From assembly GCA_032372955.1 (NCBI GenBank), contig GCA_032372955.1_4725.1: a stretch of DNA of 64,000 nucleotides; one strand, 5' to 3'. Positions 1-64,000 of the stretch are shown in pieces. The notes under the pieces were generated by a model. It was not told the origin of the DNA, searched no databases, and saw nothing but the letters and a program-made list of their open reading frames with translations. Within the stretch, counting starts at the first letter, position 1, and the number at the start of each line of letters is the position of its first letter. Origin of the DNA: Escherichia coli (GTDB lineage Bacteria > Pseudomonadota > Gammaproteobacteria > Enterobacterales > Enterobacteriaceae). Position numbers and translations under genes: made by a program.

Positions 1-1
1 T

Positions 2-715
2 GGTGGCGTAGACACGCTGAAAAGCAACATCGATACCTTCAATCAGATGTTCCTTAAATCAGATGGTTATTCGGTTATTGATGGTTTAGGATTAAACATC
101 ATCGACTTCCATTTAGATATGGTTGAAAAACTTCCCGTTGATTATCTGTCTTTCTTGCACGCTGTCAAATCGACACTGGAAAATCGCGGTTCCGTGGAAG
201 GTGCTGACGTTATCACCCCGACGGTTTCCGGAAAACGTATCCGCTACATCAACGGCGCAGTCTTCTTGAAAGAATTCGACGCATCAAAAGACAATATCAT
301 CGATGCGGTTAAACGTTACCTCGACTTGGATATTGTCGTTGACGATGTTGAATGGGATAACGATCCAGAAACGTACGTCCTACCGACACCTGACGATTTG
401 CGTAGCGTTCGACAACTGACGTTCGCGAAAGATCTGTTGATGGTAACAAAACGCGGACGCGCTTTCTCTGAGATATTCTCTCGCAATAAAATCCGTACCA
501 TGGAGCGCATCCAGGAAATCACCATGAAACGCTTCAACGAGCAGAATTTTGATGCGAGCTACCAACAGTACATCGAGATCTATCCTAAGCTCGTTAAGCG
601 TGCGATTCTGCTTTGCGGTAAAGAGAACCGTATTGAAAACCAATTCGCTTACCAATATCTTCGTGCATTGACCTCATTTATCAACACTCTCGTTAAAGCT
701 TATACCAAAGGTTAA
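2..715 (+). CDS. hypothetical protein, 5' end outside window
   Basis: The frame is open from base 2, with no stop before the first in-window ATG (47). The stop is at 713-715, 9 nt before the next gene. Confidence 0.6.
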   Translation, partial: GGVDTLKSNIDTFNQMFLKSDGYSVIDGLGLNIIDFHLDMVEKLPVDYLSFLHAVKSTLENRGSVEGADVITPTVSGKRIRYINGAVFLKEFDASKDNIIDAVKRYLDLDIVVDDVEWDNDPETYVLPTPDDLRSVRQLTFAKDLLMVTKRGRAFSEIFSRNKIRTMERIQEITMKRFNEQNFDASYQQYIEIYPKLVKRAILLCGKENRIENQFAYQYLRALTSFINTLVKAYTKG

Positions 716-724
716 GGAACTAAC

Positions 725-2014
725 ATGGCCCGCATCTCTCTTTTTGATAACGTCAATAAAAACGCATTCGAACTCGCTTTGCTGAGCGCCGAAGATCTTC
801 TTGCGACAATTCCAGCGGAGCAAAATGATCCCAACGCAGAAATCGAAGAGGACGAAGTTGAGTTGGTGATTCGACGCACCGACGAGACGATCGATGAATC
901 CAGCGAACTGGCTGAAATTGCAGTGCGTACTTCAGCAACGCTGGAAGATACCGCATACATGATCGCACCTACGATCCCTGAAGCACGTGCGAGCGACATC
1001 GCCCTTATCCGTCAGATTGCTTCGACGTCAGCAGCTAACCTGGGGATGTCTGATGAAGACATGTTCCAAGCTGACGATCGTTTGGTGGAAGGGCAAGCTA
1101 TTGTGCTGGAAGGCTTTAAAGAACGCGCCGCGCAAGCGTTATACGCAGTTTGGGTAATCATTGCGAACATGGCTGAACAGTTATGTAAGCTGATTCAGCT
1201 GCTTTTCAAAAACCTTGCGGTAGCGTATAAAAAAATTACCGATGTTGCAACCGCTGTAAATAAAGGCGAGCGTCACATCAAACAACTAAATAAACCGACC
1301 GGGAATATGATTAGCATGTTCCCTAACGCAAAAACGGTTAACGCGTTGGAGATTCGTAAACATATTGAGCAGTTGGCGGCATCCACACAAGCATCCTCTT
1401 TTTTACTACTCCAAACCGACGACATTAACAAGAAAGTTAATAAACTAACTGATTTGACGACACTTGCCGATATTCTGGACGATTATATTTACGCTATCAA
1501 GCCTGCGTTAAAAGGACTCAAAATACCAGAAAGCGGTGGGAAACGTTACGTCGTTAAAGGTCTCGACGCTCTTATGGCTGAGAAAGATACCATTAAGGCC
1601 TGCGCGCTCGTGAAGAATATTCAGATCGAAGTGGAAGAAACCGCGACTGGTAGTATCGAAAACGCGAACATTTTCAATAACGACGACGAATTGAAAGCCG
1701 CACTGACCTCGTATCTTAACGTATTTCGTATTGTTGACCCTGCATATTTCCGCCAGACCGAAAGTTTAACGAGTACTGTCGAACGTACTGCTAAACTAAA
1801 CGGTATGAAAATTAAAACTAAATGGGACGGTATGCTCGACAATCTGCCGGAAGCAGATCGTGAAACCGTTCGTCCTTATATAAGCGCCATCTCAGAAATG
1901 GCGCGCTTGAGCGCGGTATTAGCAGCTAAGATCCTCCGTGTTGCTAACCGTCAATATGCGGATGCTGTATTTGCTGCTGCGAAATACTTCGATGCCGTAA
2001 CCGAAAAAGCATAA
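725..2014 (+). CDS. paralog family A protein (possibly a processed head/virion-internal protein; function unproven)
   Basis: 429-aa ORF with AAGGA 6 nt upstream of the ATG. It shares VIRRTDE, IRQIASTSAANLGM and LEGF+amphipathic-helix motifs with the ORFs at 2163, 3448 and 4570. Confidence 0.55.
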   Translation: MARISLFDNVNKNAFELALLSAEDLLATIPAEQNDPNAEIEEDEVELVIRRTDETIDESSELAEIAVRTSATLEDTAYMIAPTIPEARASDIALIRQIASTSAANLGMSDEDMFQADDRLVEGQAIVLEGFKERAAQALYAVWVIIANMAEQLCKLIQLLFKNLAVAYKKITDVATAVNKGERHIKQLNKPTGNMISMFPNAKTVNALEIRKHIEQLAASTQASSFLLLQTDDINKKVNKLTDLTTLADILDDYIYAIKPALKGLKIPESGGKRYVVKGLDALMAEKDTIKACALVKNIQIEVEETATGSIENANIFNNDDELKAALTSYLNVFRIVDPAYFRQTESLTSTVERTAKLNGMKIKTKWDGMLDNLPEADRETVRPYISAISEMARLSAVLAAKILRVANRQYADAVFAAAKYFDAVTEKA

Positions 2015-2024
2015 CCACCATGTC

Positions 2025-2056
2025 CCTTCCTCCAACCCAACAGGGAAGGAGGAAGG
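2025..2056. terminator. conserved Y/R hairpin, copy 1 (inverted orientation, A:A mismatch type)
   Basis: ccttcctccaaccc-aaca-gggaaggaggaagg, followed by tttatg. It lies after gene 725-2014. Confidence 0.7.
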
Positions 2057-2162
2057 TTTATGGCGTTGGTATCCGGTTATCTTTTGACTTCTGAATCAAC
2101 GGTTCAGAAGGTAAATGGCGGACATGATCACCCGCCAAGATTTTCCTACGTAGGAGTTCCAA

Positions 2163-3464
2163 ATGGAAAACGTGTTACAACAACCCATGACATCGTTGTT
2201 TCAAGGGATTGATGATGAACCTGTAGAATCGTTCGGTATCGCTGGCAACGTTCTCGATGCCAGTAATATTGAGAATCAGTTTCACTCAATCGACGAAACA
2301 AACACGGTGATGAAAGAAGGTGAACAACACCTTCAAACATTAAATAAACTCAGGCTGGATATTGTCCCAAACATGGCTGAAGTTGAAGAACGCGATATCA
2401 GCACCATCAAACATATCGCATCGACCGCAGCAGCCGGAATGGGAATGGACCCAAACCACATCATCGAGGGCCTGGAAGAGGAAACTTCCAGCGGGATGAG
2501 CTTGAACATGGAAAGTTTTGACAAGACCGCAAAAGAAGCAACCCGAGCATTATGGCTTTACATGAACGAATTGTACCGCTACGCGATCGATATCTGCAAT
2601 CGTTGTTATCGTCGATTCGTTCGTCAGGTGAAGCCGTTATTAAAGAAAGCGGCTGCGTTGAAAACTATTTCCGAATACGATGTTAATGAAGATAACGCAT
2701 TCTGGGAGAACTTTCCTTACAACTGGCGATATCTTCATCCGAAAGGCGGTGCGGTAAACAGTATTGCTGATCTACGGCAAACCGCAGAAAACATCGTAAT
2801 GAACACAGGAATCCTCGCAGCATGGCATCGTCAACTCGATCCGTTATTAATGCAGCTACTAAAAGCACCGTCAGTGGATAACAAAGAAGGTATCGCTGCA
2901 GAAAACGAAGCCTGTTGGGAGAATATTCTCGAGGTCATCAACGATGCGTTATGCGAGAAGCCGTTAAAGCCTACCGGAACAGACGATATCGTCGTTGACG
3001 TACCTGTTGGTGCTTCCTATCTTAAAGTACACAACATCGAAGACGCAACAGGAACGCAATTCAGCGTTGTGTGGGAAGCCGTATCTTTCCAATCGGCAAA
3101 AGATGGATTCCGTTTCTTACCGTTAAACGATGTTATCGACGGAACCAACGCGATCATCAACGCATTAAGTACGTTATGGTCTACGCTACGACAGTTGGAA
3201 TTTAAACGTTGTCTTGAAGCAAGCCTTGCCGACCAGGACGAATGGATTCAACCTTACGAGCGTTTGCTACAACAGATGGACAACAACGATACCGCATCAT
3301 CCGCTATCGTTCAACGTGTGGGTATCGCGCGTAACGTCGTCGGCTTCCAGGCGGTTGCTTTTGCCCGATTCCTGTTAACTGTCTGCGACGTCATCGACGG
3401 TCTTAACGATTATCTTGACGCGCATCTCGAACTTGAGGAAACCAGCAATGCTGCAGACCTATGA
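2163..3464 (+). CDS. paralog family A protein (function unproven)
   Basis: 433-aa ORF with AGGAG upstream. IKHIASTAAAGMGM and MESFDKTAKEATRALW align with IRQIASTSAANLGM and LEGFKERAAQALYAVW of ORF 725. Confidence 0.55.
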   Translation: MENVLQQPMTSLFQGIDDEPVESFGIAGNVLDASNIENQFHSIDETNTVMKEGEQHLQTLNKLRLDIVPNMAEVEERDISTIKHIASTAAAGMGMDPNHIIEGLEEETSSGMSLNMESFDKTAKEATRALWLYMNELYRYAIDICNRCYRRFVRQVKPLLKKAAALKTISEYDVNEDNAFWENFPYNWRYLHPKGGAVNSIADLRQTAENIVMNTGILAAWHRQLDPLLMQLLKAPSVDNKEGIAAENEACWENILEVINDALCEKPLKPTGTDDIVVDVPVGASYLKVHNIEDATGTQFSVVWEAVSFQSAKDGFRFLPLNDVIDGTNAIINALSTLWSTLRQLEFKRCLEASLADQDEWIQPYERLLQQMDNNDTASSAIVQRVGIARNVVGFQAVAFARFLLTVCDVIDGLNDYLDAHLELEETSNAADL

Positions 3465-4554
3465 TGGACAGATTCAAGCGTTAAGCTTGTTAAAAACATT
3501 ACCTGTGCCAGAGACAGCAACGCAACGACAAATTCACCAGCTTATTTATCAGCAGGCGGGCGGTATGCTGCCGACCAGTTATACCACAGAAAGTGCTGAT
3601 CTCCTCACGATGGAATCGTACAATCAGCTTGCGATGAAAATTATCAAAGCTATCATCGATGCGATCTGGACAACGTTGCGGAACATTACTGCGTTTATCG
3701 CCAGGTTTATCGATCGTAGTCGCGCACTACAGCTCGAACTCAGCAATATCCGTCGTCACTACACAAAAGCCGTTGGTCGTAAACCCATCGCGCAAAGCTT
3801 CGAAGCTTCGACGACGCTGGCCCCACACTTACGGTATGGGAACAGTTTTGGGTTCGATTTCACAACCGGGAATACGCTATACAAACAGAATTTAGCAATC
3901 GCTGAATATCTCTTGTCTTCGTCGTTCCGTGATGATTTCAAGCAGTTCGCTAATACGTTAGATAGAGCGCTCGACATTATCTTAAAACAGACGGATACCG
4001 CATTAATCGATGTGATTAACCGTGATGCGTACACGTTATTGCATAAAGTCTACAGTACGCTGAACGAATCGAGACTTGTCAATGTAACGTTACTGGGCAA
4101 CCGTACGCTACGACTCGATCAGGTTACCGCCTCAGGTTCCGGATCAATTCAACAGTCCCTCGCCATTCAATCTGCACGGTTTGAAGTCCAGGATGTACCG
4201 TCCATTGAACGGGATATGGTGGTTACAACGCCAACATTAGAACAAGTTGGTGTGCTACTCGAGTCTGTAAATACGGGTGTTGATTTGCTGGTTAGTTACC
4301 ATCGTAAAAAGTACGCCAACGAGTTACTCGAAATCGCAGGGAATCTACAAGCAAAACTTAACGACGTTTATCGTCAACAAGGTCAGTTGTCAGTTGCTAC
4401 TGCTTCTGATGATGCTATGGTAGCCCTTTCTCGATACCTTACAGCGTATACCGCGTGGATCAAGGTGCCGCTTGTGGGCTATGCCGAGTTCTTTACGAAT
4501 TCAACAGCGGCTATGCTTGATGTCTCTCGCGAGGCGCTGAAATATTACTTTTAA
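3448..4554 (+). CDS. paralog family A protein (function unproven)
   Basis: I moved the start to ATG 3448 (GAGGAA 7 nt upstream); the track start is 3415. It overlaps the previous gene by 17 nt. It carries TMESYNQLAMKIIKAIIDAIW, matching the family ME[SG][FY]-helix motif. Confidence 0.5.
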   Translation: MLQTYDGQIQALSLLKTLPVPETATQRQIHQLIYQQAGGMLPTSYTTESADLLTMESYNQLAMKIIKAIIDAIWTTLRNITAFIARFIDRSRALQLELSNIRRHYTKAVGRKPIAQSFEASTTLAPHLRYGNSFGFDFTTGNTLYKQNLAIAEYLLSSSFRDDFKQFANTLDRALDIILKQTDTALIDVINRDAYTLLHKVYSTLNESRLVNVTLLGNRTLRLDQVTASGSGSIQQSLAIQSARFEVQDVPSIERDMVVTTPTLEQVGVLLESVNTGVDLLVSYHRKKYANELLEIAGNLQAKLNDVYRQQGQLSVATASDDAMVALSRYLTAYTAWIKVPLVGYAEFFTNSTAAMLDVSREALKYYF

Positions 4555-4569
4555 GAGGAATAACGCTTT

Positions 4570-7500
4570 ATGAAAAAATCGTTAGCTGATCTGATGCGTA
4601 AGTCGCATCTTAACCTGGAAAGCGGCGATACACCTATCGAAGTCAAAGCAACGCTTTCTACCGATAAAGAAGAGCAAGTGATCGCATTACCTACAGCGGC
4701 ACGGCCAGACAGCATCGAAGCGACGATCGAATCAGATACGCTCGAGGAAGGGGCTACCGTTGATGACGCCGTTCGTGTGATTCGTAGCACGGATGAGAAC
4801 GGTGAGGATGTCGTACGTGCTGTTATTGTGACCCGTCCTATTGATGGTAGTTTACGAATTCGTTTCACACCGAGCAGCGGTGGTGTGACCATGGAAGACG
4901 GTAACGATGTTCAACCGTTCGTTCTGATCGCGGTACCGACCGCACCTGGCGAAGAGCCGAAGAACCCATATCCGGCAAACGCGCCAACCGAAACACCGGC
5001 ACCGAAAGTGACCAATGATCCGACCGTTAACGCTGACCGTGACAACCTGAAGAACAAGATTCAGGATGCGGCTAACGCCATCGACCCGACCAACCCAGCA
5101 CAAATCGAACAGGCAGCACAACCTGCGGAAACCACCGAAGGTGTTAAAGGTAACGTCGTCGAACCGGAAAAAGCAGAACCTGTTGCTGAAACAGCGGCTG
5201 CGGCAGCCGAGGTGACGCCAGAAACCAAAACAACGGAAGAACCCATCAAAGTCACCGTGATTAAACGTGTCGTGGAGAAAGTAGAAAAGGTTGAAGATAA
5301 CGTCGCTGACGAACAACCTGTTGTCGACGCTAATGACGGTAATACCGGTGAGCAGAAAGCCGAAGCAGTTGCCCAGGAAACAGAACTGCAAGGCGATGTT
5401 GAGGTCGATAACGCTGACGAAACACCCACCGAGGACAGCACCACCGAACCTGCGTCCGAAGAACCTGCTAACACCGACGCTGACGCTGGTACCACCGACG
5501 ACACAACCACCAAGGGTGATGAAAACACCAAAGGTGACGATGATGAAGACGACGAAAACGAAGAAGATGAAGATCTGAAACAAGAGTCGTTCGAAATTCA
5601 TCAAGAGCTGGAAGCCCGTGGTGTATTAGATGTTCCTGTTGTTGAACAGCGCGCATCGGTTATTCTCGGTGAAGGTGAAACAGATGTAACCGTCATTGAA
5701 ACAGAACAACCGTACATTCCTGGCACCATGGTGGTACGTCGTCTTGATGGGGATAAGAGTGTTATTGTTCGCCGTACTCGTTACGCTGAACGCTTTAACG
5801 CTGATGGTCAGGGTGAAGCGATCGCCATTGTCGACCCTACTCTGCAAGGCGAACTGAAAATGGAATTCCGTCCGGCTGAAGGTCCGATGGAAAGCTTCGA
5901 GATTCGTCCTGAAATCAAAGACGAATACATCATGGAATCGTACAAACAGCTTGATATCGCACTGAATAGCGATCTCAATCTGGAAGACGGGGAAAAGCAA
6001 CCAGGTCGCTTTAAACAGATTCTGAAATCGGTTTACGAAGCGGTCGCGAAGTTCTTAAAAGCCCTCGTGGCACGTTTGAAAAATCTCTTTGGTGTTAATA
6101 AGAAAAAAATCGAAGGGAAGGCCAACAAGCTGACCAAAGAACAACGCACAGCACCGGTGATGAAACTGCTTCCTCCGCCGAGTAATACTTCGGATGAAAA
6201 GAAAGTCAACGTCGAATGGAACAAACTCGATACGCTGCTTGCGAACGACGCTAAATCCGTCGATAAAATCGTAAACGCGGTAAAAGACAGCAAACGTATC
6301 GCTGAAGCATCCCGTAAGTTCTTCGACCAGCTGAAGGATCTTAAAGAAGGCGAAAGTCCAAACGCTGATACGGACATGCTGACAGCAACAACAATGTCTG
6401 GCGTGGCCGCGTTCGGACATAGCGCCGACGCCGCTTTAGACGGTATTCGTAAGTTCCGTGACGAACTTAGCGCCATGAAACAGCAGGATGATGCTGTACC
6501 GTCTAACGTTAGCGTTGATATGCTGATCGATGCGTCAACGAAACTGTTTAACGAAGACCTTCTGAAAGCAGCTACACAACTTCAGGAGACAGCTGAACGG
6601 CTAATCCGTGACCTCGATAAGAGCGGTAGCGATTATGATGTTGGCTACATCGTTAAACGCACGCGCACACTGATGAACTTTGCGACAACAGCATGCACCG
6701 TCTACGGATTCGCTGCGAAAGAACTCGGCGATGTTACCGTTCGTATACTCACCGCTGTTGCAGCGGCTGATAACGGCGATCTCAAACAGGAAGAGTACCA
6801 GGATGTTGCTGGTGAAAACGATCCGGTTGTAACCGTCGAGACATTGGAAGGCGATGCTGGTACTCGTGTTGTTGCTGAGGCGGAAATCGTTGACGATCCT
6901 GCGGTGGTGGAATTCGTTGAGCGTGCTGAAGAAGCGCAGCGAAATCTGGCTATCGGTCGCCATGCGGTGAGCGCGGTGGAAGGTATTCTGGTAGCGGCAC
7001 GCGAGATCGGTCCTGATAACTTCCAGGGTAACGTCGAAGCTACCGAAATTGCGATGGAAGGATTCATGGATACCGTTAAGAGTGCGGTCAACCGTATCGG
7101 TAACTGGATTGAAACCAACCACCGTTACTATACCGCCGCTACGGCTCCATGGGATAAGCTGTTCGCCGAAACGCAGCAAGCGCTGGCCAAAGCGCGTCGC
7201 GGTAACCCAGCAGCGGAACGGATTATTCTGAAACGTTTCATCCGTCATCTTACCATCGGTGGTGAACCTGTTACCGATGTGAAGAAGCTCATCGCTGCGT
7301 TGGGTGAAATCAAAATGCTTGGTAACATGACGCGTGAATTAATCGTTGCTATCGATCGTGAACTCAGCGAAGTGCGGAAGAGCAACCAGTCCGAAACATC
7401 CGCTGGATCGGTTGTTGGTCTGAAGCGTATTCCTATTCAGAAATGGGATAAGCTTATGGTCGCTACCGTACAGCCGTGGAAAGACAGCGATCGTAAAGGC

Positions 7501-7956
7501 GTTGGGTCTAAAGCGTATCTTGGTGAAACGCACATCGTGAAGGTGAGCGCGACCTATGCGACAACGCGTAACAACCCGAACGAGGAAGCAGCGAAACTGA
7601 TGCAGTGGATCTACACCGGTATCAATCGCCAGTTTACGGTTTCTGACGACCTCACCAGTGAGGAATTACCGGTAGCCACTATCAGTGAACTGGAGGCAGT
7701 GCTGCGTGCGGCTCGTGAAGCGCATGAAGCTTGGCTTATTGCTGACAACGCCATGCAGACCCTGCGTTCAATCGATAAATTCCTGGATAGCGAACTCAAC
7801 GTTGAGAACGATGTTAATAATGTCGTTAACTACGGTATTGTTCTCGGCCTGGAAGATTGGTTGTTCCATCCGGCATTGACGTTATGGCAACAGTTCAATA
7901 AACCGATGCAAGCGGTGCTTTTCCTTATCAAAGCCCATTGCGGTGCCTACAAGTAA
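4570..7956 (+). CDS. large (1128 aa) family A-related protein with an acidic, P/T/E-rich low-complexity segment
   Basis: AGAGGA RBS. The N-terminus has VIRSTDENGED, as in ORF 725. It contains MESFEI, IMESYKQL and AMEGFMDTVKSAVNRIGNW motifs. There is a low-complexity region at roughly nt 4927-5590, including DDDEDDENEEDED. Confidence 0.6.
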   Translation: MKKSLADLMRKSHLNLESGDTPIEVKATLSTDKEEQVIALPTAARPDSIEATIESDTLEEGATVDDAVRVIRSTDENGEDVVRAVIVTRPIDGSLRIRFTPSSGGVTMEDGNDVQPFVLIAVPTAPGEEPKNPYPANAPTETPAPKVTNDPTVNADRDNLKNKIQDAANAIDPTNPAQIEQAAQPAETTEGVKGNVVEPEKAEPVAETAAAAAEVTPETKTTEEPIKVTVIKRVVEKVEKVEDNVADEQPVVDANDGNTGEQKAEAVAQETELQGDVEVDNADETPTEDSTTEPASEEPANTDADAGTTDDTTTKGDENTKGDDDEDDENEEDEDLKQESFEIHQELEARGVLDVPVVEQRASVILGEGETDVTVIETEQPYIPGTMVVRRLDGDKSVIVRRTRYAERFNADGQGEAIAIVDPTLQGELKMEFRPAEGPMESFEIRPEIKDEYIMESYKQLDIALNSDLNLEDGEKQPGRFKQILKSVYEAVAKFLKALVARLKNLFGVNKKKIEGKANKLTKEQRTAPVMKLLPPPSNTSDEKKVNVEWNKLDTLLANDAKSVDKIVNAVKDSKRIAEASRKFFDQLKDLKEGESPNADTDMLTATTMSGVAAFGHSADAALDGIRKFRDELSAMKQQDDAVPSNVSVDMLIDASTKLFNEDLLKAATQLQETAERLIRDLDKSGSDYDVGYIVKRTRTLMNFATTACTVYGFAAKELGDVTVRILTAVAAADNGDLKQEEYQDVAGENDPVVTVETLEGDAGTRVVAEAEIVDDPAVVEFVERAEEAQRNLAIGRHAVSAVEGILVAAREIGPDNFQGNVEATEIAMEGFMDTVKSAVNRIGNWIETNHRYYTAATAPWDKLFAETQQALAKARRGNPAAERIILKRFIRHLTIGGEPVTDVKKLIAALGEIKMLGNMTRELIVAIDRELSEVRKSNQSETSAGSVVGLKRIPIQKWDKLMVATVQPWKDSDRKGVGSKAYLGETHIVKVSATYATTRNNPNEEAAKLMQWIYTGINRQFTVSDDLTSEELPVATISELEAVLRAAREAHEAWLIADNAMQTLRSIDKFLDSELNVENDVNNVVNYGIVLGLEDWLFHPALTLWQQFNKPMQAVLFLIKAHCGAYK

Positions 7957-7971
7957 TCCGTGCACATAAAC

Positions 7972-7998
7972 AGCCCGCCCTTCGGGGTGGGCTTTATG
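7972..7998 (+). terminator. rho-independent-type hairpin (UUCG loop) followed by TTATGCTGTC
   Basis: agcccgccc-ttcg-gggtgggct, then ttatgctgtc. It lies 16 nt after the stop of gene 4570-7956. Confidence 0.7.
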
Positions 7999-8044
7999 CT
8001 GTCGACCATCATGTGATATCTTATCTTTCAAACAGGAATCTGCG

Positions 8045-8428
8045 ATGACACGTGAAGCAAAATTTCTTTCACTCGCACTTAACGGTGCGCAGCAACAGAC
8101 ATGCTTGGTAGCGGCGTGCCCGCGACATTCAGTACCCGGTATGTATATTTGCCGTATTAACCCACATACCGCACACGAAACCGTCGTGCAGATTCCTGTT
8201 GCGGCACTACCGGAAGGTACCATCAAACCAATCATCCAAGGATTGCCGTTAGAAGCGCTATACGCTGTTTTAAACAACGAAATAGAAACATTAATGGAAA
8301 CGTCCAATGAAACAGATAAAACGCGTCTAGGGCTTGTTAGAGAGCTTCTACATAGCAGTCTGATTCATTATACCGGATATCGACAACAAGGAGGTGAGGA
8401 AATTAGCGAGGACGACACCGATGCCTAA
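8045..8428 (+). CDS. hypothetical protein
   Basis: 127-aa ORF with AGGAA 6 nt upstream. It is the first gene of a five-gene translationally coupled block. Confidence 0.55.
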   Translation: MTREAKFLSLALNGAQQQTCLVAACPRHSVPGMYICRINPHTAHETVVQIPVAALPEGTIKPIIQGLPLEALYAVLNNEIETLMETSNETDKTRLGLVRELLHSSLIHYTGYRQQGGEEISEDDTDA

Positions 8429-9986
8429 ACTTGATCGAAAAATCAATGACGTATACGCGACGGTAACACGTCCGGTTGCAATCGCGGTGTTACGGCAGAT
8501 CAGCGAGCTTTGCGGATGGGATTATAATCGGGAGAACATTCTTTTTCGAGGGGAAGCGCTTCACGCTAAAATGAGCGCTGCGAACGAGCAACCGCCGCAA
8601 GTTGTTGATCAGGATGTAAAAGGGCCTGCTGACGGGTTTATCCAAATTGAGCTTAATATTGTCCCTGAAGAACAGGCGTCTATGTACGATACCGTTTACA
8701 AACGAAACAGTCTTCCCGTATTCGAAGACCGTAACCTTGGCGTATCGTTAGTACCTGTTTACAGTACAATGGTTGCGACCATGCAGATCACCAAACGGTT
8801 CGAGGATCAGGTCACCGCCGAACGTTGGTGGTACGACATGAAACGTTTGCTGACAAGCCAGCACGTCGCTGCCTTTCTTAGCGCTGAATACAGCTATGCG
8901 ATCCCAACACAGTTTCTCATGCTGTTAAAAGTTATCCACACACACCGAGAAGCAATAGCGGGTTACGGGGATAAGTTCAGCGAATACCTTAGAGACGGGT
9001 TCGACAACCGTGCAACCACCATGACGACAGTTGCCGGTGACGGTAAGAGCGTTAAATTGGTTATCAGGGAAATGCAAGAAGAGATCTCTGGCCAATTTGA
9101 TTTCACCGACGCACCAAAACCCGAGAAGAATGAGAACAGTTCTTCGTACAACGCAACCTTCTCTTACCGTTACACGTACGACACACCAACACACATCGTA
9201 GCACGGTATCCTGTTCAAGTACACCAACAGATACTCCCCGAAGAGTACCTTTACAAACCGAGCCTCTCGGTGCGTGATAAATCCCGTGCGCGTCGTGGTG
9301 GTATGGTGGTGCAGTATCAGGACATTCTTCGTGATTCGTTCTTGCCGGAGCAGGGTGCGTCGATTCAAGCGTATCGGTATCCTGATCTGGATGAATGGCT
9401 ACCGCCATCGAGCGTGGAAACCGAGCTTCCATCATGTACGCTTTTCACCGCACTGCTTGCTATCGATCCCGAACAACCTAACCTGTTGGTGACGTTGGAC
9501 TCGTTAGCCGAAGAAGGTGAATTCCATCCCGATCTTGTTCGGTGGTTCCGCGAGTACCCGGAATGGTCAAAATGCCATTACCAATCTCCTTTTTTCCTTG
9601 AGGTTTGGAAGGGTAAATACCGCTACGCAAGAGACGCGTGGACATTAACCGACGTTGGCGATCTTGAAGCGAAAGATCCGTTAGACTTACGGAGTGATTA
9701 CCACGTTCGTCTGGCGATACTGTTAGATTTAAGTCAGTTACAGGTTGAAACACTTGAAGCGTTGTGTTGTTATCCCAATCTGGTGGATGAACTGTTTGCG
9801 GTATTAGGTTTAGATAAAAAGTACTGGCCTAAGAAGAACAGTCGGGGATGCTATACGCTAATCGGGCTTATCGAAGCCATCAAACGTATCCCAACAACCG
9901 CTTCGTGGTTCAAACATCGTAGTTTATTCGTGCCGAGAATTCTTGTCGGTACCATCGTAGGAGTGAAACGCTATGGCGCTCGCTAA
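8421..9986 (+). CDS. hypothetical protein (likely structural; coupled block)
   Basis: I chose ATG 8421 as the start; it overlaps the upstream stop by 8 nt. The track start is 8394. Long ORF with no recognisable catalytic motifs. Confidence 0.6.
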   Translation: MPKLDRKINDVYATVTRPVAIAVLRQISELCGWDYNRENILFRGEALHAKMSAANEQPPQVVDQDVKGPADGFIQIELNIVPEEQASMYDTVYKRNSLPVFEDRNLGVSLVPVYSTMVATMQITKRFEDQVTAERWWYDMKRLLTSQHVAAFLSAEYSYAIPTQFLMLLKVIHTHREAIAGYGDKFSEYLRDGFDNRATTMTTVAGDGKSVKLVIREMQEEISGQFDFTDAPKPEKNENSSSYNATFSYRYTYDTPTHIVARYPVQVHQQILPEEYLYKPSLSVRDKSRARRGGMVVQYQDILRDSFLPEQGASIQAYRYPDLDEWLPPSSVETELPSCTLFTALLAIDPEQPNLLVTLDSLAEEGEFHPDLVRWFREYPEWSKCHYQSPFFLEVWKGKYRYARDAWTLTDVGDLEAKDPLDLRSDYHVRLAILLDLSQLQVETLEALCCYPNLVDELFAVLGLDKKYWPKKNSRGCYTLIGLIEAIKRIPTTASWFKHRSLFVPRILVGTIVGVKRYGAR

Positions 9987-11289
9987 GAAGCCCGCGAAAC
10001 CCATCATCAACCCCCAACAACCCGCGAAGGCTCGCGACGATGTTTATCGTTCTGCGGTGGTGGATGAGCAATACAATAGTCAAATCGGGTTAGTGAATTA
10101 CGCATCCGGTTATTCCGTAGAATGTGATTATTACGAACAGATTCTCGGTCGCGATGATGAACAAAGCAGTTTTCAAGCTAACCGTGATATCGCTGAACAG
10201 CAGTACCGTCGCATCAGACATTACCCTATCAAGTTAATGTCGTCATTGACGCCGTCGTACGACAACGGTACCGCACGTTTTCAATCCGAGGGTACGTGTA
10301 TACTTCCGGCGGTATCGGTTCCTCTTTTAGGTAACATGCTGTTAATCTCCGGTCTCGATCATCGTATCGCGGTGTACACAATCACCCGAATCACGCCGAA
10401 GAACATCAGCTTAGCACCGGCTTACGAATGCGATATTTCCTTCCAACGTATTCTTGACGAAAAACAGCTTATCGAACTGGAAGCGAAAATCGTTGAAGAT
10501 ACGCTATACGACCAAGACCAGTTAAAGCACGGAAAACATCCCGTAATGGCAACGGAGAAATACAATCGTAAGTATGATTATCTCCGTCGTGCACTGGGAC
10601 TTTGTCACGCGTATTACCACGAATTTTACAGCCGTGAACTCAACACACTGCTTGTTCCTGGTCAGGATGCGGCAACCTACGATCCCTGGTGTGTTAACGC
10701 GTTTACGAAATTATGGTCGTCGCTTGAAGGAAAGCCATCATGGAACTTCGGACGTCTTAACGTAGACGACAGCCAGGAAGCGAATGCGATTTCTGTCTTT
10801 GAATGGGTCATGGACGGACGTCGGGAAGACGAAGCACGGTTGACGGTGAAATTCACACTGTTGTCAACAAAGCGTTTCTATCAATACCCGGCTGCAGGTG
10901 GGATTCGTTTTAGCGGGGCGCGGTTCTGTATGTGGCCTGCGACCACGTCGCTCGGTGATGACGTCGGTAAAGAGTTAGCCGTGCCTGAAAACACACCACC
11001 GACAAACCCGTTGGTGACCAACCTTACATCGATGGAGTATGATGGCGTTCCGTTGTTTCCATCGGTAGCGGACGATCCGTACTATGTTTTCACAGAGGCT
11101 TTCTATCGCAACCAAGCCCCGATGACGATCATTGAGAGTATGGTGCGTGATATGGTCGATGAGAAAGCAATCAGCCATCCAGCACTAAAACAGATGGTTG
11201 ATGCAATACCGTTGCTTTCTCCGCTAGATCGTTATTATTTCACACCGTTCGTTATTATGCTGTTACGAGCAGGAGCTATTGAACCATGA
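9973..11289 (+). CDS. hypothetical protein (coupled block)
   Basis: 438-aa ORF with AGGAG 9 nt upstream. It overlaps the previous gene by 14 nt. Confidence 0.65.
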   Translation: MALAKKPAKPIINPQQPAKARDDVYRSAVVDEQYNSQIGLVNYASGYSVECDYYEQILGRDDEQSSFQANRDIAEQQYRRIRHYPIKLMSSLTPSYDNGTARFQSEGTCILPAVSVPLLGNMLLISGLDHRIAVYTITRITPKNISLAPAYECDISFQRILDEKQLIELEAKIVEDTLYDQDQLKHGKHPVMATEKYNRKYDYLRRALGLCHAYYHEFYSRELNTLLVPGQDAATYDPWCVNAFTKLWSSLEGKPSWNFGRLNVDDSQEANAISVFEWVMDGRREDEARLTVKFTLLSTKRFYQYPAAGGIRFSGARFCMWPATTSLGDDVGKELAVPENTPPTNPLVTNLTSMEYDGVPLFPSVADDPYYVFTEAFYRNQAPMTIIESMVRDMVDEKAISHPALKQMVDAIPLLSPLDRYYFTPFVIMLLRAGAIEP

Positions 11290-11891
11290 GTCTACAACAC
11301 GTTAAAGATACCCCAACCAAACGTCTATTTGAACGTAAATTCGAATTCTGGATTCCCCGTAAATTCATGGTGGATAACTACACCAACGAGGTCAGCGGCG
11401 TCTACTCTTCAGGGGTTGCAGAAATCGACGATATGGCCATGAACGAAGAGGTGCCCGCACAGCTCACCGTACCGCAGGCTGCTGAAAAACATTCTCGTGG
11501 TGTCCCTATGCGTATTGCAAATCCTGACGTGAACGCCATGAAGATGTTCATGCTTCTTCTGGAACACACGGAATACGTTAAATACAATCTCGAAAACGAT
11601 CCTAACGCGCGCGTACCGTCTCTCGAAGCCAGTCGTATCCTCGAAGAGTTCATGGGTGGTCTGTGGAACGTTGCACGCGGTCGCATTAAAGACCCAACCG
11701 AAATGAGCGGATTATCTTCACGTTTACGTGAAATCGGTCAGCGTCGTAAAATCGGCATCAACCGCGCACGTCGCGGTGGTCTCAATGCAGGCCCAACCGT
11801 TGAAGAGCAACTGCAGGCGGTTCGTCACAGTGAATTCCGTGGTACGAAGATCGAAGAATTCATCATCCAACAACAACAACGGGGTCGTTAA
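11286..11891 (+). CDS. hypothetical protein (coupled block)
   Basis: ATGA start/stop overlap with the upstream gene. 201 aa. Confidence 0.6.
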   Translation: MSLQHVKDTPTKRLFERKFEFWIPRKFMVDNYTNEVSGVYSSGVAEIDDMAMNEEVPAQLTVPQAAEKHSRGVPMRIANPDVNAMKMFMLLLEHTEYVKYNLENDPNARVPSLEASRILEEFMGGLWNVARGRIKDPTEMSGLSSRLREIGQRRKIGINRARRGGLNAGPTVEEQLQAVRHSEFRGTKIEEFIIQQQQRGR

Positions 11892-11893
11892 AC

Positions 11894-13261
11894 ATGGATT
11901 ACAAACAGACGCCGTTAGGACGGTATATCGGTACATTTGCGCAGGAAGCAGTTGCTGTTGCGTATAAAGTCACCGCGGAATTAATCACGCCGTCAATGAC
12001 GGTGTCTGTTCCTTTAGTGACTCAAGTCCACACGTATCGAGACTATGAACGTAACGCAGGAGATGAACTTTATATCTCTGTAAAGTTCCCGCCTGGCAGT
12101 TACGGAAAATACATCTTACCGTACCAACAACAACTTAAAATGCGTATCATCGTGCAGGCATACAGCCTGATGCGTGGACAACGCCAAACCGTAGACGATG
12201 CCGCACAAGCTTACGTCTACCGAGCGGTTTGTTTAACAACCGTAGACAGTCGTATGTCTGCTACCGACGAACGTACCGCAACAGATTCTTCGAAGAAAGA
12301 CTACGAACAAATGGTCGATCTTCAATTTCAACTGTTCGATCCTGTTCTTGAAAGCTTCATGCAATCAGAAACCGGTGAAAACTATACTGGGTCGAAAGTG
12401 TTGGATGTGTTGCGCCTTGAATTCAGCAAGATACTTTCTGCGGTTGAAGCCGACACCGGATTCAAAATGCAGGGCGTGGACATTGTTGCGCCGAATAACG
12501 ACAATCTGTTCAAGTTGCTTATTCTTCCGCACGGTACCAACGCAATGGATCTCGTAGACAAAATCCAGAACCAGGTCGGTATTTATTCAGCGGACGTAGG
12601 TTGTTATTATCAATCCCCGTATCTGTATATTTATCCTCTCTACGACGAAACCCGTTTCTCTGACGGTCGTCGCACGGCTATCTTTTACAACTACCCTGCC
12701 GATATGTTTCCAGGCATGGACAAGACCTGGATCAATCGTGACAAATACGTGGAAATTGCATGTACGAGAGGGGCGTCGGTAAGCGACATCAATAACGCGG
12801 CTTCGTTGTTAGGTAATGCGGGTGGGCGTTTTGTTTCGGCAAGTCAGATGAGTCAGGGAATGACATTATCAAAAGGAGGCGATACGATAATCAGTCGTAC
12901 TGTAAACGTTAGCGAGTACGTAACTGAAGAACGTAGCGATAACGTGAAGGTGGCGAAAGGGATGGGACGCGTAACCGATAACCGATGGCGTGAATTAAGT
13001 AATACTGCTGGATTACGCGGCAGGACAATGCAGTTGGTGTGGGAATACGCAAACATGGATATGTTGTATCCCGGCATGCCTGCTAAAGTTGTGTGGATGC
13101 AGGATAACAATCTCTGCGAAGCATACGGGGTTATCATGCGTACCGATTGTGCTGTTACGATGGCAGGTTCTTCTGTACGTGAACCACAGTGGACATGCCA
13201 TGGTACGGTCACGTTATGGCTTGCACCAGAAAAAGACAACACCGTTCGTCCAACCGTTTAA
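11894..13261 (+). CDS. hypothetical protein (coupled block)
   Basis: 455-aa ORF starting 2 nt after the previous stop. It is followed by the conserved hairpin at 13266-13297. Confidence 0.65.
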   Translation: MDYKQTPLGRYIGTFAQEAVAVAYKVTAELITPSMTVSVPLVTQVHTYRDYERNAGDELYISVKFPPGSYGKYILPYQQQLKMRIIVQAYSLMRGQRQTVDDAAQAYVYRAVCLTTVDSRMSATDERTATDSSKKDYEQMVDLQFQLFDPVLESFMQSETGENYTGSKVLDVLRLEFSKILSAVEADTGFKMQGVDIVAPNNDNLFKLLILPHGTNAMDLVDKIQNQVGIYSADVGCYYQSPYLYIYPLYDETRFSDGRRTAIFYNYPADMFPGMDKTWINRDKYVEIACTRGASVSDINNAASLLGNAGGRFVSASQMSQGMTLSKGGDTIISRTVNVSEYVTEERSDNVKVAKGMGRVTDNRWRELSNTAGLRGRTMQLVWEYANMDMLYPGMPAKVVWMQDNNLCEAYGVIMRTDCAVTMAGSSVREPQWTCHGTVTLWLAPEKDNTVRPTV

Positions 13262-13265
13262 TATT

Positions 13266-13297
13266 CCCTCTCCCTTCCCTTACGGGTTGGGAGAGGG
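13266..13297. terminator. conserved Y/R hairpin, copy 2
   Basis: ccctctcccttccc-ttac-gggttgggagaggg, then cttatgctgtc. Confidence 0.7.
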
Positions 13298-13331
13298 CTT
13301 ATGCTGTCTTATTTCGCATTACTCCAGTTTA

Positions 13332-13356
13332 TTTCGCGACTACATTACCTAGGTGA
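13332..13356 (+). promoter_or_regulatory. conserved 25-nt promoter-like motif, copy A
   Basis: TTTCGCGACTACATTACCTAGGTGA, located 35 nt after hairpin copy 2 and ~200 nt upstream of gene 13559. Confidence 0.55.
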
Positions 13357-13558
13357 TAAGAGCGGTTACTGTTGTCGCTGTAAATTTCTCTTAATAATCG
13401 AGGATACAGTCATGGCCTTATTAATACGCGACCCGTCAGCATACGAAAACACGCGTTATAACCATAACCAGTTCGGCAATAATTTCTAACAAAGAACGAT
13501 CAATCTATGCATTGATTCTTCTATCCGCAATCCACCTAACATAGAAAGGTAAAATACG

Positions 13559-14128
13559 ATGTTTAATCCAGAAATCATGATTCTTGATCCTTGGTACCTC
13601 AACAAACTTCCAGGAATCAAAATGCCAGGCGATCCTCACGCATTCGATTTGATGGTCGTTGCCGAAGTTACCAGCAATACGGTTAACACCATCGACGATG
13701 ATGAGGTTCCTGTTGAAGAGGTGTTCTCTGTTACGACGACATTACTGGAAAGTCGAGAGCTGACCGAAAACGGCAGCGCCGATGAAATCATTCCTATCGA
13801 TGGTGAGATGGAGATCATGTTAACACAGGTCGAGTTGCACCATCGTGTCGCACCAACAAAAGACACGCCTTATGACAATGAACCTGCAGAACAACCTGAT
13901 GAAAACGGTCGAGTGAAACTTGCTGACATCGACGACGATGCTCTTGAAGATATCGACGAAAACGAAGAAACGAACTTCTACCAAGCTGAAGCGAAAGAAG
14001 CGTTTGATAAAGCGGTTCAGCATGATCGACGTATCACCGAGAAGATGATCCAACAACAACTTATCGGTAAACGTCTTAAGCTCGAATTCGCAAGCGGGGT
14101 GCTTACTACCTGGTCACTCATCGTCTAA
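13559..14128 (+). CDS. highly acidic hypothetical protein
   Basis: 189 aa with AAAGG upstream. It is very D/E-rich (runs such as IDDDEVPVEE and DIDDDALEDIDENEE). It is the first gene downstream of the promoter-like motif at 13332-13356. Confidence 0.6.
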   Translation: MFNPEIMILDPWYLNKLPGIKMPGDPHAFDLMVVAEVTSNTVNTIDDDEVPVEEVFSVTTTLLESRELTENGSADEIIPIDGEMEIMLTQVELHHRVAPTKDTPYDNEPAEQPDENGRVKLADIDDDALEDIDENEETNFYQAEAKEAFDKAVQHDRRITEKMIQQQLIGKRLKLEFASGVLTTWSLIV

Positions 14129-14197
14129 AACCGAAACAACGTTTTCATTTCCAATCACATACTCAACAATCTAAATCCAATTAAGAGGACAACATTT

Positions 14198-14599
14198 ATG
14201 TTTAATATTCTTAGTGTACCGCGTTCCCCTGTCAGTTCTTACTTCGGTATTATGACCAGTAAAGAACACAACGTGGAATATACTGTTATCGCTAAAGATC
14301 CATCACCGATCAACGTAACGTTTGCTGAAGGTACTACCGAACTCGTTCCGTTAAATGGTGAATTCAGTAAACCTGTTAACGGCGTCTACGAACTTATCAC
14401 TCGCGATCCGAATAACAACGCGACCTACCGTGTGGTGTGTGCGTTCAACAATAACAAATTGGTTATTGTTGCGGATAGCCGTGGGTTATCGTGGATGGCT
14501 GAGGAAGGCACACATCGTTACTACGAAGAATGCTTACGAACCGCAGGCATCTACGATCTGGTAATGGACGCCCGTGCTAAAAACGACCGGATGTTTTAA
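14198..14599 (+). CDS. hypothetical protein
   Basis: 133-aa ORF with AGAGGA RBS. Confidence 0.6.
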   Translation: MFNILSVPRSPVSSYFGIMTSKEHNVEYTVIAKDPSPINVTFAEGTTELVPLNGEFSKPVNGVYELITRDPNNNATYRVVCAFNNNKLVIVADSRGLSWMAEEGTHRYYEECLRTAGIYDLVMDARAKNDRMF

Positions 14600-14605
14600 A
14601 TTATC

Positions 14606-14932
14606 ATGATTACTCGAGAAATCATTTACGACGCTATTATCGAATGCCGCCATCGCGTCATGCGTGGAACGGTGTATAACTACCACTTAAACAACATTAT
14701 CAGTGAATGTACGGCGGTGATGACTAGCGCGCTGGGTAAACCTAGCGCTATCGCACTCTATCCAAACATCACTGAACAGGAGCAAATCAATATCGAAAAC
14801 CAACGTCGAGTGAATCGCCAATACGATGTAACAGCCATGCACGCATGGCTTATCGTTGCAGCGAAACTCAACACGCTTCTCACTGAGAACGGCTGGAAAT
14901 TTTCACCTAATGAATTCATGACAATAAGTTAA
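14606..14932 (+). CDS. hypothetical protein
   Basis: 108-aa ORF, 6 nt after the previous stop. It is followed by the bidirectional hairpin at 14949-14980. Confidence 0.55.
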   Translation: MITREIIYDAIIECRHRVMRGTVYNYHLNNIISECTAVMTSALGKPSAIALYPNITEQEQINIENQRRVNRQYDVTAMHAWLIVAAKLNTLLTENGWKFSPNEFMTIS

Positions 14933-14948
14933 TCAAAGCGGTCATAAC

Positions 14949-15002
14949 CCCTCCTCCTTCCCTTACGGGTTGGAGGAGGGAACCGCACAATCTTTTTTTT
15001 TT
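14949..15002. terminator. conserved Y/R hairpin, copy 3, plus a T-run (bidirectional, between convergent genes)
   Basis: ccctcctccttccc-ttac-gggttggaggaggg. A T-run lies at 14992-15002. TTATG is on the minus-strand side (14943-14947). Confidence 0.7.
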
Positions 15003-15006
15003 GCGT

Positions 15007-16617
15007 TTAAAATTCTAAATCAAATTGTAATTCATTACTCGGTGCTGCGTTTTCATCGAACTTGTTCCACGGACCTTTACCTCCCTCGGAGACAGGTTGT
15101 CCGCCAACCTTGCGGCAATATACTGCTTTCTTACCGTAATCATCAGGAAGCATCCCGATGGTTTGGAATGGCATCGCGAAATGTTTGTCTTCAGGTTTCG
15201 TTGAACCGTTATCCGGTTGACGGTCTTTCCCTAATGCAAAGACCTGCCAGCTTTGACGTTTGCCGGGTTCCTTAACGATATCAACAATCACTTCAAGGTC
15301 AATCTCGCGGTCAATCCCTTTACAACCATCCCAGTAACTTAAACCTGCGACCTGGTCAACGAACTCTTCATCGTTACCATCACGTGCACGCATCTTCGCA
15401 TCGGATGACAGCTGGTGTACGGTCATGCCTAAAATACGTTTAACGCTGCAGAGGTTACGGACTTTGTTAAAGAGTTCTTGGAGCCATGCGCCGGTCGGCC
15501 CATTTCTATCCAGCCCTTCCGATGAGAACATTTTCAGATAGTCAATGAACAACGCCATGACTTCATAACCCATGCGTTCGAAATGGTCGATGAGATTAGC
15601 GAGTTGTTTATAACTCATCCCATCAACACGACGCATACAAACAGAGAAACCCGCATCATTGAACACCTTCAACACATAACGTGATGCCTCGCGAGGGTCA
15701 ATCTTACGAATATCGACATATTCGCCCGTTTCCTGTTCTCGCATGTTCTTGTATATTTGAAGCGTGTTTTCTTCCACTTCGTTTTCTGTCGACAAATGAA
15801 TCAGTAATGCTTTCTTTGCTCGCTCCGGAAAAAAGAAATGGGGTTTATTGTACAGTGCCAGATGCGTGAACAGTTTTAACAACACACCTGACTTGTTCCG
15901 GTGCTGCATCGCACCAATCAGTCCTAAGGTACCGCGACGTAAAACACCGACCGACCCCAACATTTTATTAAAACCTTGCCAGCCGGTTACAAACCCACCT
16001 TCAGGACTGTTACGTTCCATCGCTTTGACGAACATACGTTCAACTTTCTCGATATCGTCTTCACTGTCAGCGATAAAGCCGTCAATCATACACGACATCT
16101 CTTCGGGATTTTCGGTATCCATTTCGATACTGTCTAGCGATAATTTCAAATTCGCCATCGCATCGAAAAATTCTTTATCCCCAAGTCGCCCGTTACTGAT
16201 ATCCATGTACGTGTTTCTAAAGGTTTCGAAAACACGACGACGGGTAATCAGATTACGTAATTCGTTGTAATAGAGTGAACAGACCTTACTGATATGAGCG
16301 TCGTCTTCGATATCGTACAGTCCGTCGGCGAGAATCTCGTAAAGATTGCTTTGCTCAAGGCAATCTAAACGTATCCTTTGTAACAACTGTTGTTTATCGA
16401 AAGGTTCCGATAATGGTTGTTCCAACATCCAATGAATGGTATTCATCAGGTTGTTGAAAACCTCTCTATCTACGTCTGTAGCGAGATGGTTTTTCGGGGG
16501 TTCGACTTTATCTAAGACGGATTTAACATGTTCGATCGTACTGGGATCGGGATGGTTCAATTGTGCATTACGAAACAGTAACGTAATAATCTTAATGGCT
16601 ATCTGTTTTGGGTCCAT
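15007..16617 (-). CDS. DnaB-family / RecA-fold replicative helicase-like ATPase
   Basis: Motifs read by eye: GAMQHRNKSG (Walker A-like), MALFIDYL (Walker B-like) and VHQLSSDAKMR (DnaB H3/H4-like). I set the start at ATG 16617 (AAGGA upstream). The track's GTG at 16701 has no RBS and would overlap the divergent gene. Confidence 0.5.
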   Translation of the reverse strand: MDPKQIAIKIITLLFRNAQLNHPDPSTIEHVKSVLDKVEPPKNHLATDVDREVFNNLMNTIHWMLEQPLSEPFDKQQLLQRIRLDCLEQSNLYEILADGLYDIEDDAHISKVCSLYYNELRNLITRRRVFETFRNTYMDISNGRLGDKEFFDAMANLKLSLDSIEMDTENPEEMSCMIDGFIADSEDDIEKVERMFVKAMERNSPEGGFVTGWQGFNKMLGSVGVLRRGTLGLIGAMQHRNKSGVLLKLFTHLALYNKPHFFFPERAKKALLIHLSTENEVEENTLQIYKNMREQETGEYVDIRKIDPREASRYVLKVFNDAGFSVCMRRVDGMSYKQLANLIDHFERMGYEVMALFIDYLKMFSSEGLDRNGPTGAWLQELFNKVRNLCSVKRILGMTVHQLSSDAKMRARDGNDEEFVDQVAGLSYWDGCKGIDREIDLEVIVDIVKEPGKRQSWQVFALGKDRQPDNGSTKPEDKHFAMPFQTIGMLPDDYGKKAVYCRKVGGQPVSEGGKGPWNKFDENAAPSNELQFDLEF

Positions 16618-16656
16618 CGACTCAATCCTTTCGATACTTGCAAAGAGGTAATCATA

Positions 16657-17277
16657 ATGAAGGAACTCCGATATCTCGTCGTTCCGAATTGGGTAGAACA
16701 CGCGATTATTCGAAATGCGCGTGATGACTTACAGGTGTTATTAGATCCTAAAAGTCTTTTCGGCATACTATCGCCCAATGATGTAGGTTTTTATTTCGCA
16801 GCCCAGAACGTGCCTTTCTTCATCACGAAAGAACACGAACAAGCGAACCCTGCGGTTCATCTTAACAACCTGCTTGGTGGTATGTTTGCGTATCACTATG
16901 ACGAAACAGGTTTGCCGCCAGAGAAGAATGTTGATGTGCTGTGTGAGTACATCAATCGTTATGACAATGGTTATTACCATTTACTGACGAGCTATCCGCG
17001 TGATATTGAACGTCGTTTGGCGGATCCAACTTACAGCCCAGACAAACGTCCGTTGAGTGTTCGGGTGCGTTATGTTAATGAGGATGTGATCGCGATTGTT
17101 GTCGATTGTCTTCCTTTATTGGCAGAAGAGTTATTGAGCGATCGTATTGCTGATAACTACAGCGCCGTTATTGAACACCTGCGAATTAATATGAGTCTTG
17201 CGGAAGTTGCGCAATTGCCGCTGTTCCGTTCATATTGCACCAATCGTTCCATCCATTATCGCCTGCGTCGTTTGTGA
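16657..17277 (+). CDS. hypothetical protein
   Basis: 206-aa ORF with AGAGG 8 nt upstream. It is divergent from the helicase-like gene. Confidence 0.6.
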   Translation: MKELRYLVVPNWVEHAIIRNARDDLQVLLDPKSLFGILSPNDVGFYFAAQNVPFFITKEHEQANPAVHLNNLLGGMFAYHYDETGLPPEKNVDVLCEYINRYDNGYYHLLTSYPRDIERRLADPTYSPDKRPLSVRVRYVNEDVIAIVVDCLPLLAEELLSDRIADNYSAVIEHLRINMSLAEVAQLPLFRSYCTNRSIHYRLRRL

Positions 17278-17393
17278 CGTAGGGAAAAGTTATGCGGCAT
17301 TTTTAGTGTTGTATCACGACCTCAATAACGGTAAGTGTTTACTGATACTATAGTGGCGCATGCACGCGTGTACGCTATGGTCTATCGACCGAC

Positions 17394-17415
17394 TTATATA
17401 AGTTAATTCTGTAAA
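17394..17415 (+). promoter_or_regulatory. capsid-gene upstream motif TTATATAAGTTAATTCTGTAAA
   Basis: It shares 13 of 14 nt with 46308-46321, and ends 11 nt before the capsid ATG. Confidence 0.35.
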
Positions 17416-17426
17416 GGATACTTTCA

Positions 17427-19649
17427 ATGAATGATAAAACCCTTCTTAGCCAACAGGTCGCGGCCACTCGCCAGTTCCTGACCGCTAATGGTAGCAAACC
17501 AGCAGACAAAGGTCTGGAGAACACCTTCCTGTCTATGGAATCTGCTTCTAAGGTTGATTTCAAATCCATGGACAAACTGGTTAACGAAATGGATGTTAAG
17601 AGCTTCAGCAGCGACATCCGTAAAGCAGAAGAACCGGTTCTGTCCATGCTGGGCTTCGAAACCACCACTCCGGAAGAGAAGCAGCGTATTGAAGAACAGC
17701 TGTTCACCATGAACGCACAGCAGGCTCGTGCAGCAGCACTGATCATGCTGGCTCATGGCAACCCGGTGGAATATGCTAAACAAGCACGTTCCATGAACAT
17801 CAGCACCACTCCGTCTGGCCGTGAAGTTGACAGCTCTAACTTCGTCATGATGGCCGCCGATTCCTGCGGTTGCGAATCTGAAGAACTGGTTCAGCTGTCC
17901 TACGACCAGAAAGAACTGCGTGACATGATGCCGTACTCCGTTGTGTTCAACGTGAAGGCTTCTCGTCTGAGCCGCATGGGTAACGAACTGTACAACACCA
18001 TCGTTCTGGCTCCGAACCAGATCGGTTACGACGTATCTTTCCGTCGTCCGCTGGTGTTCAACCACCTGCGTCGTAACGCTGACGGTACTCCGGCTGATTG
18101 GGTACGTCGTCCGCTGCTGGATGCGTTCATGTACAACGACGTTCTGTCCAACGACGTGACCGATCTGCATCCGATCTATCGTGCTGACGATGCTAACGCG
18201 CAGTACTTCGTTGACAAAACTATCGTTGCTCCGCGTGACATCGAAATTAAAGGCGTAACTTACAAAACGTCTTACCTGGCCGTTGATAAACTGATCGACA
18301 TGATCGGTATTGCTGAAGACGATAGCATCCTGGCTAACGGTTACAGCGACAACACCGACGCGCTGGACGCTCAGATCACGCTGACCAAAATCCTGGTGGA
18401 AATCAAATCCACCAAACACAGCAAAACCTCTTACGTACCGTTCGACGTATCTGGTCTGATCACCAACGGTTTCCAGAAATCCCTGGAAGGCGACTTCCGC
18501 AAAATGACCCTGGCGTTCGACACCCACTCCATCTTCGTTGATGAGAACACCGTTGACGTTAAAGGTGCACGAGCTGAAGCGCTGCAGGACATCATCGATT
18601 CGAAATCCGCTGCTCAGCTGGCAATCGAAGTTTACGGTTCTTCCAACGTAGAGAAAGCCGGTCTGCGTGTTAACGGCGCTAACGCTGAACTGTATCGTCT
18701 GGTCGATCGTGACAACATCGAACAACCGCGTAAGGGCGAAGAGTTCAAACAGCTGGCTGAAGACCTGAGCTTCAAACTGGTTGGTTACGAACTGCGTATC
18801 CGCCGTAACAACAGCAACCGTCGTGAGCGTGGTAAGCACCTTGACTTCAACATGAAGCAAGAACGTTACGCAATCGGCCTGCTGGCTCCGTTCTCCATTC
18901 CTCGTCCGCTGGATTGGGAAGAAAACGCTGCTGACCTGGACGTTCTGATCCAAGCTGCTAACGCACGTTTCGACAACCTGATGGTTGAGAAACTGTTCAG
19001 CTACAAAGACGCACTGAAAGCGGTTGCGACCTCTCGCTTCCGTCAGTTCGGCGACATCCAGATCGAAGGTTTCGGTCGTTACCTGATCCGTCCGTGGTTC
19101 GAAGAAATCAATCTGGACCTGGAGAAATCTGTTCAGGGTACCACCACTGCAGAACGTCGTGCTGAAGTGTCCGCTGCGATCATGAACGTGATTCGTGAGA
19201 TGGCATACCGCATGTACTCCGAGTCTGGTTATCAGCCAGCTCTGCAGCTGCTGTCTTCCAACGCTGATGAGAAACCGCGTTGCGTAGTAGCAACTGACAA
19301 CTACATCCCGCAGTTCCTGCAGACCGATGGCGATTTCCGTACCGTTGGTGTGAGCTTCAACTTCGTGGTTGTAGATAACCCGAACGTCATGCTGCGCGAT
19401 AAGATCTTCGTGACCCTGTCTCGTGGTATCCAGGGTTCTCCGGATCCGCTGACCTTCGGTATGTTCCTGTATGTACCGGAACTGGTATCTGTTGCTCAGG
19501 TTACCCGTAACGGTCAGGTTTCTAAAGAAACCATGGTTCAGCCGCGCTGCCGCTTCGTTAACAACTGCCCGCTGCTGGGTCTGATTAACGTTGTGAACCT
19601 GCGTAAGGTCTACACTGAAAACATCAAGCTGCCTGTTCAGACTAACTGA
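17427..19649 (+). CDS. putative major capsid protein (giant-phage size class)
   Basis: 740 aa. It has the strongest host-like codon optimisation in the window (CTG, CGT, GGT, AAC, TTC, GAA dominate), which implies very high expression. As I recall, the size matches phiKZ-class capsid proteins (~750 aa). It has its own upstream motif and a strong hairpin at 19749-19778. Confidence 0.6.
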   Translation: MNDKTLLSQQVAATRQFLTANGSKPADKGLENTFLSMESASKVDFKSMDKLVNEMDVKSFSSDIRKAEEPVLSMLGFETTTPEEKQRIEEQLFTMNAQQARAAALIMLAHGNPVEYAKQARSMNISTTPSGREVDSSNFVMMAADSCGCESEELVQLSYDQKELRDMMPYSVVFNVKASRLSRMGNELYNTIVLAPNQIGYDVSFRRPLVFNHLRRNADGTPADWVRRPLLDAFMYNDVLSNDVTDLHPIYRADDANAQYFVDKTIVAPRDIEIKGVTYKTSYLAVDKLIDMIGIAEDDSILANGYSDNTDALDAQITLTKILVEIKSTKHSKTSYVPFDVSGLITNGFQKSLEGDFRKMTLAFDTHSIFVDENTVDVKGARAEALQDIIDSKSAAQLAIEVYGSSNVEKAGLRVNGANAELYRLVDRDNIEQPRKGEEFKQLAEDLSFKLVGYELRIRRNNSNRRERGKHLDFNMKQERYAIGLLAPFSIPRPLDWEENAADLDVLIQAANARFDNLMVEKLFSYKDALKAVATSRFRQFGDIQIEGFGRYLIRPWFEEINLDLEKSVQGTTTAERRAEVSAAIMNVIREMAYRMYSESGYQPALQLLSSNADEKPRCVVATDNYIPQFLQTDGDFRTVGVSFNFVVVDNPNVMLRDKIFVTLSRGIQGSPDPLTFGMFLYVPELVSVAQVTRNGQVSKETMVQPRCRFVNNCPLLGLINVVNLRKVYTENIKLPVQTN

Positions 19650-19748
19650 ACTACCGTAGCTGCTTCGTTGGACGATATTCTTGACGACAACGTTGCGGAT
19701 GGTTTCATTGCACCGGACATTCATCCGGCACCGTGATACATAAGTCAG

Positions 19749-19778
19749 CCTCCCTCAGCCCGTAAGGGTTGGGGGAGG
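19749..19778. terminator. conserved Y/R hairpin, copy 4 (fully paired variant), after the capsid gene
   Basis: cctccctcagccc-gtaa-gggttgggggagg, then tttctatgccgt. Confidence 0.7.
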
Positions 19779-19811
19779 TTTCTATGCCGTTTACGTTGTG
19801 AATAGAAAAAA

Positions 19812-19836
19812 TTTGACGCTTACATTACCTAGGTGA
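19812..19836 (+). promoter_or_regulatory. conserved 25-nt promoter-like motif, copy B
   Basis: TTTGACGCTTACATTACCTAGGTGA, located 34 nt after hairpin copy 4 and ~150 nt upstream of gene 19986. Confidence 0.55.
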
Positions 19837-19985
19837 CAGACGCCTGCGATGAATAAGGCATAGACAACACGTAAGGTCGTTCTCGCGCTAGGAACGATGC
19901 TGAAACCGTCGGCTGTCGGCTCGATAAGAACAAGAAAAGGGAAATGCGTTATGCGTGATAGTTTTCAATCAGATGGAGGTTGACG

Positions 19986-21422
19986 ATGCCCTCCATGCCA
20001 ATATGTGATACCGCGTTCGAACCGTGGGATGGTACGCACGCTTATCGCATTGACGGTTATGCTGAACCGTTATATGACCTGGAATTAGGATGGGCATGTA
20101 TTAATGAATCTGGCCATACCGTGTTGGTGATCACCTCCGACAATATGTTCCAGTACATTCCTGGTAGGGTTGAGGACGGCAATACATTCAGGATCGTACG
20201 ACGTTCAAAATTTCGTAGTCCTGTAATAGTTGACAGCCATGACGTATCTAATGCGAATGGTGCATTCAGAAACTTCGTCTACGCGGGTAGACGTCGGGAT
20301 ATACTCCGTGTTAAAAACGGCACAGGTTACGCGATAAGGAAACCGCATATCCGTCGTATTGTTAACACAGAGAAAATGCCGCGTCTACTAGACCAGCAAG
20401 ACTGGTACGATACGCTGGATGAAATATGTCAAATTGACCTCAACACGTTGAACTTTAATCAACCCGCATATGTCGCGCAAATCAACGTGGCAATCGTAAA
20501 AGTTAAAGGAGAATACAAAAGCGCAGACCACGTTACGAAAGGGATTGATCACCCCTACATCGCAACGTGCGCGCGGAGCTTGACGGGAAAAACAGAGGGT
20601 TTCCGAATTCTCGGAACGCAACTCACTATCCATTGGACGCCACCCGACTTTCATAATCCGTATAGCTTATGGGTTAACGTGTTAGGGAAAGCGTTCGAAA
20701 TAAAACCAACGAATGGAGCAGGCGCGCCAGGTATGTTGGTTACCTTCGGGAATAATGACTCCATCTTCGTACCGGTCGAAGATTTGGAAAAAGAGATGTG
20801 GAAGTACAATGTTTTTCCGACACGTGAATCGGCATTGCATTGGCGCGACCCCGTCCAAAAAGAAGCCTACAAAAATGATTTCGACCAACGTAGCTACGAA
20901 CGTAAGGCATCGGAAGAAACCCTTAAAGGGGTGATGGCTGAAATGCGACGTATGGCGGATGAACACAAGGCAGTTATCGCACAGATGCATGAGGCGCATC
21001 GCGCCGACGCAAAGCTGCGCGATGAACAACATAAAGCCGAACTCGATCAGCTTAAAGACGAACAAAAACGTAGGATGGAACAACACCAAGCCGAAATGAA
21101 ACGTCAAGATGATCTACGTAAACAAATACACGAAGATTATCAAGCTGATTTAAAACGTCGTGATGATGAGGCTAAACGCAAACATGAAGAATTCGTCGCT
21201 GAACTTCGTCGTCGAGATGAAGAATCCAAACGTAAGCACGACGAGTTTGCTGCTGAGATACGCCGACGTGATGAAGAGGCAAAAAGACAACGTGAAGCGG
21301 AAGAAGCGCGACGTCAACGTAACGTCGATGTTTGGAAAGCCGCTGCGAGTATAACTGCGGCCGTTGTCGGTATAGGTATGACCTTTTTCAAGATTCTTGA
21401 GAAGGCGTCATCGAAAAAGTAA
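19986..21422 (+). CDS. hypothetical protein with a charged 18-aa tandem repeat and a C-terminal transmembrane anchor
   Basis: ATG 19986 lies 6 nt after GGAGG; the track start is TTG 19980. There are three 54-nt repeats at 21150-21311 (RRDDEAKRKHEEFVAE-like). The C-terminus is hydrophobic: AAASITAAVVGIGMTFFKIL. Confidence 0.6.
   Translation: MPSMPICDTAFEPWDGTHAYRIDGYAEPLYDLELGWACINESGHTVLVITSDNMFQYIPGRVEDGNTFRIVRRSKFRSPVIVDSHDVSNANGAFRNFVYAGRRRDILRVKNGTGYAIRKPHIRRIVNTEKMPRLLDQQDWYDTLDEICQIDLNTLNFNQPAYVAQINVAIVKVKGEYKSADHVTKGIDHPYIATCARSLTGKTEGFRILGTQLTIHWTPPDFHNPYSLWVNVLGKAFEIKPTNGAGAPGMLVTFGNNDSIFVPVEDLEKEMWKYNVFPTRESALHWRDPVQKEAYKNDFDQRSYERKASEETLKGVMAEMRRMADEHKAVIAQMHEAHRADAKLRDEQHKAELDQLKDEQKRRMEQHQAEMKRQDDLRKQIHEDYQADLKRRDDEAKRKHEEFVAELRRRDEESKRKHDEFAAEIRRRDEEAKRQREAEEARRQRNVDVWKAAASITAAVVGIGMTFFKILEKASSKK
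21150..21311 (+). repeat. three tandem 54-nt coding repeats (charged 18-aa unit)
   Basis: LKRRDDEAKRKHEEFVAE / LRRRDEESKRKHDEFAAE / IRRRDEEAKRQREAEEAR. Confidence 0.75.
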
Positions 21423-21461
21423 CTTTAATCTGCTTAAGCAACTTTCTGAAAGGAGTGTGTG

Positions 21462-23258
21462 ATGGATCCTAGATTCTGCAAAGCTGTCGCTGAGCTTGCA
21501 CCGAAGATGAACGAGAAGATAGCACGCAACATCGTCGTCGATAAGATGCAAGATGTTGAGTCCTATGTTGATCGTCTTTGGCGGAACAGCAAAGATAGTT
21601 TACCTAAGGATCTGGTGTATCATGGCCTGCGTCGCTGCATGGCCCGCGAACAGTTCCACTACTTAAGCGGAGGAAAGAAAACCAAAGGGAAGGATAGCGG
21701 TAAGCTGACCTTCGACCTTGCGCCTTCCGATGTGTTTATGGTGATGCTGGAATTCCGCTGGTACGGCGCAATGGAATCAGGTGACCGTCGTGAACCAGGA
21801 AAGGACTACTGCATTATCCGACACCCTCTCCTATTGCCCGCGGTAGGTCAGGGTGGTAAAATGCGTCTACGTGGTGCGAACTTCATTCTCAGTGCGGTGC
21901 TCGCTGACCCTGTAATCAGTTACACGAAAGACATGGCGTTCATCATGCTTCCGCGTGACAAAATCACGGTTAAACGTACACCGTATCAGTTCCTGAGCAA
22001 TGATACACCGACCGGTATCGATTATCGTCATTACCTATCATTACCCTGGTCGCAAATCTATCATCTTACCAAACAAAGTAAAGTGAACGGTGACAACATC
22101 AACCACACCAGCGTAACCACACTGGGTCACTATCTCTTTGCGAAGTATGGGGTGGGTGAGTGTTTCCGACGTTTTGCAGGCGTCGAAGCCGTAACCGGAC
22201 GGAACCTTGCTGAACGTGATTTTCCGCGCGACCAATGGGTAATCTATCGCACCATGGGGGTTATTCCTAAAGGCTTTAGTATCAGCAAAAGCGGTAAAAG
22301 CCGTAGCGCTAGCGCTGTACGTTACAAGCATCCTGATATTCAAATTGCCGTAAGACGTGGAGGCACGGAACGTATTGTTCTTGGCCTTGTCGGCGCATTC
22401 TTGTATCTCATCGACCGTTATTACGATCGTTTTCCGGAAGACTATCCGGTTGAAGAGTTCGCGAATGCGCCAGACCATTGGCGTACATTACTCGGTTTGA
22501 TTATCTTTAATAACAACAATGCAGATGCGCGTTTGTTGCGTGATGTAAACCACCACATCGACAGTCTCGATCTTTACGTTGACGAGATTCAGCAGAAGAA
22601 GTTCAAACAGGAAAATATTCCTTGCGATGACTTCTACGAATTTATGGCGTATCTGATTGACAATGTTACTATCGAAATGAGTCGTGTTGATACCACGACG
22701 ATGTTCGGTAAGGAATTGATGGTGTTGGAATATGTCATGGAGGATGTGCGTAAGAGCATCTTTAAACTGGGGTTCCATCTTAAAACCACAGAACGTGGTA
22801 AACGACAGAACAACCGTAAAGAGATGACCAATCGCGATGTACAGAAGGCGTTGCGAAATCAAGTTGCGACGGAAGCGATTCTCAATATCCAGAGCAATCG
22901 TGATAAGCGTGAGAAAGTGGCAACATCGATTCAGTCACCTGGTGATTGCATGCTGTTCAAAGTGAGCACGCATGTTGTTCTCCAGAGCCAAAATGCAGGC
23001 GGTGCTGCATTGGCTGACGAGAGTCGTTTGGTTAGTGGTTCCATCCCGTTCTGTGCAAGCTATCTGAATCTTCCACACTCCGAACCAACCGGACGTCAGA
23101 AGTTCAGTATGTACGCACCTATCGACGAACGTGGTCGGTTAATCATTACCCCACAAATTGCAAATGACGTTGCAGCAACCAATGCAGGCTTGAAGAAAGA
23201 CGTCGGTCGATTCGATGAAGAAATTGTAGAAATTAACGATCACGACATAATCGATTGA
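21462..23258 (+). CDS. hypothetical protein (598 aa)
   Basis: AGGAG 6 nt upstream of ATG 21462. Long ORF with no motif I can assign. Confidence 0.6.
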   Translation: MDPRFCKAVAELAPKMNEKIARNIVVDKMQDVESYVDRLWRNSKDSLPKDLVYHGLRRCMAREQFHYLSGGKKTKGKDSGKLTFDLAPSDVFMVMLEFRWYGAMESGDRREPGKDYCIIRHPLLLPAVGQGGKMRLRGANFILSAVLADPVISYTKDMAFIMLPRDKITVKRTPYQFLSNDTPTGIDYRHYLSLPWSQIYHLTKQSKVNGDNINHTSVTTLGHYLFAKYGVGECFRRFAGVEAVTGRNLAERDFPRDQWVIYRTMGVIPKGFSISKSGKSRSASAVRYKHPDIQIAVRRGGTERIVLGLVGAFLYLIDRYYDRFPEDYPVEEFANAPDHWRTLLGLIIFNNNNADARLLRDVNHHIDSLDLYVDEIQQKKFKQENIPCDDFYEFMAYLIDNVTIEMSRVDTTTMFGKELMVLEYVMEDVRKSIFKLGFHLKTTERGKRQNNRKEMTNRDVQKALRNQVATEAILNIQSNRDKREKVATSIQSPGDCMLFKVSTHVVLQSQNAGGAALADESRLVSGSIPFCASYLNLPHSEPTGRQKFSMYAPIDERGRLIITPQIANDVAATNAGLKKDVGRFDEEIVEINDHDIID

Positions 23259-23292
23259 CACATAACCGAATAAATAAAAAGGATCGTAAGAA

Positions 23293-25851
23293 ATGTATAA
23301 TGGCAGTAACAACATGTATCAACAAATGGGCTATAGCGAAAACCCTTATACGAGCACGGTTAATTATGCGGCTGAACAGGTTCGTCAGCAACAGTATCAG
23401 CAATCACCGTACGGCGCATATCCGAATAACGCCTATCAACCACCACAATACCAACAACCCTCATATCAGCAGAACTATAACTTCATCACCCAAGAAGCAA
23501 CGATCGTCAAAATCCGTCAAGCTATCTTTAATGTCCTGAAAGACTTCGCTCAGCAAGACAAAATACAAACCGAGTTCGTCGCACGTTATACCAATAACGA
23601 TATGATGATGGAATCGCTTGTTGAAGACTGTTGTTGGAACGTGTTCTCTTACATCAACCCGATGCCGCAGAACGCGTCCGACGACCAGATCGTCTCTGCT
23701 GCCGTGAGCACAGTTGCGCTGTATCATCTTGTAACGTGGCTCTTTGAACCGAATCAGTACCCGGAATATTATCGCGCGATTGAATTATCACGCATTAACC
23801 CGGAAGCCGCGAATAAGTACACGCAGCTGAATAAAAGCGGGAGCCTGGCACAAATCGCGCAGAAGTCACGTGGTTTGAAGCAGCAGGTGATGCAGATGGG
23901 GATGACTTATCGTGGCCCGCAAGCAAGCGCGATGGTTAGTGGCGGGTACGGTCAACCACAACAGCCAGCGTACGCCATGTATGGTGGAACCTATCCGCAA
24001 CCGCAATACCAGCCTAATCCGGCAGTTATGCGTGGTATGGCTCCAACAACGCCAGGATACGGCGCACAACCTCGGCCGACGGTTGTTCAACCACAAGCGC
24101 CATCGTACATCGATTCGAAGGATTGTGCGTTCAACCGTTTGTATGATGTTGGTGATGACGATCCTATCGTTGATGATGCACCTGCTGCTACAGCGCCGCG
24201 TTACGAGGCACCACAACCACGGATTTACTCGACAAATCCTGAAGGAGATATTGGTGGTATCAACGATATCTTTGCAGCGGCTGAACAGTTTGCTGAACAG
24301 TACGAAGAGCCAGAATGGCATGTTAAGGCTGGGCAGCAGAAACCCGTTCAACCTGAACCTGCGCAGGTGAAACCGGAACCCGTTCGTACGGCTCGTTCTG
24401 CTACGGTAACAAAGACCGTTAATCCAATTGATGCGACCGAAGATGCTAAGCGTTACGGTCGTGTTGTTCAACATGAAGAATTTATGCAGATGCGTCTGAA
24501 AGCCAAAGACTTTGCACCTAATAGTCGTTGGCCGACGTTGTATGACTTCAGACACTTCGCTCGTCGGGCACGTATCGACGAAAACGGAATTCTTCATGAA
24601 ACCATTGTTGACATTACATCCCTCACGGAGGAAGAAGTGGAATACATCGAACTTGAATCAGATCCAACCGCTCGTCGTATGGCAGAGCAGGAAATGGCAA
24701 AACTGGATCGTATCGCGCAAGCAGAAGTTGTTCGTGTTAGCCTTAACAAACCGGTTCAGCGTGAGCCAATCGTTGTCGGTGAGCAGCGCGAAATGAAACT
24801 GTTTACCGTCACCGACGCGATCGCAGCGTCAAGCGTTGAGGATGCTGAAACCAAAGCTGCGGTAGCGATCATCCAGCAGACCAACACCGACGTCAACCAA
24901 AACGACGCATTAGCATTCCTGGCTACCGTCAATTCCTATCTGGGAACCTATACCGACAAAGAGCTAGATGCAATCCATGAATTCCTGGATGCGTTGTCTA
25001 TTGATAAGGGTCGTAGCGACGATATCAAAGCTTATCGTCAGATCATGCAACAGTATCGTGATGTCATTCCTCTGCGTATTTGGCATTTCCTGAACGATAG
25101 CATGACCAAAGACGTTAACAAGCTGATCAAACGTATCGTACCGAAGAACTTCTCTGAAACCACCATCTCTAGCTTCGTTGATGATATCGGAGAACTGTCC
25201 GGTTGGCTGATTCACGATCTTAAAATGGACCAGAAGTTCATTGAAGATGAATTCTCCAATTGCTACTACACCTGGGTCAACATGCTGAAGTGTCTCTACT
25301 GCAATCGCGATGGCGAAGGTCAGTGGAACATTCGTCTTTCCATGGCTGAACTGTACAACATGCATGACTACCTGAAAGCCGCTCACGAAAAATCTGCAGC
25401 GAATCGTGAACGTCATCTGGTTGCCATGAGTGAGTATCGTGCAGAACTGGAGAAAGATGGCTCTCTGGATGCTGACGAAATCGAACGTCGTTTGGCGGAT
25501 GCGGCTATCGAGGATATGCGTGTTAATCCAGACATCGTTACCGACGAAGATAGCAACGATGCTTACTGGTTCAATCACAGCGTATTCGCGATGCGTCCGC
25601 ATGTTGTTGTTCGCGTACCGACCAACGCCAAGATTCTGAAGCTGAACCAGAGCGGTTACACTCACGCATCGGCTGCAACCAACCCAAGCATTGCTCGTAT
25701 GCTGGATCAGGTGTTCAAGACCTTCGAAACCAAAGTAAAAGGTCTGCAATCTGTTACTGTAATTCTGAGCGATGATACTCGTCTGAAAGCAGTACGTACG
25801 GTAAACGGTATTACCGCTTCCGAGTATCTGCTGGAACGTGAAGAGCAGTAA
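23293..25851 (+). CDS. hypothetical protein with Q/Y/P-rich low-complexity segments
   Basis: 852 aa with AAGGA RBS. The N-terminus reads QQYQQSPYGAYPNNAYQPPQYQQPSYQQNY. A second G/Q/P/Y-rich segment lies at about nt 23893-24120. Confidence 0.6.
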   Translation: MYNGSNNMYQQMGYSENPYTSTVNYAAEQVRQQQYQQSPYGAYPNNAYQPPQYQQPSYQQNYNFITQEATIVKIRQAIFNVLKDFAQQDKIQTEFVARYTNNDMMMESLVEDCCWNVFSYINPMPQNASDDQIVSAAVSTVALYHLVTWLFEPNQYPEYYRAIELSRINPEAANKYTQLNKSGSLAQIAQKSRGLKQQVMQMGMTYRGPQASAMVSGGYGQPQQPAYAMYGGTYPQPQYQPNPAVMRGMAPTTPGYGAQPRPTVVQPQAPSYIDSKDCAFNRLYDVGDDDPIVDDAPAATAPRYEAPQPRIYSTNPEGDIGGINDIFAAAEQFAEQYEEPEWHVKAGQQKPVQPEPAQVKPEPVRTARSATVTKTVNPIDATEDAKRYGRVVQHEEFMQMRLKAKDFAPNSRWPTLYDFRHFARRARIDENGILHETIVDITSLTEEEVEYIELESDPTARRMAEQEMAKLDRIAQAEVVRVSLNKPVQREPIVVGEQREMKLFTVTDAIAASSVEDAETKAAVAIIQQTNTDVNQNDALAFLATVNSYLGTYTDKELDAIHEFLDALSIDKGRSDDIKAYRQIMQQYRDVIPLRIWHFLNDSMTKDVNKLIKRIVPKNFSETTISSFVDDIGELSGWLIHDLKMDQKFIEDEFSNCYYTWVNMLKCLYCNRDGEGQWNIRLSMAELYNMHDYLKAAHEKSAANRERHLVAMSEYRAELEKDGSLDADEIERRLADAAIEDMRVNPDIVTDEDSNDAYWFNHSVFAMRPHVVVRVPTNAKILKLNQSGYTHASAATNPSIARMLDQVFKTFETKVKGLQSVTVILSDDTRLKAVRTVNGITASEYLLEREEQ

Positions 25852-25871
25852 TTAACTTATCGTCCGACGGC

Positions 25872-25893
25872 GGGTATTGTATTTGCAATACCC
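25872..25893 (+). terminator. hairpin after gene 23293-25851 (no U-tract)
   Basis: gggtattg-tatttg-caataccc, an 8-bp stem. Confidence 0.35.
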
Positions 25894-25912
25894 TAGTTGA
25901 TAAGGAAACCGT

Positions 25913-26185
25913 ATGAGTCAATATAAACTCATTACCGTCTCTGTGGATGCAAAGGACTTACGCGAAATTACGTTAGCAGCCAACGCAGTTCAACAGGACA
26001 GTGAACTGACGGCATATGAACGTTACCAGCTTTTCCTCTCGATAAGCGACACGGTAGCACGTATGCAACAGAAGTACCAGGTTCAGCTAACCGTAATCGA
26101 CAAAGGCGCTGTGATCCCACCACACCCTAGTTGGCGCGTACTGAGAAGCAAACTCACCACAATTGAATCGTGGTTAACCTCGTAA
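25913..26185 (+). CDS. hypothetical protein
   Basis: 90-aa ORF with AAGGAAA RBS. It is followed by the hairpin at 26206-26240. Confidence 0.5.
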   Translation: MSQYKLITVSVDAKDLREITLAANAVQQDSELTAYERYQLFLSISDTVARMQQKYQVQLTVIDKGAVIPPHPSWRVLRSKLTTIESWLTS

Positions 26186-26205
26186 TAAATTAAATAGCGC
26201 ATAGC

Positions 26206-26264
26206 CCTTCTCCCCTTCCCTCATCGGGTTGGGGAGAAGGTTAACTATGTGTTATTTTTTTTTT
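26206..26264. terminator. conserved Y/R hairpin, copy 5, plus a T10 run (between convergent genes)
   Basis: ccttctccccttccc-tcatc-gggttggggagaagg. CTATG is present on both flanks (26200-26204 minus strand, 26245-26249 plus strand). A T-run lies at 26255-26264. Confidence 0.7.
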
Positions 26265-26272
26265 ACGTCCGT

Positions 26273-29182
26273 TTAGACAATGTCACCTGAAGTATCGTCT
26301 TCTGACGTTGTGTCGGTCGTCGTATCCTCAGATGTGGTTGTTTCTTCTGTTGAGGTTTCCTCCATCGTTTCGGTATCGAAATCGGTATCTCCGAAATCGT
26401 CACCGCCACCGAAGTCATCAGAAGAACCGGTATCGCTACTTGAATCGGATGACCAAGAACCATCAGATGAAACGCTGCCGTCCTGTGCTTGAGCTCCCAT
26501 CTTCTCTTCAATCTTCTTCGTCAGATTCTGAATATACAATGCAAAATCACCCATGCATTTACCCATGACTTCAATATGTTCCATGGACATACGTTTCCAA
26601 TCTTGCACGGCATTCTTCTTATCGTCAAGACTGAAGAGATCAGCCAACTCCTGATTGAAGTTGTTCTCTTTTGCCCACGTACGCATTGCGGTACCAATAA
26701 TGCATGCGCGGATCATCTGCAGTGTTGTTTCATCAACACCGCCCAGACCCATGACGTAATCAGGTGTTAAATAATCATCAAGTTGCGCAGTAATCGCTTC
26801 CTTGTACTGATTATATTCACGTACCTGATCTTCAAGGCGACGAGCATTGCTATCCGGTAAATGCACACTCAGGCTGTTTAAGAACATGGATACATAAGCA
26901 TCGGCAATAACTTCCTGGACTTCTGGTTTAGTGTAATCCAGATCCATTGTTGCTGATTGGTCGTCAATCTCCTGATAAGCGTTAACGTTACGGATAACAC
27001 CGTTTTCGAAATCGCTACCAAAAAGCTGCTGCAATTGTGCCTGGGAGAGCTTAGACATGTTCGCACGAACCGTGTTTCGTAACGACGTCAACAACACGGG
27101 ACTGTATGCCGTGTATTTCTTGATGTGGTCCGATAACCCATTCGTGATCACCTCGCGACAAACCGTGAACTGTTTCTCTTGCATCGCGTTAGCTGTAATC
27201 ACAGAAGCTGCGAATTCAGATTGGTAGGAAGTATCGATAATCTCCGGAGAAACGCCCAAGCCCATGAAATGGTCACGACGGTAACGATCCATCAGCTCAT
27301 TATCAGGAGACTGATAGTTACGCTGCTCAACACTGACGTCTGTATTCAATTTTGGGAAGCGTGGGTTATTCCCCTCAACCTTCAATCGAATCGAGCTTCG
27401 TTCATACGCGTTGATGATATCCATCGGGTTAGTTTCACCCAACGGGAAACCAGACTGGTAGACACGAGCGAAACTATGCAGTGCTTGTTCGACGGTATCG
27501 ACCGGGTTTCTGTCGGTGTCTTCAAGCATTACGCTTAGCGTCGTATAGTTCAACGAACTTTTGATTTTTGCCATCAGTTCTTGAACCATGAGCATGGCTC
27601 GTTGCGACGAGATCATCTTCGTACTTTCAAGCAGCGAACGACCGATACCGTATTTGTTGTATTCATAGGCGATGTAAGTCACCATTTCACGAGGAATAAA
27701 CAAAACACGGGTCTGTTTATGGGCCAAGCTACGAGCAAGCATCGACAGATAAAACGATGATGTCGCACCGATCTCCACCGCACTGCCAAGATAACCGTTG
27801 ACAATACGTTCAACGATGTAGCGTTGCATCAGCGATTCGTACGATGATACGAAGGCCGACATGTCTACCTGATTACATGACGTACCTTGGATCATGTTCT
27901 TGGCTGCACCAATCATCTCGCTCGCCATGCCGTTGCTTGAAGTCCCTGCGATATCTGCAGTGATCTTCGACAACCGACCTTCCAACTGCTTGTAATACGC
28001 CGCATCTTCAACCAAACGTACTGGATAACCAAACTCATCCAACTGAACCAAATACCCGATATGGTTCTCCGGATCACCTGGTGCGTGTACGGGTTCTAAT
28101 GCCTCAGGTGGTACGTGCATCACACCAGGATGACCGACACTTTGACGATCGAGCGTATCTGGGGTTGCCAACGCGTAAACCGGCGATACCTTGGTGTGAC
28201 GCTGGATGTTGAGTTTATTCCAGATCTCGTTAACCTGTTCTTGCGTCAGCTCACGTCGGTTAGCGGTTAGGGTTGGGTCACCTGACAGTGTTACCAAACC
28301 ACTACCACCTAACGTGTTCGCACGTAACGCACGTTGTACCGCGGTCGCTGCTCGACGTTGATGTAGAATAGGCATGCGGAGGATGTCTGGGTTATCGACA
28401 ACCGTAACCATATCCGGAATATCGATCTTCGCTTCAATGAATTTACCGTCCTTATCACGAAGCAGGGTATTGGTAAACTTAATGCTGTCTATGCGAACAA
28501 CAGGATCGTACGGTATGGTTTCATTAACGCCTGAGAAATAATCTTCCATCGAAACCGTCGCAGGTAATTGATTTTCGTGGCGTTTGCGACTGTCGTTACC
28601 TAGAAGCCCCCAACTTGCAAAATGGTTGTCTTTAAATCCGTATTCTTCAAGTTTCAGTTGACCGTTACCATTAATGGCGCGGTCGAGCGTGCTTTCTGGC
28701 AGAACAACGAAGTTATAACTGCCCTTGATAAAGAAGACGTCTTCGATGATACGAGGGATAAGCGTCTTTATTTTATAGATATTCTTAAAATGCGTGTCGA
28801 TGGTATCGATCATCGGCTGAACGATTTCTGCGACTCTGCCGGGGAAATCTTCGCTGTCGATAAACATCTCGACCGTCTTAAGATCGTTAGGGTTCGTCAA
28901 CGCGGCAACATAGATCTGCATCACGCGTTTAAGTTCAGGGAACAACTCGAGGATGTTTTTATTATCCTCGATGTTTGTCGCGGTCGCACGCGTAACCGTG
29001 TTCATCGTCATTTGGTCGGGAACAACTAACCCGAAACGACCGCTCGCTCCTTCCGCATCACGTGTATTATAAAGACGTGACTGCGGAGCAGGAGCGACAA
29101 ATTTGTTCATGAGTGCCTTCGCAACGTCATTATTACTCATTTGACGTTCGAGGGCGACGCGCCCTTTATTTATATCGTTCAT
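26273..29182 (-). CDS. possible portal protein (by size and context only)
   Basis: 969 aa with AAGGAG 9 nt upstream. It lies near the capsid gene and has no ATPase motifs. The C-terminal ~75 aa are almost entirely S/T/D/E/G. I could not verify any portal motif. Confidence 0.4.
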   Translation of the reverse strand: MNDINKGRVALERQMSNNDVAKALMNKFVAPAPQSRLYNTRDAEGASGRFGLVVPDQMTMNTVTRATATNIEDNKNILELFPELKRVMQIYVAALTNPNDLKTVEMFIDSEDFPGRVAEIVQPMIDTIDTHFKNIYKIKTLIPRIIEDVFFIKGSYNFVVLPESTLDRAINGNGQLKLEEYGFKDNHFASWGLLGNDSRKRHENQLPATVSMEDYFSGVNETIPYDPVVRIDSIKFTNTLLRDKDGKFIEAKIDIPDMVTVVDNPDILRMPILHQRRAATAVQRALRANTLGGSGLVTLSGDPTLTANRRELTQEQVNEIWNKLNIQRHTKVSPVYALATPDTLDRQSVGHPGVMHVPPEALEPVHAPGDPENHIGYLVQLDEFGYPVRLVEDAAYYKQLEGRLSKITADIAGTSSNGMASEMIGAAKNMIQGTSCNQVDMSAFVSSYESLMQRYIVERIVNGYLGSAVEIGATSSFYLSMLARSLAHKQTRVLFIPREMVTYIAYEYNKYGIGRSLLESTKMISSQRAMLMVQELMAKIKSSLNYTTLSVMLEDTDRNPVDTVEQALHSFARVYQSGFPLGETNPMDIINAYERSSIRLKVEGNNPRFPKLNTDVSVEQRNYQSPDNELMDRYRRDHFMGLGVSPEIIDTSYQSEFAASVITANAMQEKQFTVCREVITNGLSDHIKKYTAYSPVLLTSLRNTVRANMSKLSQAQLQQLFGSDFENGVIRNVNAYQEIDDQSATMDLDYTKPEVQEVIADAYVSMFLNSLSVHLPDSNARRLEDQVREYNQYKEAITAQLDDYLTPDYVMGLGGVDETTLQMIRACIIGTAMRTWAKENNFNQELADLFSLDDKKNAVQDWKRMSMEHIEVMGKCMGDFALYIQNLTKKIEEKMGAQAQDGSVSSDGSWSSDSSSDTGSSDDFGGGDDFGDTDFDTETMEETSTEETTTSEDTTTDTTSEDDTSGDIV

Positions 29183-29209
29183 TTACACTGGCTCCTTGGA
29201 GGACCGATC

Positions 29210-31621
29210 GTGTCCAACACTGACTATCAGCTTTATTCGGAAAGCGTGCAGCGTCTAACGGACACCCTGATTATTAAAAGCGACATCACGGCAGAACGGT
29301 TAAACCTCAAGGTTTCCGAAGTCTACCAGATGGCCGTCGGGGACGACCCACGCACGTGGTTATACTACATGAATCTCGCTGGCGAGTATCATCCTTGTCA
29401 GACAATGATGACCGTAAATTCCCTGGATACGCTCGAAGAGATCGAGTTCACCAAGGAAAACATGTTACGGCATCGCATGACAGCAAGGGAATACGCGTAT
29501 GGTGGAGATTATTTCAATCGTTTAATTGCGCGGTACCCGGAACAACGTATGTTGATCTTGGGTATCCTTAACCCCATCGATATCGAGAAAGCAATTGCGG
29601 CACGCAATCATGAGATTCTCTGGTACGATACACAAGAGGTTGAGTCGCGCGAGGCCAATCTTATTCCACGTTTACAGCAAGAAATCGACGATTACTTCAG
29701 ACGCTGGGAACATCCGGCATATGAGAGCGTCGATATGCTTCATTGGCCTGCGCTATACGCCATCCTATTCACACAAATACCTGAGATGATAAAAGGTATT
29801 CGTTGGGAAAACTGTCATACCCATTATGCCCATAGCTTCCATATCTGGAGTTATCTGGCAAGCCATCAAGGTCTTGATCGATTCAAGCGATACATGACCG
29901 AATCCCAAATGCTCTGGTTCTATCGTAACATCGCTTACATTGAAAGAAACATGGGCAGAACGGAAAACTACGATAAGCTCATTCAAAAGGTATTAACCGA
30001 TCGTGGGATTCCAATCGGTGCGTTCTCGATCAAACAAGACGCTTCCGAGATACCTCAGACGTTAAAACCCACAGTTTACATGGAGCGTAAACCGCTTAAC
30101 CTTCAAGAGATCGTCGGTAATGGCACGGTAAGACGTAAGGTCACTACCGTGATGCAACAACAGTTCCCTCTAGCGCGGGATAACGAAGCGGAGTATTATA
30201 CCGAGCTTAACCGCACGATAGAGAAGATGTCGATGCACGACAACAATACCTTAACGACCAAGGTGTTGGAAAGTGAAGCCGAAGACCTTACAGACAGTGA
30301 ACTGTATCCTAAGTATGATTTCCTACTGAACGAATGGATTCATCTTAGCGCGATAGGCATGTATCAGTCACGGTTGACAACAACCAACCCGGTGACGGGT
30401 GATACCATGACGATGTCGATGAAAGATGCATACAAGCTGTTCTTGTATTTGCTGAACTATTCGATGGGCATGACGCTGATTGAAGTACCTAAGATCCATG
30501 CTAACCACGTCAGGGTATTAACGCTACCGACATTCGACCATCTCCGTAGCATTACCGATCCTGCTATCATTCCCGATAAACTGATCTGGTGGTGTTTGGA
30601 TAAGCAAGTGACGCTGCGTGCGGTCGTCAGTACTGAAGAGTTTCTGAGCGCCGTTACCGAGATTTACCAGGGTTGGCGTCGCCATCAGTTCATGTATCAG
30701 CTCCAGGAACATTATCAAGCTCGAGGCATGGCTGAAGCAATCGTTGAAAACTTCTACATGGATGTTGGTGTCGACTTCGGTATTGGGCAGCTTTACAAGG
30801 AATGGTTCTTATCGATGGATTGGGAGCTTGACGCAATCAGTCAAGAAGAGGCGGGAATTCTGGCTCTCGATATCTTCACAAAGGCCACCGGTCAAGATTT
30901 GGAAGATGTCACCAGTCTTAAGGATATTCAATACGGAATGCTGCAGCTGCTTAAGACATTGAGCAGTTACACCATCCATTTTATCCAGACAATCAACAGC
31001 GATCCAATCAAACCGCTAAACAAAATTGCCATCCGTCTCGGCTCGAGTTTAGTAAGCGGTAGTGAAGAACTGTGGGAAGACTGGGCGCAAGCAAACGTTC
31101 ATGATACGGATAACCAGGCTACGGAAGTTATCAAATTCGTACATGATAACAACCCGATGACGAACTGGCGTGAATCGGCAGTTGAAAGTTTGGAAGCGCC
31201 TCCGAAACCAACCTGGTGTGATTGTAGTGGTTACGAGAACACCCAAACCGTTCGATTCAGTACGCAATATTGGGCACAAGTCATTAGCGATCCTGTCTCG
31301 TTGCGTTTCCGTAAAAATCCGCTCGACGGTTTGTGGCTTGCGCCGTTCCCAGGTCGGGCACCACGCGACCTTCGTGAACGTCTGCCGTCAGAGTCGTTGC
31401 GTGGGTTAACCGTAACCCCAATCAAACCGTTCGAACAACGTTTCCGTAAACGTGATCTTCGAGGTCTCTGGATAGAACCGATTTACAAACAGTTGAACGG
31501 TCGTTTCAGATCAGTGGCTCTAAGTGAGACGAATCATGTTGCGTATAAGCCTATCAGTATGCGTCTATCGAATCCGCTCAATCGTTTGATTGTTAAACCT
31601 TTGCCTATCGAGGACGTTTAA
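29210..31621 (+). CDS. hypothetical protein (803 aa) with a basic C-terminal LxGLhhxP repeat
   Basis: GTG 29210 lies 6 nt after GGAGGA; the track start at 29141 would overlap the divergent gene. The C-terminus has RFRKNPLDGLWLAP / RFRKRDLRGLWIEP repeats. Confidence 0.55.
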   Translation: MSNTDYQLYSESVQRLTDTLIIKSDITAERLNLKVSEVYQMAVGDDPRTWLYYMNLAGEYHPCQTMMTVNSLDTLEEIEFTKENMLRHRMTAREYAYGGDYFNRLIARYPEQRMLILGILNPIDIEKAIAARNHEILWYDTQEVESREANLIPRLQQEIDDYFRRWEHPAYESVDMLHWPALYAILFTQIPEMIKGIRWENCHTHYAHSFHIWSYLASHQGLDRFKRYMTESQMLWFYRNIAYIERNMGRTENYDKLIQKVLTDRGIPIGAFSIKQDASEIPQTLKPTVYMERKPLNLQEIVGNGTVRRKVTTVMQQQFPLARDNEAEYYTELNRTIEKMSMHDNNTLTTKVLESEAEDLTDSELYPKYDFLLNEWIHLSAIGMYQSRLTTTNPVTGDTMTMSMKDAYKLFLYLLNYSMGMTLIEVPKIHANHVRVLTLPTFDHLRSITDPAIIPDKLIWWCLDKQVTLRAVVSTEEFLSAVTEIYQGWRRHQFMYQLQEHYQARGMAEAIVENFYMDVGVDFGIGQLYKEWFLSMDWELDAISQEEAGILALDIFTKATGQDLEDVTSLKDIQYGMLQLLKTLSSYTIHFIQTINSDPIKPLNKIAIRLGSSLVSGSEELWEDWAQANVHDTDNQATEVIKFVHDNNPMTNWRESAVESLEAPPKPTWCDCSGYENTQTVRFSTQYWAQVISDPVSLRFRKNPLDGLWLAPFPGRAPRDLRERLPSESLRGLTVTPIKPFEQRFRKRDLRGLWIEPIYKQLNGRFRSVALSETNHVAYKPISMRLSNPLNRLIVKPLPIEDV

Positions 31622-31680
31622 CGTGATAGCGCAGCAAATCGTAAAGTCTTTTTTATCTAATTCCCGGCGAGGAGGTCACC

Positions 31681-32616
31681 GTGAGTGATACGGTAACAAC
31701 TATTGACGACACCGAACTTTACCCGGTCGACGTCTCTTTACCCTCATCCGATCTCGTGTATGGTCTTATCAACCACGATAACCCACCTCAGAACGGAGAG
31801 CATGTTCTAACCCCTGAATTATTGGTTTTAGGAACACCAACCACCAACCAAAGCGCCTACGAGCGCGACACCCAGATTACGGCGACAGCAACCGCTAAGC
31901 TTACCGAGTTGGACGATTATGAAGGTTCGACGACGCTGTATTACGATCGTATTAACATCGGTGCGTATCTGCGTAACGTAGCGCCTATTCTTATCGATGC
32001 GCCAGACGCCGCCAAGATGCGTGATATCTGGCCTATCATCAAAGAACGTTTCGGTCTTGGCCTTACCGCGGAAGAAATCGTCAACGACGAACTTAACTGG
32101 GATACCGTTAACGGACAATTGCTTCGTGTCGCATCTAACTGCCTGGCTTGGACGGGGAGCGTTCGTATCTTGATGAAGTCGCGTGTACCGAATCTTGATG
32201 ATATTATCGCGATCAAGGAGCTGGACGGCCTTAAGTTCTTCGGTCAAGGCGTACGCGCTAGCGGCGAGATTTACAGTTACAGCCGTGATACTTCTGATTA
32301 CGGTGAACTGCTGGCTTCGCTGGTAACAGGTACCGTTATTAGCGATGTGGTGGTTGCCGATCTTCTGGCTGAAATGACTACCGATCGTTGGGTATTAGAC
32401 GACAACGCCGCACCGTATAACCTGTATAATGCTAAAGTGGCTTTCAACGGTGAGTTAGGCGGACGTATTCCAGCAAGAGCAGGTTACCAATACGGTATCG
32501 AGATCAGTCTGGATGAAAACTACTGTACTGCCGTTGGCGGTCCATTGATTTTCTATTACAATGTCGACGGACATACCGCAAGCCTCCAGGGTCGTTCTCC
32601 AGAAGAACAAGGCTAA
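31681..32616 (+). CDS. paralog family B protein (virion/fibre-associated candidate)
   Basis: GTG start 6 nt after GAGGAGG. Family motifs: YYDRINIGAYL, LAWTGSVRILMKS and a C-terminal YCTAVGGPLIFYYNV. Confidence 0.55.
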   Translation: MSDTVTTIDDTELYPVDVSLPSSDLVYGLINHDNPPQNGEHVLTPELLVLGTPTTNQSAYERDTQITATATAKLTELDDYEGSTTLYYDRINIGAYLRNVAPILIDAPDAAKMRDIWPIIKERFGLGLTAEEIVNDELNWDTVNGQLLRVASNCLAWTGSVRILMKSRVPNLDDIIAIKELDGLKFFGQGVRASGEIYSYSRDTSDYGELLASLVTGTVISDVVVADLLAEMTTDRWVLDDNAAPYNLYNAKVAFNGELGGRIPARAGYQYGIEISLDENYCTAVGGPLIFYYNVDGHTASLQGRSPEEQG

Positions 32617-32626
32617 GGAATAAACA

Positions 32627-33478
32627 ATGAGTCAGAAATTGTTAAACAAAAGTCCTAAAGTACTGGTCGCTGAACTTATTCAGGCAGCCAATCCTGACTT
32701 CGACTTTAACTTCGATGCAATTGATATCACGGATGTTGCTGAAAACGGAAACCACGCGTATAAACGGAACACGCGCGCTAAGGTATCGCCTTCGGCAACA
32801 GTAACACCAGCACAATACCGTGAAAGCAGCTACGTGTGGTACGATCGTATCCCTATCCAAGACTTCTTCTTGGGGATGGAACCGAAGCTTGCTATCGATG
32901 CCGGGGTTAAAACGACGCACGATCTTATCCCTCTGATTCAATCAACGTACGGAATCGTTATCGATCAGGATAGCTGCGTCGATTCTCCGATCGTACGAGG
33001 CGATGAATATCCGTTCCCGCACACCGTAGAATTGAAAACCACCGGATTGGCTTGGACGGGAAGTGTTACGTTCTATCTCCTCGATAGTGCCCACGATATT
33101 GCGGGGATGATGAAGACTTCGGTGATGACCGGTCTCAATTTCCCGTACTACACCGCAAATCGTATCCAGGCATTGGTCTACAGTTACGCCATAGACTGTA
33201 CAGCGATCCGTTCCGATCTCGCCGGATTAAAAGTTGGCGGTAACTTAAGCGCACTGGTTAGCTTATTCAACAACGTTGCGCCAACCCCGTGGGTTTATAA
33301 CGGCCGTGAAGACGAAAACAACCTTTACGGAGCCACCGTGCTTGCAACCGGTAAAACAACAGAACTTATCGCACAGGGTTATCCTGTTAACCCGGCGTTC
33401 GCTAACGCTGTCATCGTTACGCTTAGCCAAGATTACTGCACGAACTACGGCGGTATCCTGTTGATGCAATATAACTGA
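32627..33478 (+). CDS. paralog family B protein
   Basis: AAGGAA RBS. Family motifs: WYDRIPIQDFF, LAWTGSVTFYLLD and YCTNYGGILLMQYN. Confidence 0.55.
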   Translation: MSQKLLNKSPKVLVAELIQAANPDFDFNFDAIDITDVAENGNHAYKRNTRAKVSPSATVTPAQYRESSYVWYDRIPIQDFFLGMEPKLAIDAGVKTTHDLIPLIQSTYGIVIDQDSCVDSPIVRGDEYPFPHTVELKTTGLAWTGSVTFYLLDSAHDIAGMMKTSVMTGLNFPYYTANRIQALVYSYAIDCTAIRSDLAGLKVGGNLSALVSLFNNVAPTPWVYNGREDENNLYGATVLATGKTTELIAQGYPVNPAFANAVIVTLSQDYCTNYGGILLMQYN

Positions 33479-33494
33479 TTAAATAGGAAAAGAC

Positions 33495-34379
33495 ATGGCT
33501 TCTACACAAATCCGTGCTACCGATCGTATCGTCCGTACGATTATCGGCGGTCAAGTACAAACTAACCTTACGCTCGGTCTTCCTCATGCATGGGAAGAAC
33601 ACAGCACCTTGAATGAAAAGCTTCAGATTCAATCAAAGGTTTACCCCGAGGGTAATCCTGCTGTACGTTACTTCTGTATCGGCAACCAGGGTCACGAATT
33701 CATCCGCAACGCTAACGGTATCCCTTCCTCGATGCCGATCGCTCACGAAGCAAGCGATCTATCACCGTGGAAAATCAAACCTTTCGTAATGCGTGAAGTT
33801 GGTAACGACTTGACCACGGACGAACGCGCTAAATTTGGGTTACGTCGTATTGAGACACTGGAAAGCGGTAAAAAGTATATCTGTTATTACGGTCGTCGCA
33901 TCGATTTCGATAACGTTGTCCGCTCCATGCGTTATACCAAATACGTCGACGGTGTCGCTCAGACCATCGAATGGCATCCAACCGACGCGAACCTCAACCC
34001 CGCCCGACCAGATATTCCAACAACCGGAATTCTGGTAGCGACCGGGGAGTACTACGACTACAGCTGTAAAGTCTCTTTGGTTTGGACGCCATGGGATATT
34101 AACGAATATCTCAATGTGGCTAAACTCACCGAAGGTGGTGAAGAGTACGCGGTTATTTCTGAAATTGGGATGGTCTCTGCGGGCGATAAAATCGTTCGTG
34201 CTGATGATGGTCAAGGTTCGGCCTTCGACATGAACGAAATCGTCGGTGCGCAGGTTACCGATCTGATTTCGACTTACCACAACCTTTATACCACCAACGA
34301 TACGCTGACACTGAAATACGACCTTGGTGCGTTGGAAGCTCGTAAGGCAGGCCCGACGGGCGCAGAAATCCTACCGTAA
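33495..34379 (+). CDS. hypothetical protein (structural-module context)
   Basis: 294-aa ORF lying between family B genes. No assignable motif. Confidence 0.55.
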   Translation: MASTQIRATDRIVRTIIGGQVQTNLTLGLPHAWEEHSTLNEKLQIQSKVYPEGNPAVRYFCIGNQGHEFIRNANGIPSSMPIAHEASDLSPWKIKPFVMREVGNDLTTDERAKFGLRRIETLESGKKYICYYGRRIDFDNVVRSMRYTKYVDGVAQTIEWHPTDANLNPARPDIPTTGILVATGEYYDYSCKVSLVWTPWDINEYLNVAKLTEGGEEYAVISEIGMVSAGDKIVRADDGQGSAFDMNEIVGAQVTDLISTYHNLYTTNDTLTLKYDLGALEARKAGPTGAEILP

Positions 34380-34394
34380 CCTAAGGGGTGTTAA

Positions 34395-35300
34395 ATGGAG
34401 TACAGTGAAATCCTAGGGTTAGAATCGAAAGAAATCCTCTTTCGGCTGATTCGAAAGCATAGCGATTTCGATGCTCGAGGCGTAACGCTGGATAAACTGG
34501 TTATCGGTGAGGCTTCTGAAAGCACAGGGTACAAGCGTAACAGCAAGTTAACCGTGCATCCCCAGCCGGGTTCAGGGCTGGTGAACTCTGTCGACATCTA
34601 TTATAACCGCATCGATCTTGGTAAACTGGGTACTTGGCCTGGCGGACAGCACCACTGGCCCGTCGAGATCGAAACCTTAGATGCGCTAACCAAGGTCTCT
34701 GAGATCCTACCTGTCTTAGCATCGACGTACGGTATCCTTCTCAACAAAACCGAGATTGTCGACGCAGATCTGGATAAGTCCAAGTCACCGATACAGGTTG
34801 TGATAACACCTAAACCCGGTAACCAAGTATGGGTTGGTCAGTTACTTGTCGAGTTAACTTCAGGACATAATGACCTCAACAACCTCGTTCGCAACAATAT
34901 GTTGGCTGGGTTGAATTATATCATCGATCGAGATAGCAGTAAACTCCCGGGCGCTATTGTTTCGTACAACTGGTTCGTATCTGCTGGTGTTCTGGCGTCA
35001 CTTACCGATGGTTATACGTTAACCTCAGGTGATACGCAATCGGAGGCACTAATCGCAGAAATGAACATGCTGCAATTGGGTCTCTCTGAAGAGATCGACG
35101 GCCTTATGGTCAACGATCGCTGGGTATTGTCAGCAATACCTGGACCACTCAACTTGCAGAATGCGAGAGTAATAGCCGATCCAGAGCAATTCAAAACACT
35201 ACCGTTTGGCGTGCGTACGGATGTTAGTAAAGCCGTCGTACTTCAACTTAGTGTGATGAATACGCTCATCGATGGTTATCTAACGCTATATGTAGCATAA
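34395..35300 (+). CDS. paralog family B protein
   Basis: Family motifs: YYNRIDLGKLG, VWVGQLLVELTS and a C-terminal LIDGYLTLYVA. It is followed by the hairpin at 35310-35341. Confidence 0.55.
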   Translation: MEYSEILGLESKEILFRLIRKHSDFDARGVTLDKLVIGEASESTGYKRNSKLTVHPQPGSGLVNSVDIYYNRIDLGKLGTWPGGQHHWPVEIETLDALTKVSEILPVLASTYGILLNKTEIVDADLDKSKSPIQVVITPKPGNQVWVGQLLVELTSGHNDLNNLVRNNMLAGLNYIIDRDSSKLPGAIVSYNWFVSAGVLASLTDGYTLTSGDTQSEALIAEMNMLQLGLSEEIDGLMVNDRWVLSAIPGPLNLQNARVIADPEQFKTLPFGVRTDVSKAVVLQLSVMNTLIDGYLTLYVA

Positions 35301-35309
35301 CAGCATATC

Positions 35310-35341
35310 CCCTCCTCCTTCCCTGTTGGGTTGGAGGAGGG
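35310..35341. terminator. conserved Y/R hairpin, copy 6 (between convergent genes)
   Basis: ccctcctccttccc-tgtt-gggttggaggaggg, then ttatg. Confidence 0.7.
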
Positions 35342-35351
35342 TTATGTTTGG

Positions 35352-36632
35352 TTATTTGTTTTTCTGACTGGAATCGATCAATTCGAGCTTGTGTACTGTC
35401 TGCAACGTCGCATGCGTTTCCAACCAGACCTGGTGAAGATAAGGCGTATCGTTAAGCCGCTTAACGCGCGTATGTTTGTACAACGTATTTTCAAACAACA
35501 TGTTCTTACGAAGTCCCCAGCGCGAGTGAAGTACCCATAACGGTTTTTCATAGGTCTGCACGTAAGCTGGTAACTCGCCGAGATCGGCTCGAATCAGTCC
35601 TTCCGGTTTCTTACCTAAGAAATACTGTCCTGGTACACCACTTCGTGGTAAAGGTTCTTGTGTAACCTGAATCGATGTTGCTTTGATGTACACCCAGAAA
35701 CTGCAAGGATGCGTCACCCACGCTTTCAATGCTTTATCAGACAATAAACGATTGGCAACAATGTCGGACTGTGGGTCTTCTTCGTTCAACAGAATACCAA
35801 GAGATGTTAGATCAAGGTATTTGCGGGAACGGAAGTATCTTTCATAGAGAAACATGTTAATGCAGTTTATTTTCGCTGTCGTGTCGCTAACGATCGTGTA
35901 ACAATCGTCAAGAAGATGTAAATATCCCCCGAACACCAGCGCGACGGTTTCATCTTCGGCGACCTTGCGCGGTAGCCGTAAATACATCTCGTCCTTATAC
36001 GGCAAGAGCTTCGTGGAATCAGCGATCATCTCTTCTGTGATAGCATGGATTTCCAAACTCCCGATACGGCTAAAATCAATCATACCGATATCGTTTTCTT
36101 GGCCACGCTGTGCTGTCTTGAACCCACCTTGGATATAGACACCAACGTCTTTACCGTAAACGTGAGGATGGACATAACCGCCTACGGTGAACAAGCAGTG
36201 TTTGCCGATATTTTCGTAATTCGTATTCGCTTTCGTCAACAGGATATCAGTGCGTTCCGACTCGGGAATCGCGTTGCTTGGATGATAGCCACTATTACCG
36301 ACTTTAGGGAGAAAGCCTACCGTAATAGCGTCATGACAATAAAGCTTGTGGGTTTTAATCGACAGCTCGCCAGGCTGTCCACGAAGGTTAGTATGCGCAT
36401 CCGATTTCGCTTTCAACCACGCATTGAGTGTATCACTGCTGTTTTGAAGCTCGGATTGAAATGTGTACAGATCAATAACTTGTTGCTGGTCAGCATAGCT
36501 TTCATGGACCTGGATCTTGAGTTTTTGATACGTTGAGAACAACGTACTCAGGACACTTTCACCCGCCTCAAGCGCTGTCCAGGCCGTGCCAGAACCCACG
36601 GGTAATCCGTAAGTTTTTACCAATGTATACAT
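35352..36632 (-). CDS. hypothetical protein (426 aa)
   Basis: AAGGGGG 8 nt upstream of the ATG. It is a lone minus-strand gene inside the + strand structural block, bounded by a hairpin and a divergent intergenic region. Confidence 0.6.
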   Translation of the reverse strand: MYTLVKTYGLPVGSGTAWTALEAGESVLSTLFSTYQKLKIQVHESYADQQQVIDLYTFQSELQNSSDTLNAWLKAKSDAHTNLRGQPGELSIKTHKLYCHDAITVGFLPKVGNSGYHPSNAIPESERTDILLTKANTNYENIGKHCLFTVGGYVHPHVYGKDVGVYIQGGFKTAQRGQENDIGMIDFSRIGSLEIHAITEEMIADSTKLLPYKDEMYLRLPRKVAEDETVALVFGGYLHLLDDCYTIVSDTTAKINCINMFLYERYFRSRKYLDLTSLGILLNEEDPQSDIVANRLLSDKALKAWVTHPCSFWVYIKATSIQVTQEPLPRSGVPGQYFLGKKPEGLIRADLGELPAYVQTYEKPLWVLHSRWGLRKNMLFENTLYKHTRVKRLNDTPYLHQVWLETHATLQTVHKLELIDSSQKNK

Positions 36633-36686
36633 GGGAGAGGCCCCCTTATTTTATAGTTACAGTAATATTTTACCGCTGTTAACACA

Positions 36687-36704
36687 GGATACCCCAGGGT
36701 ATCC
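36687..36704. promoter_or_regulatory. perfect 18-bp palindrome GGATACCC-CA-GGGTATCC in a divergent intergenic region
   Basis: It lies between divergent genes 35352-36632 (-) and 36737-38890 (+). The 2-nt centre argues for a dimeric-protein operator rather than an RNA hairpin. Confidence 0.4.
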
Positions 36705-36736
36705 CATACTTACTAACAACTTGTAAAGGGCGCATC

Positions 36737-38890
36737 ATGACAGATGAAATTAAACGCCTTCCGTATAACCCGCAGGGGAATTTGGATGGCGCATGGGTTC
36801 CAGAAGAACCCGTCACTGTCCGTCCTTCCACGGGGACCGGATTTAACTTTCTCGTTCCTAAATACGCGCCATATTTTCGTAATGGGTTAAAGATCTACAA
36901 CCCTGAAACAAACGCGTATCTGGAAGAAGGCGTTGACTTTTTATGCACTCACCCCTTCCGTGCCATGGCTGCGCTGACCGGCCTGGAATTATACGGTTCC
37001 ATCATGCTGTTGGACACCGCATTCAGTGGACAGTTGCAACTGAACTACTATTCACTGGGGGGTGAGTTTACACTTGATCAACAACAAATTCTTAACGTTT
37101 TAGCCAACAACCTCTACGACCCCCGCGTTACGTTCTGGGAAAAGGTTGCTGACGTTCCTTCCGTATTCCCGCCAATCAACCACCAACATAATGTCGAAAC
37201 CGACACAATGACGTGGGACGATGTGGTGGCGGCAATCGAATCATTGAAAGAACCGCTTGAAGAAGGGTTCAATAAAGCAATGACCGCATTGCTGCAGCAC
37301 GAGAATCGTCGCGATAACCCCCATGGCGTAACCAAGGCTCAAGTTGGATTGGGGAATGTTCAGAACTTCACAACGGCGACCGAGAGCGATCTGGAAACCA
37401 TCGGTGAAAATCTGTACATGACGTTGGCGATGACGCGTAAGATGATCGCTAACCTGAGTGGTGATAGTGCTGCTGCACACATCAGCAACTACAACAACCC
37501 ACACAAGGTAACTAAAGCCCAGGTGGGACTCGGAAACGTTGAGAACTACGGTACAGCCGATAGTAATGCAACCATTACCGGTACGGCCACAAATCTGTAC
37601 ACAACACCAGCGGGTGTACGTGCGGCAATCAAGGCGATCACGGACGGCTTAAGTACGCGCATCGATCATGTCAACGCTGCGTTAACAACCCATACCGGGG
37701 ATAATAACAACCCTCACGCTGTTACGAAAGCACAGGTAGGACTGGGGGACGTACAGAACTACGGTGTGGCGTCTAATGGGGAAGCCGGTGCAGGTGTTGC
37801 TAACAACAAATACATGACGCCCGCAACCACAGCAGCCGCCATCGCAGCGTTAATCACCCCAACCGTAACCGAACATATCGGTAACACCAACAACCCACAT
37901 GGGGTGACCAAAGCCCAAGTCGGTCTGGGAAGCGTGCAGAACTTTGGGGTTGCTACTACCCAAGAAGCTATCGACGGTCAGGCTAACAACAAGTACATGA
38001 CACCAATACTTGTTCGTTACGCGATCGAGCAAATGGCTGGTCAAGGGTTCAGTAGTCACATCGCAAATACCGAGAACCCGCACCAAGTATCTAAAGCACA
38101 GGTAGGGTTGGGGAGTGTTGAAAACTATCCTGTCGCTTCTGATGTGGAAGCACAAACAGGTGTAGCGACCAACCGCTATATGACACCGGCTGCGACAAAA
38201 GCGGCAATCATCGCTTTAGCGGGTGATGGTTTTGCGGCACACGTTGTCGATAAGAGCAACCCGCATGAAGTAACAAAATCTCAAGTTGGGTTAGGGAACG
38301 TACAGGACTTTGCTGTCGCCACCGACACGCAAGCTGCCGACAAGACTAACCAGACGACGTACATGACACCGTACTCGACTTACAAGTCAATTGCGGCGTT
38401 TGCGGCGTTAGCCGATCATACGCACACAGCCGAACAAGTCGGTGCGCTCCCCATCAATGGGGGTAAGTTAACCGGACCAATCGATCTTTCAGCAACGTCT
38501 ATCACGGGTACCGGACTCGGTATCGATGGTGCTAATGGTTCAATCAACGTCAATAAGTTGACCATCAACCAGCTTCTGGAAGCTTACGGTGGCATTGAAT
38601 CCAGTGATACGATTAAAATCCTGAACGACGATGAGACGCCCGCTAACTTCCTTGCCGATGGCGATCTCGAAGGGATCAAATGGGTTAACATCAACAGCCA
38701 AGAACCTGGAGAGAACCAAGACGGCGAGAAGATGCAGAAGATCGGTAAGCTGAGCGATTACCTTAAGAACGATTATTTAACCAGCTTGAAGACGAACACA
38801 GCGTTCCGTGATGTCTTCCAAGCACTGCTTAGGGAATTCCTTGCTAACTTCAACGCGGTTATCAAAGCAACCGACTTCGAGACGTTATAA
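36737..38890 (+). CDS. tail fibre protein with six NPHxVTKAQVGLG repeats
   Basis: It has six ~60-aa repeats of the form H-x3-NPHxVTKAQVGLGxVxN[FY]...N(K/R)YMTP...AI, the classic phage tail-fibre repeat pattern. The terminator at 38897-38932 follows. Confidence 0.8.
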   Translation: MTDEIKRLPYNPQGNLDGAWVPEEPVTVRPSTGTGFNFLVPKYAPYFRNGLKIYNPETNAYLEEGVDFLCTHPFRAMAALTGLELYGSIMLLDTAFSGQLQLNYYSLGGEFTLDQQQILNVLANNLYDPRVTFWEKVADVPSVFPPINHQHNVETDTMTWDDVVAAIESLKEPLEEGFNKAMTALLQHENRRDNPHGVTKAQVGLGNVQNFTTATESDLETIGENLYMTLAMTRKMIANLSGDSAAAHISNYNNPHKVTKAQVGLGNVENYGTADSNATITGTATNLYTTPAGVRAAIKAITDGLSTRIDHVNAALTTHTGDNNNPHAVTKAQVGLGDVQNYGVASNGEAGAGVANNKYMTPATTAAAIAALITPTVTEHIGNTNNPHGVTKAQVGLGSVQNFGVATTQEAIDGQANNKYMTPILVRYAIEQMAGQGFSSHIANTENPHQVSKAQVGLGSVENYPVASDVEAQTGVATNRYMTPAATKAAIIALAGDGFAAHVVDKSNPHEVTKSQVGLGNVQDFAVATDTQAADKTNQTTYMTPYSTYKSIAAFAALADHTHTAEQVGALPINGGKLTGPIDLSATSITGTGLGIDGANGSINVNKLTINQLLEAYGGIESSDTIKILNDDETPANFLADGDLEGIKWVNINSQEPGENQDGEKMQKIGKLSDYLKNDYLTSLKTNTAFRDVFQALLREFLANFNAVIKATDFETL
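37300..38420 (+). repeat. six tandem ~180-nt coding repeats (tail-fibre repeat)
   Basis: The repeated NPHxVTKAQVGLGxVxN[FY] peptide recurs about every 60 aa. Confidence 0.8.
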
Positions 38891-38896
38891 CGGATG

Positions 38897-38932
38897 GGTG
38901 GGTTCTACCCACCTTTCCTTCTTTTTATTTTT
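38897..38932 (+). terminator. rho-independent terminator after tail fibre gene 36737-38890
   Basis: ggtgggt-tct-acccacc, followed by the T-rich tttccttctttttattttt. Confidence 0.7.
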
Positions 38933-38947
38933 CGATAGGATGTGAAA

Positions 38948-39457
38948 ATGGGCACAAAAATGAGTGAATTGGGTGCTCGCATGACGGCATGGTACGCAAG
39001 GAAGGATAACCCTAACCAAGTCACCGCAGCACAAATCGACGCACCCGATAAAAACACGATCGATACGAGAATCGGCAAAAAGCTCCCTAAGGGGATACTC
39101 CCCGTAGCGTATTTCGGTGATTGTACTGATATCCGTAGCGAACGCATCAGCAACGTTACCGCCAGCGGTACGGTAATCTCGTATCCTGAAATACCCGTCA
39201 TGATCGCCGGTACCGACTATATTCTGGCGAAGGGAACGCTAGACATCAAAAAACTTACTTCCGACTGGGCGAACAAAACCGGTTATCTTTTCATTCGTCA
39301 GAAAGACGGATCGATCGATTGGATCTGGCAGAGTAGTGCTGGGGTCGATACGTCAACAGCAATTCGCGTCGGGCAGGTGAGCTGTAACGCAACAGGAATC
39401 ACTTCGGTGGTCTTTAACAAAGTCTTCATCCTCGGCCAAAAACGTTACATGGGGTAA
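38948..39457 (+). CDS. small fibre-associated protein (shares an N-terminal motif with 39462 and 39960)
   Basis: The N-terminus MSELGARMTAWYARKDNPNQVTAAQID resembles a single half-copy of the fibre repeat. I set the start at ATG 38948; the track start is GTG 38942. Confidence 0.5.
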   Translation: MGTKMSELGARMTAWYARKDNPNQVTAAQIDAPDKNTIDTRIGKKLPKGILPVAYFGDCTDIRSERISNVTASGTVISYPEIPVMIAGTDYILAKGTLDIKKLTSDWANKTGYLFIRQKDGSIDWIWQSSAGVDTSTAIRVGQVSCNATGITSVVFNKVFILGQKRYMG

Positions 39458-39461
39458 CCGC

Positions 39462-39947
39462 ATGAAGCTATCAACACTGCTTTCTGAATGGGGGACGTAT
39501 CTTACCCAAAAGAACCCTCACGAGGTAACGCCAACACAAACAGATGTCTACGTTAAGACCGAAGTGGCTTCTAAACTTGCACCGCTTGTTACCCAGTGTT
39601 ACCTTCCCTTTCTTTTTTTCAGTCGCGATCGTATCGTACCGTCTGGTTCTTACAACAACGGAAGAATAAGTTTGTCGGAAGGTGTTGCCGAATACAATAC
39701 CAAAGAGGGTGTTGTTCCTGCAACGACGTTGGATGTGTCTGGTGTAAGTGAATCTGTTGGCTGGGTTTATCTTGCTGTCACCGATAGCGGTTTCGCCTAT
39801 ACGTTAACGGATAGCAACAGTAGTTACAAAAACGTGATGCGTATCGGGACATGGAACAAAGTTCAGGGTACCGTGCACCTCGCGGCAACACGTAAGATCG
39901 GCACCGTTGAAATCGACGACGGACAGCTTCCTGACTCGCCTATTTAA
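39462..39947 (+). CDS. small fibre-associated protein (paralog of 38948)
   Basis: The N-terminus KLSTLLSEWGTYLTQKNPHEVTPTQTD carries the same N-terminal motif. Confidence 0.5.
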   Translation: MKLSTLLSEWGTYLTQKNPHEVTPTQTDVYVKTEVASKLAPLVTQCYLPFLFFSRDRIVPSGSYNNGRISLSEGVAEYNTKEGVVPATTLDVSGVSESVGWVYLAVTDSGFAYTLTDSNSSYKNVMRIGTWNKVQGTVHLAATRKIGTVEIDDGQLPDSPI

Positions 39948-39959
39948 TCGAGGTGAATA

Positions 39960-42563
39960 ATGGCAATGAAAAAGTTCAGCGAACTGGTGAATAGCGTTAC
40001 TACGCGTATCGCCAGTCGCAACAATCCAACAGGACTAAACGCGAGCGATCTCGGTGCCTACAGTACCGCTGAGTTCAACACTGAGATGGAAAAATACATC
40101 GATATTGGCGTAACCGATATCGAACAGGTTGGGGACCAAAGTTATTTTCCTCTGGCAATCGAAGGCTCCGCTGACGGTGCTATCTCCCTAAACGACAGAT
40201 ACCGTCGTTACGGCGTATGTCGTGAATCAGACGGTACTATCGTGTTATTGCGTTCAGCAACGAACAGCGTAAAGAAAGGGGTTTACTACGTTATCTGTAA
40301 AACAGATCAAAACGGGCAAATCACCGAAGTTATCCCAACCAGTCGTCGTTATGAACCCGCGACGCTCGACCGTATTCCTACGGCGATATACTGTCACCAG
40401 AACGGTATCATGTTAGGTCAAGCTGCTTTTGAAGACGGTAGCAGCCCTAAAATGTTTATCGCGTTGACAGACGGAACGTTTGACGCATCCAAACATGTCG
40501 CCATGTATCTTGATGGTAGTCTTGCCAACTTTGTTGATACATCACCGCATATCTGCTGTTGGGAAATTAACGGTAAAATCTACATCGCTATCGCTGGCAC
40601 TAACAGTTATAAACTCTACTTAAATGTTTATACCGTAACTAAATCTTCCATCGGTCCCAGCGGTGGCAGCGTAGCGGCTACGCAGCTTACGAATATTAGC
40701 GGTAGAACGATAGAAGGAACAGCGATAAGCAACAGTGCCGAGATGATTGTCTGCAACCGCATATCTGCGAACGATTTCCCTTCTGACGGGATCGGTCAAA
40801 TCGTCTGGCGCGCTCAGATTCGTCTGCATGCGGCAACCAAAGGCACGAAAGCACGTATTCTGATTGCTTCGTCGTGGTGGACAAACAACCGCAAAAATCA
40901 GCAAAAGAACGGGGTACATCAGTTCTATCTGGATTTTGAAACCACCAACAACAGTTATAGCATGAATCCAGGCGCTGGACAATCCACGTACGTGTCAACC
41001 GATAGCGGAATAGACTGGGTAGGACCTTCCAACACAACGGCGGGGACAAGCGGGTATAACGACGGTTTCTGGCAGTGGGGTTCGGGTAACAGTACGGGAA
41101 ATATTGAAATCGATGAACGTGGTCAAGTCGCTGTGATTCAAAACGACAACTTATCCGCTCCCTACGCACGATCGTACACTATCAGAGGTTTCTCTGGAAA
41201 CGTGTTTGACGAACTTGCCAAACTTGGTCCAACCAGTGGAATACAGCACGACTCAAACTGGAAAAGCGTTGACGATCGTGTCGTTGGTGCACTTGCGTCC
41301 CATGGTTACCTGGGTTTCTTTGCTAAAAACAAGGTTTTCGTTAACTCGCGTACGGCTGGTGGGCAAGGTAATTTCGAAGCCCGTTTGGTGACTTACGATT
41401 GGAACCTTAGCTATCGTTATCGAGGTGAGGGTATAGACGTTTACGGTTTTCCACCTTCCAACAACGTGGTGGTTAGCGCAGGTCAACTATCGCGACCTTT
41501 CCTAACCGTACATTTAAGCGATGACAATACGGTAGTTAGCGGGTCTTATTTAACTGATTCAAACTTATCCGGTAAAATCGGATACGACGCCACCAAACTC
41601 GCACCTTCCGGTGAAGACATCAGTATAACCGCAGCCAACCTGCAAGCGGGCGGACAGCTCGTGTGGAACGCGTATACTGGAACCAAGGTGTCTGGTGTTA
41701 GTCAGTGGCAGCATGCGTTAGCCGTACCTCCAGATGGTACAAACGCACCCTGTATTCTGTTTGTTGCTGGCTGTAATAACAGCACGCGCGTACATGGACG
41801 AATCGCTGCGGAAGTTACCGTATCCGCACGTAAAGGTGCTATTACGGTGACGGGCGTAACCAAACTGCTGGGTTATGTCGAGGAAGCCGATACAACAACT
41901 ATCGGTAGTCAGTATGCTGCCTGGGGTGCATTAGCTTACAAGAAGGTGAGTGATGGATGGCTTGTTGCGGGACATGTTCCGTACTCCCGTCAGTCTGCAG
42001 GGAACCAGAACACCTATCAGTTCCGAGCTGGACGACAAAACGATGGGAACTGGACAACCATCGCATTTGAAGGTATGTATGCTTACCTACAGACAAGCGG
42101 CTGGCGCTGGAACGTGCATCCGGTGTGGGGAATCGGTTATGTTGATACCGCAGTCTCTACGGTGATGGGTAATGGCGGTCAAGTCTTTAGCGCTGTCGGT
42201 AATTCCGTTGCGGAATATAAAGCTCTCGCTGTTAAAAACCGTTACATGGTTTCTACGGTCGTTGCTGCTTCCGGTTACGATATCTACATCAACGAAGACA
42301 TCACTTGCTTGTTTGCCGGTAAAGTCATGACCCTACCTAAAGGCCATTATAACCTAAAAGACTATAATAGCTCACCAGGTAATAAAACATGGTACGTTTC
42401 CGTTGTTCCTAATGGCGACCAGTTAGAACTGGAGTTAACCATCTACAAGCAAGAGGATGATAAAGGACAGCGCGTTAATATCGGAACGATTACGACCAGC
42501 GATACCCAGATCTCTGTCATTAATCTCAATAAGACAACCAAATTAGGTACAGTCACGTTATAA
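39960..42563 (+). CDS. large tail fibre / receptor-binding candidate (867 aa)
   Basis: The N-terminus KFSELVNSVTTRIASRNNPTGLNASDL matches the two preceding genes. The remainder is rich in G/S/T/N/W. It lies between two tail-fibre genes. Confidence 0.5.
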   Translation: MAMKKFSELVNSVTTRIASRNNPTGLNASDLGAYSTAEFNTEMEKYIDIGVTDIEQVGDQSYFPLAIEGSADGAISLNDRYRRYGVCRESDGTIVLLRSATNSVKKGVYYVICKTDQNGQITEVIPTSRRYEPATLDRIPTAIYCHQNGIMLGQAAFEDGSSPKMFIALTDGTFDASKHVAMYLDGSLANFVDTSPHICCWEINGKIYIAIAGTNSYKLYLNVYTVTKSSIGPSGGSVAATQLTNISGRTIEGTAISNSAEMIVCNRISANDFPSDGIGQIVWRAQIRLHAATKGTKARILIASSWWTNNRKNQQKNGVHQFYLDFETTNNSYSMNPGAGQSTYVSTDSGIDWVGPSNTTAGTSGYNDGFWQWGSGNSTGNIEIDERGQVAVIQNDNLSAPYARSYTIRGFSGNVFDELAKLGPTSGIQHDSNWKSVDDRVVGALASHGYLGFFAKNKVFVNSRTAGGQGNFEARLVTYDWNLSYRYRGEGIDVYGFPPSNNVVVSAGQLSRPFLTVHLSDDNTVVSGSYLTDSNLSGKIGYDATKLAPSGEDISITAANLQAGGQLVWNAYTGTKVSGVSQWQHALAVPPDGTNAPCILFVAGCNNSTRVHGRIAAEVTVSARKGAITVTGVTKLLGYVEEADTTTIGSQYAAWGALAYKKVSDGWLVAGHVPYSRQSAGNQNTYQFRAGRQNDGNWTTIAFEGMYAYLQTSGWRWNVHPVWGIGYVDTAVSTVMGNGGQVFSAVGNSVAEYKALAVKNRYMVSTVVAASGYDIYINEDITCLFAGKVMTLPKGHYNLKDYNSSPGNKTWYVSVVPNGDQLELELTIYKQEDDKGQRVNIGTITTSDTQISVINLNKTTKLGTVTL

Positions 42564-42576
42564 GGACCTCCAGGTT

Positions 42577-44625
42577 ATGTCGACACCAATTACCCTGAAG
42601 TACCCCGAGGACTGGACCGGTACACTCGCCAGCAACCACATCGTTGGTGAAGAGCATACCGTTCCACGAACCGAGAATAAATGTTACGCCCTTGATGGCG
42701 GACCGTTCTTCACCGAAAGTCTGGTCATCACTGAAAAGCTTACCGGTAAGACACTGGTACGAGGCGTGGATTATAAACCCATTTTCTTGTATCAGGATGC
42801 AACGCTTTACGCAGGTAAAGAAATCTGTGCAGCCATCGCCATCATCAACGATGATATCGAGGGGACATTAGTTAACGACTATTGTATCATCGGTGGTGTT
42901 TACGTAAGTCTTATTGACGCGTTATATCAGGCTATCGAAGAACTCAAACTTGACGATCGTCCGATCAACTGGGACGACATCAAGAACAAACCGGAACTTT
43001 ATCCGCCTGAACCACACATCCACCACGTTAGCGCCATCTACGGTACCGAACATCTTTGCTTAGCGATCTATTCACTGAAAGCCGCAATACTTATCGGTGA
43101 TGCTGCGTCCGATAACCGTCTCTGGGCAGCAATCGATCAGTTACGCAAAGACATGCAAGCAGCGGATAAAGATCTGACCGATCTGCATTACGCTCACGCT
43201 AACCGTACCGATAACCCGCACGAAACCACAAAAGCCCAAGTCGGACTAGGTAACGTACAGAACTATCCTACCGCAAACAAGGCGGAGGCAGAAGCCGGTA
43301 CTGCACCTGACCGATACATGACCGCACAAACGGTTGGTTGGGCGATTGCTAAACTGGCGGGCGATCTAGTCGATGCGCACGCTAACCGTCGGGATAACCC
43401 GCACAGCGTCACCAAAGCGCAGGTTAACCTTGGGAACGTTGATAACTTCCCGACCGCTTCGGATGATGAGGCGAAAGCCGGGACAGCGAACAACCGTTTC
43501 ATGACGCCGCTACGTACCGTTGCCGCGATCGAACAGTTCGCGTTGATTCCACTTAACGCGCATAAAGCCGATTATAACAACCCACACAGGGTAACGAAAG
43601 CCCAGGTGGGATTAGGGAATGTGCAAGACTATCCGATGGCTTCTGAAGAAGAAGCGCGTGCCGGTGTTGCAGCTAACCGATTAATGGCACCGAACACAAC
43701 CAAAGCGTCCATTGAGACCTTTGCGTTAGTTCCGCTTAATGCACACATCGCTGACAAGAATAACCCACACCAAGTGTCTAAAGCACAAGTAGGGTTAGGA
43801 AGTGTTGAGAACTACCCAACCGCTAACCAAGCTGAGGCGCAAGGTGGTTCTGCGACGAACCGTTACATGACGCCACAGTCTACCAACTGGGCAATTCAGA
43901 AATTAGCGGGTGATCTGGTTAACGCTCACGCTAACCGTCGAGACAACCCGCACGCTGTTACGAAAGCGCAGGTAGGGTTAGGGAACGTACAGAACTATGG
44001 TATCGCTTCCGATGCGCATGCGCAGCAAGATGTTAACACCGTGTATTCTACACCACGTAACGCCCGTCTCGCTGCAACGCACATCATCGACACACGCTTG
44101 TTCTGGGGTTCTTACAGCGGAAACAAACTGGTCTTCGTTGATGGTAATGGTGGTACGCGTTTAGGTAAACATGTCATCATCACGGAGAATGGCGGCGGTG
44201 AGATCACACGCTTCTATTGGGGGAACTCTGCGGGCGGTGGTAGTGCGCTATACTTCAACAGCAATATCGATGTTCCTAACGCTTACATTCGCTCGGATGA
44301 GCGTAGTAAACACGACATCCGTTATCTGAAAGACCATCCAGAATCTCTCAGTGAACGTTTACGTGAAATGGCGCGCAATGGGCTTGCCCGCTTCCGTCAC
44401 AACTACGATCCTGATGTCGAGAAGATCGGTGTTATCGCACAGCGTGTTCAAGAACAGTTCCCTGAAATGATCAACGTATCAGATAAAGGACTGTTAAGTC
44501 TTGACACCATGGTGTATAGCGGGGTTCTGTTAGGCGGTTGGTACGAACACGACCAACAGCTTCGTGCTCTGCGTGCAATGGTTGAAGAAATTGCACATCA
44601 CGTGAAAGGAACCAAGGGTATTTAA
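42577..44625 (+). CDS. tail fibre protein with a C-terminal S74 intramolecular-chaperone (autoproteolytic) domain
   Basis: It has five NPHxVTKAQVGLGNVxNY repeats. The C-terminus reads YIRSDERSKHDIRYL...IGVIAQRVQEQFPEMI...LSLDTMVYSGVLLGGW, which matches the S74 chaperone-domain pattern (SDxRxK...GxIAQxV...PE). Confidence 0.85.
   Translation: MSTPITLKYPEDWTGTLASNHIVGEEHTVPRTENKCYALDGGPFFTESLVITEKLTGKTLVRGVDYKPIFLYQDATLYAGKEICAAIAIINDDIEGTLVNDYCIIGGVYVSLIDALYQAIEELKLDDRPINWDDIKNKPELYPPEPHIHHVSAIYGTEHLCLAIYSLKAAILIGDAASDNRLWAAIDQLRKDMQAADKDLTDLHYAHANRTDNPHETTKAQVGLGNVQNYPTANKAEAEAGTAPDRYMTAQTVGWAIAKLAGDLVDAHANRRDNPHSVTKAQVNLGNVDNFPTASDDEAKAGTANNRFMTPLRTVAAIEQFALIPLNAHKADYNNPHRVTKAQVGLGNVQDYPMASEEEARAGVAANRLMAPNTTKASIETFALVPLNAHIADKNNPHQVSKAQVGLGSVENYPTANQAEAQGGSATNRYMTPQSTNWAIQKLAGDLVNAHANRRDNPHAVTKAQVGLGNVQNYGIASDAHAQQDVNTVYSTPRNARLAATHIIDTRLFWGSYSGNKLVFVDGNGGTRLGKHVIITENGGGEITRFYWGNSAGGGSALYFNSNIDVPNAYIRSDERSKHDIRYLKDHPESLSERLREMARNGLARFRHNYDPDVEKIGVIAQRVQEQFPEMINVSDKGLLSLDTMVYSGVLLGGWYEHDQQLRALRAMVEEIAHHVKGTKGI
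43180..44095 (+). repeat. five tandem ~180-nt coding repeats (tail-fibre repeat)
   Basis: This is the same repeat family as 37300-38420. Some units are also clearly similar at the DNA level (for example, the ENPHQVSKAQVGLGSVENYP units at ~38076 and ~43762). Confidence 0.8.
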
Positions 44626-44630
44626 TTCAA

Positions 44631-44708
44631 CGTTCTAGAACGCGTTGTAACGCTTCGAAAAGTTTAACCTGGGGTTTGCCTGGATTAAATCGTTTATCGC
44701 GTTCTAGA
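44631..44708. promoter_or_regulatory. inverted repeat pair TCTAGAACGCG / CGCGTTCTAGA upstream of the endolysin
   Basis: There are 11-bp perfect arms at 44634-44644 and 44698-44708, separated by 53 nt. The first arm sits inside the 12-bp palindrome CGTTCTAGAACG (44631-44642). Confidence 0.4.
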
Positions 44709-44752
44709 CCCTTCCTTGTTCCTCTAAATCGTTATTCCGACGAGGAGTTCTA

Positions 44753-45388
44753 ATGGCTAAGATTACTGAAAAAGATTTTACCTGCGAATTCATCATTCGC
44801 GACAAAACCGATGTTGAAGGTGGGTATATTGATGACCCGGATGACAGCGGGAAATGTACAAACCACGGCATCACGCAAGCGCTTGCTAATCAATACAAAA
44901 CCACGCTGAAAACGAAATTCGGCTGGAACGGTAACATGCGTAACCTTACCACGGAAATGGCGTTCTTTATCTACAAGACTCATTTCTGGGATAAGATGAA
45001 GCTTGACGAAGTCATGAAACGTTCTGTGTTCTTAGCTGACCGTCTCTTTGACCTGGGTATCAATGCAGGTAAAACGGTTGCGGTTAAGAACCTTCAGCGT
45101 TACCTGAACGTCATGAACAACCGTCAAACTTACTGGAAAGATATCAACGCCGACGGTTTGATGGGACCTGCGACGTTAGGCGTACTCGACGCTTACATCG
45201 CTAAACGCGGAGAAACCGGTAAAGATTATCTCATCGACGCGATGCTAGATATGCAGAGCACTTACTACATCGAATTAGCTGAACGTCGTGAGAAAGACGA
45301 GAAGTTCATTTACGGTTGGCAGGCACGTAAACGTCGTGAGCGTAAGCGTTATGAAGCGATCATCTTGAACGGGTTCAGTGCTGAGTAA
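44753..45388 (+). CDS. endolysin, GH108-type muramidase with a C-terminal peptidoglycan-binding domain
   Basis: The N-terminal VEGGYIDDPDDSGKCTNHGITQ matches the GH108 EGGY...GG.TN.GIT motif. NADGLMGPATLGVLDAYI resembles a PG_binding_3 domain. GAGGAG RBS. Confidence 0.8.
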   Translation: MAKITEKDFTCEFIIRDKTDVEGGYIDDPDDSGKCTNHGITQALANQYKTTLKTKFGWNGNMRNLTTEMAFFIYKTHFWDKMKLDEVMKRSVFLADRLFDLGINAGKTVAVKNLQRYLNVMNNRQTYWKDINADGLMGPATLGVLDAYIAKRGETGKDYLIDAMLDMQSTYYIELAERREKDEKFIYGWQARKRRERKRYEAIILNGFSAE

Positions 45389-45451
45389 AACCCTGCCGTA
45401 AACCGTCATAAAACGCTCCAGAACGAACGGAACGCATAAAGACGTATAAGA

Positions 45452-45483
45452 CCCCTCCTCACCCAATAACGGATGAGGAGGGG
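45452..45483. terminator. conserved Y/R hairpin, copy 7 (divergent variant with a larger loop)
   Basis: cccctcctca...tgaggagggg, a 10-bp perfect stem. It lies between the endolysin and the convergent gene 45683-46225. Confidence 0.55.
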
Positions 45484-45682
45484 CTTAACAGGTGTTCGTG
45501 TTTATTCAGGTTGGTCTGGGTCCCTGGCCGCTTGAGGAGATCCACAACCCTTTCAACACCACGCTTCATACGAAGCGCTCAATGAGAAAGATAAGCGTGC
45601 AACCACGCAGATTGTTACAACCAAATTGTAGAAGAGCAATAGCCGAGCTGTACAAAACCCATACTATTGCTCTTTATGCTTA

Positions 45683-46225
45683 TTAGCCAACAACGCTAAC
45701 GGTCGGTTTCACGAAGCCATCAGCTACGTTATCCGCCAGAACGGTTGCCAGGTCATCTTTCGGTGCAGCTGCGTAGGTCAGTGCAACCTGCAGAGTGCCG
45801 GTATATACCAGGCCATTCTCGATCGCATTCAGAGTTACCTGACCAACAGTACCTGCAGACAGCTGGAAGGTTTCTTCATTGATTTCACCGGTCAGGGAAG
45901 CCAGACCGAATTTGGTGACCAGCTTGCTTACCAGCTCGGAAGCCTTAATGCTGTCGGTACCGTGCGGCAGTTCGAAAGTAACATCGCCAGTTACATCAGC
46001 GAAAACTTCGGACAGAGCCAGACGATCGTAGTAGAACTGCTGAGTACCCTGCAGGTTAGCTGCTTCAGCTGCAGCATCCAGCTGAATAACGGTGTTCTTT
46101 TCATGTTCGGAAGACGTCTGCGGAGTACCGAACTGCAGTTCTTCTTCGGTCAGCGTGCGGGTTGCTTTGGTGTTGATAAGATCAAGCAGAAGGGATTTCG
46201 CTGCTTTGTTAAAGTCTAAGGCCAT
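45683..46225 (-). CDS. abundant short paralog of family B (N-terminal domain only)
   Basis: I set the start at ATG 46225 (GAGG upstream); the track start at 46324 lies in AT-rich promoter DNA. Family motifs: FYYDRLALSEVF and LVYTGTLQVALTY. Its codon usage is as optimised as the capsid gene. Confidence 0.65.
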   Translation of the reverse strand: MALDFNKAAKSLLLDLINTKATRTLTEEELQFGTPQTSSEHEKNTVIQLDAAAEAANLQGTQQFYYDRLALSEVFADVTGDVTFELPHGTDSIKASELVSKLVTKFGLASLTGEINEETFQLSAGTVGQVTLNAIENGLVYTGTLQVALTYAAAPKDDLATVLADNVADGFVKPTVSVVG

Positions 46226-46286
46226 GATAATGTGTCCTCTGATTTTTGATGGTCGAAAAGGAGATTCGGAGTCGTTCTCCATAATA

Positions 46287-46321
46287 TTTACATTAATATA
46301 AAATATATTAATTTCTGTAAA
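46287..46321. promoter_or_regulatory. AT-rich, near-symmetric divergent promoter candidate between genes 45683-46225 (-) and 46367-47260 (+)
   Basis: tttacattaatata-aaa-tatattaatttctgtaaa. Each strand reads TATATTAAT(n0-3)TGTAAA. The plus-strand half (TTAATTTCTGTAAA) matches TTAATTCTGTAAA upstream of the capsid gene. Confidence 0.4.
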
Positions 46322-46366
46322 CACTTACATCTTTTGAGAGTGATGTAACAACCATAGAGGTAGAAA

Positions 46367-47260
46367 ATGGCAACTCAAGTTTCGCTTACTTTAAAAACAC
46401 CTTGGCAACTTATCGTTGATGAGATTAACAAACTCAACGCCGACACTGGTGCCAGCTTCCAATACACCGACCTTAAATACGTTCTTAAAGAAAAGAATCC
46501 TTCTGCTCCAGAAGCAACTTTAACGCTTAGCCCTGGTGATGGTACCCCTTACTTCAATAACCGTGATGTTACCTACCATCGTCTGGATCTGGCTAAATGG
46601 TTCCAGAAAATCGCTGTACGTGTTAACGTTACTGCTGACACCACCATCGGTGATGTGGTTGACCTTGTAGCTCAACGCTACGGTATGATCACACCGACCG
46701 GTGAGAAGTTCCTGGATAAAGATAAAGACATCAAAGCCGATACGTTATCTAATCCGGTTACCTTCAACGAGCATGGTATCCAGACGATCACCCTGGAAGC
46801 TAAAGAAGATTCGTTGGCGTGGTACGGCTCTGTTCAAGTTAAAGTTTATAACACCACGCTGGATCTGGCTAACATCATCAAGGTTACCAATCTGGGTAAC
46901 TTAACCTACGTTGATGAAGGCGACGGCACCAAAACGTCAGCACGTCTGTTAACCTATCCGTTAGACTTCAGTACTTACACCGCAGGTTTACAAGCTATTA
47001 CCAGCAACGATACCAAGATCGATGCAGGCTTAGCAGGTAACCTGACTACCCTGATCAAAGAGCAGACTGGTGTAAGTGATGATATCATCAATGAACTGAA
47101 AACCAATCTGCAAACAGCTACCTTTGTCTATAACGGTGCTACCACCGGGTCTACTGACAAAGGTGTTAACGCTACGTACAGCAATGTGCTGGTGCTGTCG
47201 TTAGCTGACGGTACTCACACCTACGGTAAAGCAGTATTCGGTTATAACGTTTCCGAATAA
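46367..47260 (+). CDS. paralog family B protein
   Basis: AGAGG RBS. Family motifs: TYHRLDLAKWF, LAWYGSVQVKVYN and a C-terminal HTYGKAVFGYNV. It is followed by the hairpin at 47277-47308. Confidence 0.6.
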   Translation: MATQVSLTLKTPWQLIVDEINKLNADTGASFQYTDLKYVLKEKNPSAPEATLTLSPGDGTPYFNNRDVTYHRLDLAKWFQKIAVRVNVTADTTIGDVVDLVAQRYGMITPTGEKFLDKDKDIKADTLSNPVTFNEHGIQTITLEAKEDSLAWYGSVQVKVYNTTLDLANIIKVTNLGNLTYVDEGDGTKTSARLLTYPLDFSTYTAGLQAITSNDTKIDAGLAGNLTTLIKEQTGVSDDIINELKTNLQTATFVYNGATTGSTDKGVNATYSNVLVLSLADGTHTYGKAVFGYNVSE

Positions 47261-47276
47261 TTTTAATTAATCTCTC

Positions 47277-47308
47277 CCTTCCTCCTTCCCTGTTGGGTTG
47301 GAGGAAGG
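47277..47308. terminator. conserved Y/R hairpin, copy 8
   Basis: ccttcctccttccc-tgtt-gggttggaggaagg, then tttatg. It marks the end of the structural block, just before the ORF-free region. Confidence 0.7.
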
Positions 47309-47399
47309 TTTATGTTTGTGATTATTCTTCTCTTTTATAATTTCTAATGATAAGATTAAGTACCTGGAGTAAAAGTTTACAGATGTTGTAAATGTATTT

Positions 47400-47740
47400 G
47401 GAAAGTAAAATTTCCACGACCTCGGCCCCTTCGGGGGACGGGGGAGGAGCGAAGTCCTTTAGAGACGAGCAACAGGATAACTCTAAGAAAAAGAAAAACT
47501 AAACGAGCGAAGCGAGTTTATGTTTTTATCCTTAGAGTTATCAAGCTATAAGCGTAGCGTTAGCGTATAACGGTTATGTCGTATACGAATGCAATGAGTA
47601 TAGACGAGATACTCTGATGAACAACGTGAAGAAGAGTATCACAAATGTTTTTTGAGTTATCCGGATTTAACTAGCATGTAACGAAGTGTAATGCACAGAT
47701 GACATGTGTTACCGTTAAGGTAGTAAACACATGTTATCCA
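47400..47740 (+). ncRNA. candidate structured-RNA region (array of stem-loops); strand and function unknown
   Basis: The hairpins are: 47420-47443 (10 bp, cUUCGg loop); 47476-47542 (12-bp perfect outer stem gataactctaag/cttagagttatc with an inner imperfect stem); 47579-47607; 47608-47640 (gatactct/agagtatc); and 47702-47734 (acatgtgtt/aacacatgt). There is no ORF of 60 aa or more on either strand. Confidence 0.3.
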
Positions 47741-47990
47741 TTGTTTTGAAGATAAGCTTATTAACTTACTTTTAAATCAATTTAAATATACAAACAACTT
47801 AAACATACCAAGATAAAACAATTGAACCTAAGATAAACAAGATAACTTAGACAATACACTTTTAACGAATACAGATAACATCTTACTTAAATCAAAATAC
47901 CTATCCTCGTTTACCTTCCTTGCTTGCAACACCTCTTCTAAATCCATCCCTTCTTAAGAAACAACAAAACCCTTACTGTAACACAAATCC
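47741..47990. repeat. AT-rich non-coding segment with AGATAA/GATAAC iterons and a CTTACTT(TT)AAATCAA direct repeat
   Basis: AGATAA occurs at 47750, 47811, 47831, 47840 and 47873. The direct repeats are at 47765-47780 and 47882-47895. Confidence 0.5.
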
Positions 47991-48015
47991 TTTCACGACT
48001 ATATTACCTAAGTGA
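47991..48015 (+). promoter_or_regulatory. conserved 25-nt promoter-like motif, copy C
   Basis: TTTCACGACTATATTACCTAAGTGA, located 82 nt upstream of gene 48098. Confidence 0.55.
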
Positions 48016-48097
48016 TGCGTACGTACGATGTTCGTATTGCGTCAAATAGAACTCAATACGTTGTTTAATTAACGTGAAAAACAGAGGAACTTTTTAA

Positions 48098-48880
48098 ATG
48101 AACGATGAAATCATTTTTGATACCATGTTTACTGGAGATGAATACCTGGCGTTACCGAGCGATGTTCAAAACGAATGCGTGAAGGTAGCATGCTACAGCG
48201 GCGGTCAGGCTGGGATGCGTGTACGTTGCGTTGACGGGACGAACGGGAAAGTTGTTTGGCGTGGTGCTCACACGTACCCTTACCTGCTTACCGGCAACAA
48301 GAATTGGTACGCTCATCGCAGCCAGCATCCTGCACGGATGAGCGCGAGCGGATTCGTGGTACGTGGTGCGTTGGATGAACGGGTGGAACGCATCGAGATC
48401 ACCGATCGCGCGTTCATCGATCAGCTTGCACAGGTTGCTTACGATGAGGGACGTGCAACAGGGCGATACGGTTGGTTGAAGGTGAACAGCGATACGCAAT
48501 TACAGGTAGGATTCCATCACGCGCTTCCTGGGTGGGCGAACCATACCGTTGGAACGTATTACACCAAAAAGCTTACCATGGTGAAACCTTACATGGCGGA
48601 TGCGAGCTTGGAGGCAACGGATCAGATGCATCAATTGCTTCGCATGTATTATCCACGGGTGGTGCATCCACTTGGGTTCGCTTGGGTCAGCGAAGTGCGC
48701 TACAACCCACGCAAGAAACGCGTTGAAGCGAAGGTGCTTAACGAACGTTGGTTACCGGTTGTGCAACCAGGGCTTGACGATGAATCCATCATGATGCGGG
48801 TAAGCCGAAGCCGGTTCGTACAATGGGATGCTACCATGCTACAACGCCCACAACACGTTACAGGAGAAACGTTCGCATGA
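48098..48880 (+). CDS. hypothetical protein (260 aa)
   Basis: AGAGGA RBS. It is the first gene after the ORF-free region and the promoter-like motif at 47991-48015. Confidence 0.6.
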   Translation: MNDEIIFDTMFTGDEYLALPSDVQNECVKVACYSGGQAGMRVRCVDGTNGKVVWRGAHTYPYLLTGNKNWYAHRSQHPARMSASGFVVRGALDERVERIEITDRAFIDQLAQVAYDEGRATGRYGWLKVNSDTQLQVGFHHALPGWANHTVGTYYTKKLTMVKPYMADASLEATDQMHQLLRMYYPRVVHPLGFAWVSEVRYNPRKKRVEAKVLNERWLPVVQPGLDDESIMMRVSRSRFVQWDATMLQRPQHVTGETFA

Positions 48881-49176
48881 TACGCGCAACAGGATACGAA
48901 AACAAAGGCAAGAACAGCGTGCAGCGTTACGTTGCCGACGAGGAAGGGAAAGCAGAATACCTGGATTGGTTCAACCGTTACAGCGCAAGCAAGGTACGTG
49001 ATCCTAGCATCCTGAGGTTACAGAGCAGTTTCCAATGGCAGGCTTCCGAACAACGCTGGTACATCACGTTGGAAATCGGAACGGTACGGGAAGACCAGCT
49101 TCCTGCATACTTAAAAGAACAACGGGAGCAGATCAACACATTACTCGCACAACACAAAACGGAACCTAAACCTTAA
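48877..49176 (+). CDS. hypothetical protein
   Basis: ATGA overlap with the upstream stop, with AGGAG 10 nt upstream. The track start is 48823. Confidence 0.55.
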   Translation: MIRATGYENKGKNSVQRYVADEEGKAEYLDWFNRYSASKVRDPSILRLQSSFQWQASEQRWYITLEIGTVREDQLPAYLKEQREQINTLLAQHKTEPKP

Positions 49177-49216
49177 TCCAACACCAACAAGCGAAAAGGA
49201 AAGTACAACAGAAATC

Positions 49217-49492
49217 ATGTTGATGAAACCGACAGCAAAGAACAAGGTTTATAAAGCAATCTACGCGTCAGACACAGTCAGCCTGACGAAGATCATCAAA
49301 TACAAACTTGAGAAGGTGCTACGTGTTGAACCGAGCATAGGCTTAGTCCGTTATCGCCTGATTACCGAGAACGGTGAAGGGTATTACGCACCGTCGTCTC
49401 GAAGCGATAACGCCGTTGTGTTAACCCGGGATGTGGTTGAAGCAATCAACAACGGAACGAAGGCGTTCTACGCGCACAGAAAAGCCGTATAA
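49217..49492 (+). CDS. hypothetical protein
   Basis: 91-aa ORF. The RBS spacing is long, so the start is uncertain. Confidence 0.45.
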   Translation: MLMKPTAKNKVYKAIYASDTVSLTKIIKYKLEKVLRVEPSIGLVRYRLITENGEGYYAPSSRSDNAVVLTRDVVEAINNGTKAFYAHRKAV

Positions 49493-49569
49493 CGCAATAA
49501 ACGAATCCAAAGAAGGGAAACTATACCTTAACTTAAAACGACGCTTAGAGAGCGTTACAGGAGCTTAGA

Positions 49570-49977
49570 ATGCAACATGATCAAACGAACACCACCGCAA
49601 CGTCAATAGCCCTTGCCGATGCCGTCCAGGCGTGGAACGAGAACCCAGCCTGTCGAGCAAAGATGGAATTGGTGTACGAAGGATCAACCCGTGTCAGGAC
49701 GGCTGATGATGTTCTGGTCGTACGAGGTGAATTCTTCGCCTTAGGTGTCACGGACCGTGGTCCGTTAGATGCGCTTTGGATCGAGTTACAAACCTGCCCG
49801 CAGAGACCACGCTACGTGACCCGTGACCATCGTCCTGAGAACGCGTTGGTCGGAACCGGTTCCGTGGATATTTTCATCTGGCAGGATACCCTCGACAACA
49901 TGAACAAGATGATCGACGTTGAGAACATCGTTGCAAATAAGTTAACCCAACTTAAAGAACGTCTGATGCCGCTATAA
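49570..49977 (+). CDS. hypothetical small protein, possible distant member of the tandem family at 50090-51341
   Basis: AGGAG 6 nt upstream. VLVVRGEFFALGVTDRGPLDALW resembles the strand-turn-helix motif of the next three genes. Confidence 0.5.
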   Translation: MQHDQTNTTATSIALADAVQAWNENPACRAKMELVYEGSTRVRTADDVLVVRGEFFALGVTDRGPLDALWIELQTCPQRPRYVTRDHRPENALVGTGSVDIFIWQDTLDNMNKMIDVENIVANKLTQLKERLMPL

Positions 49978-50035
49978 CGCATCAACATCACCCGCCTGTA
50001 CCTCATCGTGTTCGGGCGGGGCAATAAGAAACCAA

Positions 50036-50053
50036 GGGGACATCGCCGTCCCC
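50036..50053 (+). terminator. short GC hairpin between genes 49570 and 50090
   Basis: ggggac-atcgcc-gtcccc. It has no clear U-tract. Confidence 0.3.
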
Positions 50054-50089
50054 GTTACTATCATCAACCACTATCAAGAGGAACCTACC

Positions 50090-50533
50090 ATGGAAATTAA
50101 ATTCTGTAAATCGATCGCGATTGTACCTGAACAACCTGCGGATGATCTCGAAAAGCTCGATCATCCCACACTGCAACATGCGCTGGAACGTTTAGCCTCT
50201 TTTGCGCCGTTAGAGAATCATCTTCACTGCGTTAATCTTGAAGCATCCGACTTCGACGTGAAGCTTGGGTTCGTGTTTTCACAAACGGGGAAGGATGTGT
50301 TAGAAAACATATTCTGGTCTGCTGAGCATAAGGCGAGAAATGTGATGACGAAGTTAGTTTATAACGTTAGCCTTAGTGAAGACGGCACCTATTGGACGTC
50401 AGAGGCTTGCTGGACGATTTCTGCGATTTCACGAATGGACAAAATACACTATTTGCATCGTGTTGCTGATAGCATTGTACACCAACTGGATCGTTTTGAT
50501 ACCACCCGCTTATCGAATGGAACACAGTGTTAA
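50090..50533 (+). CDS. small tandem-family protein
   Basis: AGAGGA RBS. VKLGFVFSQTGKDVLENIFW aligns with the P2 and P3 motif. Confidence 0.55.
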   Translation: MEIKFCKSIAIVPEQPADDLEKLDHPTLQHALERLASFAPLENHLHCVNLEASDFDVKLGFVFSQTGKDVLENIFWSAEHKARNVMTKLVYNVSLSEDGTYWTSEACWTISAISRMDKIHYLHRVADSIVHQLDRFDTTRLSNGTQC

Positions 50534-50548
50534 TACGAGGAATCGAAC

Positions 50549-50977
50549 ATGCAAATTAAATGGCCTGAATCAGCAGTAACTGCAGCGCGCGTTGGTCTTT
50601 ATCATTCGCTGGTTGCTCAGCATACCAGCTTACATCGCACCCTATCACTTTTACGCGAAGACGAAAAACTACGTGAACACATTCAGCCGATCTCAGCATC
50701 AATGAATGCGAACACGTTGTCTATGCGTTGCGTTCGATTGACTTTTGTGTGTACCACGTTAGGAAAGACGTTGCTTGAGGCTGCCTATCTTCGTTGTTGC
50801 GAAAGCACGACGTTCACCGACGATATGGTGTTGTCGATCGAGATGTATTGTCAGACAAATGGAATACGTCAACCGCAGATAGTTTGGAAAATATACGGAT
50901 TGACACCAAAAGTAATCAGCACGAAGTTAGATGCGGTTGCTAATAGCCTTAATGAAATTTTGAAAGAAGGAATTTGA
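50549..50977 (+). CDS. small tandem-family protein
   Basis: GAGGAA RBS. RCVRLTFVCTTLGKTLLEAAY aligns with RCILTFTCTKKGVTVIRDVW of the next gene. Confidence 0.55.
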   Translation: MQIKWPESAVTAARVGLYHSLVAQHTSLHRTLSLLREDEKLREHIQPISASMNANTLSMRCVRLTFVCTTLGKTLLEAAYLRCCESTTFTDDMVLSIEMYCQTNGIRQPQIVWKIYGLTPKVISTKLDAVANSLNEILKEGI

Positions 50978-50978
50978 T

Positions 50979-51341
50979 ATGCAACAACGTATCGGTTTAT
51001 CGCTCGCCATTGACCGACTGATCAAAGTCTCATCGTTACGAAGTGAATTTGTTGGCGTCCGTGAAGAAGCGGCGAATAACCGCTGTATTTTAACGTTTAC
51101 GTGTACCAAGAAAGGCGTGACGGTTATCCGTGATGTTTGGGACGCTGTGAACAAACGTGAACCCCGCTGCTCGGTATCTGTCGTTGATTACAAAAACCTG
51201 GATAATACTTACACTATCCGTTTAGAATGGGAGCATCGCCTCAGGACATTCGTTGAAGTTCGGTCGAAGCTGTTAGCTGAATTGTTGAACGAAGCCTGTT
51301 TACGTGACGAGAACGCTACAGAACTCTTCAGAACGCTTTAA
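50979..51341 (+). CDS. small tandem-family protein
   Basis: It starts 1 nt after the previous stop, with AAGGAA upstream. It shares the motif described above. Confidence 0.55.
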   Translation: MQQRIGLSLAIDRLIKVSSLRSEFVGVREEAANNRCILTFTCTKKGVTVIRDVWDAVNKREPRCSVSVVDYKNLDNTYTIRLEWEHRLRTFVEVRSKLLAELLNEACLRDENATELFRTL

Positions 51342-51447
51342 TTCAATCTTAGATAAGGAAACCCCTTAGAAATTAAAACAAACCGTTATACGTCGTTCTG
51401 TGACGTTTAAGCTATACATTGAACTCATGGCAATCGAGGAAAGAAAA

Positions 51448-51837
51448 ATGTTAAATTCAACTTTTACCCACTATCTCCACACCTATGCAAAATTATGCTG
51501 CGTTGACATGGAAGAGCTCGCGAACGATAATACTGTTCGCGATTGTGAGATGCTTCCTAAGCGACAAGGTTTTCTACCCGGTTCGCGGTCAGCGGCGTTC
51601 TTCTTAATCGCTTACTTCATCGTTAGTCATAGTGCGGCGCTGTTGAGCCAAACCAAGAAACAGCGAAAGGATTACGCTACCGCAATCACTCAAGTTTATT
51701 TCGATCGTCTTCACGGACGTGCAGTGAGTATCGATACCGCGTTAACGACCGCGTTTCGTCATCGAGGCGCAACCGCGGTACAGCTACCTGCTTTGGTTAA
51801 GATCGGAAAAGAAATCATCCAGAATGCAACGCGTTAA
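51448..51837 (+). CDS. hypothetical protein
   Basis: I chose ATG 51448 as the start (GAGGAAAG 8 nt upstream); the track start is GTG 51400. It contains a hydrophobic stretch, AAFFLIAYFIVSHSAALL. Confidence 0.45.
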   Translation: MLNSTFTHYLHTYAKLCCVDMEELANDNTVRDCEMLPKRQGFLPGSRSAAFFLIAYFIVSHSAALLSQTKKQRKDYATAITQVYFDRLHGRAVSIDTALTTAFRHRGATAVQLPALVKIGKEIIQNATR

Positions 51838-51852
51838 TAAATAAACCATAAA

Positions 51853-51888
51853 CCTTCCTTCCCCGGCCTTTACGGCTAGGGAAGGAGG
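51853..51888. terminator. conserved Y/R hairpin, copy 9 (variant, between convergent genes)
   Basis: ccttccttccccggcc-tttac-ggctagggaaggagg. TTTATG is on the minus-strand flank (51847-51852), and a T-run lies at 51903-51909. Confidence 0.6.
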
Positions 51889-51907
51889 TTGTATAGCATT
51901 TCTTTTT

Positions 51908-52996
51908 TTATTGGAACGGGTCTGTACGACCGCTGCCACGATCTACACCACCGTGATCGTGGGTGTATACGTTTGTTCCGGTTGGTGAACGCCAAGAGCC
52001 TGCGATGTGTATGAAGTTCCCATTCAACGTCATCGTGTTCCCGTCTTCACCTGTGAAGCTTACAGCTCCAGTGAATACCGTATTAGGACATTTGAACGTG
52101 GTCTGTCCTGATACTTGCGCGGTGTAGCGATCACACTTCAAAGAAACATTCTGGCTCGTAACGCTTTCTGTTTTACTGGTACGCTCGAAGTTCTCACATT
52201 CGGTATAAATGTTTTTTGCTTTCATTCGGATATCGTTCTTAGCAATTGCTTTGAGCGTATCCTCGCATTGGAATGTGATGTTCTTTTTTGTCACGTCGAT
52301 GATGCTGTCGTCCTGGTTTTGATAACGCAGCATATGCTCGACAAAATGGAGTAACAGCAGATTTTGATGGACGCTGTCCGCAACCTGTAGGTAACCCTCG
52401 TCCAGATTAAGTTCCATGTAGACTTGGGTAACTTCACCAAGCTGTGCGCTGGTGCCGATAACCGCTTTCTTGAGGAAAGTATCAACCATTAGGTAATAGC
52501 AGTCTTCCGTTGAAATCGATTTACGGTCCTTCTTGGCGCTAGGACGTGCGCTGATGGTGAGGATAACCGATTCCATGGTCATCAGCTCGCTATCCCCTCC
52601 TTTGGGCTGCCAGTATAGCTGTTCTTCATCGGCGGTACGCCAGACCACCACACGCTGACCTTTCCTCAAGTTAGGTGCTGTCATCCGGTTACTGCCGAAG
52701 GGTAACCAGTAACACTGTACGCTGGTTGTTGTTGCCGCTTTCGCCGTATAACTGTTCCCTTGAGCGTCTGTTGCACTGACTTCTTTCACGCTTCCCGCCG
52801 CTTCAACTTTCCCGTCAGCACCTGACATCATCTCATCAAGAAAGACCTCCAGCGCCTGGTTAGGATCTTCTTCCAGACTTTTATTGGAAAAGTCGGCAGC
52901 AACAGTACCCAAGGCAAAGATACGGAAAACGCTTACGTTGTTGTCTGGAGCTAGCTGACTCCCTTTTGTGCGATTGTCTGTTGCCAGATCGCTCAT
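51908..52996 (-). CDS. baseplate central spike / gpV-like (P2 gpV, Mu gp45 class) protein
   Basis: AGGAG 8 nt upstream. An OB-like segment, WLPFGSNRMTAPNLRKGQRVVVW, resembles the P2 gpV N-domain. The C-terminal apex VYTHDHGGVDRGSGRTDP resembles gpV HTHKHPGDSGGTTGSP (HxH metal-binding tip). Confidence 0.6.
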   Translation of the reverse strand: MSDLATDNRTKGSQLAPDNNVSVFRIFALGTVAADFSNKSLEEDPNQALEVFLDEMMSGADGKVEAAGSVKEVSATDAQGNSYTAKAATTTSVQCYWLPFGSNRMTAPNLRKGQRVVVWRTADEEQLYWQPKGGDSELMTMESVILTISARPSAKKDRKSISTEDCYYLMVDTFLKKAVIGTSAQLGEVTQVYMELNLDEGYLQVADSVHQNLLLLHFVEHMLRYQNQDDSIIDVTKKNITFQCEDTLKAIAKNDIRMKAKNIYTECENFERTSKTESVTSQNVSLKCDRYTAQVSGQTTFKCPNTVFTGAVSFTGEDGNTMTLNGNFIHIAGSWRSPTGTNVYTHDHGGVDRGSGRTDPFQ

Positions 52997-53110
52997 GCTG
53001 TAATCTCCTACTGATTTAAATAACGATATAGAAAATAACGCTGAAGTATGGCTTCAGCTTCGCATTCTGAACCCGTGGTTCAGAAGGTATCGAAGAAGGA
53101 TTATCATAGC

Positions 53111-55567
53111 ATGCGATGCACCTATCTCCACTTACGTGGATTCAATCGTTTTGATACCGGGATGATTCGGGAGCTGGTCATCCGGCCAGATAATCCCGTA
53201 CAACTCATTTTAGGCAGTAATGGTTCCGGTAAGAGTAGTCTACTGCCTTTGCTGTATCCAACCGTTCCTGAGCGTGCCGATTTTGATAAAGATGGGTATT
53301 ACGAGTACCGCTGCGAACACCGTAATAAGCAATACCGTCTTATCAGTCGTTTAGAAAAAGGGTTTAAGCACGAGTTCTACGTTAACGATAGCGAGAACCT
53401 GAATGGTGGTGGTACACAACCAGCCCAGTGGAAACTAATCGAGGAACATTTTGAACTTAATGACGACACCATTCGTTTGTTGTTAGGTTACGAAACGGCT
53501 TACCAGTTCACCGAAATGGGGCCGATGAAACGTCGCGAACGATTAACGCAGATATGTCCGGTTAACGTCGATTATGCGCTTGAGTTGTTTCAGGTGGTTA
53601 AGCAACAAGTACGTTCACTGAAAGCGGTGAATGAACATACACTGAATAAGTTGGTTGAAACATCACAGCGCATTGAAGCGAAATACACCGGCACCGACCA
53701 CCAGGGATTGGAAGCAGAGTTAAAGCAGCAACGCTCAGCGCTCGAAGCGATGATGGGGTTGCCGTTATTCGATAGTGATGTCGATCAACGACAGCTTCTG
53801 GAATCCGCACAACGTGCCCATCATTTTAATCGCGAGCTTCTTCGTGCGGTTGTTCGTTACCAAGGAGGAACATCGCAACAAGAACAGCAGAATCTGGCTG
53901 GACTAAGAGAACAACTCGCGAATGCGAATGCAAAACTCGAAAGTCAGGTTGACGAGCTGTTGGGTATCGATAACATTCTTGACCAGTTGAAACAGTCTGG
54001 AGAAGGTGATATCGATCAAATTAAAGCCCGCATTGCACGTTTGGACGAACAACTTCAGCAAGATCATCCAGGTGAGCTTTTAACAATGAATCTGGACGCT
54101 GCGGTTTGTTTACAACAGCTCATGCAAGTTCAGGCTCCGTTAACGGAATTGCTGCAAGAATGGATTGATACCGACAACACCTATCACGTCTACGATGCTG
54201 AAGCTTACATCAAGGAGGAAGAGGCGGCAAGAATGCGTTTGCGTAACGCGAAACATGCGTTAGCCGATTTGGAAGCGCATCTCGACCATCTTAACCATCA
54301 ACCCCAGACCAGCTGTCCAAAATGCAATTATCGCTTTCACGTTGGTGAAACGGAAAAGACCAGCAAAGCGAGTATTGAACAGCGTATTCAGAAAGGCCGT
54401 GCTTGGGTTGAAGAACAAGAGAAATCGTTAGCTGAGCTTAGCGAGAAGGTTCAGCGCTATACGCTCTGGATGGAACAGCATCGTCAGTTAACACGTTGGA
54501 CGAAGGATTATTACGCCATTAAACCCATGTGGGACAATCTGCTGGAAGAAGGACGTAAAAACGGTTTAGGATTCCGCAGCATTGGAATCATTAACGACTG
54601 GTTGCTTGCGTTTGAGAAACTTGCGCGTTACACACAAGCCGAGCAAGAACGGAAGCATCTTCAAGGCATGCTCGAACGTGTACAAGCGGTTGATGTTGAA
54701 CCGTTACAGCAACGTCGAGAATTGCTTTATAAGAACAGGACAGAGTTGTTAACAACCGTTGAGCGGTTAACACAAGCCATCACAGCTACGGAAGGCAGAT
54801 TGGAAACCATTACGACGATTATGGAAGATCAGGTGCGTTCTGATAACAGCGATAAAGCGTTAACGCAACTGTGGTTAGAGTATCTGCAACACCTCTACAC
54901 GAAATCGTTACGTGCTGCGATGTCTGATACGGTTCGCCGAATAAGTCATGTCGAACAGCAACTACAGGAAGCTAAAACCGACCAGCAGCTTCTGGCTCAG
55001 TTGGAAACGACACAAAAAGAGGTGGAAGAACAGCTCAGTTACGCACAACTTGTTTTGGATGAGTTGAGTCCATCCAACGGATTGATTGCCGAAACAATTG
55101 CTGGCCCAATCAACGCATTCGTTGAATACATGAACGGTATCATTTCGAGTATTTGGGAATACCAACTTCAGATACTCCCGTGTGCTATCGACGCGCAAGG
55201 ATTGAACTATCGTTTTCCGCTTTTAACTGAGAAGTATCCGACACCGCGAAAAGATATTGTTTATGGGAGTAAGGGACAAAAGGAAATTATCAACATCGCG
55301 TTCATCATCGCGATGATGCATTACAAAGGGTTTACGGATTATCCGTTGATGTTAGATGAATTCGCATCAACATTCGATCCGCAGCACCAATCTAATGCCA
55401 TGGATTTTGTTCGTCGTCTGGTTGATGGTCACCGCGTAAGCCAGGTGTGGTTTATCAGTCACTATGTAATCAACCATGCATCATTCCGTAAAGCCGAGTG
55501 TATGGTTCTTGATAAAACGAACATCATTCTCCCTGAAACATATAACGAACACGTCACGATTATTTAA
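53111..55567 (+). CDS. SbcC/Rad50/T4 gp46-like SMC-type ATPase
   Basis: Walker A is GSNGSGKSS. There is a long central coiled coil with a CPKCNYRF zinc-hook-like motif, the signature SKGQKEIINIA and Walker B PLMLDEF. I chose ATG 53111 (AAGGA upstream), which puts Walker A at residues ~36-43 as in gp46. The alternative start is 53048. Confidence 0.75.
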   Translation: MRCTYLHLRGFNRFDTGMIRELVIRPDNPVQLILGSNGSGKSSLLPLLYPTVPERADFDKDGYYEYRCEHRNKQYRLISRLEKGFKHEFYVNDSENLNGGGTQPAQWKLIEEHFELNDDTIRLLLGYETAYQFTEMGPMKRRERLTQICPVNVDYALELFQVVKQQVRSLKAVNEHTLNKLVETSQRIEAKYTGTDHQGLEAELKQQRSALEAMMGLPLFDSDVDQRQLLESAQRAHHFNRELLRAVVRYQGGTSQQEQQNLAGLREQLANANAKLESQVDELLGIDNILDQLKQSGEGDIDQIKARIARLDEQLQQDHPGELLTMNLDAAVCLQQLMQVQAPLTELLQEWIDTDNTYHVYDAEAYIKEEEAARMRLRNAKHALADLEAHLDHLNHQPQTSCPKCNYRFHVGETEKTSKASIEQRIQKGRAWVEEQEKSLAELSEKVQRYTLWMEQHRQLTRWTKDYYAIKPMWDNLLEEGRKNGLGFRSIGIINDWLLAFEKLARYTQAEQERKHLQGMLERVQAVDVEPLQQRRELLYKNRTELLTTVERLTQAITATEGRLETITTIMEDQVRSDNSDKALTQLWLEYLQHLYTKSLRAAMSDTVRRISHVEQQLQEAKTDQQLLAQLETTQKEVEEQLSYAQLVLDELSPSNGLIAETIAGPINAFVEYMNGIISSIWEYQLQILPCAIDAQGLNYRFPLLTEKYPTPRKDIVYGSKGQKEIINIAFIIAMMHYKGFTDYPLMLDEFASTFDPQHQSNAMDFVRRLVDGHRVSQVWFISHYVINHASFRKAECMVLDKTNIILPETYNEHVTII

Positions 55568-55588
55568 GACAAATAAGGATTTCTGTTG

Positions 55589-56401
55589 ATGAAAAAGCCC
55601 ATGAAGAAGCTAGGCCATGCACGCAAGCATCGCTATTCCGATCTGGAGAAAATGTTTTTAACGCAGCAGCCGTTTCTCCAGACTTATTTTAACGGGATGG
55701 CGAAGAAGTTAGCCGATGAGTACCAGGAGCGTGGTACGCCAGCACGAATTACAATCACCGTAATTCCAACGTTCGCTGAAAAGATCTATAACGTCATGAC
55801 GGAGATTATTCCCGAAGACGCAAAATCCCAGGATGAAGTTCTGCGATTAACACGCTACATCCGTTTTAAAGAACATCTGGACGCACAAGCCACCATCATT
55901 CTGGAAAACGAAAAACCTGAACCCGACGTTGAGCTTATTGCTTCTCTCCTCCCTGACCGTTTATTACACGATTTTGTTACCGTGAAACGTATCGACGAAC
56001 AAGGAAAAGAGGTTGAGGTTCAGCTACGCCAAGAAACCGTGGTTGCGTTGGATTGGATTGAAGACCGTTGTAAAGCGCTGAGCAAGCTTCTGGATGATGA
56101 AGGGACGAATGCTCGTGTCGCTATCGATTTCGGTTATGAACCGGATGATGCAGTAACCATGATGCGCGTGCTGTACGATCCTAAGGTTAATGACCACGCG
56201 ATCATCGTTAAACGCGAAGGCGTTAAAGGCGAAGTTAGCCTGGTTAAAGACCTGGGTCCTATTCACACGGTAGGTTTAACCGAAGACCAAACGCCGTTCG
56301 AAAAGCTTTCGGTGTATGAGCAATCGGAAGTTGAACGCTTCCTGGAAGGTGTTGTTGCGAAAACCTTCCCATGGTCAGTAGAGGCTGTTGTAACATCATG
56401 A
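55589..56401 (+). CDS. hypothetical protein (270 aa) downstream of the SbcC-like gene; no nuclease motifs seen
   Basis: AAGGA 9 nt upstream of ATG 55589. I saw no metallophosphoesterase (DxH/GDxxDR/GNHD) motifs. Confidence 0.55.
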   Translation: MKKPMKKLGHARKHRYSDLEKMFLTQQPFLQTYFNGMAKKLADEYQERGTPARITITVIPTFAEKIYNVMTEIIPEDAKSQDEVLRLTRYIRFKEHLDAQATIILENEKPEPDVELIASLLPDRLLHDFVTVKRIDEQGKEVEVQLRQETVVALDWIEDRCKALSKLLDDEGTNARVAIDFGYEPDDAVTMMRVLYDPKVNDHAIIVKREGVKGEVSLVKDLGPIHTVGLTEDQTPFEKLSVYEQSEVERFLEGVVAKTFPWSVEAVVTS

Positions 56402-57012
56402 TCCCACCAGAATACGCTTACGATATTCTGGCAATCGACCCTGGCACCGATACACTCGGTGCGTCGTTACTACGTTTGGACGTGCGTGTCGAAGATATTG
56501 AACTGCTGTATGCGGGGACATGGCACGCCTCACGTCGATACGATCCCGATGGCGATATTGCGCTTGGATACGGTAATCGTGCCGCGCGTATCCAAGAACA
56601 CCGTCGTTCGCTGACAACGTTATTGCAAGAGTACCAGCCGCAAGCGGTTGCTTGTGAGACACCGTTCATCGGTCGTTTCAAGCAAAGCGGTATGGCGCTC
56701 AGCGAGCTGTTTTCAGCGATTCAGACAACGGTTATCGACTTTGATCCTACGGTATCTTTCTTAGGGGTTGATAACCGAAGCGCAAAACGCGCTGTTGGGA
56801 TTATGACGTCCCGTGTTGGTAAGGACGATGTTCGCCAGAAAGTGCTGAACCTCATGAACATCACACCCAGAAACGGTGTCGTGTTAGCGAATCTTGATGA
56901 GCATGCGATAGACAGCATCGCCGTGGGTTATTTCGCAGCTGAACTCCTGTTCGAAGAATGGCGTATTCTTGATGACCATCGAAACGGGAAGGTCGGTACA
57001 AAACGCCGTTAG
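56398..57012 (+). CDS. RuvC-like Holliday junction resolvase
   Basis: ATGA overlap with the upstream gene. ILAIDPGTDTLG (first catalytic D), ACETPFIG (E) and DEHAIDSIAVG (terminal acidic pair) match the RuvC-fold motif order. Confidence 0.7.
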   Translation: MIPPEYAYDILAIDPGTDTLGASLLRLDVRVEDIELLYAGTWHASRRYDPDGDIALGYGNRAARIQEHRRSLTTLLQEYQPQAVACETPFIGRFKQSGMALSELFSAIQTTVIDFDPTVSFLGVDNRSAKRAVGIMTSRVGKDDVRQKVLNLMNITPRNGVVLANLDEHAIDSIAVGYFAAELLFEEWRILDDHRNGKVGTKRR

Positions 57013-57044
57013 CAACTCGTACAAAACCCAAGAAGGAAAACGTT

Positions 57045-58226
57045 ATGAATACGGTTGAATGGGGCCTAGTTGATTATTGTCCTCAAGTCCCGGTTATCTG
57101 TGGTGCAGAGAAATACAGCGAAGATCGTTTTATCGTACCGTTGGTCAGTACGACGACAAAACGTCCGGTTAGTGAAGGTGCAATAACCGGTCTGTTGGCG
57201 CATCTTAACGACGGTAAGGTGCCCGTCATTAGCAGTAAAATCGAAGCGGTGCTTGATGGCGCTGAAGTGCTCTTCCCGATTCGTGACGTGAACGATATCG
57301 TCGGTCGCGTTTTAACAGGATGGTTGGAAGACGACGGTGTGGTAAAAGCCTTGATTCATATTGACCGCGATACTCCTAATGCGGAACGTGTGAAACAGGC
57401 ATTGAATTCGGATGCTACGCGTTTGCAGATCACCGTCATGGACGTTGGTGCTGAAAACAAGTATTTAGTTGAATACTTCGTTCCCATGGTGTCCATCGAA
57501 CCTTTTGACCGCATTGTTGAGCAACCTGAACCTACCGCAGATAAAATAGTGACGCCAGCGGTAATGCGAAGTATCACTGCAGACAACTCGGTATTGAACA
57601 ATGAATCTATCATCCTACGTGGTATTGTTCCTACCGGATACAACGGTGAAGCATTATTAGTCAGAATTCCGGAACTTAATAACCGTCGTGTGTTTATCGG
57701 ATGTGTTGGGTATGAAGTTCTGTACTTCGACGCCGAAGGTCGTGCTGTGATTGCGACAAAATCAAAGTTATTTAACCAGCATAAAGCGCAAGCGTCCGCA
57801 ACCCAACCGTACCGGCTGGTGTATTCCGAAGATAAAGTAACGATCTGGTTCGTGAATGGAAACGATACCCTTAATAGTGCTTTTCCAGAGAAAACATTCA
57901 AACCAGTGACATTAATAGAAATGTTCGGTGGTGAGGCATACGTAGCTAATTGTGTTAATGGTCAGTTCCGTCTACCCTCCTGTTGTGAATTCAAGACGGA
58001 TGACACCATTACCGTAAACAATGTGCGTGTAAGTCTAATAAGAATCGACGCTAGTTCCGGTTTTGCGGTGTTTGAACCCCACGGCATGATTCTCGAAAAT
58101 CTTAAAGAGGCTTGTAAGGTCTCAGAACCATTCGGTGATGAACGCAGCCTTATCATCGTTAAACGTACCGATGTTGATCGGGTGGAGATTACAGTATCGC
58201 AGCCGATGTCGGCGAAAACGAAGTAG
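57045..58226 (+). CDS. hypothetical protein (393 aa)
   Basis: GAAGGAAA RBS. No assignable motif. Confidence 0.6.
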   Translation: MNTVEWGLVDYCPQVPVICGAEKYSEDRFIVPLVSTTTKRPVSEGAITGLLAHLNDGKVPVISSKIEAVLDGAEVLFPIRDVNDIVGRVLTGWLEDDGVVKALIHIDRDTPNAERVKQALNSDATRLQITVMDVGAENKYLVEYFVPMVSIEPFDRIVEQPEPTADKIVTPAVMRSITADNSVLNNESIILRGIVPTGYNGEALLVRIPELNNRRVFIGCVGYEVLYFDAEGRAVIATKSKLFNQHKAQASATQPYRLVYSEDKVTIWFVNGNDTLNSAFPEKTFKPVTLIEMFGGEAYVANCVNGQFRLPSCCEFKTDDTITVNNVRVSLIRIDASSGFAVFEPHGMILENLKEACKVSEPFGDERSLIIVKRTDVDRVEITVSQPMSAKTK

Positions 58227-58242
58227 TTAATTGGAGCGGGGA

Positions 58243-58872
58243 ATGTCTCGTAATAAATATATCGTTATTGAAGGCCTGGATTATTCAGGAAAGAGTTCGG
58301 TTATCTCGTCTTTACACAGTCGTTTAAACAACGTCTGTGTCGTACGTGAGCCGGGTGGTACGCTCTACGGAGAAGCCATTCGTAAACTTATCCTGGAAGA
58401 TCAGACGCCAACGAACAGATTCGATCCAGAAACTGAACTATTGGCGATGATGTCGCAACGCAATCATCTCTTCAACAAGGTGATTCATCCAGCCCTTAAC
58501 GAAGGGAAGACTGTGCTTAGCGATCGTTCGATTGCTTCGACGTATGTTTATCAGGTTAATGACGCTAACGTTAAGTTGTTTGATGCGTTGTTGCCGAACT
58601 TACCGTCTATTATCATGCCGTCTTACTACGTTTATCTGGATATTGACTATCCTACGTATTTAAGACGGTTCCGTGTTCGCCACGCTAAACATCAGATGTT
58701 TGATAACATCGATGAAGCGACATTCAATAAACGACGTTATCGTTACATGGATTTTATGGACTATCTCGGCGATGCGAAAACGTTGTGTATAGATACCAGT
58801 AACACACATTCTCCTGTTGATGTCGCTAATCGTGTTTACGACAATCTGTTGAATGCAGGGTTTGTTGAATAA
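58243..58872 (+). CDS. tmk: thymidylate (dTMP) kinase
   Basis: YIVIEGLDYSGKSS is the P-loop of Tmk (IxxEGxDGxGKST), and VREPGGT is the Tmk REPGGT motif. The DRS/Y segment is present (LSDRSIASTYVYQ). I set the start at ATG 58243; the track start is TTG 58231. Confidence 0.85.
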   Translation: MSRNKYIVIEGLDYSGKSSVISSLHSRLNNVCVVREPGGTLYGEAIRKLILEDQTPTNRFDPETELLAMMSQRNHLFNKVIHPALNEGKTVLSDRSIASTYVYQVNDANVKLFDALLPNLPSIIMPSYYVYLDIDYPTYLRRFRVRHAKHQMFDNIDEATFNKRRYRYMDFMDYLGDAKTLCIDTSNTHSPVDVANRVYDNLLNAGFVE

Positions 58873-58889
58873 CGTTTAACGGCATATTT

Positions 58890-58921
58890 CATCCTCCCTT
58901 CCCTTACGGGTTGGGAGGATG
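58890..58921. terminator. conserved Y/R hairpin, copy 10 (between convergent genes)
   Basis: catcctcccttccc-ttac-gggttgggaggatg, then gtttttatgcgc. Confidence 0.7.
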
Positions 58922-58925
58922 GTTT

Positions 58926-59234
58926 TTATGCGCTTTCTACTTCAACGATAAAACGACGGATTTCACCATCAGAGGCTTTCAATGTTTGCGTGTAGGTGAA
59001 TTTTGCGATCCCTGACGGCAGCAATACATGATCGGTATTTTCTGTATCGTGTTGGAAATCTTTATTGGAATCAAGATCGATACTGTTTAAGGCCTTCCGT
59101 ATACGTGGCATCAGTGGATAAAAATCACCGAGATCGCGTAACCCTGGAATGGGTTCTAATACGATTTTGGTTTCAGTGCCAACACCATTCATGACAGGCG
59201 TTGTTGAAGTAAATTCAACGTTCAAATTGCTCAT
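58926..59234 (-). CDS. hypothetical protein
   Basis: The ORF is open to 59339. I prefer ATG 59234 (AAAGG ~10 nt upstream, MSNLNVEF...). The start is uncertain. Confidence 0.45.
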   Translation of the reverse strand: MSNLNVEFTSTTPVMNGVGTETKIVLEPIPGLRDLGDFYPLMPRIRKALNSIDLDSNKDFQHDTENTDHVLLPSGIAKFTYTQTLKASDGEIRRFIVEVESA

Positions 59235-59344
59235 GTTTATAACCTTTTGTTTAACAGACGATGAATAATCATGCATAGGTGTTGGCCCTCGTGAAGACGG
59301 GGGCCTCGACGATTTCTCGTCATACACTAATGCACACATTGTTT

Positions 59345-59467
59345 TCAGCGTAATACATTATGCGTATTACGCCTTTCTTCAGCCATGATAGCAACAGCGT
59401 GTTTAACAGAGAATGCGCAGATACCCGCCAGCAATGCTCTCTCCATTAGAATGAGTAACATGTTCAT
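59345..59467 (-). CDS. candidate small hydrophobic peptide (38-40 aa), not in the ORF track
   Basis: AAAGGAGGGAG lies immediately upstream of ATGAACATG. The product is MNMLLILMERALLAGICAFSVKHAVAIMAEERRNTHNVLR, with a hydrophobic N-terminal half. Its 3' end contains the hairpin at 59348-59372. Confidence 0.3.
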   Translation of the reverse strand: MNMLLILMERALLAGICAFSVKHAVAIMAEERRNTHNVLR

Positions 59468-59540
59468 CTCCCTCCTTTGTGTTATATTCACACCATTTTC
59501 CTATTTTGTTAATTCTTATTCCTGATATTTAACAGCATAA

Positions 59541-59564
59541 AAGCCTGCCCCGAAGGACAGGCTT
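59541..59564 (-). terminator. rho-independent-type hairpin (UUCG loop on the minus strand) followed by TTATGCTGT
   Basis: The minus strand reads aagcctgtcc-ttcg-gggcaggctt, then ttatgctgtt. It lies 5 nt after the stop of gene 59570-60391. Confidence 0.65.
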
Positions 59565-59569
59565 GATGA

Positions 59570-60391
59570 TTAGTAACGACGTAAGCTATCTACGGTGTTG
59601 CCATAACAGTCAGTAATGTACACACTTTCATTGGGATAGATGAAAATGAAACACGTGGTGTGCGTTGTTGTCGATGTATAATCGTCTACAACGGTTGGTT
59701 CGGTATAGCGTAGAACACCAATCGCTTGACTTAAACGGTAATTGTTTTCATCGTTCATCATAGCGTAATGTTCATCGCATCCATCAGATTTAACGACGAG
59801 GTTGTGATGTACCGCCCGAACCCCAGTAGGCTCTTGTTCTTTTAATGGGCCATCCAATTCGATATCATAACCACCATCGGTGGTGGGTGTTGCCGTAGCA
59901 AGAACCGATCCGTATTTCTTTACCAGGGGCGATAAGCTGGTATTGATCTTCGTATTTGGATCGATGTCATCAAAAAGTAACTGATACGTTAACTTAGCGA
60001 ATTCGGGATGAATATCTTTACCCAGCTGGTTGTTCAGGGCGGCAAGGTATTGTTCAAACGTGTTCTCTGGATTAAACACGCAAACGTCATTAAAATCAAC
60101 CAAAACGTTTGATAAAATTTCTGCGTTTTCGCGCACAACGATAGTCGTGAGACTGATTTCCCGTTTTCTTGCGTCCCGAACGAAGTGTCTAACAGCATCA
60201 CCGAATAACTCTGCCCACGTGATACCGTTGATACAGTCATCGGACGTCAGTGTTCTCACGGCTTTATTTTTAGCGTATTCGATAGCTTCTTTGAATACGG
60301 TACTGTTTCGATTACCTAGAACTGGATCGGTCAGGTACATTGGTTGGCTATTGCCGTTAGTAAACAACTTACAAACAAATACTTTTTCCAT
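59570..60391 (-). CDS. hypothetical protein
   Basis: ATG 60391 lies 6 nt after AGGAA; the track start is TTG 60409. It is followed on the minus strand by the terminator at 59541-59564. Confidence 0.6.
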   Translation of the reverse strand: MEKVFVCKLFTNGNSQPMYLTDPVLGNRNSTVFKEAIEYAKNKAVRTLTSDDCINGITWAELFGDAVRHFVRDARKREISLTTIVVRENAEILSNVLVDFNDVCVFNPENTFEQYLAALNNQLGKDIHPEFAKLTYQLLFDDIDPNTKINTSLSPLVKKYGSVLATATPTTDGGYDIELDGPLKEQEPTGVRAVHHNLVVKSDGCDEHYAMMNDENNYRLSQAIGVLRYTEPTVVDDYTSTTTHTTCFIFIYPNESVYITDCYGNTVDSLRRY

Positions 60392-60492
60392 GATAGGTTC
60401 CTGTTTCAAAGATGATGATTCCGAAGATGATTGGTTTAGGCTAAAAGCCTATAAAATTAGTTGCGGATGCCGTATTTATCTTAATCCAACAT

Positions 60493-60517
60493 TTTTCACG
60501 GCTATATTACTTAAGTG
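60493..60517 (+). promoter_or_regulatory. conserved 25-nt promoter-like motif, copy D
   Basis: TTTCACGGCTATATTACTTAAGTGA, located 24 nt upstream of ORF 60542. Confidence 0.55.
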
Positions 60518-60541
60518 AAGTAAGCCAGCGAGATTTCAATC

Positions 60542-61198
60542 ATGGATAAGACTTTCAGTCTCACCGATGTGGAACAACAATGGTTTCCTATCGAAGTGAT
60601 TGAAAGATACTTTCGCTTGGCTAGGAAACTCGACATACCGCAACAGCTACACCGTTTGAGTGCTCGTGGATGGGTAATGCTGAAAGCCTTACGTGTAGGC
60701 GCAAAACGTTTTTACGCTTTCCTGCACGAGAAACTTAACTGCACATGTAAAACCGAATACCGCCATCCACGATGGTTTAAATCAATTTCATCTCAAAAAT
60801 CGAAGGAGTCTATCATGACCAATAAAGATCAGAAAATGAACAACCAGCCGTTTGAACCATCTGAAACGACTGTTGACCAAGAATCCATTAAGCAATCAAC
60901 TTCCAAACAAGAGGAAACCACCATGAACGTACGTTATGATAACCTTGACCGCGATACCTTAGCCCGCTTGGCTGAATCCGAAATTCATCGGAATGAAGCA
61001 GAGGCTGAATACATGCGTCGTATGGCGCTTGATCAAAAGCCTGACCGTAAATGGCAGTATCGTGCTGGGGTTGCGTTAACGGCGACGAGCGCAGCAGCAA
61101 TGGGCGCTATCGCTCTCTTCTACCTGAAACATACGGGTCTGTTTGACGGTTTGTTAGGGGGAAGCAAACCTGATACAAATGAAGAAGCTGCAAGCTAA
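60542..61198 (+). CDS. hypothetical protein with a C-terminal transmembrane segment
   Basis: The ORF starts 25 nt after the promoter-like motif at 60493-60517 and has a weak RBS. An internal ATG at 60815 has a strong AAGGAG 6 nt upstream and may be the real start. The C-terminus reads AGVALTATSAAAMGAIALFYL. Confidence 0.5.
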   Translation: MDKTFSLTDVEQQWFPIEVIERYFRLARKLDIPQQLHRLSARGWVMLKALRVGAKRFYAFLHEKLNCTCKTEYRHPRWFKSISSQKSKESIMTNKDQKMNNQPFEPSETTVDQESIKQSTSKQEETTMNVRYDNLDRDTLARLAESEIHRNEAEAEYMRRMALDQKPDRKWQYRAGVALTATSAAAMGAIALFYLKHTGLFDGLLGGSKPDTNEEAAS

Positions 61199-61299
61199 TT
61201 GATCCAAGGTCCTCTGATATCAGAGGACCTTGCTTTATATCGTTTTTTCTTTTGTTGTTTTTAACCGATCTTCAAGATGCGTATGTAGGGGAGATGACA

Positions 61300-61827
61300 A
61301 TGCAATACACGTTAATGATTTCTGTTTTGGCTATACTTAGTATCGTTGTTGTTTATGGCGCTTTTGCGCTTCTGAATAGCATGCAGACAACCCTACGGGT
61401 TACCCAATTACATTCTGATGGAGCGAGTACTATGACAACACCACTCATCGATTTGCATGAGCATATTTCCCGTAAACCTGCTGAACGTTTCGTATCACGC
61501 CCTGATCCAATCAGTGACGAGGATAAAGGCTATATCACCGCAACGGTTCAACGTACCGTAGAACGTATGTTACGCCCAGTGGAACAACGTGCTGAGTGGT
61601 CAAACGACTTAGACATTGCAACACTGATGCCTGCTTGGTTGTCTGTATTAACACAACAGGTTACTGCGTCTCTTGAACAGGGTAATCTTCTTCCTAGCCG
61701 ATTTACTATTCGTTGGGAAAGAGACGATGATAAAATTGTTCTCTACGCGGATGCGGATGTAGAGAACATCGGTAAAGTACAGTTGCCCATTAATAAGGTA
61801 AAACCGCTTGCCGACTATTGGGTATAA
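61300..61827 (+). CDS. hypothetical protein with an N-terminal transmembrane helix
   Basis: ATG 61300 lies 6 nt after GGGGAG. The N-terminus reads MQYTLMISVLAILSIVVVYGAFALL. Confidence 0.55.
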   Translation: MQYTLMISVLAILSIVVVYGAFALLNSMQTTLRVTQLHSDGASTMTTPLIDLHEHISRKPAERFVSRPDPISDEDKGYITATVQRTVERMLRPVEQRAEWSNDLDIATLMPAWLSVLTQQVTASLEQGNLLPSRFTIRWERDDDKIVLYADADVENIGKVQLPINKVKPLADYWV

Positions 61828-61838
61828 GTGAGGTCGTT

Positions 61839-62252
61839 ATGGATACTTACTATTGGTATATTGGTATCGGTACGATAATTTTTGTTGCTGCAGCTTTTGT
61901 CGCTGGCTTTTATCTCGGTCGTGGGTCACGAGAGTTCATCGTTATTGATACAAGCGATAACGGAACGGCAACGGGTATCTCTGAGTGTTTGATTGAATCA
62001 TTACGTCAGCTACATCGTCGTGGTCGTGGGGTTCCAATGAACCCCGGTAAAATTCAGCGTAAGTTTAATGAACTGTACGGTGCTTGGTTACGGTTACCTG
62101 AAGACGCGCATCTCGACCTGCGGATCGAACAGTCTAACAAAAATTACTATTTCCATTTTCTCAATCATTACACCCATAACACGATAACAACGATTGTCCT
62201 TCCCATCGGCTGGATTACCGAGGGGATTGACGATGTGCATATTAAAACATAA
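61839..62252 (+). CDS. hypothetical protein with an N-terminal transmembrane helix
   Basis: ATG 61839 lies 5 nt after GAGG. The N-terminus reads MDTYYWYIGIGTIIFVAAAFVAGFYLG. Confidence 0.55.
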   Translation: MDTYYWYIGIGTIIFVAAAFVAGFYLGRGSREFIVIDTSDNGTATGISECLIESLRQLHRRGRGVPMNPGKIQRKFNELYGAWLRLPEDAHLDLRIEQSNKNYYFHFLNHYTHNTITTIVLPIGWITEGIDDVHIKT

Positions 62253-62266
62253 GAAGGATCCTTTCG

Positions 62267-62968
62267 ATGAACCCGTTAAAACGCGCAGTGAGTATTATTC
62301 TTAATTTTATCCCAAACTACCAACGTACCGAAAGATACCGTCATTGGTATAATTTCGTTTACCAGCCGGTGGTAGAAGGACATATTGCTAATCTCGAGAA
62401 AGTGGGAGGCGATAAGAAATACTTGACGGTTACGATTCCGGATATTATCCGCAAGATATACGAAGACCAGGAAGAATTTCCTAACGTCGCTGATATTCTG
62501 TTGTTTATACAAGCGTATCGCTTTCGTCTTACACCACCGAAATCTGTAGTACGTCCGTGGTTTGGAACAAAAACAGATGGTGTGGAACAAGCGATGAAAC
62601 AACGTTTTAACGACCAGTTCGCTCGTCATACTCCTCGCGCGTTACGGGTGATGATGGAAATCCTCAATCGTCCTGATATATGCGTCATTCCGATGATCAT
62701 TGAATCGGAACTGTTTTATTTGTTCGATAAACGATTCGAAGTTACCATCATTGAATACGGTGATGGCCTTTTGGTATTCAGTTACGTTGATTGCGATGGC
62801 GTTGGTGATGTTCGTTACGTTGTTCTGGACGTAGAAGACCGCTCGTCAACGATGACGGCAGCGCAGTTACGTCGATTCGTTGCTTACCTCGAATGGCGCG
62901 ACGAGGATGACGAAGTTCGCCGTAAGAACCATGTTCGCCAGAAGTACGCGAGATTATCTGCATCTTAA
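62267..62968 (+). CDS. hypothetical protein
   Basis: 233 aa with AAGGA RBS. It is followed by the terminator at 62976-63026. Confidence 0.6.
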   Translation: MNPLKRAVSIILNFIPNYQRTERYRHWYNFVYQPVVEGHIANLEKVGGDKKYLTVTIPDIIRKIYEDQEEFPNVADILLFIQAYRFRLTPPKSVVRPWFGTKTDGVEQAMKQRFNDQFARHTPRALRVMMEILNRPDICVIPMIIESELFYLFDKRFEVTIIEYGDGLLVFSYVDCDGVGDVRYVVLDVEDRSSTMTAAQLRRFVAYLEWRDEDDEVRRKNHVRQKYARLSAS

Positions 62969-62975
62969 ACCGACG

Positions 62976-63026
62976 GTCACGGCTCTCCTTCATTGGAGAG
63001 CCTGTGACTATCGTTTTTTTTTTTTT
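62976..63026 (+). terminator. rho-independent terminator with a T13 run
   Basis: gtcacggctctcc-ttcatt-ggagagcc(t)gtgac, then tatcg and T13 (63014-63026). Confidence 0.8.
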
Positions 63027-63040
63027 GCTTGACGGCATAA

Positions 63041-63072
63041 CCCTCCTCCAACCCAACAGGGAAGGAGGAGGG
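63041..63072. terminator. conserved Y/R hairpin, copy 11 (inverted orientation, A:A type)
   Basis: ccctcctccaaccc-aaca-gggaaggaggaggg. TTATGCCGTC is on the minus flank (63031-63040) and AATATG on the plus flank. Confidence 0.7.
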
Positions 63073-63078
63073 AATATG

Positions 63079-63705
63079 TTAAGGTGTTGGATTGATTCCG
63101 GCGTCCTGAAGCAATTTGATAAGTTGCTTTTGGGTTGCAAGTAAAGCTGTTATCTGCTTCTCTTGCGTTTCACAGCGTGCGTAAATGGTATCTCGCTCTT
63201 TTATCGCAGCCTGACGACGGGCTTCGTTTATCTGATGTTGTTCCTGAGTAACGGTATCATCGAGCGTGATTTCCATTATTTTAACTTCAGGTTCGACACC
63301 GAGAATATCACTGGCCTTACCTTTCAATATCGTTGTTAAATACGAAAGGTCAAGACCTGGAGGAAGAGGCCCGAAATCGATACCCAGAATAATGCGACGA
63401 TACCGCAATGAATCGTTCTTTGGGTACGACGTGATATACGTATCAGGTACCAGTACGGGCGCACCGTAATCCGGTTGCAACGTAACGAGATAAGCATTCG
63501 CTTCGAGATGCGCATCGAATGTGGATTTGTCTATCGATAACGGTTCGTACAGTTCCGTAAATAGATCGATTCCGCTACCGATGACTTCGCTAAATCTTCG
63601 CAACGCTGTAACGGTATATAGCGTCGACGCACCAACGGTAAACGGCGCTGATACTGTGAATACCCCGACCGCACCGGGACTCGGCGTCATGCGTGTTACA
63701 GCCAT
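63079..63705 (-). CDS. hypothetical protein
   Basis: ATG 63705 lies 6 nt after GGAGG; the track start is TTG 63711. The upstream gene's stop codon lies 2 nt upstream. Confidence 0.6.
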   Translation of the reverse strand: MAVTRMTPSPGAVGVFTVSAPFTVGASTLYTVTALRRFSEVIGSGIDLFTELYEPLSIDKSTFDAHLEANAYLVTLQPDYGAPVLVPDTYITSYPKNDSLRYRRIILGIDFGPLPPGLDLSYLTTILKGKASDILGVEPEVKIMEITLDDTVTQEQHQINEARRQAAIKERDTIYARCETQEKQITALLATQKQLIKLLQDAGINPTP

Positions 63706-63707
63706 AA

Positions 63708-64000
63708 TCAACCTCCAACAGGCGTGTCGGCTTCATCCGGCATTTTCTTCAGGAACGCTTCTTTTGTTAAGAAGAGATACTGAACATCGTTGTGGCTTTT
63801 CGCTAAGAAGCTATTGCTACCACGCGTAACACGACTATAACCCAACGGTACCGGGTCGTCTTCGGTGAGCGATTCTGCCAGTTTCAGCATTTCGTAAGTG
63901 AACGTGATGAATTCACGTGTCGCATCGTCGATACGGTTAATGTCGATGCTGGTTGTGCTGATGAGCGCGTATTGCGGCCAACGATCGTAGAACTTAAGTT
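63708..64000 (-). CDS. hypothetical protein, 5' end outside window
   Basis: I translated the minus-strand frame by hand and found it open from 63708 to the window edge, with no stop upstream of the first ATG at 63890. Confidence 0.55.
   Translation of the reverse strand, partial: LKFYDRWPQYALISTTSIDINRIDDATREFITFTYEMLKLAESLTEDDPVPLGYSRVTRGSNSFLAKSHNDVQYLFLTKEAFLKKMPDEADTPVGG

Follow-up and report, generated by a model that had tools for sequence, protein, structure and literature searches.

PF12699 internal-head proteins of a Goslar-like giant phage share a conserved glutamate junction that aligns with mapped prohead-protease cuts

Among the proteins that nucleus-forming giant phages package and inject, those of the PF12699 family are the most abundant. 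In SPN3US, cuts in two of these proteins, gp53 (AQE-125/GWKE) and gp54 (ARE-137/SLWD), have been mapped by semi-tryptic peptides, and gp53 is also cleaved in vitro by gp245. The P3 residue is Ala in 14 of the 14 mapped SPN3US cuts; it is Ser, Ala or Gly in the phiKZ cuts, whose inner-body positions come from secondary citations, and the 201phi2-1 enzyme accepts Thr at this position. Cleavage in phiKZ is reported to detach a helix-rich domain from N-terminal fragments lining the capsid. In Escherichia phage Goslar, all six paralogs have been assigned the PF12699 fold (Basu et al, bioRxiv 2026). Goslar gp53–gp56 were detected by LC-MS/MS in purified virions at ~50-330 copies each, with a virion location resolved neither to head nor to tail (Basu et al, bioRxiv 2026). 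The dominant Goslar paralog is gp58, with ~2,150 copies.

We analyzed a 64-kb stretch of DNA (the window) that is ~95% identical to Goslar. The region encoding four consecutive ORFs is 95.4% identical to Goslar gp56-gp53 in DNA sequence, with amino acid identities of 96-99% between the four proteins and Goslar gp56, gp55, gp54 and gp53. The genes of interest, listed in window coordinates, are:

2..715, + strand: last 237 aa of a fifth paralog, orthologous to Goslar gp57; the translation matches the gp57 C-terminus, and the gene is truncated by the window start
725..2014, + strand: gp56 ortholog, 429 aa, an internal head protein of the PF12699 fold, 98.8% identical to Goslar gp56
2116..2137, no strand assigned: GC-rich hairpin separating gp56 from gp55; the Goslar annotation lists it as a terminator
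2163..3464, + strand: gp55 ortholog, 433 aa, 96.1% identical to Goslar gp55 and matching gp56 by BLASTP (1e-8)
3448..4554, + strand: gp54 ortholog, 368 aa from Goslar's ATG, 97.3% identical to Goslar gp54
4570..7956, + strand: gp53 ortholog, 1128 aa, 96.7% identical to Goslar gp53
17427..19649, + strand: major capsid protein, Goslar gp41 ortholog, 98.9% identical to Goslar gp41

These four ORFs are thus the known PF12699 internal-head proteins of a Goslar-like chimallivirus, a giant E. coli phage. An alternative TTG start for gp54 at position 3415 would give a 379-aa protein, and a scan for promoters and terminators found no signal above background. In the Goslar type the array comprises six genes, so that gp57 and the sixth paralog gp58, encoded just upstream of the window start, join the four that the first-pass annotation had recognized. 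The array is syntenic with phiKZ gp92-97 and SPN3US gp53-54, and the gene order in the window agrees with phiKZ gp87-97 and SPN3US gp48-54, as well as with five related contigs from metagenomes or genomes. Across Goslar, phiKZ, SPN3US and these five contigs, the block lies downstream of homologs of phiKZ gp87-91 and upstream of the capsid gene. Orthologs of all four proteins are present in purified Goslar virions, at ~55-60 (gp56), ~46-50 (gp55), ~70 (gp54) and ~330 (gp53) copies per virion. The proposal that these are internal-head or ejection proteins encoded upstream of the capsid gene is therefore borne out by PF12699 links, synteny and virion presence in Goslar. It was correct and mostly known already; the phage is a further case of an established internal-head array.

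The evidence supports assignment of the proteins to the PF12699 internal-head family ("paralog family A") of phiKZ-like giant phages, with links that differ from member to member. Profile comparison with hhalign connects gp57 with gp56 (P 1.6e-16), gp57 with gp55 (5.7e-6) and gp56 with gp55 (1.9e-6). Against Pfam PF12699, with a cut-off of 27 bits, Goslar gp58 scores 82.4 bits and gp57 21.3 bits; gp54 gives a weak match below the cut-off (20.5 bits, E 3e-4) that runs from its junction (described below) onward, and a separate scan of the last 368 aa of gp53 (residues 761-1128) gave 27.2 bits (E 2.9e-6), just above the cut-off. The same scan returned no match for gp56, gp55 or full-length gp53. 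With a custom HMM of the phiKZ and SPN3US members, gp54 was the only match (E 1e-4); word-index searches recovered nothing beyond close relatives of gp56, and an exhaustive profile search recovered nine proteins. The AlphaFold 2 model of gp56 has pLDDT 70-90 for residues 161-429, and in a Foldseek search of BFVD it returned 18 matches with E<=1e-3, all of them jumbo-phage virion or internal head proteins, with a best E of 5.5e-6 and TM-scores of only 0.3-0.45. The description of the four ORFs as paralogs thus stands on profile, Pfam and fold links, whereas BLASTP joins only the ORFs at 725 and 2163 (E 1e-8).

gp53 has a more elaborate layout, with a strand-rich N-terminus, an acidic low-complexity segment at ~125-350, a first helical region at ~456-735, a linker, and the C-terminal PF12699 domain. 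Its AlphaFold 2 model is of low confidence (pLDDT 36), so only the secondary structure was used. The first helical region (about 456-750) has no detectable family match. An internal duplication of gp53 is unproven, since its two helical regions are not significantly similar, and a repeat of the N-terminal strands is marginal (9 of 500 shuffles reach its score).

The four proteins had been grouped by an acidic N-terminal segment, an I[RK][QH]IAST-type motif and a short junction with a central Met-Glu or Leu-Glu. Every string that had been quoted is present in the translations, including the two acidic segments (gp56 and gp53) and the IRQIASTSAANLGM and IKHIASTAAAGMGM motifs (ORFs 725 and 2163). 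The relevant sites are:

866..898, + strand: VIRRTDETIDE segment of gp56, residues 48-58, within the strongly conserved N-terminal region
1007..1048, + strand: IRQIASTSAANLGM motif of gp56, residues 95-108, common to gp55, gp57 and distant relatives
1100..1117, + strand: gp56 junction IVLE/GF, residues 126-131, proposed cut after E129; aligns with SPN3US gp53 AQE-125/GWKE
2406..2447, + strand: IKHIASTAAAGMGM motif of gp55, residues 82-95, present in the translation
2502..2519, + strand: gp55 junction LNME/SF, residues 114-119, proposed cut after E117; Glu in register with gp56 E129 and gp57 E122
3604..3621, + strand: gp54 junction LTME/SY, residues 53-58, proposed cut after E56; present in the translation
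4609..4626, + strand: LNLE/SG of gp53, E17, candidate short leader cut; L14, E17 and S18 invariant in homologs of 30% identity
4777..4809, + strand: VIRSTDENGED segment of gp53, residues 70-80, within predicted strands
4885..4902, + strand: VTME/DG of gp53, E109, another conserved site with Met-Glu; M108, E109, D110 and G111 invariant in homologs of 30% identity
5881..5943, + strand: gp53 double junction GPME/SF (E441, residues 438-443) and YIME/SY (E456, residues 453-458), preceding the first helical region
7048..7065, + strand: gp53 third junction IAME/GF, E830, residues 827-832, at the PF12699 domain start; M829, E830 and G831 invariant in homologs of 30% identity

GPME/SF of gp53 is an extra copy of the junction that had been overlooked. 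In the window's longest-ORF set, ME[SG][FYW] occurs five times in the four proteins (2,369 aa) and not once in the other ~17,700 aa; residue shuffles of the four proteins contain 0.02 such motifs on average, and none of 5,000 shuffles reaches five. We considered whether this recurrence could be an effect of chance or composition in unrelated ORFs that encode acidic, Met-rich and helix-rich proteins, as might be suggested by the lack of significance in most pairwise BLASTP comparisons among the four and by the missing mutual similarity of the two gp53 helical regions. The shuffles and the motif-free remainder of the window speak against this, as do Pfam and fold matches that back the relatedness of the proteins. 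In addition, the junction Glu is in register in all three hhalign links, and the junction is invariant in orthologs and kept in relatives at ~30% identity or less. With profile links, shuffles and distant-homolog conservation all opposed to it, we regard the chance explanation as effectively refuted and extremely improbable.

The gp56 motif is invariant in 20 orthologs and appears as L[VN][LMV]E/GF in distant relatives, and the gp54 junction varies to TLE/SY and TME/SH in orthologs, with Glu and Ser invariant. In a MAFFT family alignment, gp56 IRQIASTSAANLGM aligns with phiKZ ISRQAAAFMHVGME, and every junction Glu falls in the column of SPN3US gp53 E125 and gp54 E137, the known processed residues; the phiKZ paralogs have SLE/D, SQE/E, STE/D or SLE/S in this column. 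hhalign likewise places gp57 E122 on SPN3US gp53 E125 (P 2.5e-5), and gp55 E117 maps to SPN3US gp53 E95 or E125, both of which are mapped cuts. The register of gp58 against SPN3US is ambiguous. Homology in sequence therefore supports cleavage at the junction Glu.

Taking these comparisons together, we think it fairly probable that these PF12699 internal-head or ejection proteins are cut after the junction Glu by the protease (Goslar gp212) during head maturation. The conserved N-terminal region would most likely target each protein into the prohead, and may remain on the inner capsid wall. A short linker would then end in an x-[M/L/V]-E / [G/S]-[F/Y] junction, where the predicted helix-rich domain begins. 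The S80-family prohead protease gp212 would most likely cleave after the junction Glu, and probably also at additional upstream Glu sites; the cut would release the helix-rich domain, which would be packaged together with DNA and subsequently ejected into the host. Several such cut sites would lie in gp53. For the phage in the window, we infer both the cutting at the junction Glu and the fate of the N-terminal pieces.

The S80-type protease gene lies outside the 64-kb window. In Goslar, gp212 (~159 copies per virion) is annotated as the head maturation protease, and it aligns with phiKZ gp175, SPN3US gp245 and the PhiEaH1 protease; Goslar was not among the matches listed in a tblastn search with the PhiEaH1 protease. 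A linker in gp212 contains PTME-197/GFQK, which aligns with PALE-210/NY of phiKZ gp175; the autocleavage site of SPN3US gp245, AQE-203, falls within this linker too. PTME/GFQK is probably the autocleavage site of gp212. Among the Goslar virion peptides that we covered (those of Table S4 sorting from A to "ELK"), all three gp212 peptides come from residues 142-165, and the three that residues 202-268 should yield were not found.

The main alternative is that the junction is conserved for a structural or assembly role in the PF12699 fold and stays uncut in the Goslar clade: it could cap the first helix or dock onto scaffold, capsid wall or partner proteins, with processing at nearby [S/A/G]-x-E sites or with the proteins packaged largely intact. 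We consider this alternative possible, though rather unlikely. The residue at P3 speaks for it. Glu occupies P1 in all six junction copies, and P3 is Val in gp56, Asn in gp55, Thr in gp54, and Pro, Ile and Ala in gp53; the [AGS]-x-E rule cited by the first-pass annotation is thus broken in five of six copies, with only AME-830 in IAME/GF of gp53 carrying a classical A-x-E motif. Classical motifs do occur near the junctions, at SDE-111 in gp56, GLE-103 in gp55 and ATE-826 in gp53, and these could serve as the true sites if the junction is left intact. The gp56 junction also sits in the first turns of a long predicted first helix (residues 124-179). Against a purely structural role, cuts have been mapped at the aligned Glu of both SPN3US paralogs, and the Glu and the following Gly or Ser are invariant, with variable neighbors. 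Moreover, the linker of the protease itself contains ME/GF, which cannot be serving the PF12699 fold there, and peptides C-terminal to that site are missing from the virion peptides covered.

The capsid protein also bears on this alternative. The LSME/SA motif noted earlier is present at residues 35-40 of the gp41 ortholog. The cryoEM density of gp41 lacks the first 157 residues, placing the inferred mature end near residue 158. The capsid maturation cut is probably at GCE-150/S or SEE-153/L, a region that aligns with SPN3US ATE-130 and phiKZ E163. LSME/SA, with its Glu at residue 38, was rejected as the maturation site and is at most an internal propeptide cut. Retention of classical G-x-E and S-x-E motifs at the inferred mature end favors an uncut junction in the PF12699 proteins.

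Virion mass spectrometry of Goslar provides evidence on both sides. Our look-ups covered peptides sorting from A to "ELK", and junction peptides starting with G or S sort beyond this range; among the covered peptides, none begins or ends at a junction. A tryptic peptide spanning the gp53 AME/GF junction, EIGPDNFQGNVEATEIAMEGFMDTVK, was detected (score 36, area 541), showing that at least some gp53 is uncut at this site, as the structural alternative would predict; its signal is ~100-500 times below that of other gp53 peptides, which counts against that alternative. The uncleaved tryptic peptide DEYIMESYK, which spans gp53 E456, was not found among the covered peptides. Virions contain abundant peptides from the gp53 N-terminus (areas 11,000 and 79,000), indicating that this region is retained rather than simply removed. 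An N-terminal gp55 peptide was detected as well, and propeptide peptides of gp58 have areas of 927-4,880 versus a mean of ~124,000 per gp58 peptide, a low signal that favors cleavage; the presence of N-terminal peptides from gp53, gp55 and gp58 fits proteins packaged largely intact. The single N-terminal peptide of gp56 and the three of gp57 were not found in the covered range, from which several peptides of the mature part of gp57 are missing too. Semi-tryptic peptides with Asp, Glu or Ala at P1' were absent from the same range for TME-109 of gp53 (DGNDVQ...), NLE-472, SDE-111 (DMFQAD...), GLE-103 (EETSSG...), SAE-23 and ISLE-15, and the absence of the SDE-111 and GLE-103 products counts against processing at the nearby classical sites. 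For removal of a propeptide at the junction, then, the alignment with mapped SPN3US cuts stands, while the broken P3 rule, the spanning AME/GF peptide and the gp53 N-terminus in virions stand against it.

Conservation of the N-terminal region is a further point in favor of the structural alternative. Against the most distant ortholog, residues 1-129 of gp56 show 85% identity, compared with 57% for residues 130-429; the higher conservation lies in the N-terminal region and not in the "mature" domain, which is unusual for a disposable propeptide. It is conceivable, if somewhat doubtful, that recognition by the Goslar-clade protease has shifted from a small P3 residue to a hydrophobic P2 (Met, Leu or Val) with Gly or Ser at P1' and an aromatic P2', having co-evolved in the substrates and in the protease's own PTME/GF site, with gp53 acting as a polyprotein and the N-terminal pieces kept as capsid-lining or targeting modules. 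Retention of these pieces as functional modules would explain why they are conserved above the ejected helical domains. Such a motif variant, if real, would be a fourth specificity for the S80 protease family.

Cleavage after the junction Glu, our preferred reading, predicts cuts after E129, E117, E56, E441/E456 and E830, and after E197 in the protease. Shorter leaders may exist as well: NAFE-16/L is a candidate in gp56, and MKKSLADLMRKSHLNLE-17/SG of gp53 is a candidate leader end of the T4 type, in a region far longer than a T4 leader. Cut positions define the mature species that enter the host and can guide tagging, structural work and copy-number estimates, which currently rest on full-length masses.

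The nearest described proteins, Goslar gp53–gp56, are direct orthologs whose PF12699 fold, virion presence and copy numbers have already been reported (Basu et al, bioRxiv 2026); that preprint is silent on their proteolytic processing, on the junction motif and on the protease site. In phiKZ, the inner-body proteins gp92-97, gp162 and gp163, which are processed by gp175 (MEROPS S80), form a syntenic PF12699 paralog array. The phiKZ paralogs have conserved S-x-E sites in the same alignment column, and the phiKZ sites follow the S/A/G-x-E rule. phiKZ is reported to have an ordered inner body, whereas none was seen in Goslar by cryoEM. In SPN3US, gp53 and gp54 ("paralog family A", high-abundance ejection proteins) have PF12699 similarity and the same position after the gp48-52 block, and are likewise laid out as an N-terminal region of ~125-137 aa followed by a helix-rich domain. 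SPN3US cuts align with the VLE/GFKE and NME/SFDK junctions of the window, the 15-residue spacing of gp53 E441 and E456 resembles that of SPN3US gp54 E124 and E137, and SPN3US propeptides receive several cuts and are incompletely cleared from the head. The two systems differ in that SPN3US has two paralogs with >600 copies each, whereas the Goslar type has six with one dominant. P3 is always Ala in SPN3US, whereas the window junctions have V/N/T/P/I/A at P3 and Met or Leu at P2, with cuts that are predicted. LNLE-17/SG of gp53 resembles SLE-13/S of phiKZ gp93, E17/R of phiKZ gp162 and ARE-12/S of SPN3US.

A more distant parallel is phage T4, whose internal proteins IPI-III and Alt are likewise packaged, ejected, made as precursors and cut after Glu by the homologous prohead protease gp21. 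Of the Goslar-type junctions, V-L-E, V-V-E and I-M-E look similar to the T4 motif [L/I]-x-E. The T4 internal proteins, however, have no sequence or fold relation to PF12699, and their targeting sequences of ~10 residues contrast with highly conserved regions of 56-830 residues in the window proteins. Since the principle is already established for phiKZ, 201phi2-1 and SPN3US, the array described here extends known biology rather than changing it.

The stretch 725-7956 shares 95.4% DNA identity with vB_EcoM_Goslar, a nucleus-forming Escherichia jumbo phage (genus Goslarvirus). Its four counterparts there, Goslar_00056 to 00053, are annotated "hypothetical protein". At the amino-acid level our ORFs have 96-99% identity to these proteins (gp56, gp55, gp54, and gp53), whose names we use here:

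2-715, C-terminal part of the gp57 ortholog
725-2014, plus strand, gp56
2163-3464, plus strand, gp55
3448-4554, plus strand, gp54
4570-7956, plus strand, gp53
17427-19649, plus strand, major capsid gene, 98.9% identical to Goslar gp41

The first-pass annotation had described four consecutive paralogs, proposed to be internal-head or ejection proteins. Because part of gp57 lies at 2-715 and the gp58 gene lies immediately upstream of the window, these four are in fact four members of a six-gene array. The same gene order is found in phiKZ, where the capsid gene gp120 follows gp87-gp97, and in SPN3US, where the capsid gene gp75 follows gp48-gp54, and is preserved in five related contigs. A 2026 preprint on Goslar describes gp53-gp58 as virion proteins with the fold of PF12699 (the phiKZ internal head protein family), syntenic with phiKZ gp92-97 and present at ~330 (gp53), ~70 (gp54), ~50 (gp55), ~60 (gp56), ~50 (gp57), and ~2,150 (gp58) copies per virion; it does not discuss their processing. 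Orthology to these proteins, synteny, and the fold matches described below support the internal-head identity. Between gp56 and gp55, a gap of 148 nt contains a GC-rich hairpin with a 9-bp stem (2116-2137) that is annotated as a terminator in Goslar, suggesting that the genes are not transcribed as a single simple unit.

The four proteins had been linked by a shared ME[SG][FY] junction, which we write as x-[M/L/V]-E↓[G/S]-[F/Y], with cleavage proposed after the glutamate (arrow). All of the strings originally quoted are present in the ORFs named, and we identified a third junction copy in gp53 (GPME↓SF, residues 438-443), 15 residues ahead of YIME↓SY. The pattern ME[SG][FYW] has five occurrences in these proteins and none in the ~17,700 residues that make up the rest of the window's longest-ORF set; residue shuffles gave a mean of 0.02, and none of 5,000 reached five. 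BLASTP linked only gp56 and gp55 (1e-8). Profile comparison of ortholog alignments related gp57 to gp56 over the full length (P 1.6e-16), gp57 to gp55 (P 5.7e-6), and gp56 to gp55 (P 1.9e-6), each with the junction glutamate in register. The top-scoring profile alignments of gp53 and gp54 to the other paralogs were weak and also in register at the junction. Against PF12699, gp54 scored 20.5 bits, and the C-terminal 368 residues of gp53 scanned alone scored 27.2 bits (gathering score 27); full-length gp53 had no Pfam match at E<=0.1, its PF12699 domain being masked when the whole protein is scanned. Judged from sequence comparison, the paralogy is real and mostly beyond the reach of BLASTP.

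The related SPN3US proteins gp53 and gp54 ("paralog family A", PF12699) are cut by the prohead protease gp245 at mapped sites (gp53 ARE-12, AQE-95, and AQE-125; gp54 AQE-124 and ARE-137), giving mature ends (E)GWKETLK... and (E)SLWDDIK.... We aligned 15 proteins: gp56, gp55, and gp54 from the window, Goslar gp57 and gp58, SPN3US gp53 and gp54, and eight phiKZ paralogs. The junctions VLE↓GFKE, NME↓SFDK, and TME↓SYNQ share a column with SPN3US AQE-125↓GWKE and ARE-137↓SLWD, and phiKZ SLE↓D, SQE↓E, STE↓D, and SLE↓S occupy this column directly ahead of the first amphipathic helix. In hhalign comparisons, gp57 E122 was placed on SPN3US gp53 E125 (P 2.5e-5), and the gp55 junction glutamate aligned with E95 or E125, both mapped cuts. 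A further conserved site, x-x-E-[S/N/D]-[Y/F], lies 7-20 residues upstream of the junction, matches SPN3US gp54 AQE-124↓SYG, and is consistent with the double motif in gp53. Known protease motifs are A-x-E (SPN3US), S/A/G-x-E (phiKZ), S/A/G/T-x-E (201phi2-1), and L/I-x-E (T4); at the junction, the third residue before the cut (P3) is V, N, T, P, I, or A, a departure from the S/A/G rule that weakens the case for cleavage.

The string LSME↓SA near the capsid N-terminus had been grouped with the junctions, but it is not the maturation site: the classical motifs GCE-150↓S and SEE-153↓L adjoin the first ordered capsid residue, 158. An uninterrupted 766-aa antisense ORF (17424-19724, minus strand) covers the entire capsid gene; being longer, it replaced that gene in a greedy longest-ORF call, and it is almost certainly non-coding. 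The ORF at 19980-21422 (plus strand, 480 aa) occupies the position of Goslar gp40; its C-terminal third contains a highly charged repeat, RRDEE[A/S]KRKH[E/D]EF[V/A]AE[L/I]RRRDEE..., and the protein ends in a hydrophobic helix after it. The SPN3US and phiKZ portals lose a long N-terminal propeptide of 161-254 aa; the cryoEM model of the Goslar portal gp36 starts at residue 5 (2026 preprint), so this portal may not lose one.

The protease gene lies outside the window. Goslar gp212 carries the annotation head maturation protease, and each virion contains ~159 copies of it. The linker directly after its catalytic domain reads KYDSPTME-197↓GFQK; PTME-197↓GFQK aligns with phiKZ gp175 SPALE-210↓NY and PhiEaH1 SPSCE↓SF, and the SPN3US gp245 self-cut, AQE-203, is located in the same linker. 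We consulted the Goslar virion mass-spectrometry table (Table S4), whose peptides are listed alphabetically, over the range A to "ELK"; peptides starting at the junction (G... or S...) sort later, and so fall outside this range. Within it, gp212 peptides came from residues 142-165 (3/3), and none of three expected from residues 202-268 was found. The gp212 C-terminus thus appears to be lost at or near TME↓GF, the same type of string as the junction.

In the same range, the uncut gp53 peptide DEYIMESYK was absent. A 26-residue gp53 peptide across AME↓GF was detected at very low intensity (area 541); areas of the other gp53 peptides inspected were 11,000-287,000 for three and 1,040-2,700 for the remainder. 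N-terminal gp53 peptides are abundant in virions, showing that this region is kept, cut or uncut. Peptides of the gp58 propeptide reached a few percent of the area that gp58 peptides have on average, and one N-terminal gp55 peptide was present. The N-terminal peptides of gp56 and gp57 that we looked for were not found between A and "ELK", and several peptides belonging to mature gp57 were likewise missing. The reported gp58 coverage of 69.32% is exactly the fraction of its 440 residues made up by 168-440 together with two detected propeptide peptides, one of 18 and one of 14 aa; this figure would fit maturation at E167↓E168, at the level of arithmetic coincidence only.

We modeled gp56 with AlphaFold 2 from an alignment of 20 orthologs; confidence is good over residues 161-429 and low over residues 1-160. 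It predicts a long helix at residues 124-179, placing the helix start at the junction, E129↓G130. Foldseek matches to viral models all came from jumbo phages and were labeled "internal head protein" or "virion structural protein" (E down to 5.5e-6), including proteins of 201phi2-1, Psa21, RP12, and Ea35-70. For full-length gp53 the model was of such poor quality that we used its secondary structure alone, which predicts strands at the N-terminus, an extended acidic stretch that is disordered, and a pair of helical regions, both starting near a junction. The acidic stretch (residues ~125-350) is of low complexity (E 17%, A 13%, T 12%, D 11%) and is flanked by two strand-rich segments ending ...LRIRFTP..GVTME↓DG and ...LKMEFRP.EGPME↓SF, a marginally significant repeat (score reached in 9/500 shuffles).

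The junction is invariant among orthologs, and relatives from an exhaustive profile search retain it as LVLE↓GFQ, LVLE↓GFK, LNME↓GFK, or LVME↓GFK. In gp53 homologs at 30% identity, invariant columns include L14/E17/S18, M108-G111, and M829-G831. Distant gp53 homologs (P0144-P0153; 1,089 to 1,670 aa) carry varying counts of inserted helical modules, each after repeated x-E↓SF ... [M/A]E↓DADK motifs, pointing to modular expansion of the family. Compared with its most distant ortholog, gp56 of the window is 85% identical over the N-terminal 129 residues and 57% identical over the helical domain. The presumed propeptide thus evolves more slowly, which argues for a lasting function, as in phiKZ gp93, rather than a disposable propeptide. 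Cleavage of phiKZ gp93 and gp162 detaches helix-rich domains from N-terminal pieces (gp93 14-84, gp162 19-134) that stay bound on the inner capsid wall.

On balance, we favor the junction glutamate as a real cut in most of the paralogs. The initial reading is thus correct on protein identity and probably on the junction, given the SPN3US alignment and the gp212 linker; its proposal that the N-terminal part is removed is unsupported for gp53, whose N-terminal peptides are abundant. Processing of PF12699 proteins by an S80 prohead protease is a known system, which the finding extends to the Goslar clade, possibly with an altered site motif.

Follow-up and report, generated by a model that had tools for sequence, protein, structure and literature searches.

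A conserved hairpin family at gene boundaries of a Goslar-like jumbo phage, probably terminators for phage-encoded RNA polymerases

The window analysed here, a stretch of 64,000 nucleotides, is 95.7% identical to the Escherichia coli jumbo phage Goslar (Chimalliviridae), which encodes split RNA polymerase (RNAP) beta subunits, a nuclear shell protein and PhuZ; the source DNA is evidently that of a Goslar-like, nucleus-forming jumbo phage. A preliminary description had reported 11 near-identical hairpins along it, and all 11 are present just where they had been placed. Their number lies far beyond chance: the 13-mer CCTCCTCCTTCCC, with up to two mismatches allowed, matches the window 11 times against 0.61 expected, and none of 100 shuffles reaches 11. 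These hairpins are also the window's most stable local hairpins (-21 to -29 kcal/mol). A scan of the whole window against Rfam 15 returned no match at the gathering score. Goslar itself, with a genome of 237 kb, carries 17 copies, 11 of them inside the portion (27%) that corresponds to the window, and 70 distinct copies were collected over about ten Goslar-like genomes.

A covariance model built from distinct hairpin variants scores nine of the window copies at 32.6-56.2 bits (E ~1e-5 to 1e-11) and finds no additional copy in the window. The core family begins at 2025..2056 (51.1 bits), at a co-directional junction 10 nt past the stop of a gp056-like gene; its U:U mismatch lies on the minus strand, the plus strand reading A:A, and TATG follows on the plus side (2059-2062). 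In Goslar the orthologous copy (61009-61040) has the opposite orientation. The copy at 2025 matches exactly, as a reverse complement, the plus-strand core copy at 47277..47308 (51.1 bits), which lies 16 nt past a gp022-like structural gene and is followed by TTTATGTTTG and then by 837 nt without an annotated gene. At 13266..13297 (plus strand, 55.9 bits), a core copy with the same sequence in Goslar sits at a co-directional junction, 4 nt past a gp048-like stop, and is followed by CTTATGCTGT; the ATG within its TATG is the annotated start of a 62-aa gp047-like ORF. The other core copies occupy convergent junctions. That at 14949..14980 (plus strand, 56.2 bits) separates a gp044-like gene (+) from a DnaB-like helicase gene (-), with TATG on the minus side only and a T10 run on the plus side, 13 nt downstream. 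Three more have TATG on both sides: 35310..35341 (plus strand, 52.9 bits), between gp031-like (+) and gp030-like (-) genes, whose loop is TGTT in the window and TTAC in Goslar; 58890..58921 (plus strand, 48.8 bits), identical in Goslar, between thymidylate-kinase-like gp008 (+) and a gp007-like gene (-); and 63041..63072 (minus strand, which carries the U:U; 52.9 bits), between gp001-like (+) and gp187-like (-) genes. The last of these coincides with the arbitrary end junction of the Goslar record.

Two further plus-strand copies are variants. One, at 19749..19778 (41 bits), lies 100 nt past the major capsid gene and is followed by TTTCTATGCCGT. It had been described as compensated to full pairing, which is true of the plus-strand RNA, through two G:U pairs, and not of the other strand (-26.5 versus -17.4 kcal/mol). 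The other, at 26206..26240 (32.6 bits), has a 15-bp stem, a 5-nt loop and the T:T mismatch, and lies at the convergent junction of a gp037-like gene (+) and portal-like gp036 (-), with TATG on both sides.

The assignment of all 11 hairpins to one family holds for these nine; the remaining two, both on the plus strand and both at convergent junctions, are only loose relatives. The copy at 45452..45483 (19.3 bits, E 0.06), CCCCTCCTCACCC-AATAAC-GGATGAGGAGGGG, has a 6-nt loop and one mismatch, lies between endolysin-like gp024 (+) and a gp023-like gene (-), and departs from the Goslar sequence at several positions of the stem and loop as well as in the immediate downstream flank. The copy at 51853..51888, CCTTCCTTCCCCGGCC-TTTAC-GGCTAGGGAAGGAGG, shows an internal C:A/G:U irregularity and falls in a second subfamily, with Goslar paralogs at 11186, 84366 and 200229; it separates a gp014-like gene (+) from a baseplate gp013-like gene (-), with TATG on the minus side, and the covariance model gives no window match to it at E up to 1, its Goslar ortholog scoring 17 bits. 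The Goslar GenBank record already labels both loose relatives, together with the copy at 35310 (Goslar 27746-27777), 'putative transcriptional terminator'; the novelty implied by the preliminary description does not hold, as elements of this kind are known in related phages and these three copies were on record.

Outside the family, two terminator-like hairpins carry similar annotations in Goslar. That at 7972..7993 (plus strand; Goslar 55080-55101), AGCCCGCCC-TTCG-GGGTGGGCT, has the 3' flank TTATGCTGT, as in the family, which indicates that the flank is independent of stem sequence. That at 59541..59564 (minus strand; Goslar 3508-3527) lies behind a minus-strand gene, is followed on that strand by TTATGCTGTT and is more stable as minus-strand RNA (-17.0 kcal/mol) than as the other strand (-11.6 kcal/mol).

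In each of the 11 hairpins, pyrimidines predominate in the 5' arm and purines in the 3' arm; in the common variant this holds without exception outside the mismatched bases, and other variants have one A or G. The stem is 14-15 bp long with a conserved 2x2 internal loop, a tandem U:U three pairs below the apical loop. Eight mismatch copies had been counted, and the count stands: six read T:T on the plus strand (13266, 14949, 26206, 35310, 47277 and 58890) and two read A:A (2025 and 63041). Apical loops are TTAC, TGTT, GTAA, TCATC or TTTAC, with 6 nt in the copy at 45452 only. Across the 70 distinct copies, the tandem U:U is kept in 66, and the central TT, CCC, GGG and TT are likewise invariant in 66, with variation at loop positions 2-4 and in six basal pairs. 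Every one of the basal arm variants CCCTCCTCC, CCCTCTCCC, CCTTCCTCC and CATCCTCCC is compensated. Compensatory double changes occur at 6 of 14 pairs (23 cells), in the basal stem; none of 500 shuffles matches the observed covariation score, and slid controls give 0-2 such cells. The hairpin structure is under selection.

In the window the copies lie 4-100 nt past stop codons, at all seven convergent junctions, as had been described for seven of the copies, and at four co-directional junctions, with none at divergent junctions; their reading as markers of transcription-unit boundaries is upheld. Throughout Goslar, a pyrimidine-first hairpin stands at 15 of 16 gapped convergent junctions, nine of these hairpins being core family. 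At co-directional junctions the hairpin is more stable as sense-strand RNA (24 versus 7, p = 0.003), while hairpins within genes have no such strand bias (7 versus 10). The boundaries themselves are shared more widely: at the portal, helicase and after-capsid junctions, SPN3US, Huxley, PCH45 and RSL2 have terminator hairpins, with canonical U-runs in the first three. The helicase junction that is syntenic with that of the copy at 14949 has a hairpin in all four, and the position after the capsid gene (copy 19749) has a strong terminator hairpin in 4/4 other chimalliviruses sampled around the capsid, the phiKZ stretch sampled excluding that gene.

A conserved flank, absent from the preliminary description, accompanies these stems. 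The sequence (T)TATGCYGT begins 1-6 nt past the stem on the side or sides where transcription arrives. Of the 18 sides in the window that face incoming transcription, 15 have TATG no more than 6 nt away. The copy at 45452 has it on neither side, and those at 14949 and 51853 each lack it on one incoming side. Goslar-wide, TATG occurs within 12 nt downstream on 43 of 72 incoming-transcription sides versus 5 of 40 other sides (Fisher p = 1e-6; background rate 2.5-4.6%), and the flank consensus, TATG-C-Y-G-T, equals the phiKZ YTTATKYYGT. Together, the CAUAA/UUAUG flanks can lengthen the stem to ~20 bp (-36 kcal/mol). A Shine-Dalgarno/anti-Shine-Dalgarno role, suggested earlier from the arms, was considered for these sites and rejected: the ORFs that begin at the flank ATG are no longer than background (median 17 versus 18 codons), and only 3 of 43 are annotated starts.

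We think it likely that the hairpins are factor-independent transcription terminators of the phage-encoded multisubunit RNAPs, the Goslar-lineage version of the phiKZ-like terminator motif. Behind this reading stand several observations: where the hairpins lie and how they are built, their covariation and RNA-strand bias, the flank rule, and their agreement with the phiKZ motif. From these we infer RNA 3' ends at these sites. Most likely the hairpins would act as uni- or bidirectional terminators for the phage's own RNAPs. The nascent RNA would fold into a very stable hairpin (~-25 kcal/mol) in which a 5' arm rich in C and U pairs with a 3' arm rich in G and A, the 2x2 U:U loop dividing the stem into 9 + 3 bp; UUAUG(C)(Y)GU, directly past the hairpin, would replace the long U-run, and the polymerase would stop there. 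As the element is a near-palindrome with TATG on both sides at convergent junctions, we propose that termination occurs in both directions there. In keeping with the preliminary description, these are not canonical host-type intrinsic terminators, because an adjacent U-run is lacking. A scan for hairpins followed by at least five T in 8 nt flagged 0 of the 11 copies, and the T10-11 runs offered earlier as terminator tails lie 13-16 nt beyond the stem, too distant for that role. A role for phage RNAP, also raised earlier, fits the literature, namely the motif shared by 61 phiKZ terminators (PMC10914365), whose architecture recurs here, and motif A of 201phi2-1 (PMC11512511), which the hairpins resemble.

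More speculatively, the signal may be in two parts, with the core enzyme reading both DNA sequence and RNA structure, a possibility that we regard as unlikely. TTATG on the non-template strand might be bound by the beta-lobe pocket with which the non-virion RNAP (nvRNAP) holds the phiKZ TATG promoter core, and a sequence-specific pause in place of the U-run might give the hairpin the chance to free the transcript. At co-directional junctions, transcription might then start anew from that TATG. The invariant U:U loop would be a second specific feature, particular to the Goslar lineage, with a possible role in adjusting read-through or in discouraging DNA cruciforms without loss of stability in the RNA hairpin. 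Conserved terminators may also double as recombination junctions for the exchange of gene cassettes between phages.

Against termination, the stems are twice the phiKZ length and keep a conserved mismatch for which a plain terminator has no use, the 11 copies lack a canonical U-run next to the stem, and three of them miss TATG on one or both incoming sides. A stabiliser or processing site at the RNA 3' end would fit the same data, and sequence alone does not separate it from termination. A rival reading, which we judge improbable, makes the hairpin mainly a binding or processing site, with termination secondary or absent and a protein recognising UUCCC-loop-GGGUU; candidates would be an RNA-binding export or stability factor, an RNase III/E-type nuclease, or a termination/antitermination factor. 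The invariant centre does impose more sequence constraint than a generic hairpin requires, the flank-extended stem, at ~20 bp, approaches RNase III substrates in size and has its internal loop where antideterminants would sit, and the 201phi2-1 authors propose that long stems in that phage interact with antitermination (PMC11512511). However, the unrelated hairpins at 7972 and 59541 hold equivalent junctions with the same TTATG flank, which implies that the specific centre is not needed for boundary function. Nor is a binding protein known; eCLIP of PhiPA3 ChmC gave no motif, with binding enriched near start codons (PMC11077065).

The flank raises a different question, as the late promoters of phiKZ require TATG as their core (Yakunina et al. 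2015, PMC4666361), where it is bound by the beta-like subunit gp123 (nvRNAP-promoter structure, PMC12809450). Each hairpin could thus be an upstream promoter or insulator element for the downstream gene, with TATG serving as a phiKZ-type late promoter that starts at its G. At co-directional junctions, 20 of 38 downstream sides do have TATG in the gap from the stem to the next gene, but it is rare on the upstream sides (5 of 38). It is just as common at convergent junctions (23 of 34 sides), where no gene lies downstream and the motif is directed into the opposing gene at its 3' end. Divergent, promoter-bearing junctions, where the hairpins are absent, have no excess of TATG beyond composition (27 observed versus 26.5 expected from AT content). 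A promoter module of this kind is very unlikely, although a dual role in termination and restart at co-directional sites may exist.

Some copies differ between close relatives by a flip or a replacement, and in this limited sense the earlier suggestion of spread by duplication survives. Besides the flip of the copy at 2025, now the reverse complement of that at 47277, one orthologous copy switches arm variant between genomes, and at one locus two relatives have a core copy plus an extra gene where Goslar has a different hairpin. The search for insertion footprints that had been proposed yielded only that gain or replacement and the single flip: there are no target-site duplications or terminal repeats beyond the stem, and the flanks are unrelated save for TTATG. 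The near-identity of copies would then reflect shared constraints plus exchange between copies through flips and replacements. Very unlikely, too, is a selfish or neutral dispersed palindrome (REP- or MITE-like), spread by recombination or duplication and gathering in non-coding gaps with no dedicated function: the 17 copies in Goslar, 11 of them in the part that corresponds to the window, and the exchanges just described favour it, but the 185,579 bacterial and archaeal species genomes searched hold 0 copies, IMG/VR matches are to Goslar-like contigs only, target-site duplications and terminal repeats are missing as noted, copies lie strictly past stop codons and never at divergent junctions, and compensatory changes, RNA-strand bias and the tracking of incoming transcription by TATG all speak against it.

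Among known systems, REP/BIME elements resemble the Goslar-type hairpins in being many near-identical imperfect palindromes, found in either orientation in the intergenic gaps where genes end and homogenised among copies; unlike them, the Goslar-type family is confined to phage, has single rather than clustered copies and is tied to a directional 3' flank. We know of no REP-associated transposase for it. Canonical Rho-independent terminators share the GC-rich hairpin just past the stop codon and the use of one hairpin for both strands at convergent junctions, whereas the Goslar-type has no U-run against the stem and ends in the sequence-specific tail TTATGCYGT; its presumed reader, by analogy with chimallivirus biology, would be phage RNAP in the phage nucleus, not host RNAP. 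With the phiKZ late promoter core the hairpins share the tetranucleotide TATG, 1-6 nt past the stems, but here it tracks incoming transcription and not the downstream gene.

The terminators of related phages are much closer. In 201phi2-1, motif A (n = 59) resembles the phiKZ motif, several terminators function in a terminator trap, and 15 of 132 mapped termination sites are classed as bidirectional (PMC11512511). The likeness, by description only, lies in a conserved phiKZ-related motif whose hairpin is lengthened in a subset (motifs A and A+B), although it is an added motif B that extends the hairpin there and an internal-loop design in the Goslar-type. In phiKZ, 61 terminators mapped by ONT-cappable-seq share BCCYCCCCHWWDGGGRRGGBYTTATKYYGT (Putzeys et al. 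2024, PMC10914365). Termination is thus mapped by 3' ends in phiKZ and trap-validated for several 201phi2-1 sites, whereas the Goslar-type is known from its sequence. It differs from the phiKZ motif in a stem of 14-15 bp against ~7-8 uninterrupted bp, a length that the phiKZ consensus does not state as a requirement, in the invariant tandem U:U (A:A) internal loop, and in copies that are far more alike within one genome. New here are the 14-bp stem with its strictly conserved tandem U:U, the hypervariable loops, and the flips and replacement between close relatives; otherwise elements of this kind were known from related phages, and the finding, though sound, is largely ordinary. Goslar and phiKZ are both Chimalliviridae with their own multisubunit RNAPs, and in both a pyrimidine 5' arm, a 4-5 nt A/T-rich loop and a purine 3' arm lie in intergenic DNA just past stop codons, with TTATG-Y-Y-G-T directly 3' of the stem. 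The CATAA-stem-TTATG architecture is visible directly in phiKZ and RSL2 DNA, with phiKZ examples between convergent genes at 25214, 34917 and 43768, and at such junctions, where the Goslar-type forms the same palindrome, bidirectional use has been mapped in phiKZ, with six bidirectional terminators between convergent genes (PMC10914365).

The family of hairpins noted in the preliminary description is real and statistically solid, and the interpretation offered there was partly right. All eleven copies, named here by their start in the window (2025, 13266, 14949, 19749, 26206, 35310, 45452, 47277, 51853, 58890 and 63041), are present where they were reported, and a 13-mer from the left arm, with up to two mismatches allowed, occurs 11 times against 0.61 expected. 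They are the most stable local hairpins of the window in a systematic scan, which also returned unrelated intergenic hairpins at 7972, 38892, 49991, 59284, 59541, 61205 and 62981. A covariance model trained on 17 different variants, a scan suggested in the preliminary description, recovered nine window copies at 32.6–56.2 bits; copy 45452 scored 19 bits, and copy 51853 gave no match in the window at E values up to 1, its ortholog in phage Goslar scoring 17 bits. The model found no further family copies in the window and 17 copies in all in Goslar, 11 of them in the 27% of that genome matched by the window. Searches of the window for known RNA families or tRNAs gave no matches.

The host of these elements is a close relative of Escherichia phage vB_EcoM_Goslar (97.9% identity over 8 kb sampled from the window). 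Goslar, a jumbo phage of the Chimalliviridae with a genome of 237 kb, forms a nucleus, and its record lists split RNA polymerase beta subunits, a nuclear shell protein and the tubulin PhuZ. Aligned in its entirety, the window is 95.7% identical to Goslar 63064..1 and across the end junction of the record; it is oriented as the reverse complement of that record, with the majority of its genes on the + strand. We projected all 247 Goslar coding sequences onto the window, with reading frames checked, as its gene map. The ends of the Goslar record share an overlap of ~50 bp (1–52 versus 237253–237304; window 63014–63065) and the genome is circularly permuted, so hairpin 63041 lies on an arbitrary record junction; the covariance model picks up part of it twice in the record. 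A 766-codon open frame at 17424–19724 (−) extends antisense over the full length of the major capsid gene (17427–19649, +) and is presumably a compositional artefact, because the + frame is the real gene in the Goslar annotation. The window holds about half as many sigma-70-like promoter sites as shuffled sequence predicts (11–20 per 20-kb block versus 27–29), a depletion to be expected where transcription falls to the phage's own polymerases rather than to host RNA polymerase.

The hairpins occupy particular gene junctions. The seven copies reported between convergent genes are indeed there, and they account for all seven convergent junctions of the window; the remaining copies lie at four co-directional junctions, the hairpins begin 4–100 nt past a stop codon, and no strong hairpin occurs at a divergent junction of the window. 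In Goslar, pyrimidine-first hairpins (−21 to −28 kcal/mol) are present at 15 of the 16 gapped convergent junctions, and nine of these hairpins are of the core family, with a pyrimidine 5′ arm, a purine 3′ arm, a 14-bp stem and a tandem U:U (T:T in DNA) internal loop.

A feature absent from the preliminary description follows the stems: (T)TATG, usually starting 1–3 nt beyond the stem. Of the Goslar hairpin sides that face incoming transcription, 43 of 72 have TATG no more than 12 nt downstream, versus 5 of 40 other sides (Fisher p = 1e-6), with backgrounds of 2.5% genome-wide and 4.6% in intergenic DNA. It could in principle be a promoter of the downstream gene, a role we rejected as the main one: it is present on 23 of 34 convergent sides in Goslar, where nothing downstream needs expression, and at co-directional junctions on 20 of 38 downstream sides versus 5 of 38 upstream sides. 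This presence at convergent junctions and rarity upstream make TATG part of the terminating element. At divergent junctions a crude, uninformative test found 27 occurrences against 26.5 expected from composition. Aligned on TATG, the Goslar flanks continue C-Y-G-T and are T-rich thereafter, and the unrelated stems at 7972 and 59541 share the tail TTATGCTGT.

A canonical intrinsic terminator, in which a hairpin is followed directly by a T-run, was also rejected: a scan for this arrangement flagged 0 of the 11 copies, and terminator-like counts are near those in shuffles. T10–11 runs do lie 13–16 nt from hairpins at convergent junctions (14993–15002, 26256–26265, 63015–63025 and 63013–63021). 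They are too distant for classic terminator tails and might instead give one direction, or the other phage polymerase, a backup U-run.

Selection acts on the stem structure, and at the RNA level. Among distinct variants, compensatory double changes occur at 6 of 14 stem pairs (23 cells) with no basal pair broken; none of 500 shuffles reaches the observed covariation score, and slid-register controls give 0–2 compensatory cells. At co-directional junctions the sense-strand RNA hairpin is the more stable in 24 versus 7 cases (p = 0.003), a bias missing from hairpins inside genes, and G:U pairs, which function only in RNA and on one strand only, point to an RNA element that is read as transcription proceeds rather than to a DNA site. 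We weighed N4-type DNA hairpin promoters as a possible analogue and dropped them, since hairpins that follow stop codons and show an RNA-strand bias are better read as an RNA 3′ element. The suggestion that the arms act as Shine–Dalgarno/anti-Shine–Dalgarno sequences (GGAGG...ATG) is disposed of by the frames themselves, since those opened by the flanking ATG have a median of 17 codons against a background of 18 and the ATG within the flanking TATG is an annotated start in only 3 of 43 cases.

The Goslar-type stem spans 14–15 bp at about −25 kcal/mol, with three base pairs separating the tandem U:U internal loop from the apical loop. The reported count of eight copies with the mismatch holds and resolves into six T:T and two A:A, one mismatch read on opposite strands. 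Copy 19749, after the capsid gene, had been described as fully paired, which is so as + strand RNA, by way of two G:U pairs, and not otherwise. Goslar, the window, two IMG/VR contigs and several metagenome contigs (82–98% identical to Goslar) together yielded 70 distinct copies, of which 66 keep TT:TT (AA:AA on the opposite strand). The CCC/GGG flanking the mismatch is invariant among 17 aligned variants, although the copy search itself required it, and loop positions 2–4 vary, often between orthologs (TTAC, TGTT, TGAT, TGAC, TCAC and TGCT). The mismatch costs ~4.8 kcal/mol as RNA and 4.9 as DNA. Perfect pairing is attainable yet is fixed only in the after-capsid copy, which resembles a hybrid of both orientations, so the mismatch appears, from this pattern of conservation, to be under purifying selection. 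Stability was rejected as the reason for the mismatch, which carries this cost, and U:U is only 1 kcal/mol better than A:A as RNA. That advantage can bias orientation and may account for the 13 of 15 tight Goslar copies that read U:U along the majority strand; it does not account for the mismatch itself.

The preliminary description proposed spread by duplication, and exchange within the phage lineage does emerge, with no sign of an autonomous mobile element. Against an overall divergence of 4.3%, seven of the 11 copies have the same sequence in the window and in Goslar. The centre of copy 2025 is flipped (AACCC-AACA-GGGAA versus TTCCC-TTAC-GGGTT), so that its reverse complement matches window copy 47277 exactly; in copy 35310 three loop bases depart from the Goslar ortholog; and the ortholog of Goslar 93445 carries the other arm variant in two relatives, with four coordinated changes. 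In two relatives the interval between the gp076 and gp075 orthologs holds an additional gene of ~480 nt and, after it, a core copy (IMGVR_UViG_3300045988_173921, 3452–3953; IMGVR_UViG_3300011560_000001, 3828–4436), whereas Goslar (86622–86798) has only a different, degenerate pyrimidine/purine hairpin; the downstream TTCTATGCTGT and promoter-like motif are common to all three. This arrangement suggests that gene cassettes may be gained or lost at terminators. In IMG/VR the family matched only three Goslar-like contigs, and the flips, arm swaps and replacements, together with this confinement, indicate that copies homogenize, flip and are replaced within the lineage. A shorter pattern also matched unrelated metagenome contigs, once each, which we treated as chance or convergent. 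A host-derived or widely mobile repeat is rejected, the exact family having 0 matches in 185,579 bacterial and archaeal species genomes.

We also observed a conserved motif of ~30 nt, (a)atccaacatTTTTCACGGCTATATTACyTAaGTGA, 35–90 nt upstream of gene clusters, on the + strand of the window (47978–48012 and 60481–60515) and the − strand of Goslar (near 2567, 113797, 142800, 160791, 166069, 172978, 201944 and 226695), with one copy upstream of the nuclear-shell gene. All TATATTAC matches in Goslar lie on the majority coding strand, 8 of 10 with the extended motif. By analogy with the early promoters of phiKZ, which are likewise conserved, AT-rich and same-strand, the motif resembles the early (virion RNA polymerase) promoter of Goslar-like phages. 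Between terminator copy 47277 and the motif at 48000 lies a stretch of ~790 nt without an annotated gene (47309–48097, in an 837-nt inter-gene gap; longest ORF ≤39 aa), which includes a G/C-rich segment, ...CCTCGGCCCCTTCGGGGGACGGGGGAGGAGCG..., near 47420–47450 and could encode a non-coding RNA.

The best-supported reading is that phage RNA polymerases would terminate at the hairpin plus a UUAUG-type tail, uni- or bidirectionally. The proposed recognition by phage polymerase gains from an architecture shared with the mapped phiKZ motif; for the Goslar-like phage itself we infer termination from the placement, folding and polarity of the hairpins, the flank rule and their match to that experimentally mapped motif. 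The phiKZ polymerase core binds TATG at promoters (PMC12809450), and, more speculatively, the elongating enzyme could meet this tetranucleotide again just past the hairpin, recognize it and pause. In the phiKZ and 201phi2-1 transcriptome papers we found no mention of this idea, and neither text contains the string TATG; the ChmC eCLIP paper (PMC11077065) holds no motif relevant to Goslar-type hairpins. The coincidence of a promoter tetranucleotide within the TTATG tail suggests a testable termination mechanism, and the strictly conserved U:U loop and the copies that flip and are replaced pose small, concrete problems in how terminators are designed and how phage genomes evolve. Current understanding is not overturned. 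Goslar, the E. coli model of nucleus-forming jumbo phages, gains a usable map of transcription-unit ends and a search rule: a pyrimidine-first hairpin, then TTATGCYGT.

Comparison with other jumbo phages places the element. In phiKZ, ONT-cappable-seq mapped 133 termination sites, among them 61 intrinsic terminators sharing 5′-BCCYCCCCHWWDGGGRRGGBYTTATKYYGT-3′ and six bidirectional terminators between convergent genes (Putzeys et al., PMC10914365); phiKZ DNA at the convergent junction near 34917, cataaG-CCCTCCC-gcaat-GGGAGGG-CattatG, confirms the architecture. A 201phi2-1 motif (n = 59) is strongly similar to it; hairpins there can be lengthened by a second motif, and a terminator trap bore out several of the terminators (PMC11512511). 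The Goslar-type element shares the arm polarity, loop size, tail sequence and placement of the phiKZ motif, and differs in its 14–15-bp stem with a tandem U:U internal loop. In SPN3US, Huxley, PCH45 and RSL2, sampled around the capsid gene (only ~42–50 kb per genome), gene order is conserved and the helicase, after-capsid and portal junctions each have a strong hairpin; the window copies therefore occupy places at which relatives carry terminators of one or the other type. RSL2 has a 16-bp pyrimidine/purine stem followed by TTTATGCTGT, whereas SPN3US and Huxley have TTCG-loop stems followed by T-runs, with TATG on 0 of 84 and 0 of 56 hairpin sides, and PCH45 is mixed. Chimalliviruses seem, from these sequences, to split between hairpin plus TTATG (phiKZ, RSL2 and Goslar) and TTCG-loop hairpin plus T-run (SPN3US and Huxley): the phiKZ-type signature is common to distant members, and the U-run hairpins hint at a different mode of polymerase termination. 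Three of the 11 copies already appear as putative terminators in the Goslar record, whose annotation used ARNold (PMC6563267), and we found no published description of the family as such. The element belongs to a known class of jumbo-phage terminators, of which it is a lineage-specific form, and is not a new kind of element.

Follow-up and report, generated by a model that had tools for sequence, protein, structure and literature searches.

The hairpins followed by TTATG that recur after genes in the window, the whole 64,000-nucleotide stretch of DNA analysed here, are already-described stop signals of the phiKZ type, neither a new promoter module nor hidden mini-genes. They are very probably factor-independent transcription terminators, of a type conserved in the phiKZ-like nucleus-forming jumbo phages (Chimalliviridae). 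The closest match of the window is Escherichia phage Goslar (98.4%), which is one of these nucleus-forming, phiKZ-like jumbo phages; the capsid proteins of this phage (Goslarvirus, host E. coli) and of phiKZ are only ~25% identical. The published RNA-seq paper on Goslar reports no promoter or terminator motifs; in the depositors' record of that genome, several of these hairpins are annotated as putative terminators.

Results

TATG is enriched after hairpins entered by a gene

Hairpins were sought by an unbiased scan of both strands (ViennaRNA, dG <= -15 kcal/mol). The scored set consisted of the strong intergenic hairpins on the strand with a gene running into the hairpin (the incoming strand, n = 26), and a match was a TATG starting 0-8 nt past the stem. 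TATG tails were found in 17 of the 26, against an intergenic background of 4.3% for a 12-nt window (binomial p = 1.4e-17), and TATG is the commonest tetranucleotide in the tails (17), followed by TTAT (12). Composition-keeping shuffles of each 12-nt tail (20,000) yielded a mean of 1.99 matches and a maximum of 9, so that the enrichment is not a product of U-rich composition. An earlier sequence-only reading had argued that a U-tract alone leaves an invariant ATG unexplained. All 15 tail sites listed by that reading, on both strands, read as it described, and TATG does lie on both flanks at the convergent junctions 26206, 35310, 58890 and 63041. Its statement that hairpins are almost always followed by TTATG holds as an enrichment but is too strong as worded, since nine incoming-strand hairpins lack TATG (38892, 61200, 14949+, 45449+, 47420, 49991, 51854+, whose tail reads TATAG, and 62981 on both strands). 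Similarly, the copy at 17289 is indeed upstream of the capsid ATG (135 nt), but is not free-standing, as a weak hairpin (17259-17285) lies 3-5 nt before it. The hairpin-plus-TTATG sites are confirmed as real.

Where TATG is placed depends on the side from which transcription enters the hairpin. On strands without an incoming gene TATG is present in 1 of 7 cases, versus 17 of 26 on incoming strands (Fisher p = 0.03); hairpins within genes have no TATG tail (0/6), and the same test on 50 kb of E. coli K-12 returns the background level (2/76). By junction, tail TATGs are found at 11 of 16 convergent sites, where no gene comes after, and at 6 of 10 tandem ones, and are thus independent of a gene downstream. 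The exact 9-mer TTATGCYGT has 5 copies for 0.98 expected, four of which are hairpin tails while one (11255) is inside a gene. After TATG, the 17 tails have C in 10, Y in 13, G in 8 and T in 13 at successive positions; the G after TTAT is invariant in all 17 scored copies by construction of the test.

Anatomy of the elements

In most cases the hairpin starts 1-30 nt past the stop codon, and combines a pyrimidine-rich (C/U) 5' arm with a purine-rich (G/A) 3' arm, while a short tail, (U)UAUG-C-Y-G-U, stands in place of the bacterial U-tract (Table 1). Stems comprise 12 pairs, with compensatory double changes at 7 of the 12 (14 copies) and a conserved 2x2 internal mismatch (UU/UU or AA/AA), and members of the family fold at -21 to -30 kcal/mol (z = -3.3 to -5.9). 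The reverse complement keeps the Y/R polarity of the arms, so that a single element can halt transcription arriving from either side. Oriented either way, the same 32-nt core is found at 2025 (-) and 47277 (+), and at 35310 (+) and 63041 (-); core orientation varies, and the tail is on the 3' side of the incoming genes. The asymmetry expected of terminators, with the transcribed strand folding more stably, is only a trend (10/13, p = 0.09).

Table 1. Hairpins and tails by position in the window
Element	Span	Strand	Hairpin	Tail	Remarks
Terminator after gp056	2025..2067	+	2025-2056 (-21 kcal/mol)	TTTATGGCGTT	Stem begins 10 nt past gp056 stop codon
Terminator after gp053	7965..8003	+	7972-7993, UUCG loop (-20.9 kcal/mol, z = -3.3)	TTATGCTGTC	Upstream CAUAA pairs with UUAUG, giving a longer stem; putative terminator in Goslar record
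Terminator after gp048	13266..13308	+	13266-13297 (-25 kcal/mol)	CTTATGCTGTC	ATG of tail begins 62-aa 'gp047' of Goslar annotation
Convergent terminator, gp044 (+) / helicase gp043 (-)	14937..15002		14949-14980	- GTTATGACC (TTATG 14947-14943)	+ side: no TATG, T10 run 14993-15002
Weak hairpin spanning gp042 stop codon	17259..17298	+	17259-17285 (-14.2 kcal/mol, z = -1.8)	AAAGTTATGCGGC	
Major-capsid-gene terminator	19747..19791	+	19747-19780 (-30 kcal/mol)	TCTATGCCGTT	
Bidirectional terminator, gp037 (+) / gp036 (-)	26194..26264		26206-26240	CTATG 26245-26249 (+) and 26204-26200 (-)	T10 run 26255-26264
Bidirectional terminator, gp031 (+) / gp030 (-)	35296..35353		35310-35341 (-26.9 kcal/mol, z = -5.7)	+ TTATG 35342-35346; - GATATGCTGTTATGC	Putative terminator in Goslar annotation
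Terminator after gp029	38892..38935	+		TTCTTTTTATTTTT	Plain U-tract, no TATG
Convergent junction, gp024/gp023	45435..45487	-	45447-45487 (-31 kcal/mol)	TATG 8 nt past stem (45438-45435)	Putative terminator in Goslar
Long-loop hairpin	45628..45682	+	21-nt loop (-15 kcal/mol)	TTATGCTTA (45674-)	
Terminator after gp022	47277..47320	+	47277-47308	TTTATGTTTGTG	
Convergent terminator, gp014 (+) / gp013 (-)	51842..51907		51854-51888	- GGTTTATGG (51852-51847); + TTGTATAGCATTTCTTTTT	Putative terminator in Goslar
Bidirectional terminator, gp008 (+) / gp007 (-)	58878..58934		58890-58921	+ TTATGCGC (58926-); - AAATATGCCGT	
Terminator after gp005	59529..59564	-	59541-59564, UUCG loop	TTATGCTGTT (59540-59531)	Putative terminator in Goslar
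Terminator after gp004	61200..61255	+	61200-61237	(TT)TATATCGTTTTTTC	TTATA variant (TTTATATCG), not TATG
Double hairpin, convergent gp001 (+) / gp187 (-)	62981..63084		62981-63002 and 63041-63072	- TTATGCCGTC (63040-63031); + AATATG (63073-63078), both flanking 63041-63072	T13 run 63014-63026

Comparison with known terminators

The tail consensus of the window, (T)TATG-C-Y-G-T, equals the tail of the phiKZ intrinsic-terminator motif, 5'-BCCYCCCCHWWDGGGRRGGBYTTATKYYGT-3' (Putzeys et al. 2024, Microlife, PMC10914365). Common to both are a C/Y-rich 5' arm, a short loop and a G/R-rich 3' arm before (Y)TTAT-G-Y-Y-G-T, a location right after genes and on both flanks where genes converge, and occurrence in a nucleus-forming jumbo phage equipped with multisubunit RNA polymerases of its own. 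The two differ in phage genus and host, in the longer stems of the present phage (12 pairs, with the conserved 2x2 mismatch), and in that phiKZ permits T (or A) for the G after TTAT. At 21 motif terminators of phiKZ, the mapped RNAs end within this tail or shortly past it, between -1 and +6 nt relative to the T of TAT[G/T/A], and its capsid terminator reads GGGCTTTATGTT followed by GT. The 'motif A' terminators of 201phi2-1 are a close known counterpart; in a reporter trap, 6 of 8 terminators of that phage, including that of the capsid gene, equalled or surpassed the lambda T0 control (PMC11512511).

The module, with both flanks at convergent junctions, is also present in a phiKZ-species genome, Xanthomonas Xoo-sp14, Erwinia Special G and Ralstonia RP12, and the same kind of module lies downstream of the capsid genes of phiKZ, Xoo-sp14, Special G and RP12. 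In the Salmonella Seoulvirus relative sampled the tail is absent (0/31) and plain U-tracts are found instead. Because of these U-tracts and of the nine incoming-strand hairpins without TATG, the tail is one solution, not a requirement; among those nine, the gp029 terminator, with its plain U-tract, shows it to be non-obligatory.

Resemblance to bacterial Rho-independent terminators extends to a GC-rich hairpin directly after the gene, a weak A/U-rich hybrid adjoining the stem, a probable release ~7-9 nt past the stem, and bidirectional versions with complementary flanks. The difference is that a sequence-specific UAUGCYGU tail here replaces the U-tract. A consensus terminator scan of positions 1-20000 recovered no member of the family, its total of 16 being below the shuffle expectation of 22.

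A possible termination mechanism

By analogy with phiKZ, TATG probably belongs to the terminator and would be transcribed into the 3' terminus of the RNA that is released, Goslar-like polymerases presumably stopping at the tail as in phiKZ. UUAU next to the stem would form a weak RNA:DNA hybrid, with release in or just past UAUG(YY), often before a G. Such a release point would fall at a pyrimidine/G step, and steps of this kind are known to make multisubunit polymerases pause. At two-way sites, CAUAA before the stem and UUAUG after it are one tail read on both strands, and may pair, thereby extending the stem. Pausing combined with a weak hybrid is not a full explanation of the invariance of T-A-T-G in 17 copies.

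Alternative explanations

The sequence-only reading had proposed, as one of two possibilities, terminator-promoter modules built on a TATG core of phiKZ late promoters. Such a core does exist: experiments on phiKZ define it as TATG, starting transcription at the G (+1) and necessary though not sufficient (PMC4666361), and it is bound in a pocket of GP123, the beta-like subunit of the non-virion RNA polymerase (nvRNAP) (PMC12809450). The window encodes a GP123 homologue, gp039 (21462-23258). Of the 14 side chains that the paper assigns to the pocket, 6 are identical in gp039 (S144, F151, K158, H331, S334, Q466) and two more remain aromatic (H185Y, Y406F); the stacking residues are conserved. 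TATG is moreover the second most depleted tetranucleotide in the genes of this phage (z = -8.6), a strong avoidance that E. coli does not share (z = -1.2), and is therefore evidently a signal here too. The polymerase could then initiate on the G of the TATG beside the hairpin and drive the next gene, terminator and late promoter standing back to back; at the tandem junctions 2025, 7972 and 59541 the tail holds the sole TATG before the next gene and may act as a promoter, and phiKZ promoters often lie 10-40 nt past terminators (T064 and P075 are 10 nt apart). Yet this arrangement is unlikely. Although the tetranucleotide is identical and the polymerase family the same, 11 of the 17 tails have no co-oriented gene ahead, and the tail TATGs coincide, in phiKZ, with RNA 3' ends at or past the G. 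Mapped phiKZ late start sites are placed before genes without a preceding hairpin, as in the model promoter p119L, and with AT-rich DNA upstream (0.67), whereas the 9 nt before the tail TATG are G-rich stem (AT 0.39-0.47). None of 119 phiKZ start sites (P008-P126) falls at the first TATG past a hairpin: P049, P075, P054 and P016 lie 5-25 nt beyond it, transcription in the nearest cases begins at a second TATG 10-20 nt farther along, and the capsid terminator T057 has no recorded start site. In the window, a separate TATATTAC-type promoter motif lies past two tandem terminators. The 'terminator' half of the proposal thus stands, while promoter function as the reason for the tail TATG is not supported, 11 of 16 convergent sites bearing it with no co-oriented gene to drive.

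Termination could instead be tied to the phage enzyme, a refinement of the terminator explanation that we regard as possible but doubtful: a GP123-type pocket would catch the non-template TATG, the polymerase would pause and the hairpin would release the RNA. Terminator tail and promoter core are the same invariant 4-mer, the tail is conserved across phages whose hosts have 38-58% GC, sense-strand TATG is avoided in genes of the window and of 4 of the 5 relatives sampled, the pocket stacking residues are kept in gp039, and the phage nucleus, where transcription occurs, presumably lacks host termination factors. However, 201phi2-1 terminators function in uninfected cells with the host polymerase, in the transcribing complex the GP123 pocket has been described as incomplete (PMC12809450), the phiKZ motif accepts T or A for the G, and the Seoulvirus sample avoids TATG equally (z = -6.6) with terminators that lack it. 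It is very unlikely that the hairpins act solely in protecting or processing RNA 3' ends, read-through being followed by trimming back to the hairpin. Very stable hairpins do block 3' exonucleases, ends a few nt past the stem are also what trimming would produce, and in phiKZ the two processes cannot be told apart by nanopore 3' ends; but the 201phi2-1 counterparts do terminate transcription in the reporter traps, and a protective hairpin has no need of a conserved downstream TATGCYGT. Termination and 3'-end protection are not mutually exclusive functions.

Hairpin-masked ribosome-binding sites, the other possibility raised by the sequence-only reading, in which the GGAGG of the 3' arm and the ATG would provide regulated starts for tiny U-rich peptides, are highly improbable. 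The reported GGAGG-to-ATG spacing of 4-8 nt is real, and gp047 is annotated from one such ATG; the GGAGG, however, is simply the purine-rich 3' arm, buried in stems of -17 to -30 kcal/mol. ORF lengths range from 5 to 86 codons and differ in a close relative (Goslar, L005) at 3 of 12 alignable sites (5 to 10, 9 to 23 and 20 to 9 codons), most ORFs run antisense into the convergent or next gene, and gp047 shows non-synonymous changes relative to Goslar and contains a promoter-like motif. In phiKZ, the motif allows T for G, tails T067, T052 and T074 lack an ATG altogether, and the terminated RNAs stop at the ATG or within ~3 nt of it. Hardly credible, finally, is a mobile or recombining repeat (REP/MITE-like) carrying TTATG by chance: near-identical 32-nt cores do recur, but tail orientation is not fixed relative to the core and follows gene direction, copies are located only just after stop codons, unrelated stems (7972, 59541, 19747) bear the same tail, and so do different stems in unrelated phages.

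With the elements read as phiKZ-type terminators, what this work adds is the depletion of TATG in genes, the spread of the motif among relatives, and the TATATTAC-type promoter motif past two terminators.

Phage identity and gene map

Bases 17000-22000 of the window align over their full length with Escherichia phage vB_EcoM_Goslar, in reverse orientation and at 98.4% identity, and the guess from the sequence alone that this is a phiKZ-type phage is borne out by a Goslar relative. Goslar (Chimalliviridae) is a jumbo phage that resembles phiKZ and forms a phage nucleus; two phage-encoded multisubunit RNA polymerases transcribe its genes. Placing Goslar genes on the window at 82-100% identity yields a map of 59 genes, mostly on the + strand and mostly virion-structural. 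One of them, gp039, aligns with phiKZ GP123, the beta-like subunit of the non-virion RNA polymerase (nvRNAP; 24% identity), and with its homologues, which together with the Goslar identity places the phage among chimalliviruses with non-canonical multisubunit RNA polymerases. Searches for tRNAs and Rfam families across the window returned no match. The 849 nt between gp022 and gp021 carry no annotated gene, tRNA or Rfam match; this stretch holds a UUCG-loop hairpin lacking a TATG tail and two lone TATGs, and small genes or a non-coding RNA might be encoded there. Coordinates of individual features are collected in the table.

Features of the window discussed in the text
Feature	Position	Strand	Remark
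Promoter-like motif	13340-13356	+	intergenic, upstream of + gene, ~40 nt past tandem terminator
Promoter-like motif	19820-19836	+	intergenic, upstream of + gene, ~40 nt past tandem terminator
Promoter-like motif	47999-48015, 60502-60518	+	intergenic, upstream of the + genes gp021 and gp004
Goslar gp047	13301-13489	+	62-aa annotated gene whose start codon is the ATG in a terminator tail
gp039	21462-23258	+	GP123 homologue
Stretch without annotated gene	47249-48097		between gp022 and gp021
UUCG-loop hairpin without TATG tail	47420-47443		within the preceding stretch
T runs (T10-T13)	14993-15002, 26255-26264, 63014-63026		convergent junctions
Tail TTATGCCGTCAAGCAAAAA	63031-63049	-	63041 terminator; cf. 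Xoo-sp14 ~14167-14186

TATG follows hairpins at gene ends

Hairpins were scanned on both strands with ViennaRNA at dG <= -15 kcal/mol, a cut-off tightened because looser criteria, tried first, yielded many chance stems inside genes; strands were then classed by the gene running into the hairpin (incoming strand) and by a co-oriented following gene. TATG begins 0-8 nt past the stem in 17 of the 26 incoming-strand hairpins, against a background of 4.3% of 12-nt intergenic windows (binomial p = 1.4e-17). Shuffling the 12-nt tails while keeping their U-richness produced a mean of 2.0 matches and a maximum of 9 in 20,000 trials, and TATG is the commonest tail 4-mer (17 occurrences), followed by TTAT (12). 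The tetranucleotide follows 1/7 hairpins on strands without an incoming gene, 0/6 hairpins within genes and 2/76 hairpins in 50 kb of E. coli K-12, the last being background level. Background, shuffles and controls thus show that the enrichment is real and not an effect of composition. The association noted in the sequence-only reading holds against shuffled flanks, and all the sites it listed read as described. Its wording that TTATG comes "almost always" overstated the case, TATG being absent after nine incoming-strand hairpins, and the copy at 17289 that it considered free-standing is in fact preceded by a weak hairpin.

The main family, aligned from 14 copies, takes the form CCCTCCTCC-UU/AA-CCC-loop-GGG-UU/AA-GGAGGAGGG, with compensatory double changes in 7 of 12 stem pairs, fold energies of -17 to -30 kcal/mol and, for folds of -21 to -30 kcal/mol, z-scores of -3.3 to -5.9. 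The 5' arm is C/pyrimidine-rich and the 3' arm G/purine-rich on both strands alike, because reverse complementation preserves this polarity. One 32-nt core is used in two orientations (hairpin 2025 read on the - strand is the same as 47277 read on the +, and 35310 on the + the same as 63041 on the -, numbers being start coordinates); whichever the orientation, the tail lies 3' relative to the incoming gene. The same tail is attached to the unrelated UUCG-loop stems 7972 and 59541. The four positions after TATG are C in 10/17 tails, Y in 13/17, G in 8/17 and T in 13/17, hence (T)TATG-C-Y-G-T. The hairpins lie downstream of genes in the sense direction, starting 1-32 nt past a stop codon in 20 of 26 cases, and they are two-sided between convergent genes, with TATG on both flanks at four of the six convergent junctions that have a family hairpin. 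Several were annotated as putative terminators by the depositors of the Goslar record. An asymmetry in hairpin stability between strands (10/13, p = 0.09) is a trend only and is not counted as evidence.

Two further observations concern the tails. Runs of T10-T13, the only homopolymers of at least 9 nt in the window, lie 10-14 nt past hairpins at three convergent junctions, and similar T runs come after the TATG tail in phiKZ, Xanthomonas phage Xoo-sp14, Ralstonia phage RP12 and Erwinia phage Special G; such runs might serve as an additional termination element or belong to the 3' UTR of the transcript on the other strand. The tail TTATGCCGTCAAGCAAAAA of the 63041 terminator is identical over 19 nt to that of the capsid-gene terminator of Xoo-sp14, the capsid proteins of the two phages being only 34% identical; the match may be due to chance or may reflect a conserved element of greater length.

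The hairpins match a published terminator motif

Mapping of phiKZ RNA ends by ONT-cappable-seq revealed 61 terminator regions, predicted to be intrinsic, that share 5'-BCCYCCCCHWWDGGGRRGGBYTTATKYYGT-3', described as a stem-loop followed by a 5'-TTAT-3' region (Putzeys et al. 2024, PMC10914365). The hairpin plus TTATG of the window is this motif: TATG begins 0-8 nt past the stem in 17/26 incoming-strand hairpins, and the tail consensus agrees with YTTATKYYGT. An identical motif was reported in 201phi2-1, where eight terminators were assayed by reporter trap in uninfected cells of Pseudomonas chlororaphis and six, including one just past the capsid gene, equalled or exceeded the lambda T0 control (PMC11512511). 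In the phiKZ-species genome fnug the module likewise follows the capsid gene and occupies both flanks at convergent junctions. For Goslar we found neither promoter nor terminator motifs in print, and the ChmC eCLIP paper contains no motif bearing on these hairpins.

Whereas a canonical bacterial intrinsic terminator has at least five U in the 8 nt past the stem, the window family has tails such as TTATGCTGTC, and a true U-tract occurs only at 38892. A standard consensus terminator scan of positions 1-20000 listed none of hairpins 2025, 7972, 13266, 14949 and 19747, missing the whole family because its tails are not T-rich. The bioRxiv supplement of Putzeys et al., from which we took start-site and 3'-end tables, gives the sequence from -60 to +40 around each 3' end; on a canonical PAK_P3 terminator, position 60 is the final U of the U-tract, which fixes the register. 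The 3' ends of 21 phiKZ motif terminators (T034-T076) fall between -1 and +6 nt relative to the T of TAT[G/T/A], most of them at +3 to +6, with T or A replacing G in 3 of the 21 tails; at the capsid terminator the end is ...GGGCUUUAUGUU|GU. In phiKZ, TATG therefore takes the position of a U-tract at the 3' end of the completed transcript. By analogy with these 3' ends and with the 201phi2-1 reporter trap, the best-supported view is that the window hairpins stop transcription and that their RNAs would end in the tail.

Alternative roles of the TATG tail

The sequence-only reading had offered two explanations, a terminator joined to a late promoter and a hairpin-masked Shine-Dalgarno (SD) sequence and ATG opening tiny reading frames. 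Its statement about promoters was correct: in phiKZ the late-promoter core is TATG, necessary though not sufficient, with the G at +1 (PMC4666361), and the four non-template bases of this core sit in a pocket of GP123 (PMC12809450). The tails share the core by definition, and at 2025, 7972 and 59541 no TATG other than that of the tail stands ahead of the next gene, so that the same word may serve there as both terminator tail and promoter. As a general account, a late promoter for the next gene is not supported, and only the terminator half of the proposed module stands: 11 of the 17 tails have no co-oriented downstream gene, and TATG is as common without such a gene (11/16, convergent junctions) as with one (6/10). 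In phiKZ, none of the 119 start sites P008-P126 lies at the TATG that comes first after a terminator hairpin; at P049 and P075 the start is a second TATG, 5-12 nt further, and P054 and P016 begin 20-25 nt further, the spacing from terminator to start being 10 nt for T064/P075 and 20 nt for T046/P054. Early or middle promoters often follow phiKZ tails within 30-40 nt (P017, P023, P028, P099). A terminator with a promoter behind it is thus a frequent arrangement, yet in phiKZ transcription does not begin at the TATG of the terminator itself. The model promoter p119L, moreover, has no hairpin; upstream AT-richness also separates promoters from tails, weak evidence that mostly reflects tails abutting G-rich stems. 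As for a small-gene start, the 4-8 nt spacing between GGAGG and ATG is right, but this GGAGG is the purine-rich 3' arm, held inaccessible in a very stable stem, and the frames (5-86 codons) are not conserved: three differ in length in a close relative, and most run antisense into a neighbouring gene. The G of ATG is not required by the phiKZ motif, and the RNAs released there stop no more than ~3 nt from the ATG. We therefore reject this reading. Its sole annotated case, gp047, shows non-synonymous differences from Goslar, contains a promoter-like motif and is probably not a gene.

That motif, (C/T)TA(C/T)ATTAC(C/T)TA(A/G)GTGA, is separate from the tails and occurs four times in the window against 0.55 expected. 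The core CTATATTAC is a match to early (virion-polymerase) promoters of phiKZ, and the phiKZ capsid terminator, too, is followed by ...GATCTATATTAC; judged from sequence, it is likely an early or middle promoter of Goslar-type phages.

A factor-independent account agrees best with the evidence on the tails: UUAU would form a weak hybrid, and RNA would be released in or after UAUG(YY), frequently before a G. Bacterial RNA polymerase has an elemental pause signal comprising G-10, Y-1 and G+1, and the pyrimidine/G step of the tail appears to resemble it. We think it improbable that the promoter core doubles as a terminator element, a GP123-type pocket capturing the non-template TATG of the tail during elongation. 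The same beta-lobe pocket of the non-virion RNA polymerase selects late start sites, and capture would explain the purging of TATG from the sense strand of genes; yet 201phi2-1 terminators function with the host polymerase, the pocket is "incomplete in the transcribing complex", T or A is tolerated at the G position of the motif, and the Salmonella Seoulvirus SPFM17 avoids TATG while its tails lack it.

TATG avoidance in genes and its spread among relatives

Depletion was assessed with 200-300 synonymous-codon shuffles within each gene. In the 57 complete genes of the window, sense-strand TATG is observed 154 times against 243 expected (z = -8.6), making it the second most depleted of 256 tetranucleotides; its antisense form CATA has z = -4.6. 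In 42 genes of E. coli K-12 TATG is not depleted (z = -1.2, rank 77). Four of the five other chimalliviruses sampled show the depletion (fnug/phiKZ -4.4, Xoo-sp14 -5.0, SPFM17 -6.6, Special G -4.2), and in RP12 it is weak (-1.8). The pocket of gp039 is identical to that of GP123 at the stacking residues F151 and H331 and at Q466, S144, K158 and S334; H185 and Y406 are replaced by other aromatics, and Y399 (to K), N186, K190, S330, N398 and S402 differ. Depletion in genes and the binding pocket both point to TATG as a signal in this phage.

A capsid-protein search of viral contigs gave only near-identical genomes, and relatives were obtained by tblastn against phage records and surveyed for tails in ~25-kb samples around the capsid gene. 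Hairpins with TATGCCG/TATGCTG are plain in Xoo-sp14 (58% GC), Special G and RP12, including capsid-gene terminators and two-sided sites. SPFM17 hairpins have ordinary U-tracts, with TATG on 0/31 hairpin strands in 25.6 kb, despite its depletion in genes. The tail is therefore widespread, not universal. Avoidance does not track use of the tail: the Seoulvirus avoids TATG without tails, and RP12 has tails with weak avoidance.

Discussion

The association between hairpins and TATG is confirmed and is accounted for by a motif already in the literature on phiKZ and 201phi2-1, so that at its core it is a rediscovery; as far as we found, only its occurrence in Goslar-type phages had not been described before. 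Goslar is a main E. coli model in phage-nucleus biology, and for phages of its type the motif provides a ready terminator map and casts doubt on at least one gene call, that of gp047, which is probably false. The remaining interest lies in a terminator tail identical to the promoter core and in family-wide avoidance of TATG. We found no link between tail and core in print, and the phiKZ and 201phi2-1 transcriptome papers do not contain the string "TATG".

How a 4-bp TATG can specify late promoters is a problem for the field. If the pocket did capture the tail, a polymerase-specific pause would allow hairpin termination without a U-tract, perhaps aiding recycling of the enzyme, and a single short word would then signal where late transcripts begin and where they end within the phage nucleus. 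The fixation of TATG in tails, its place among the most avoided words in chimallivirus genes and the conserved stacking residues of GP123 bear on promoter specification and together indicate that the transcription machinery throughout the family "sees" TATG.
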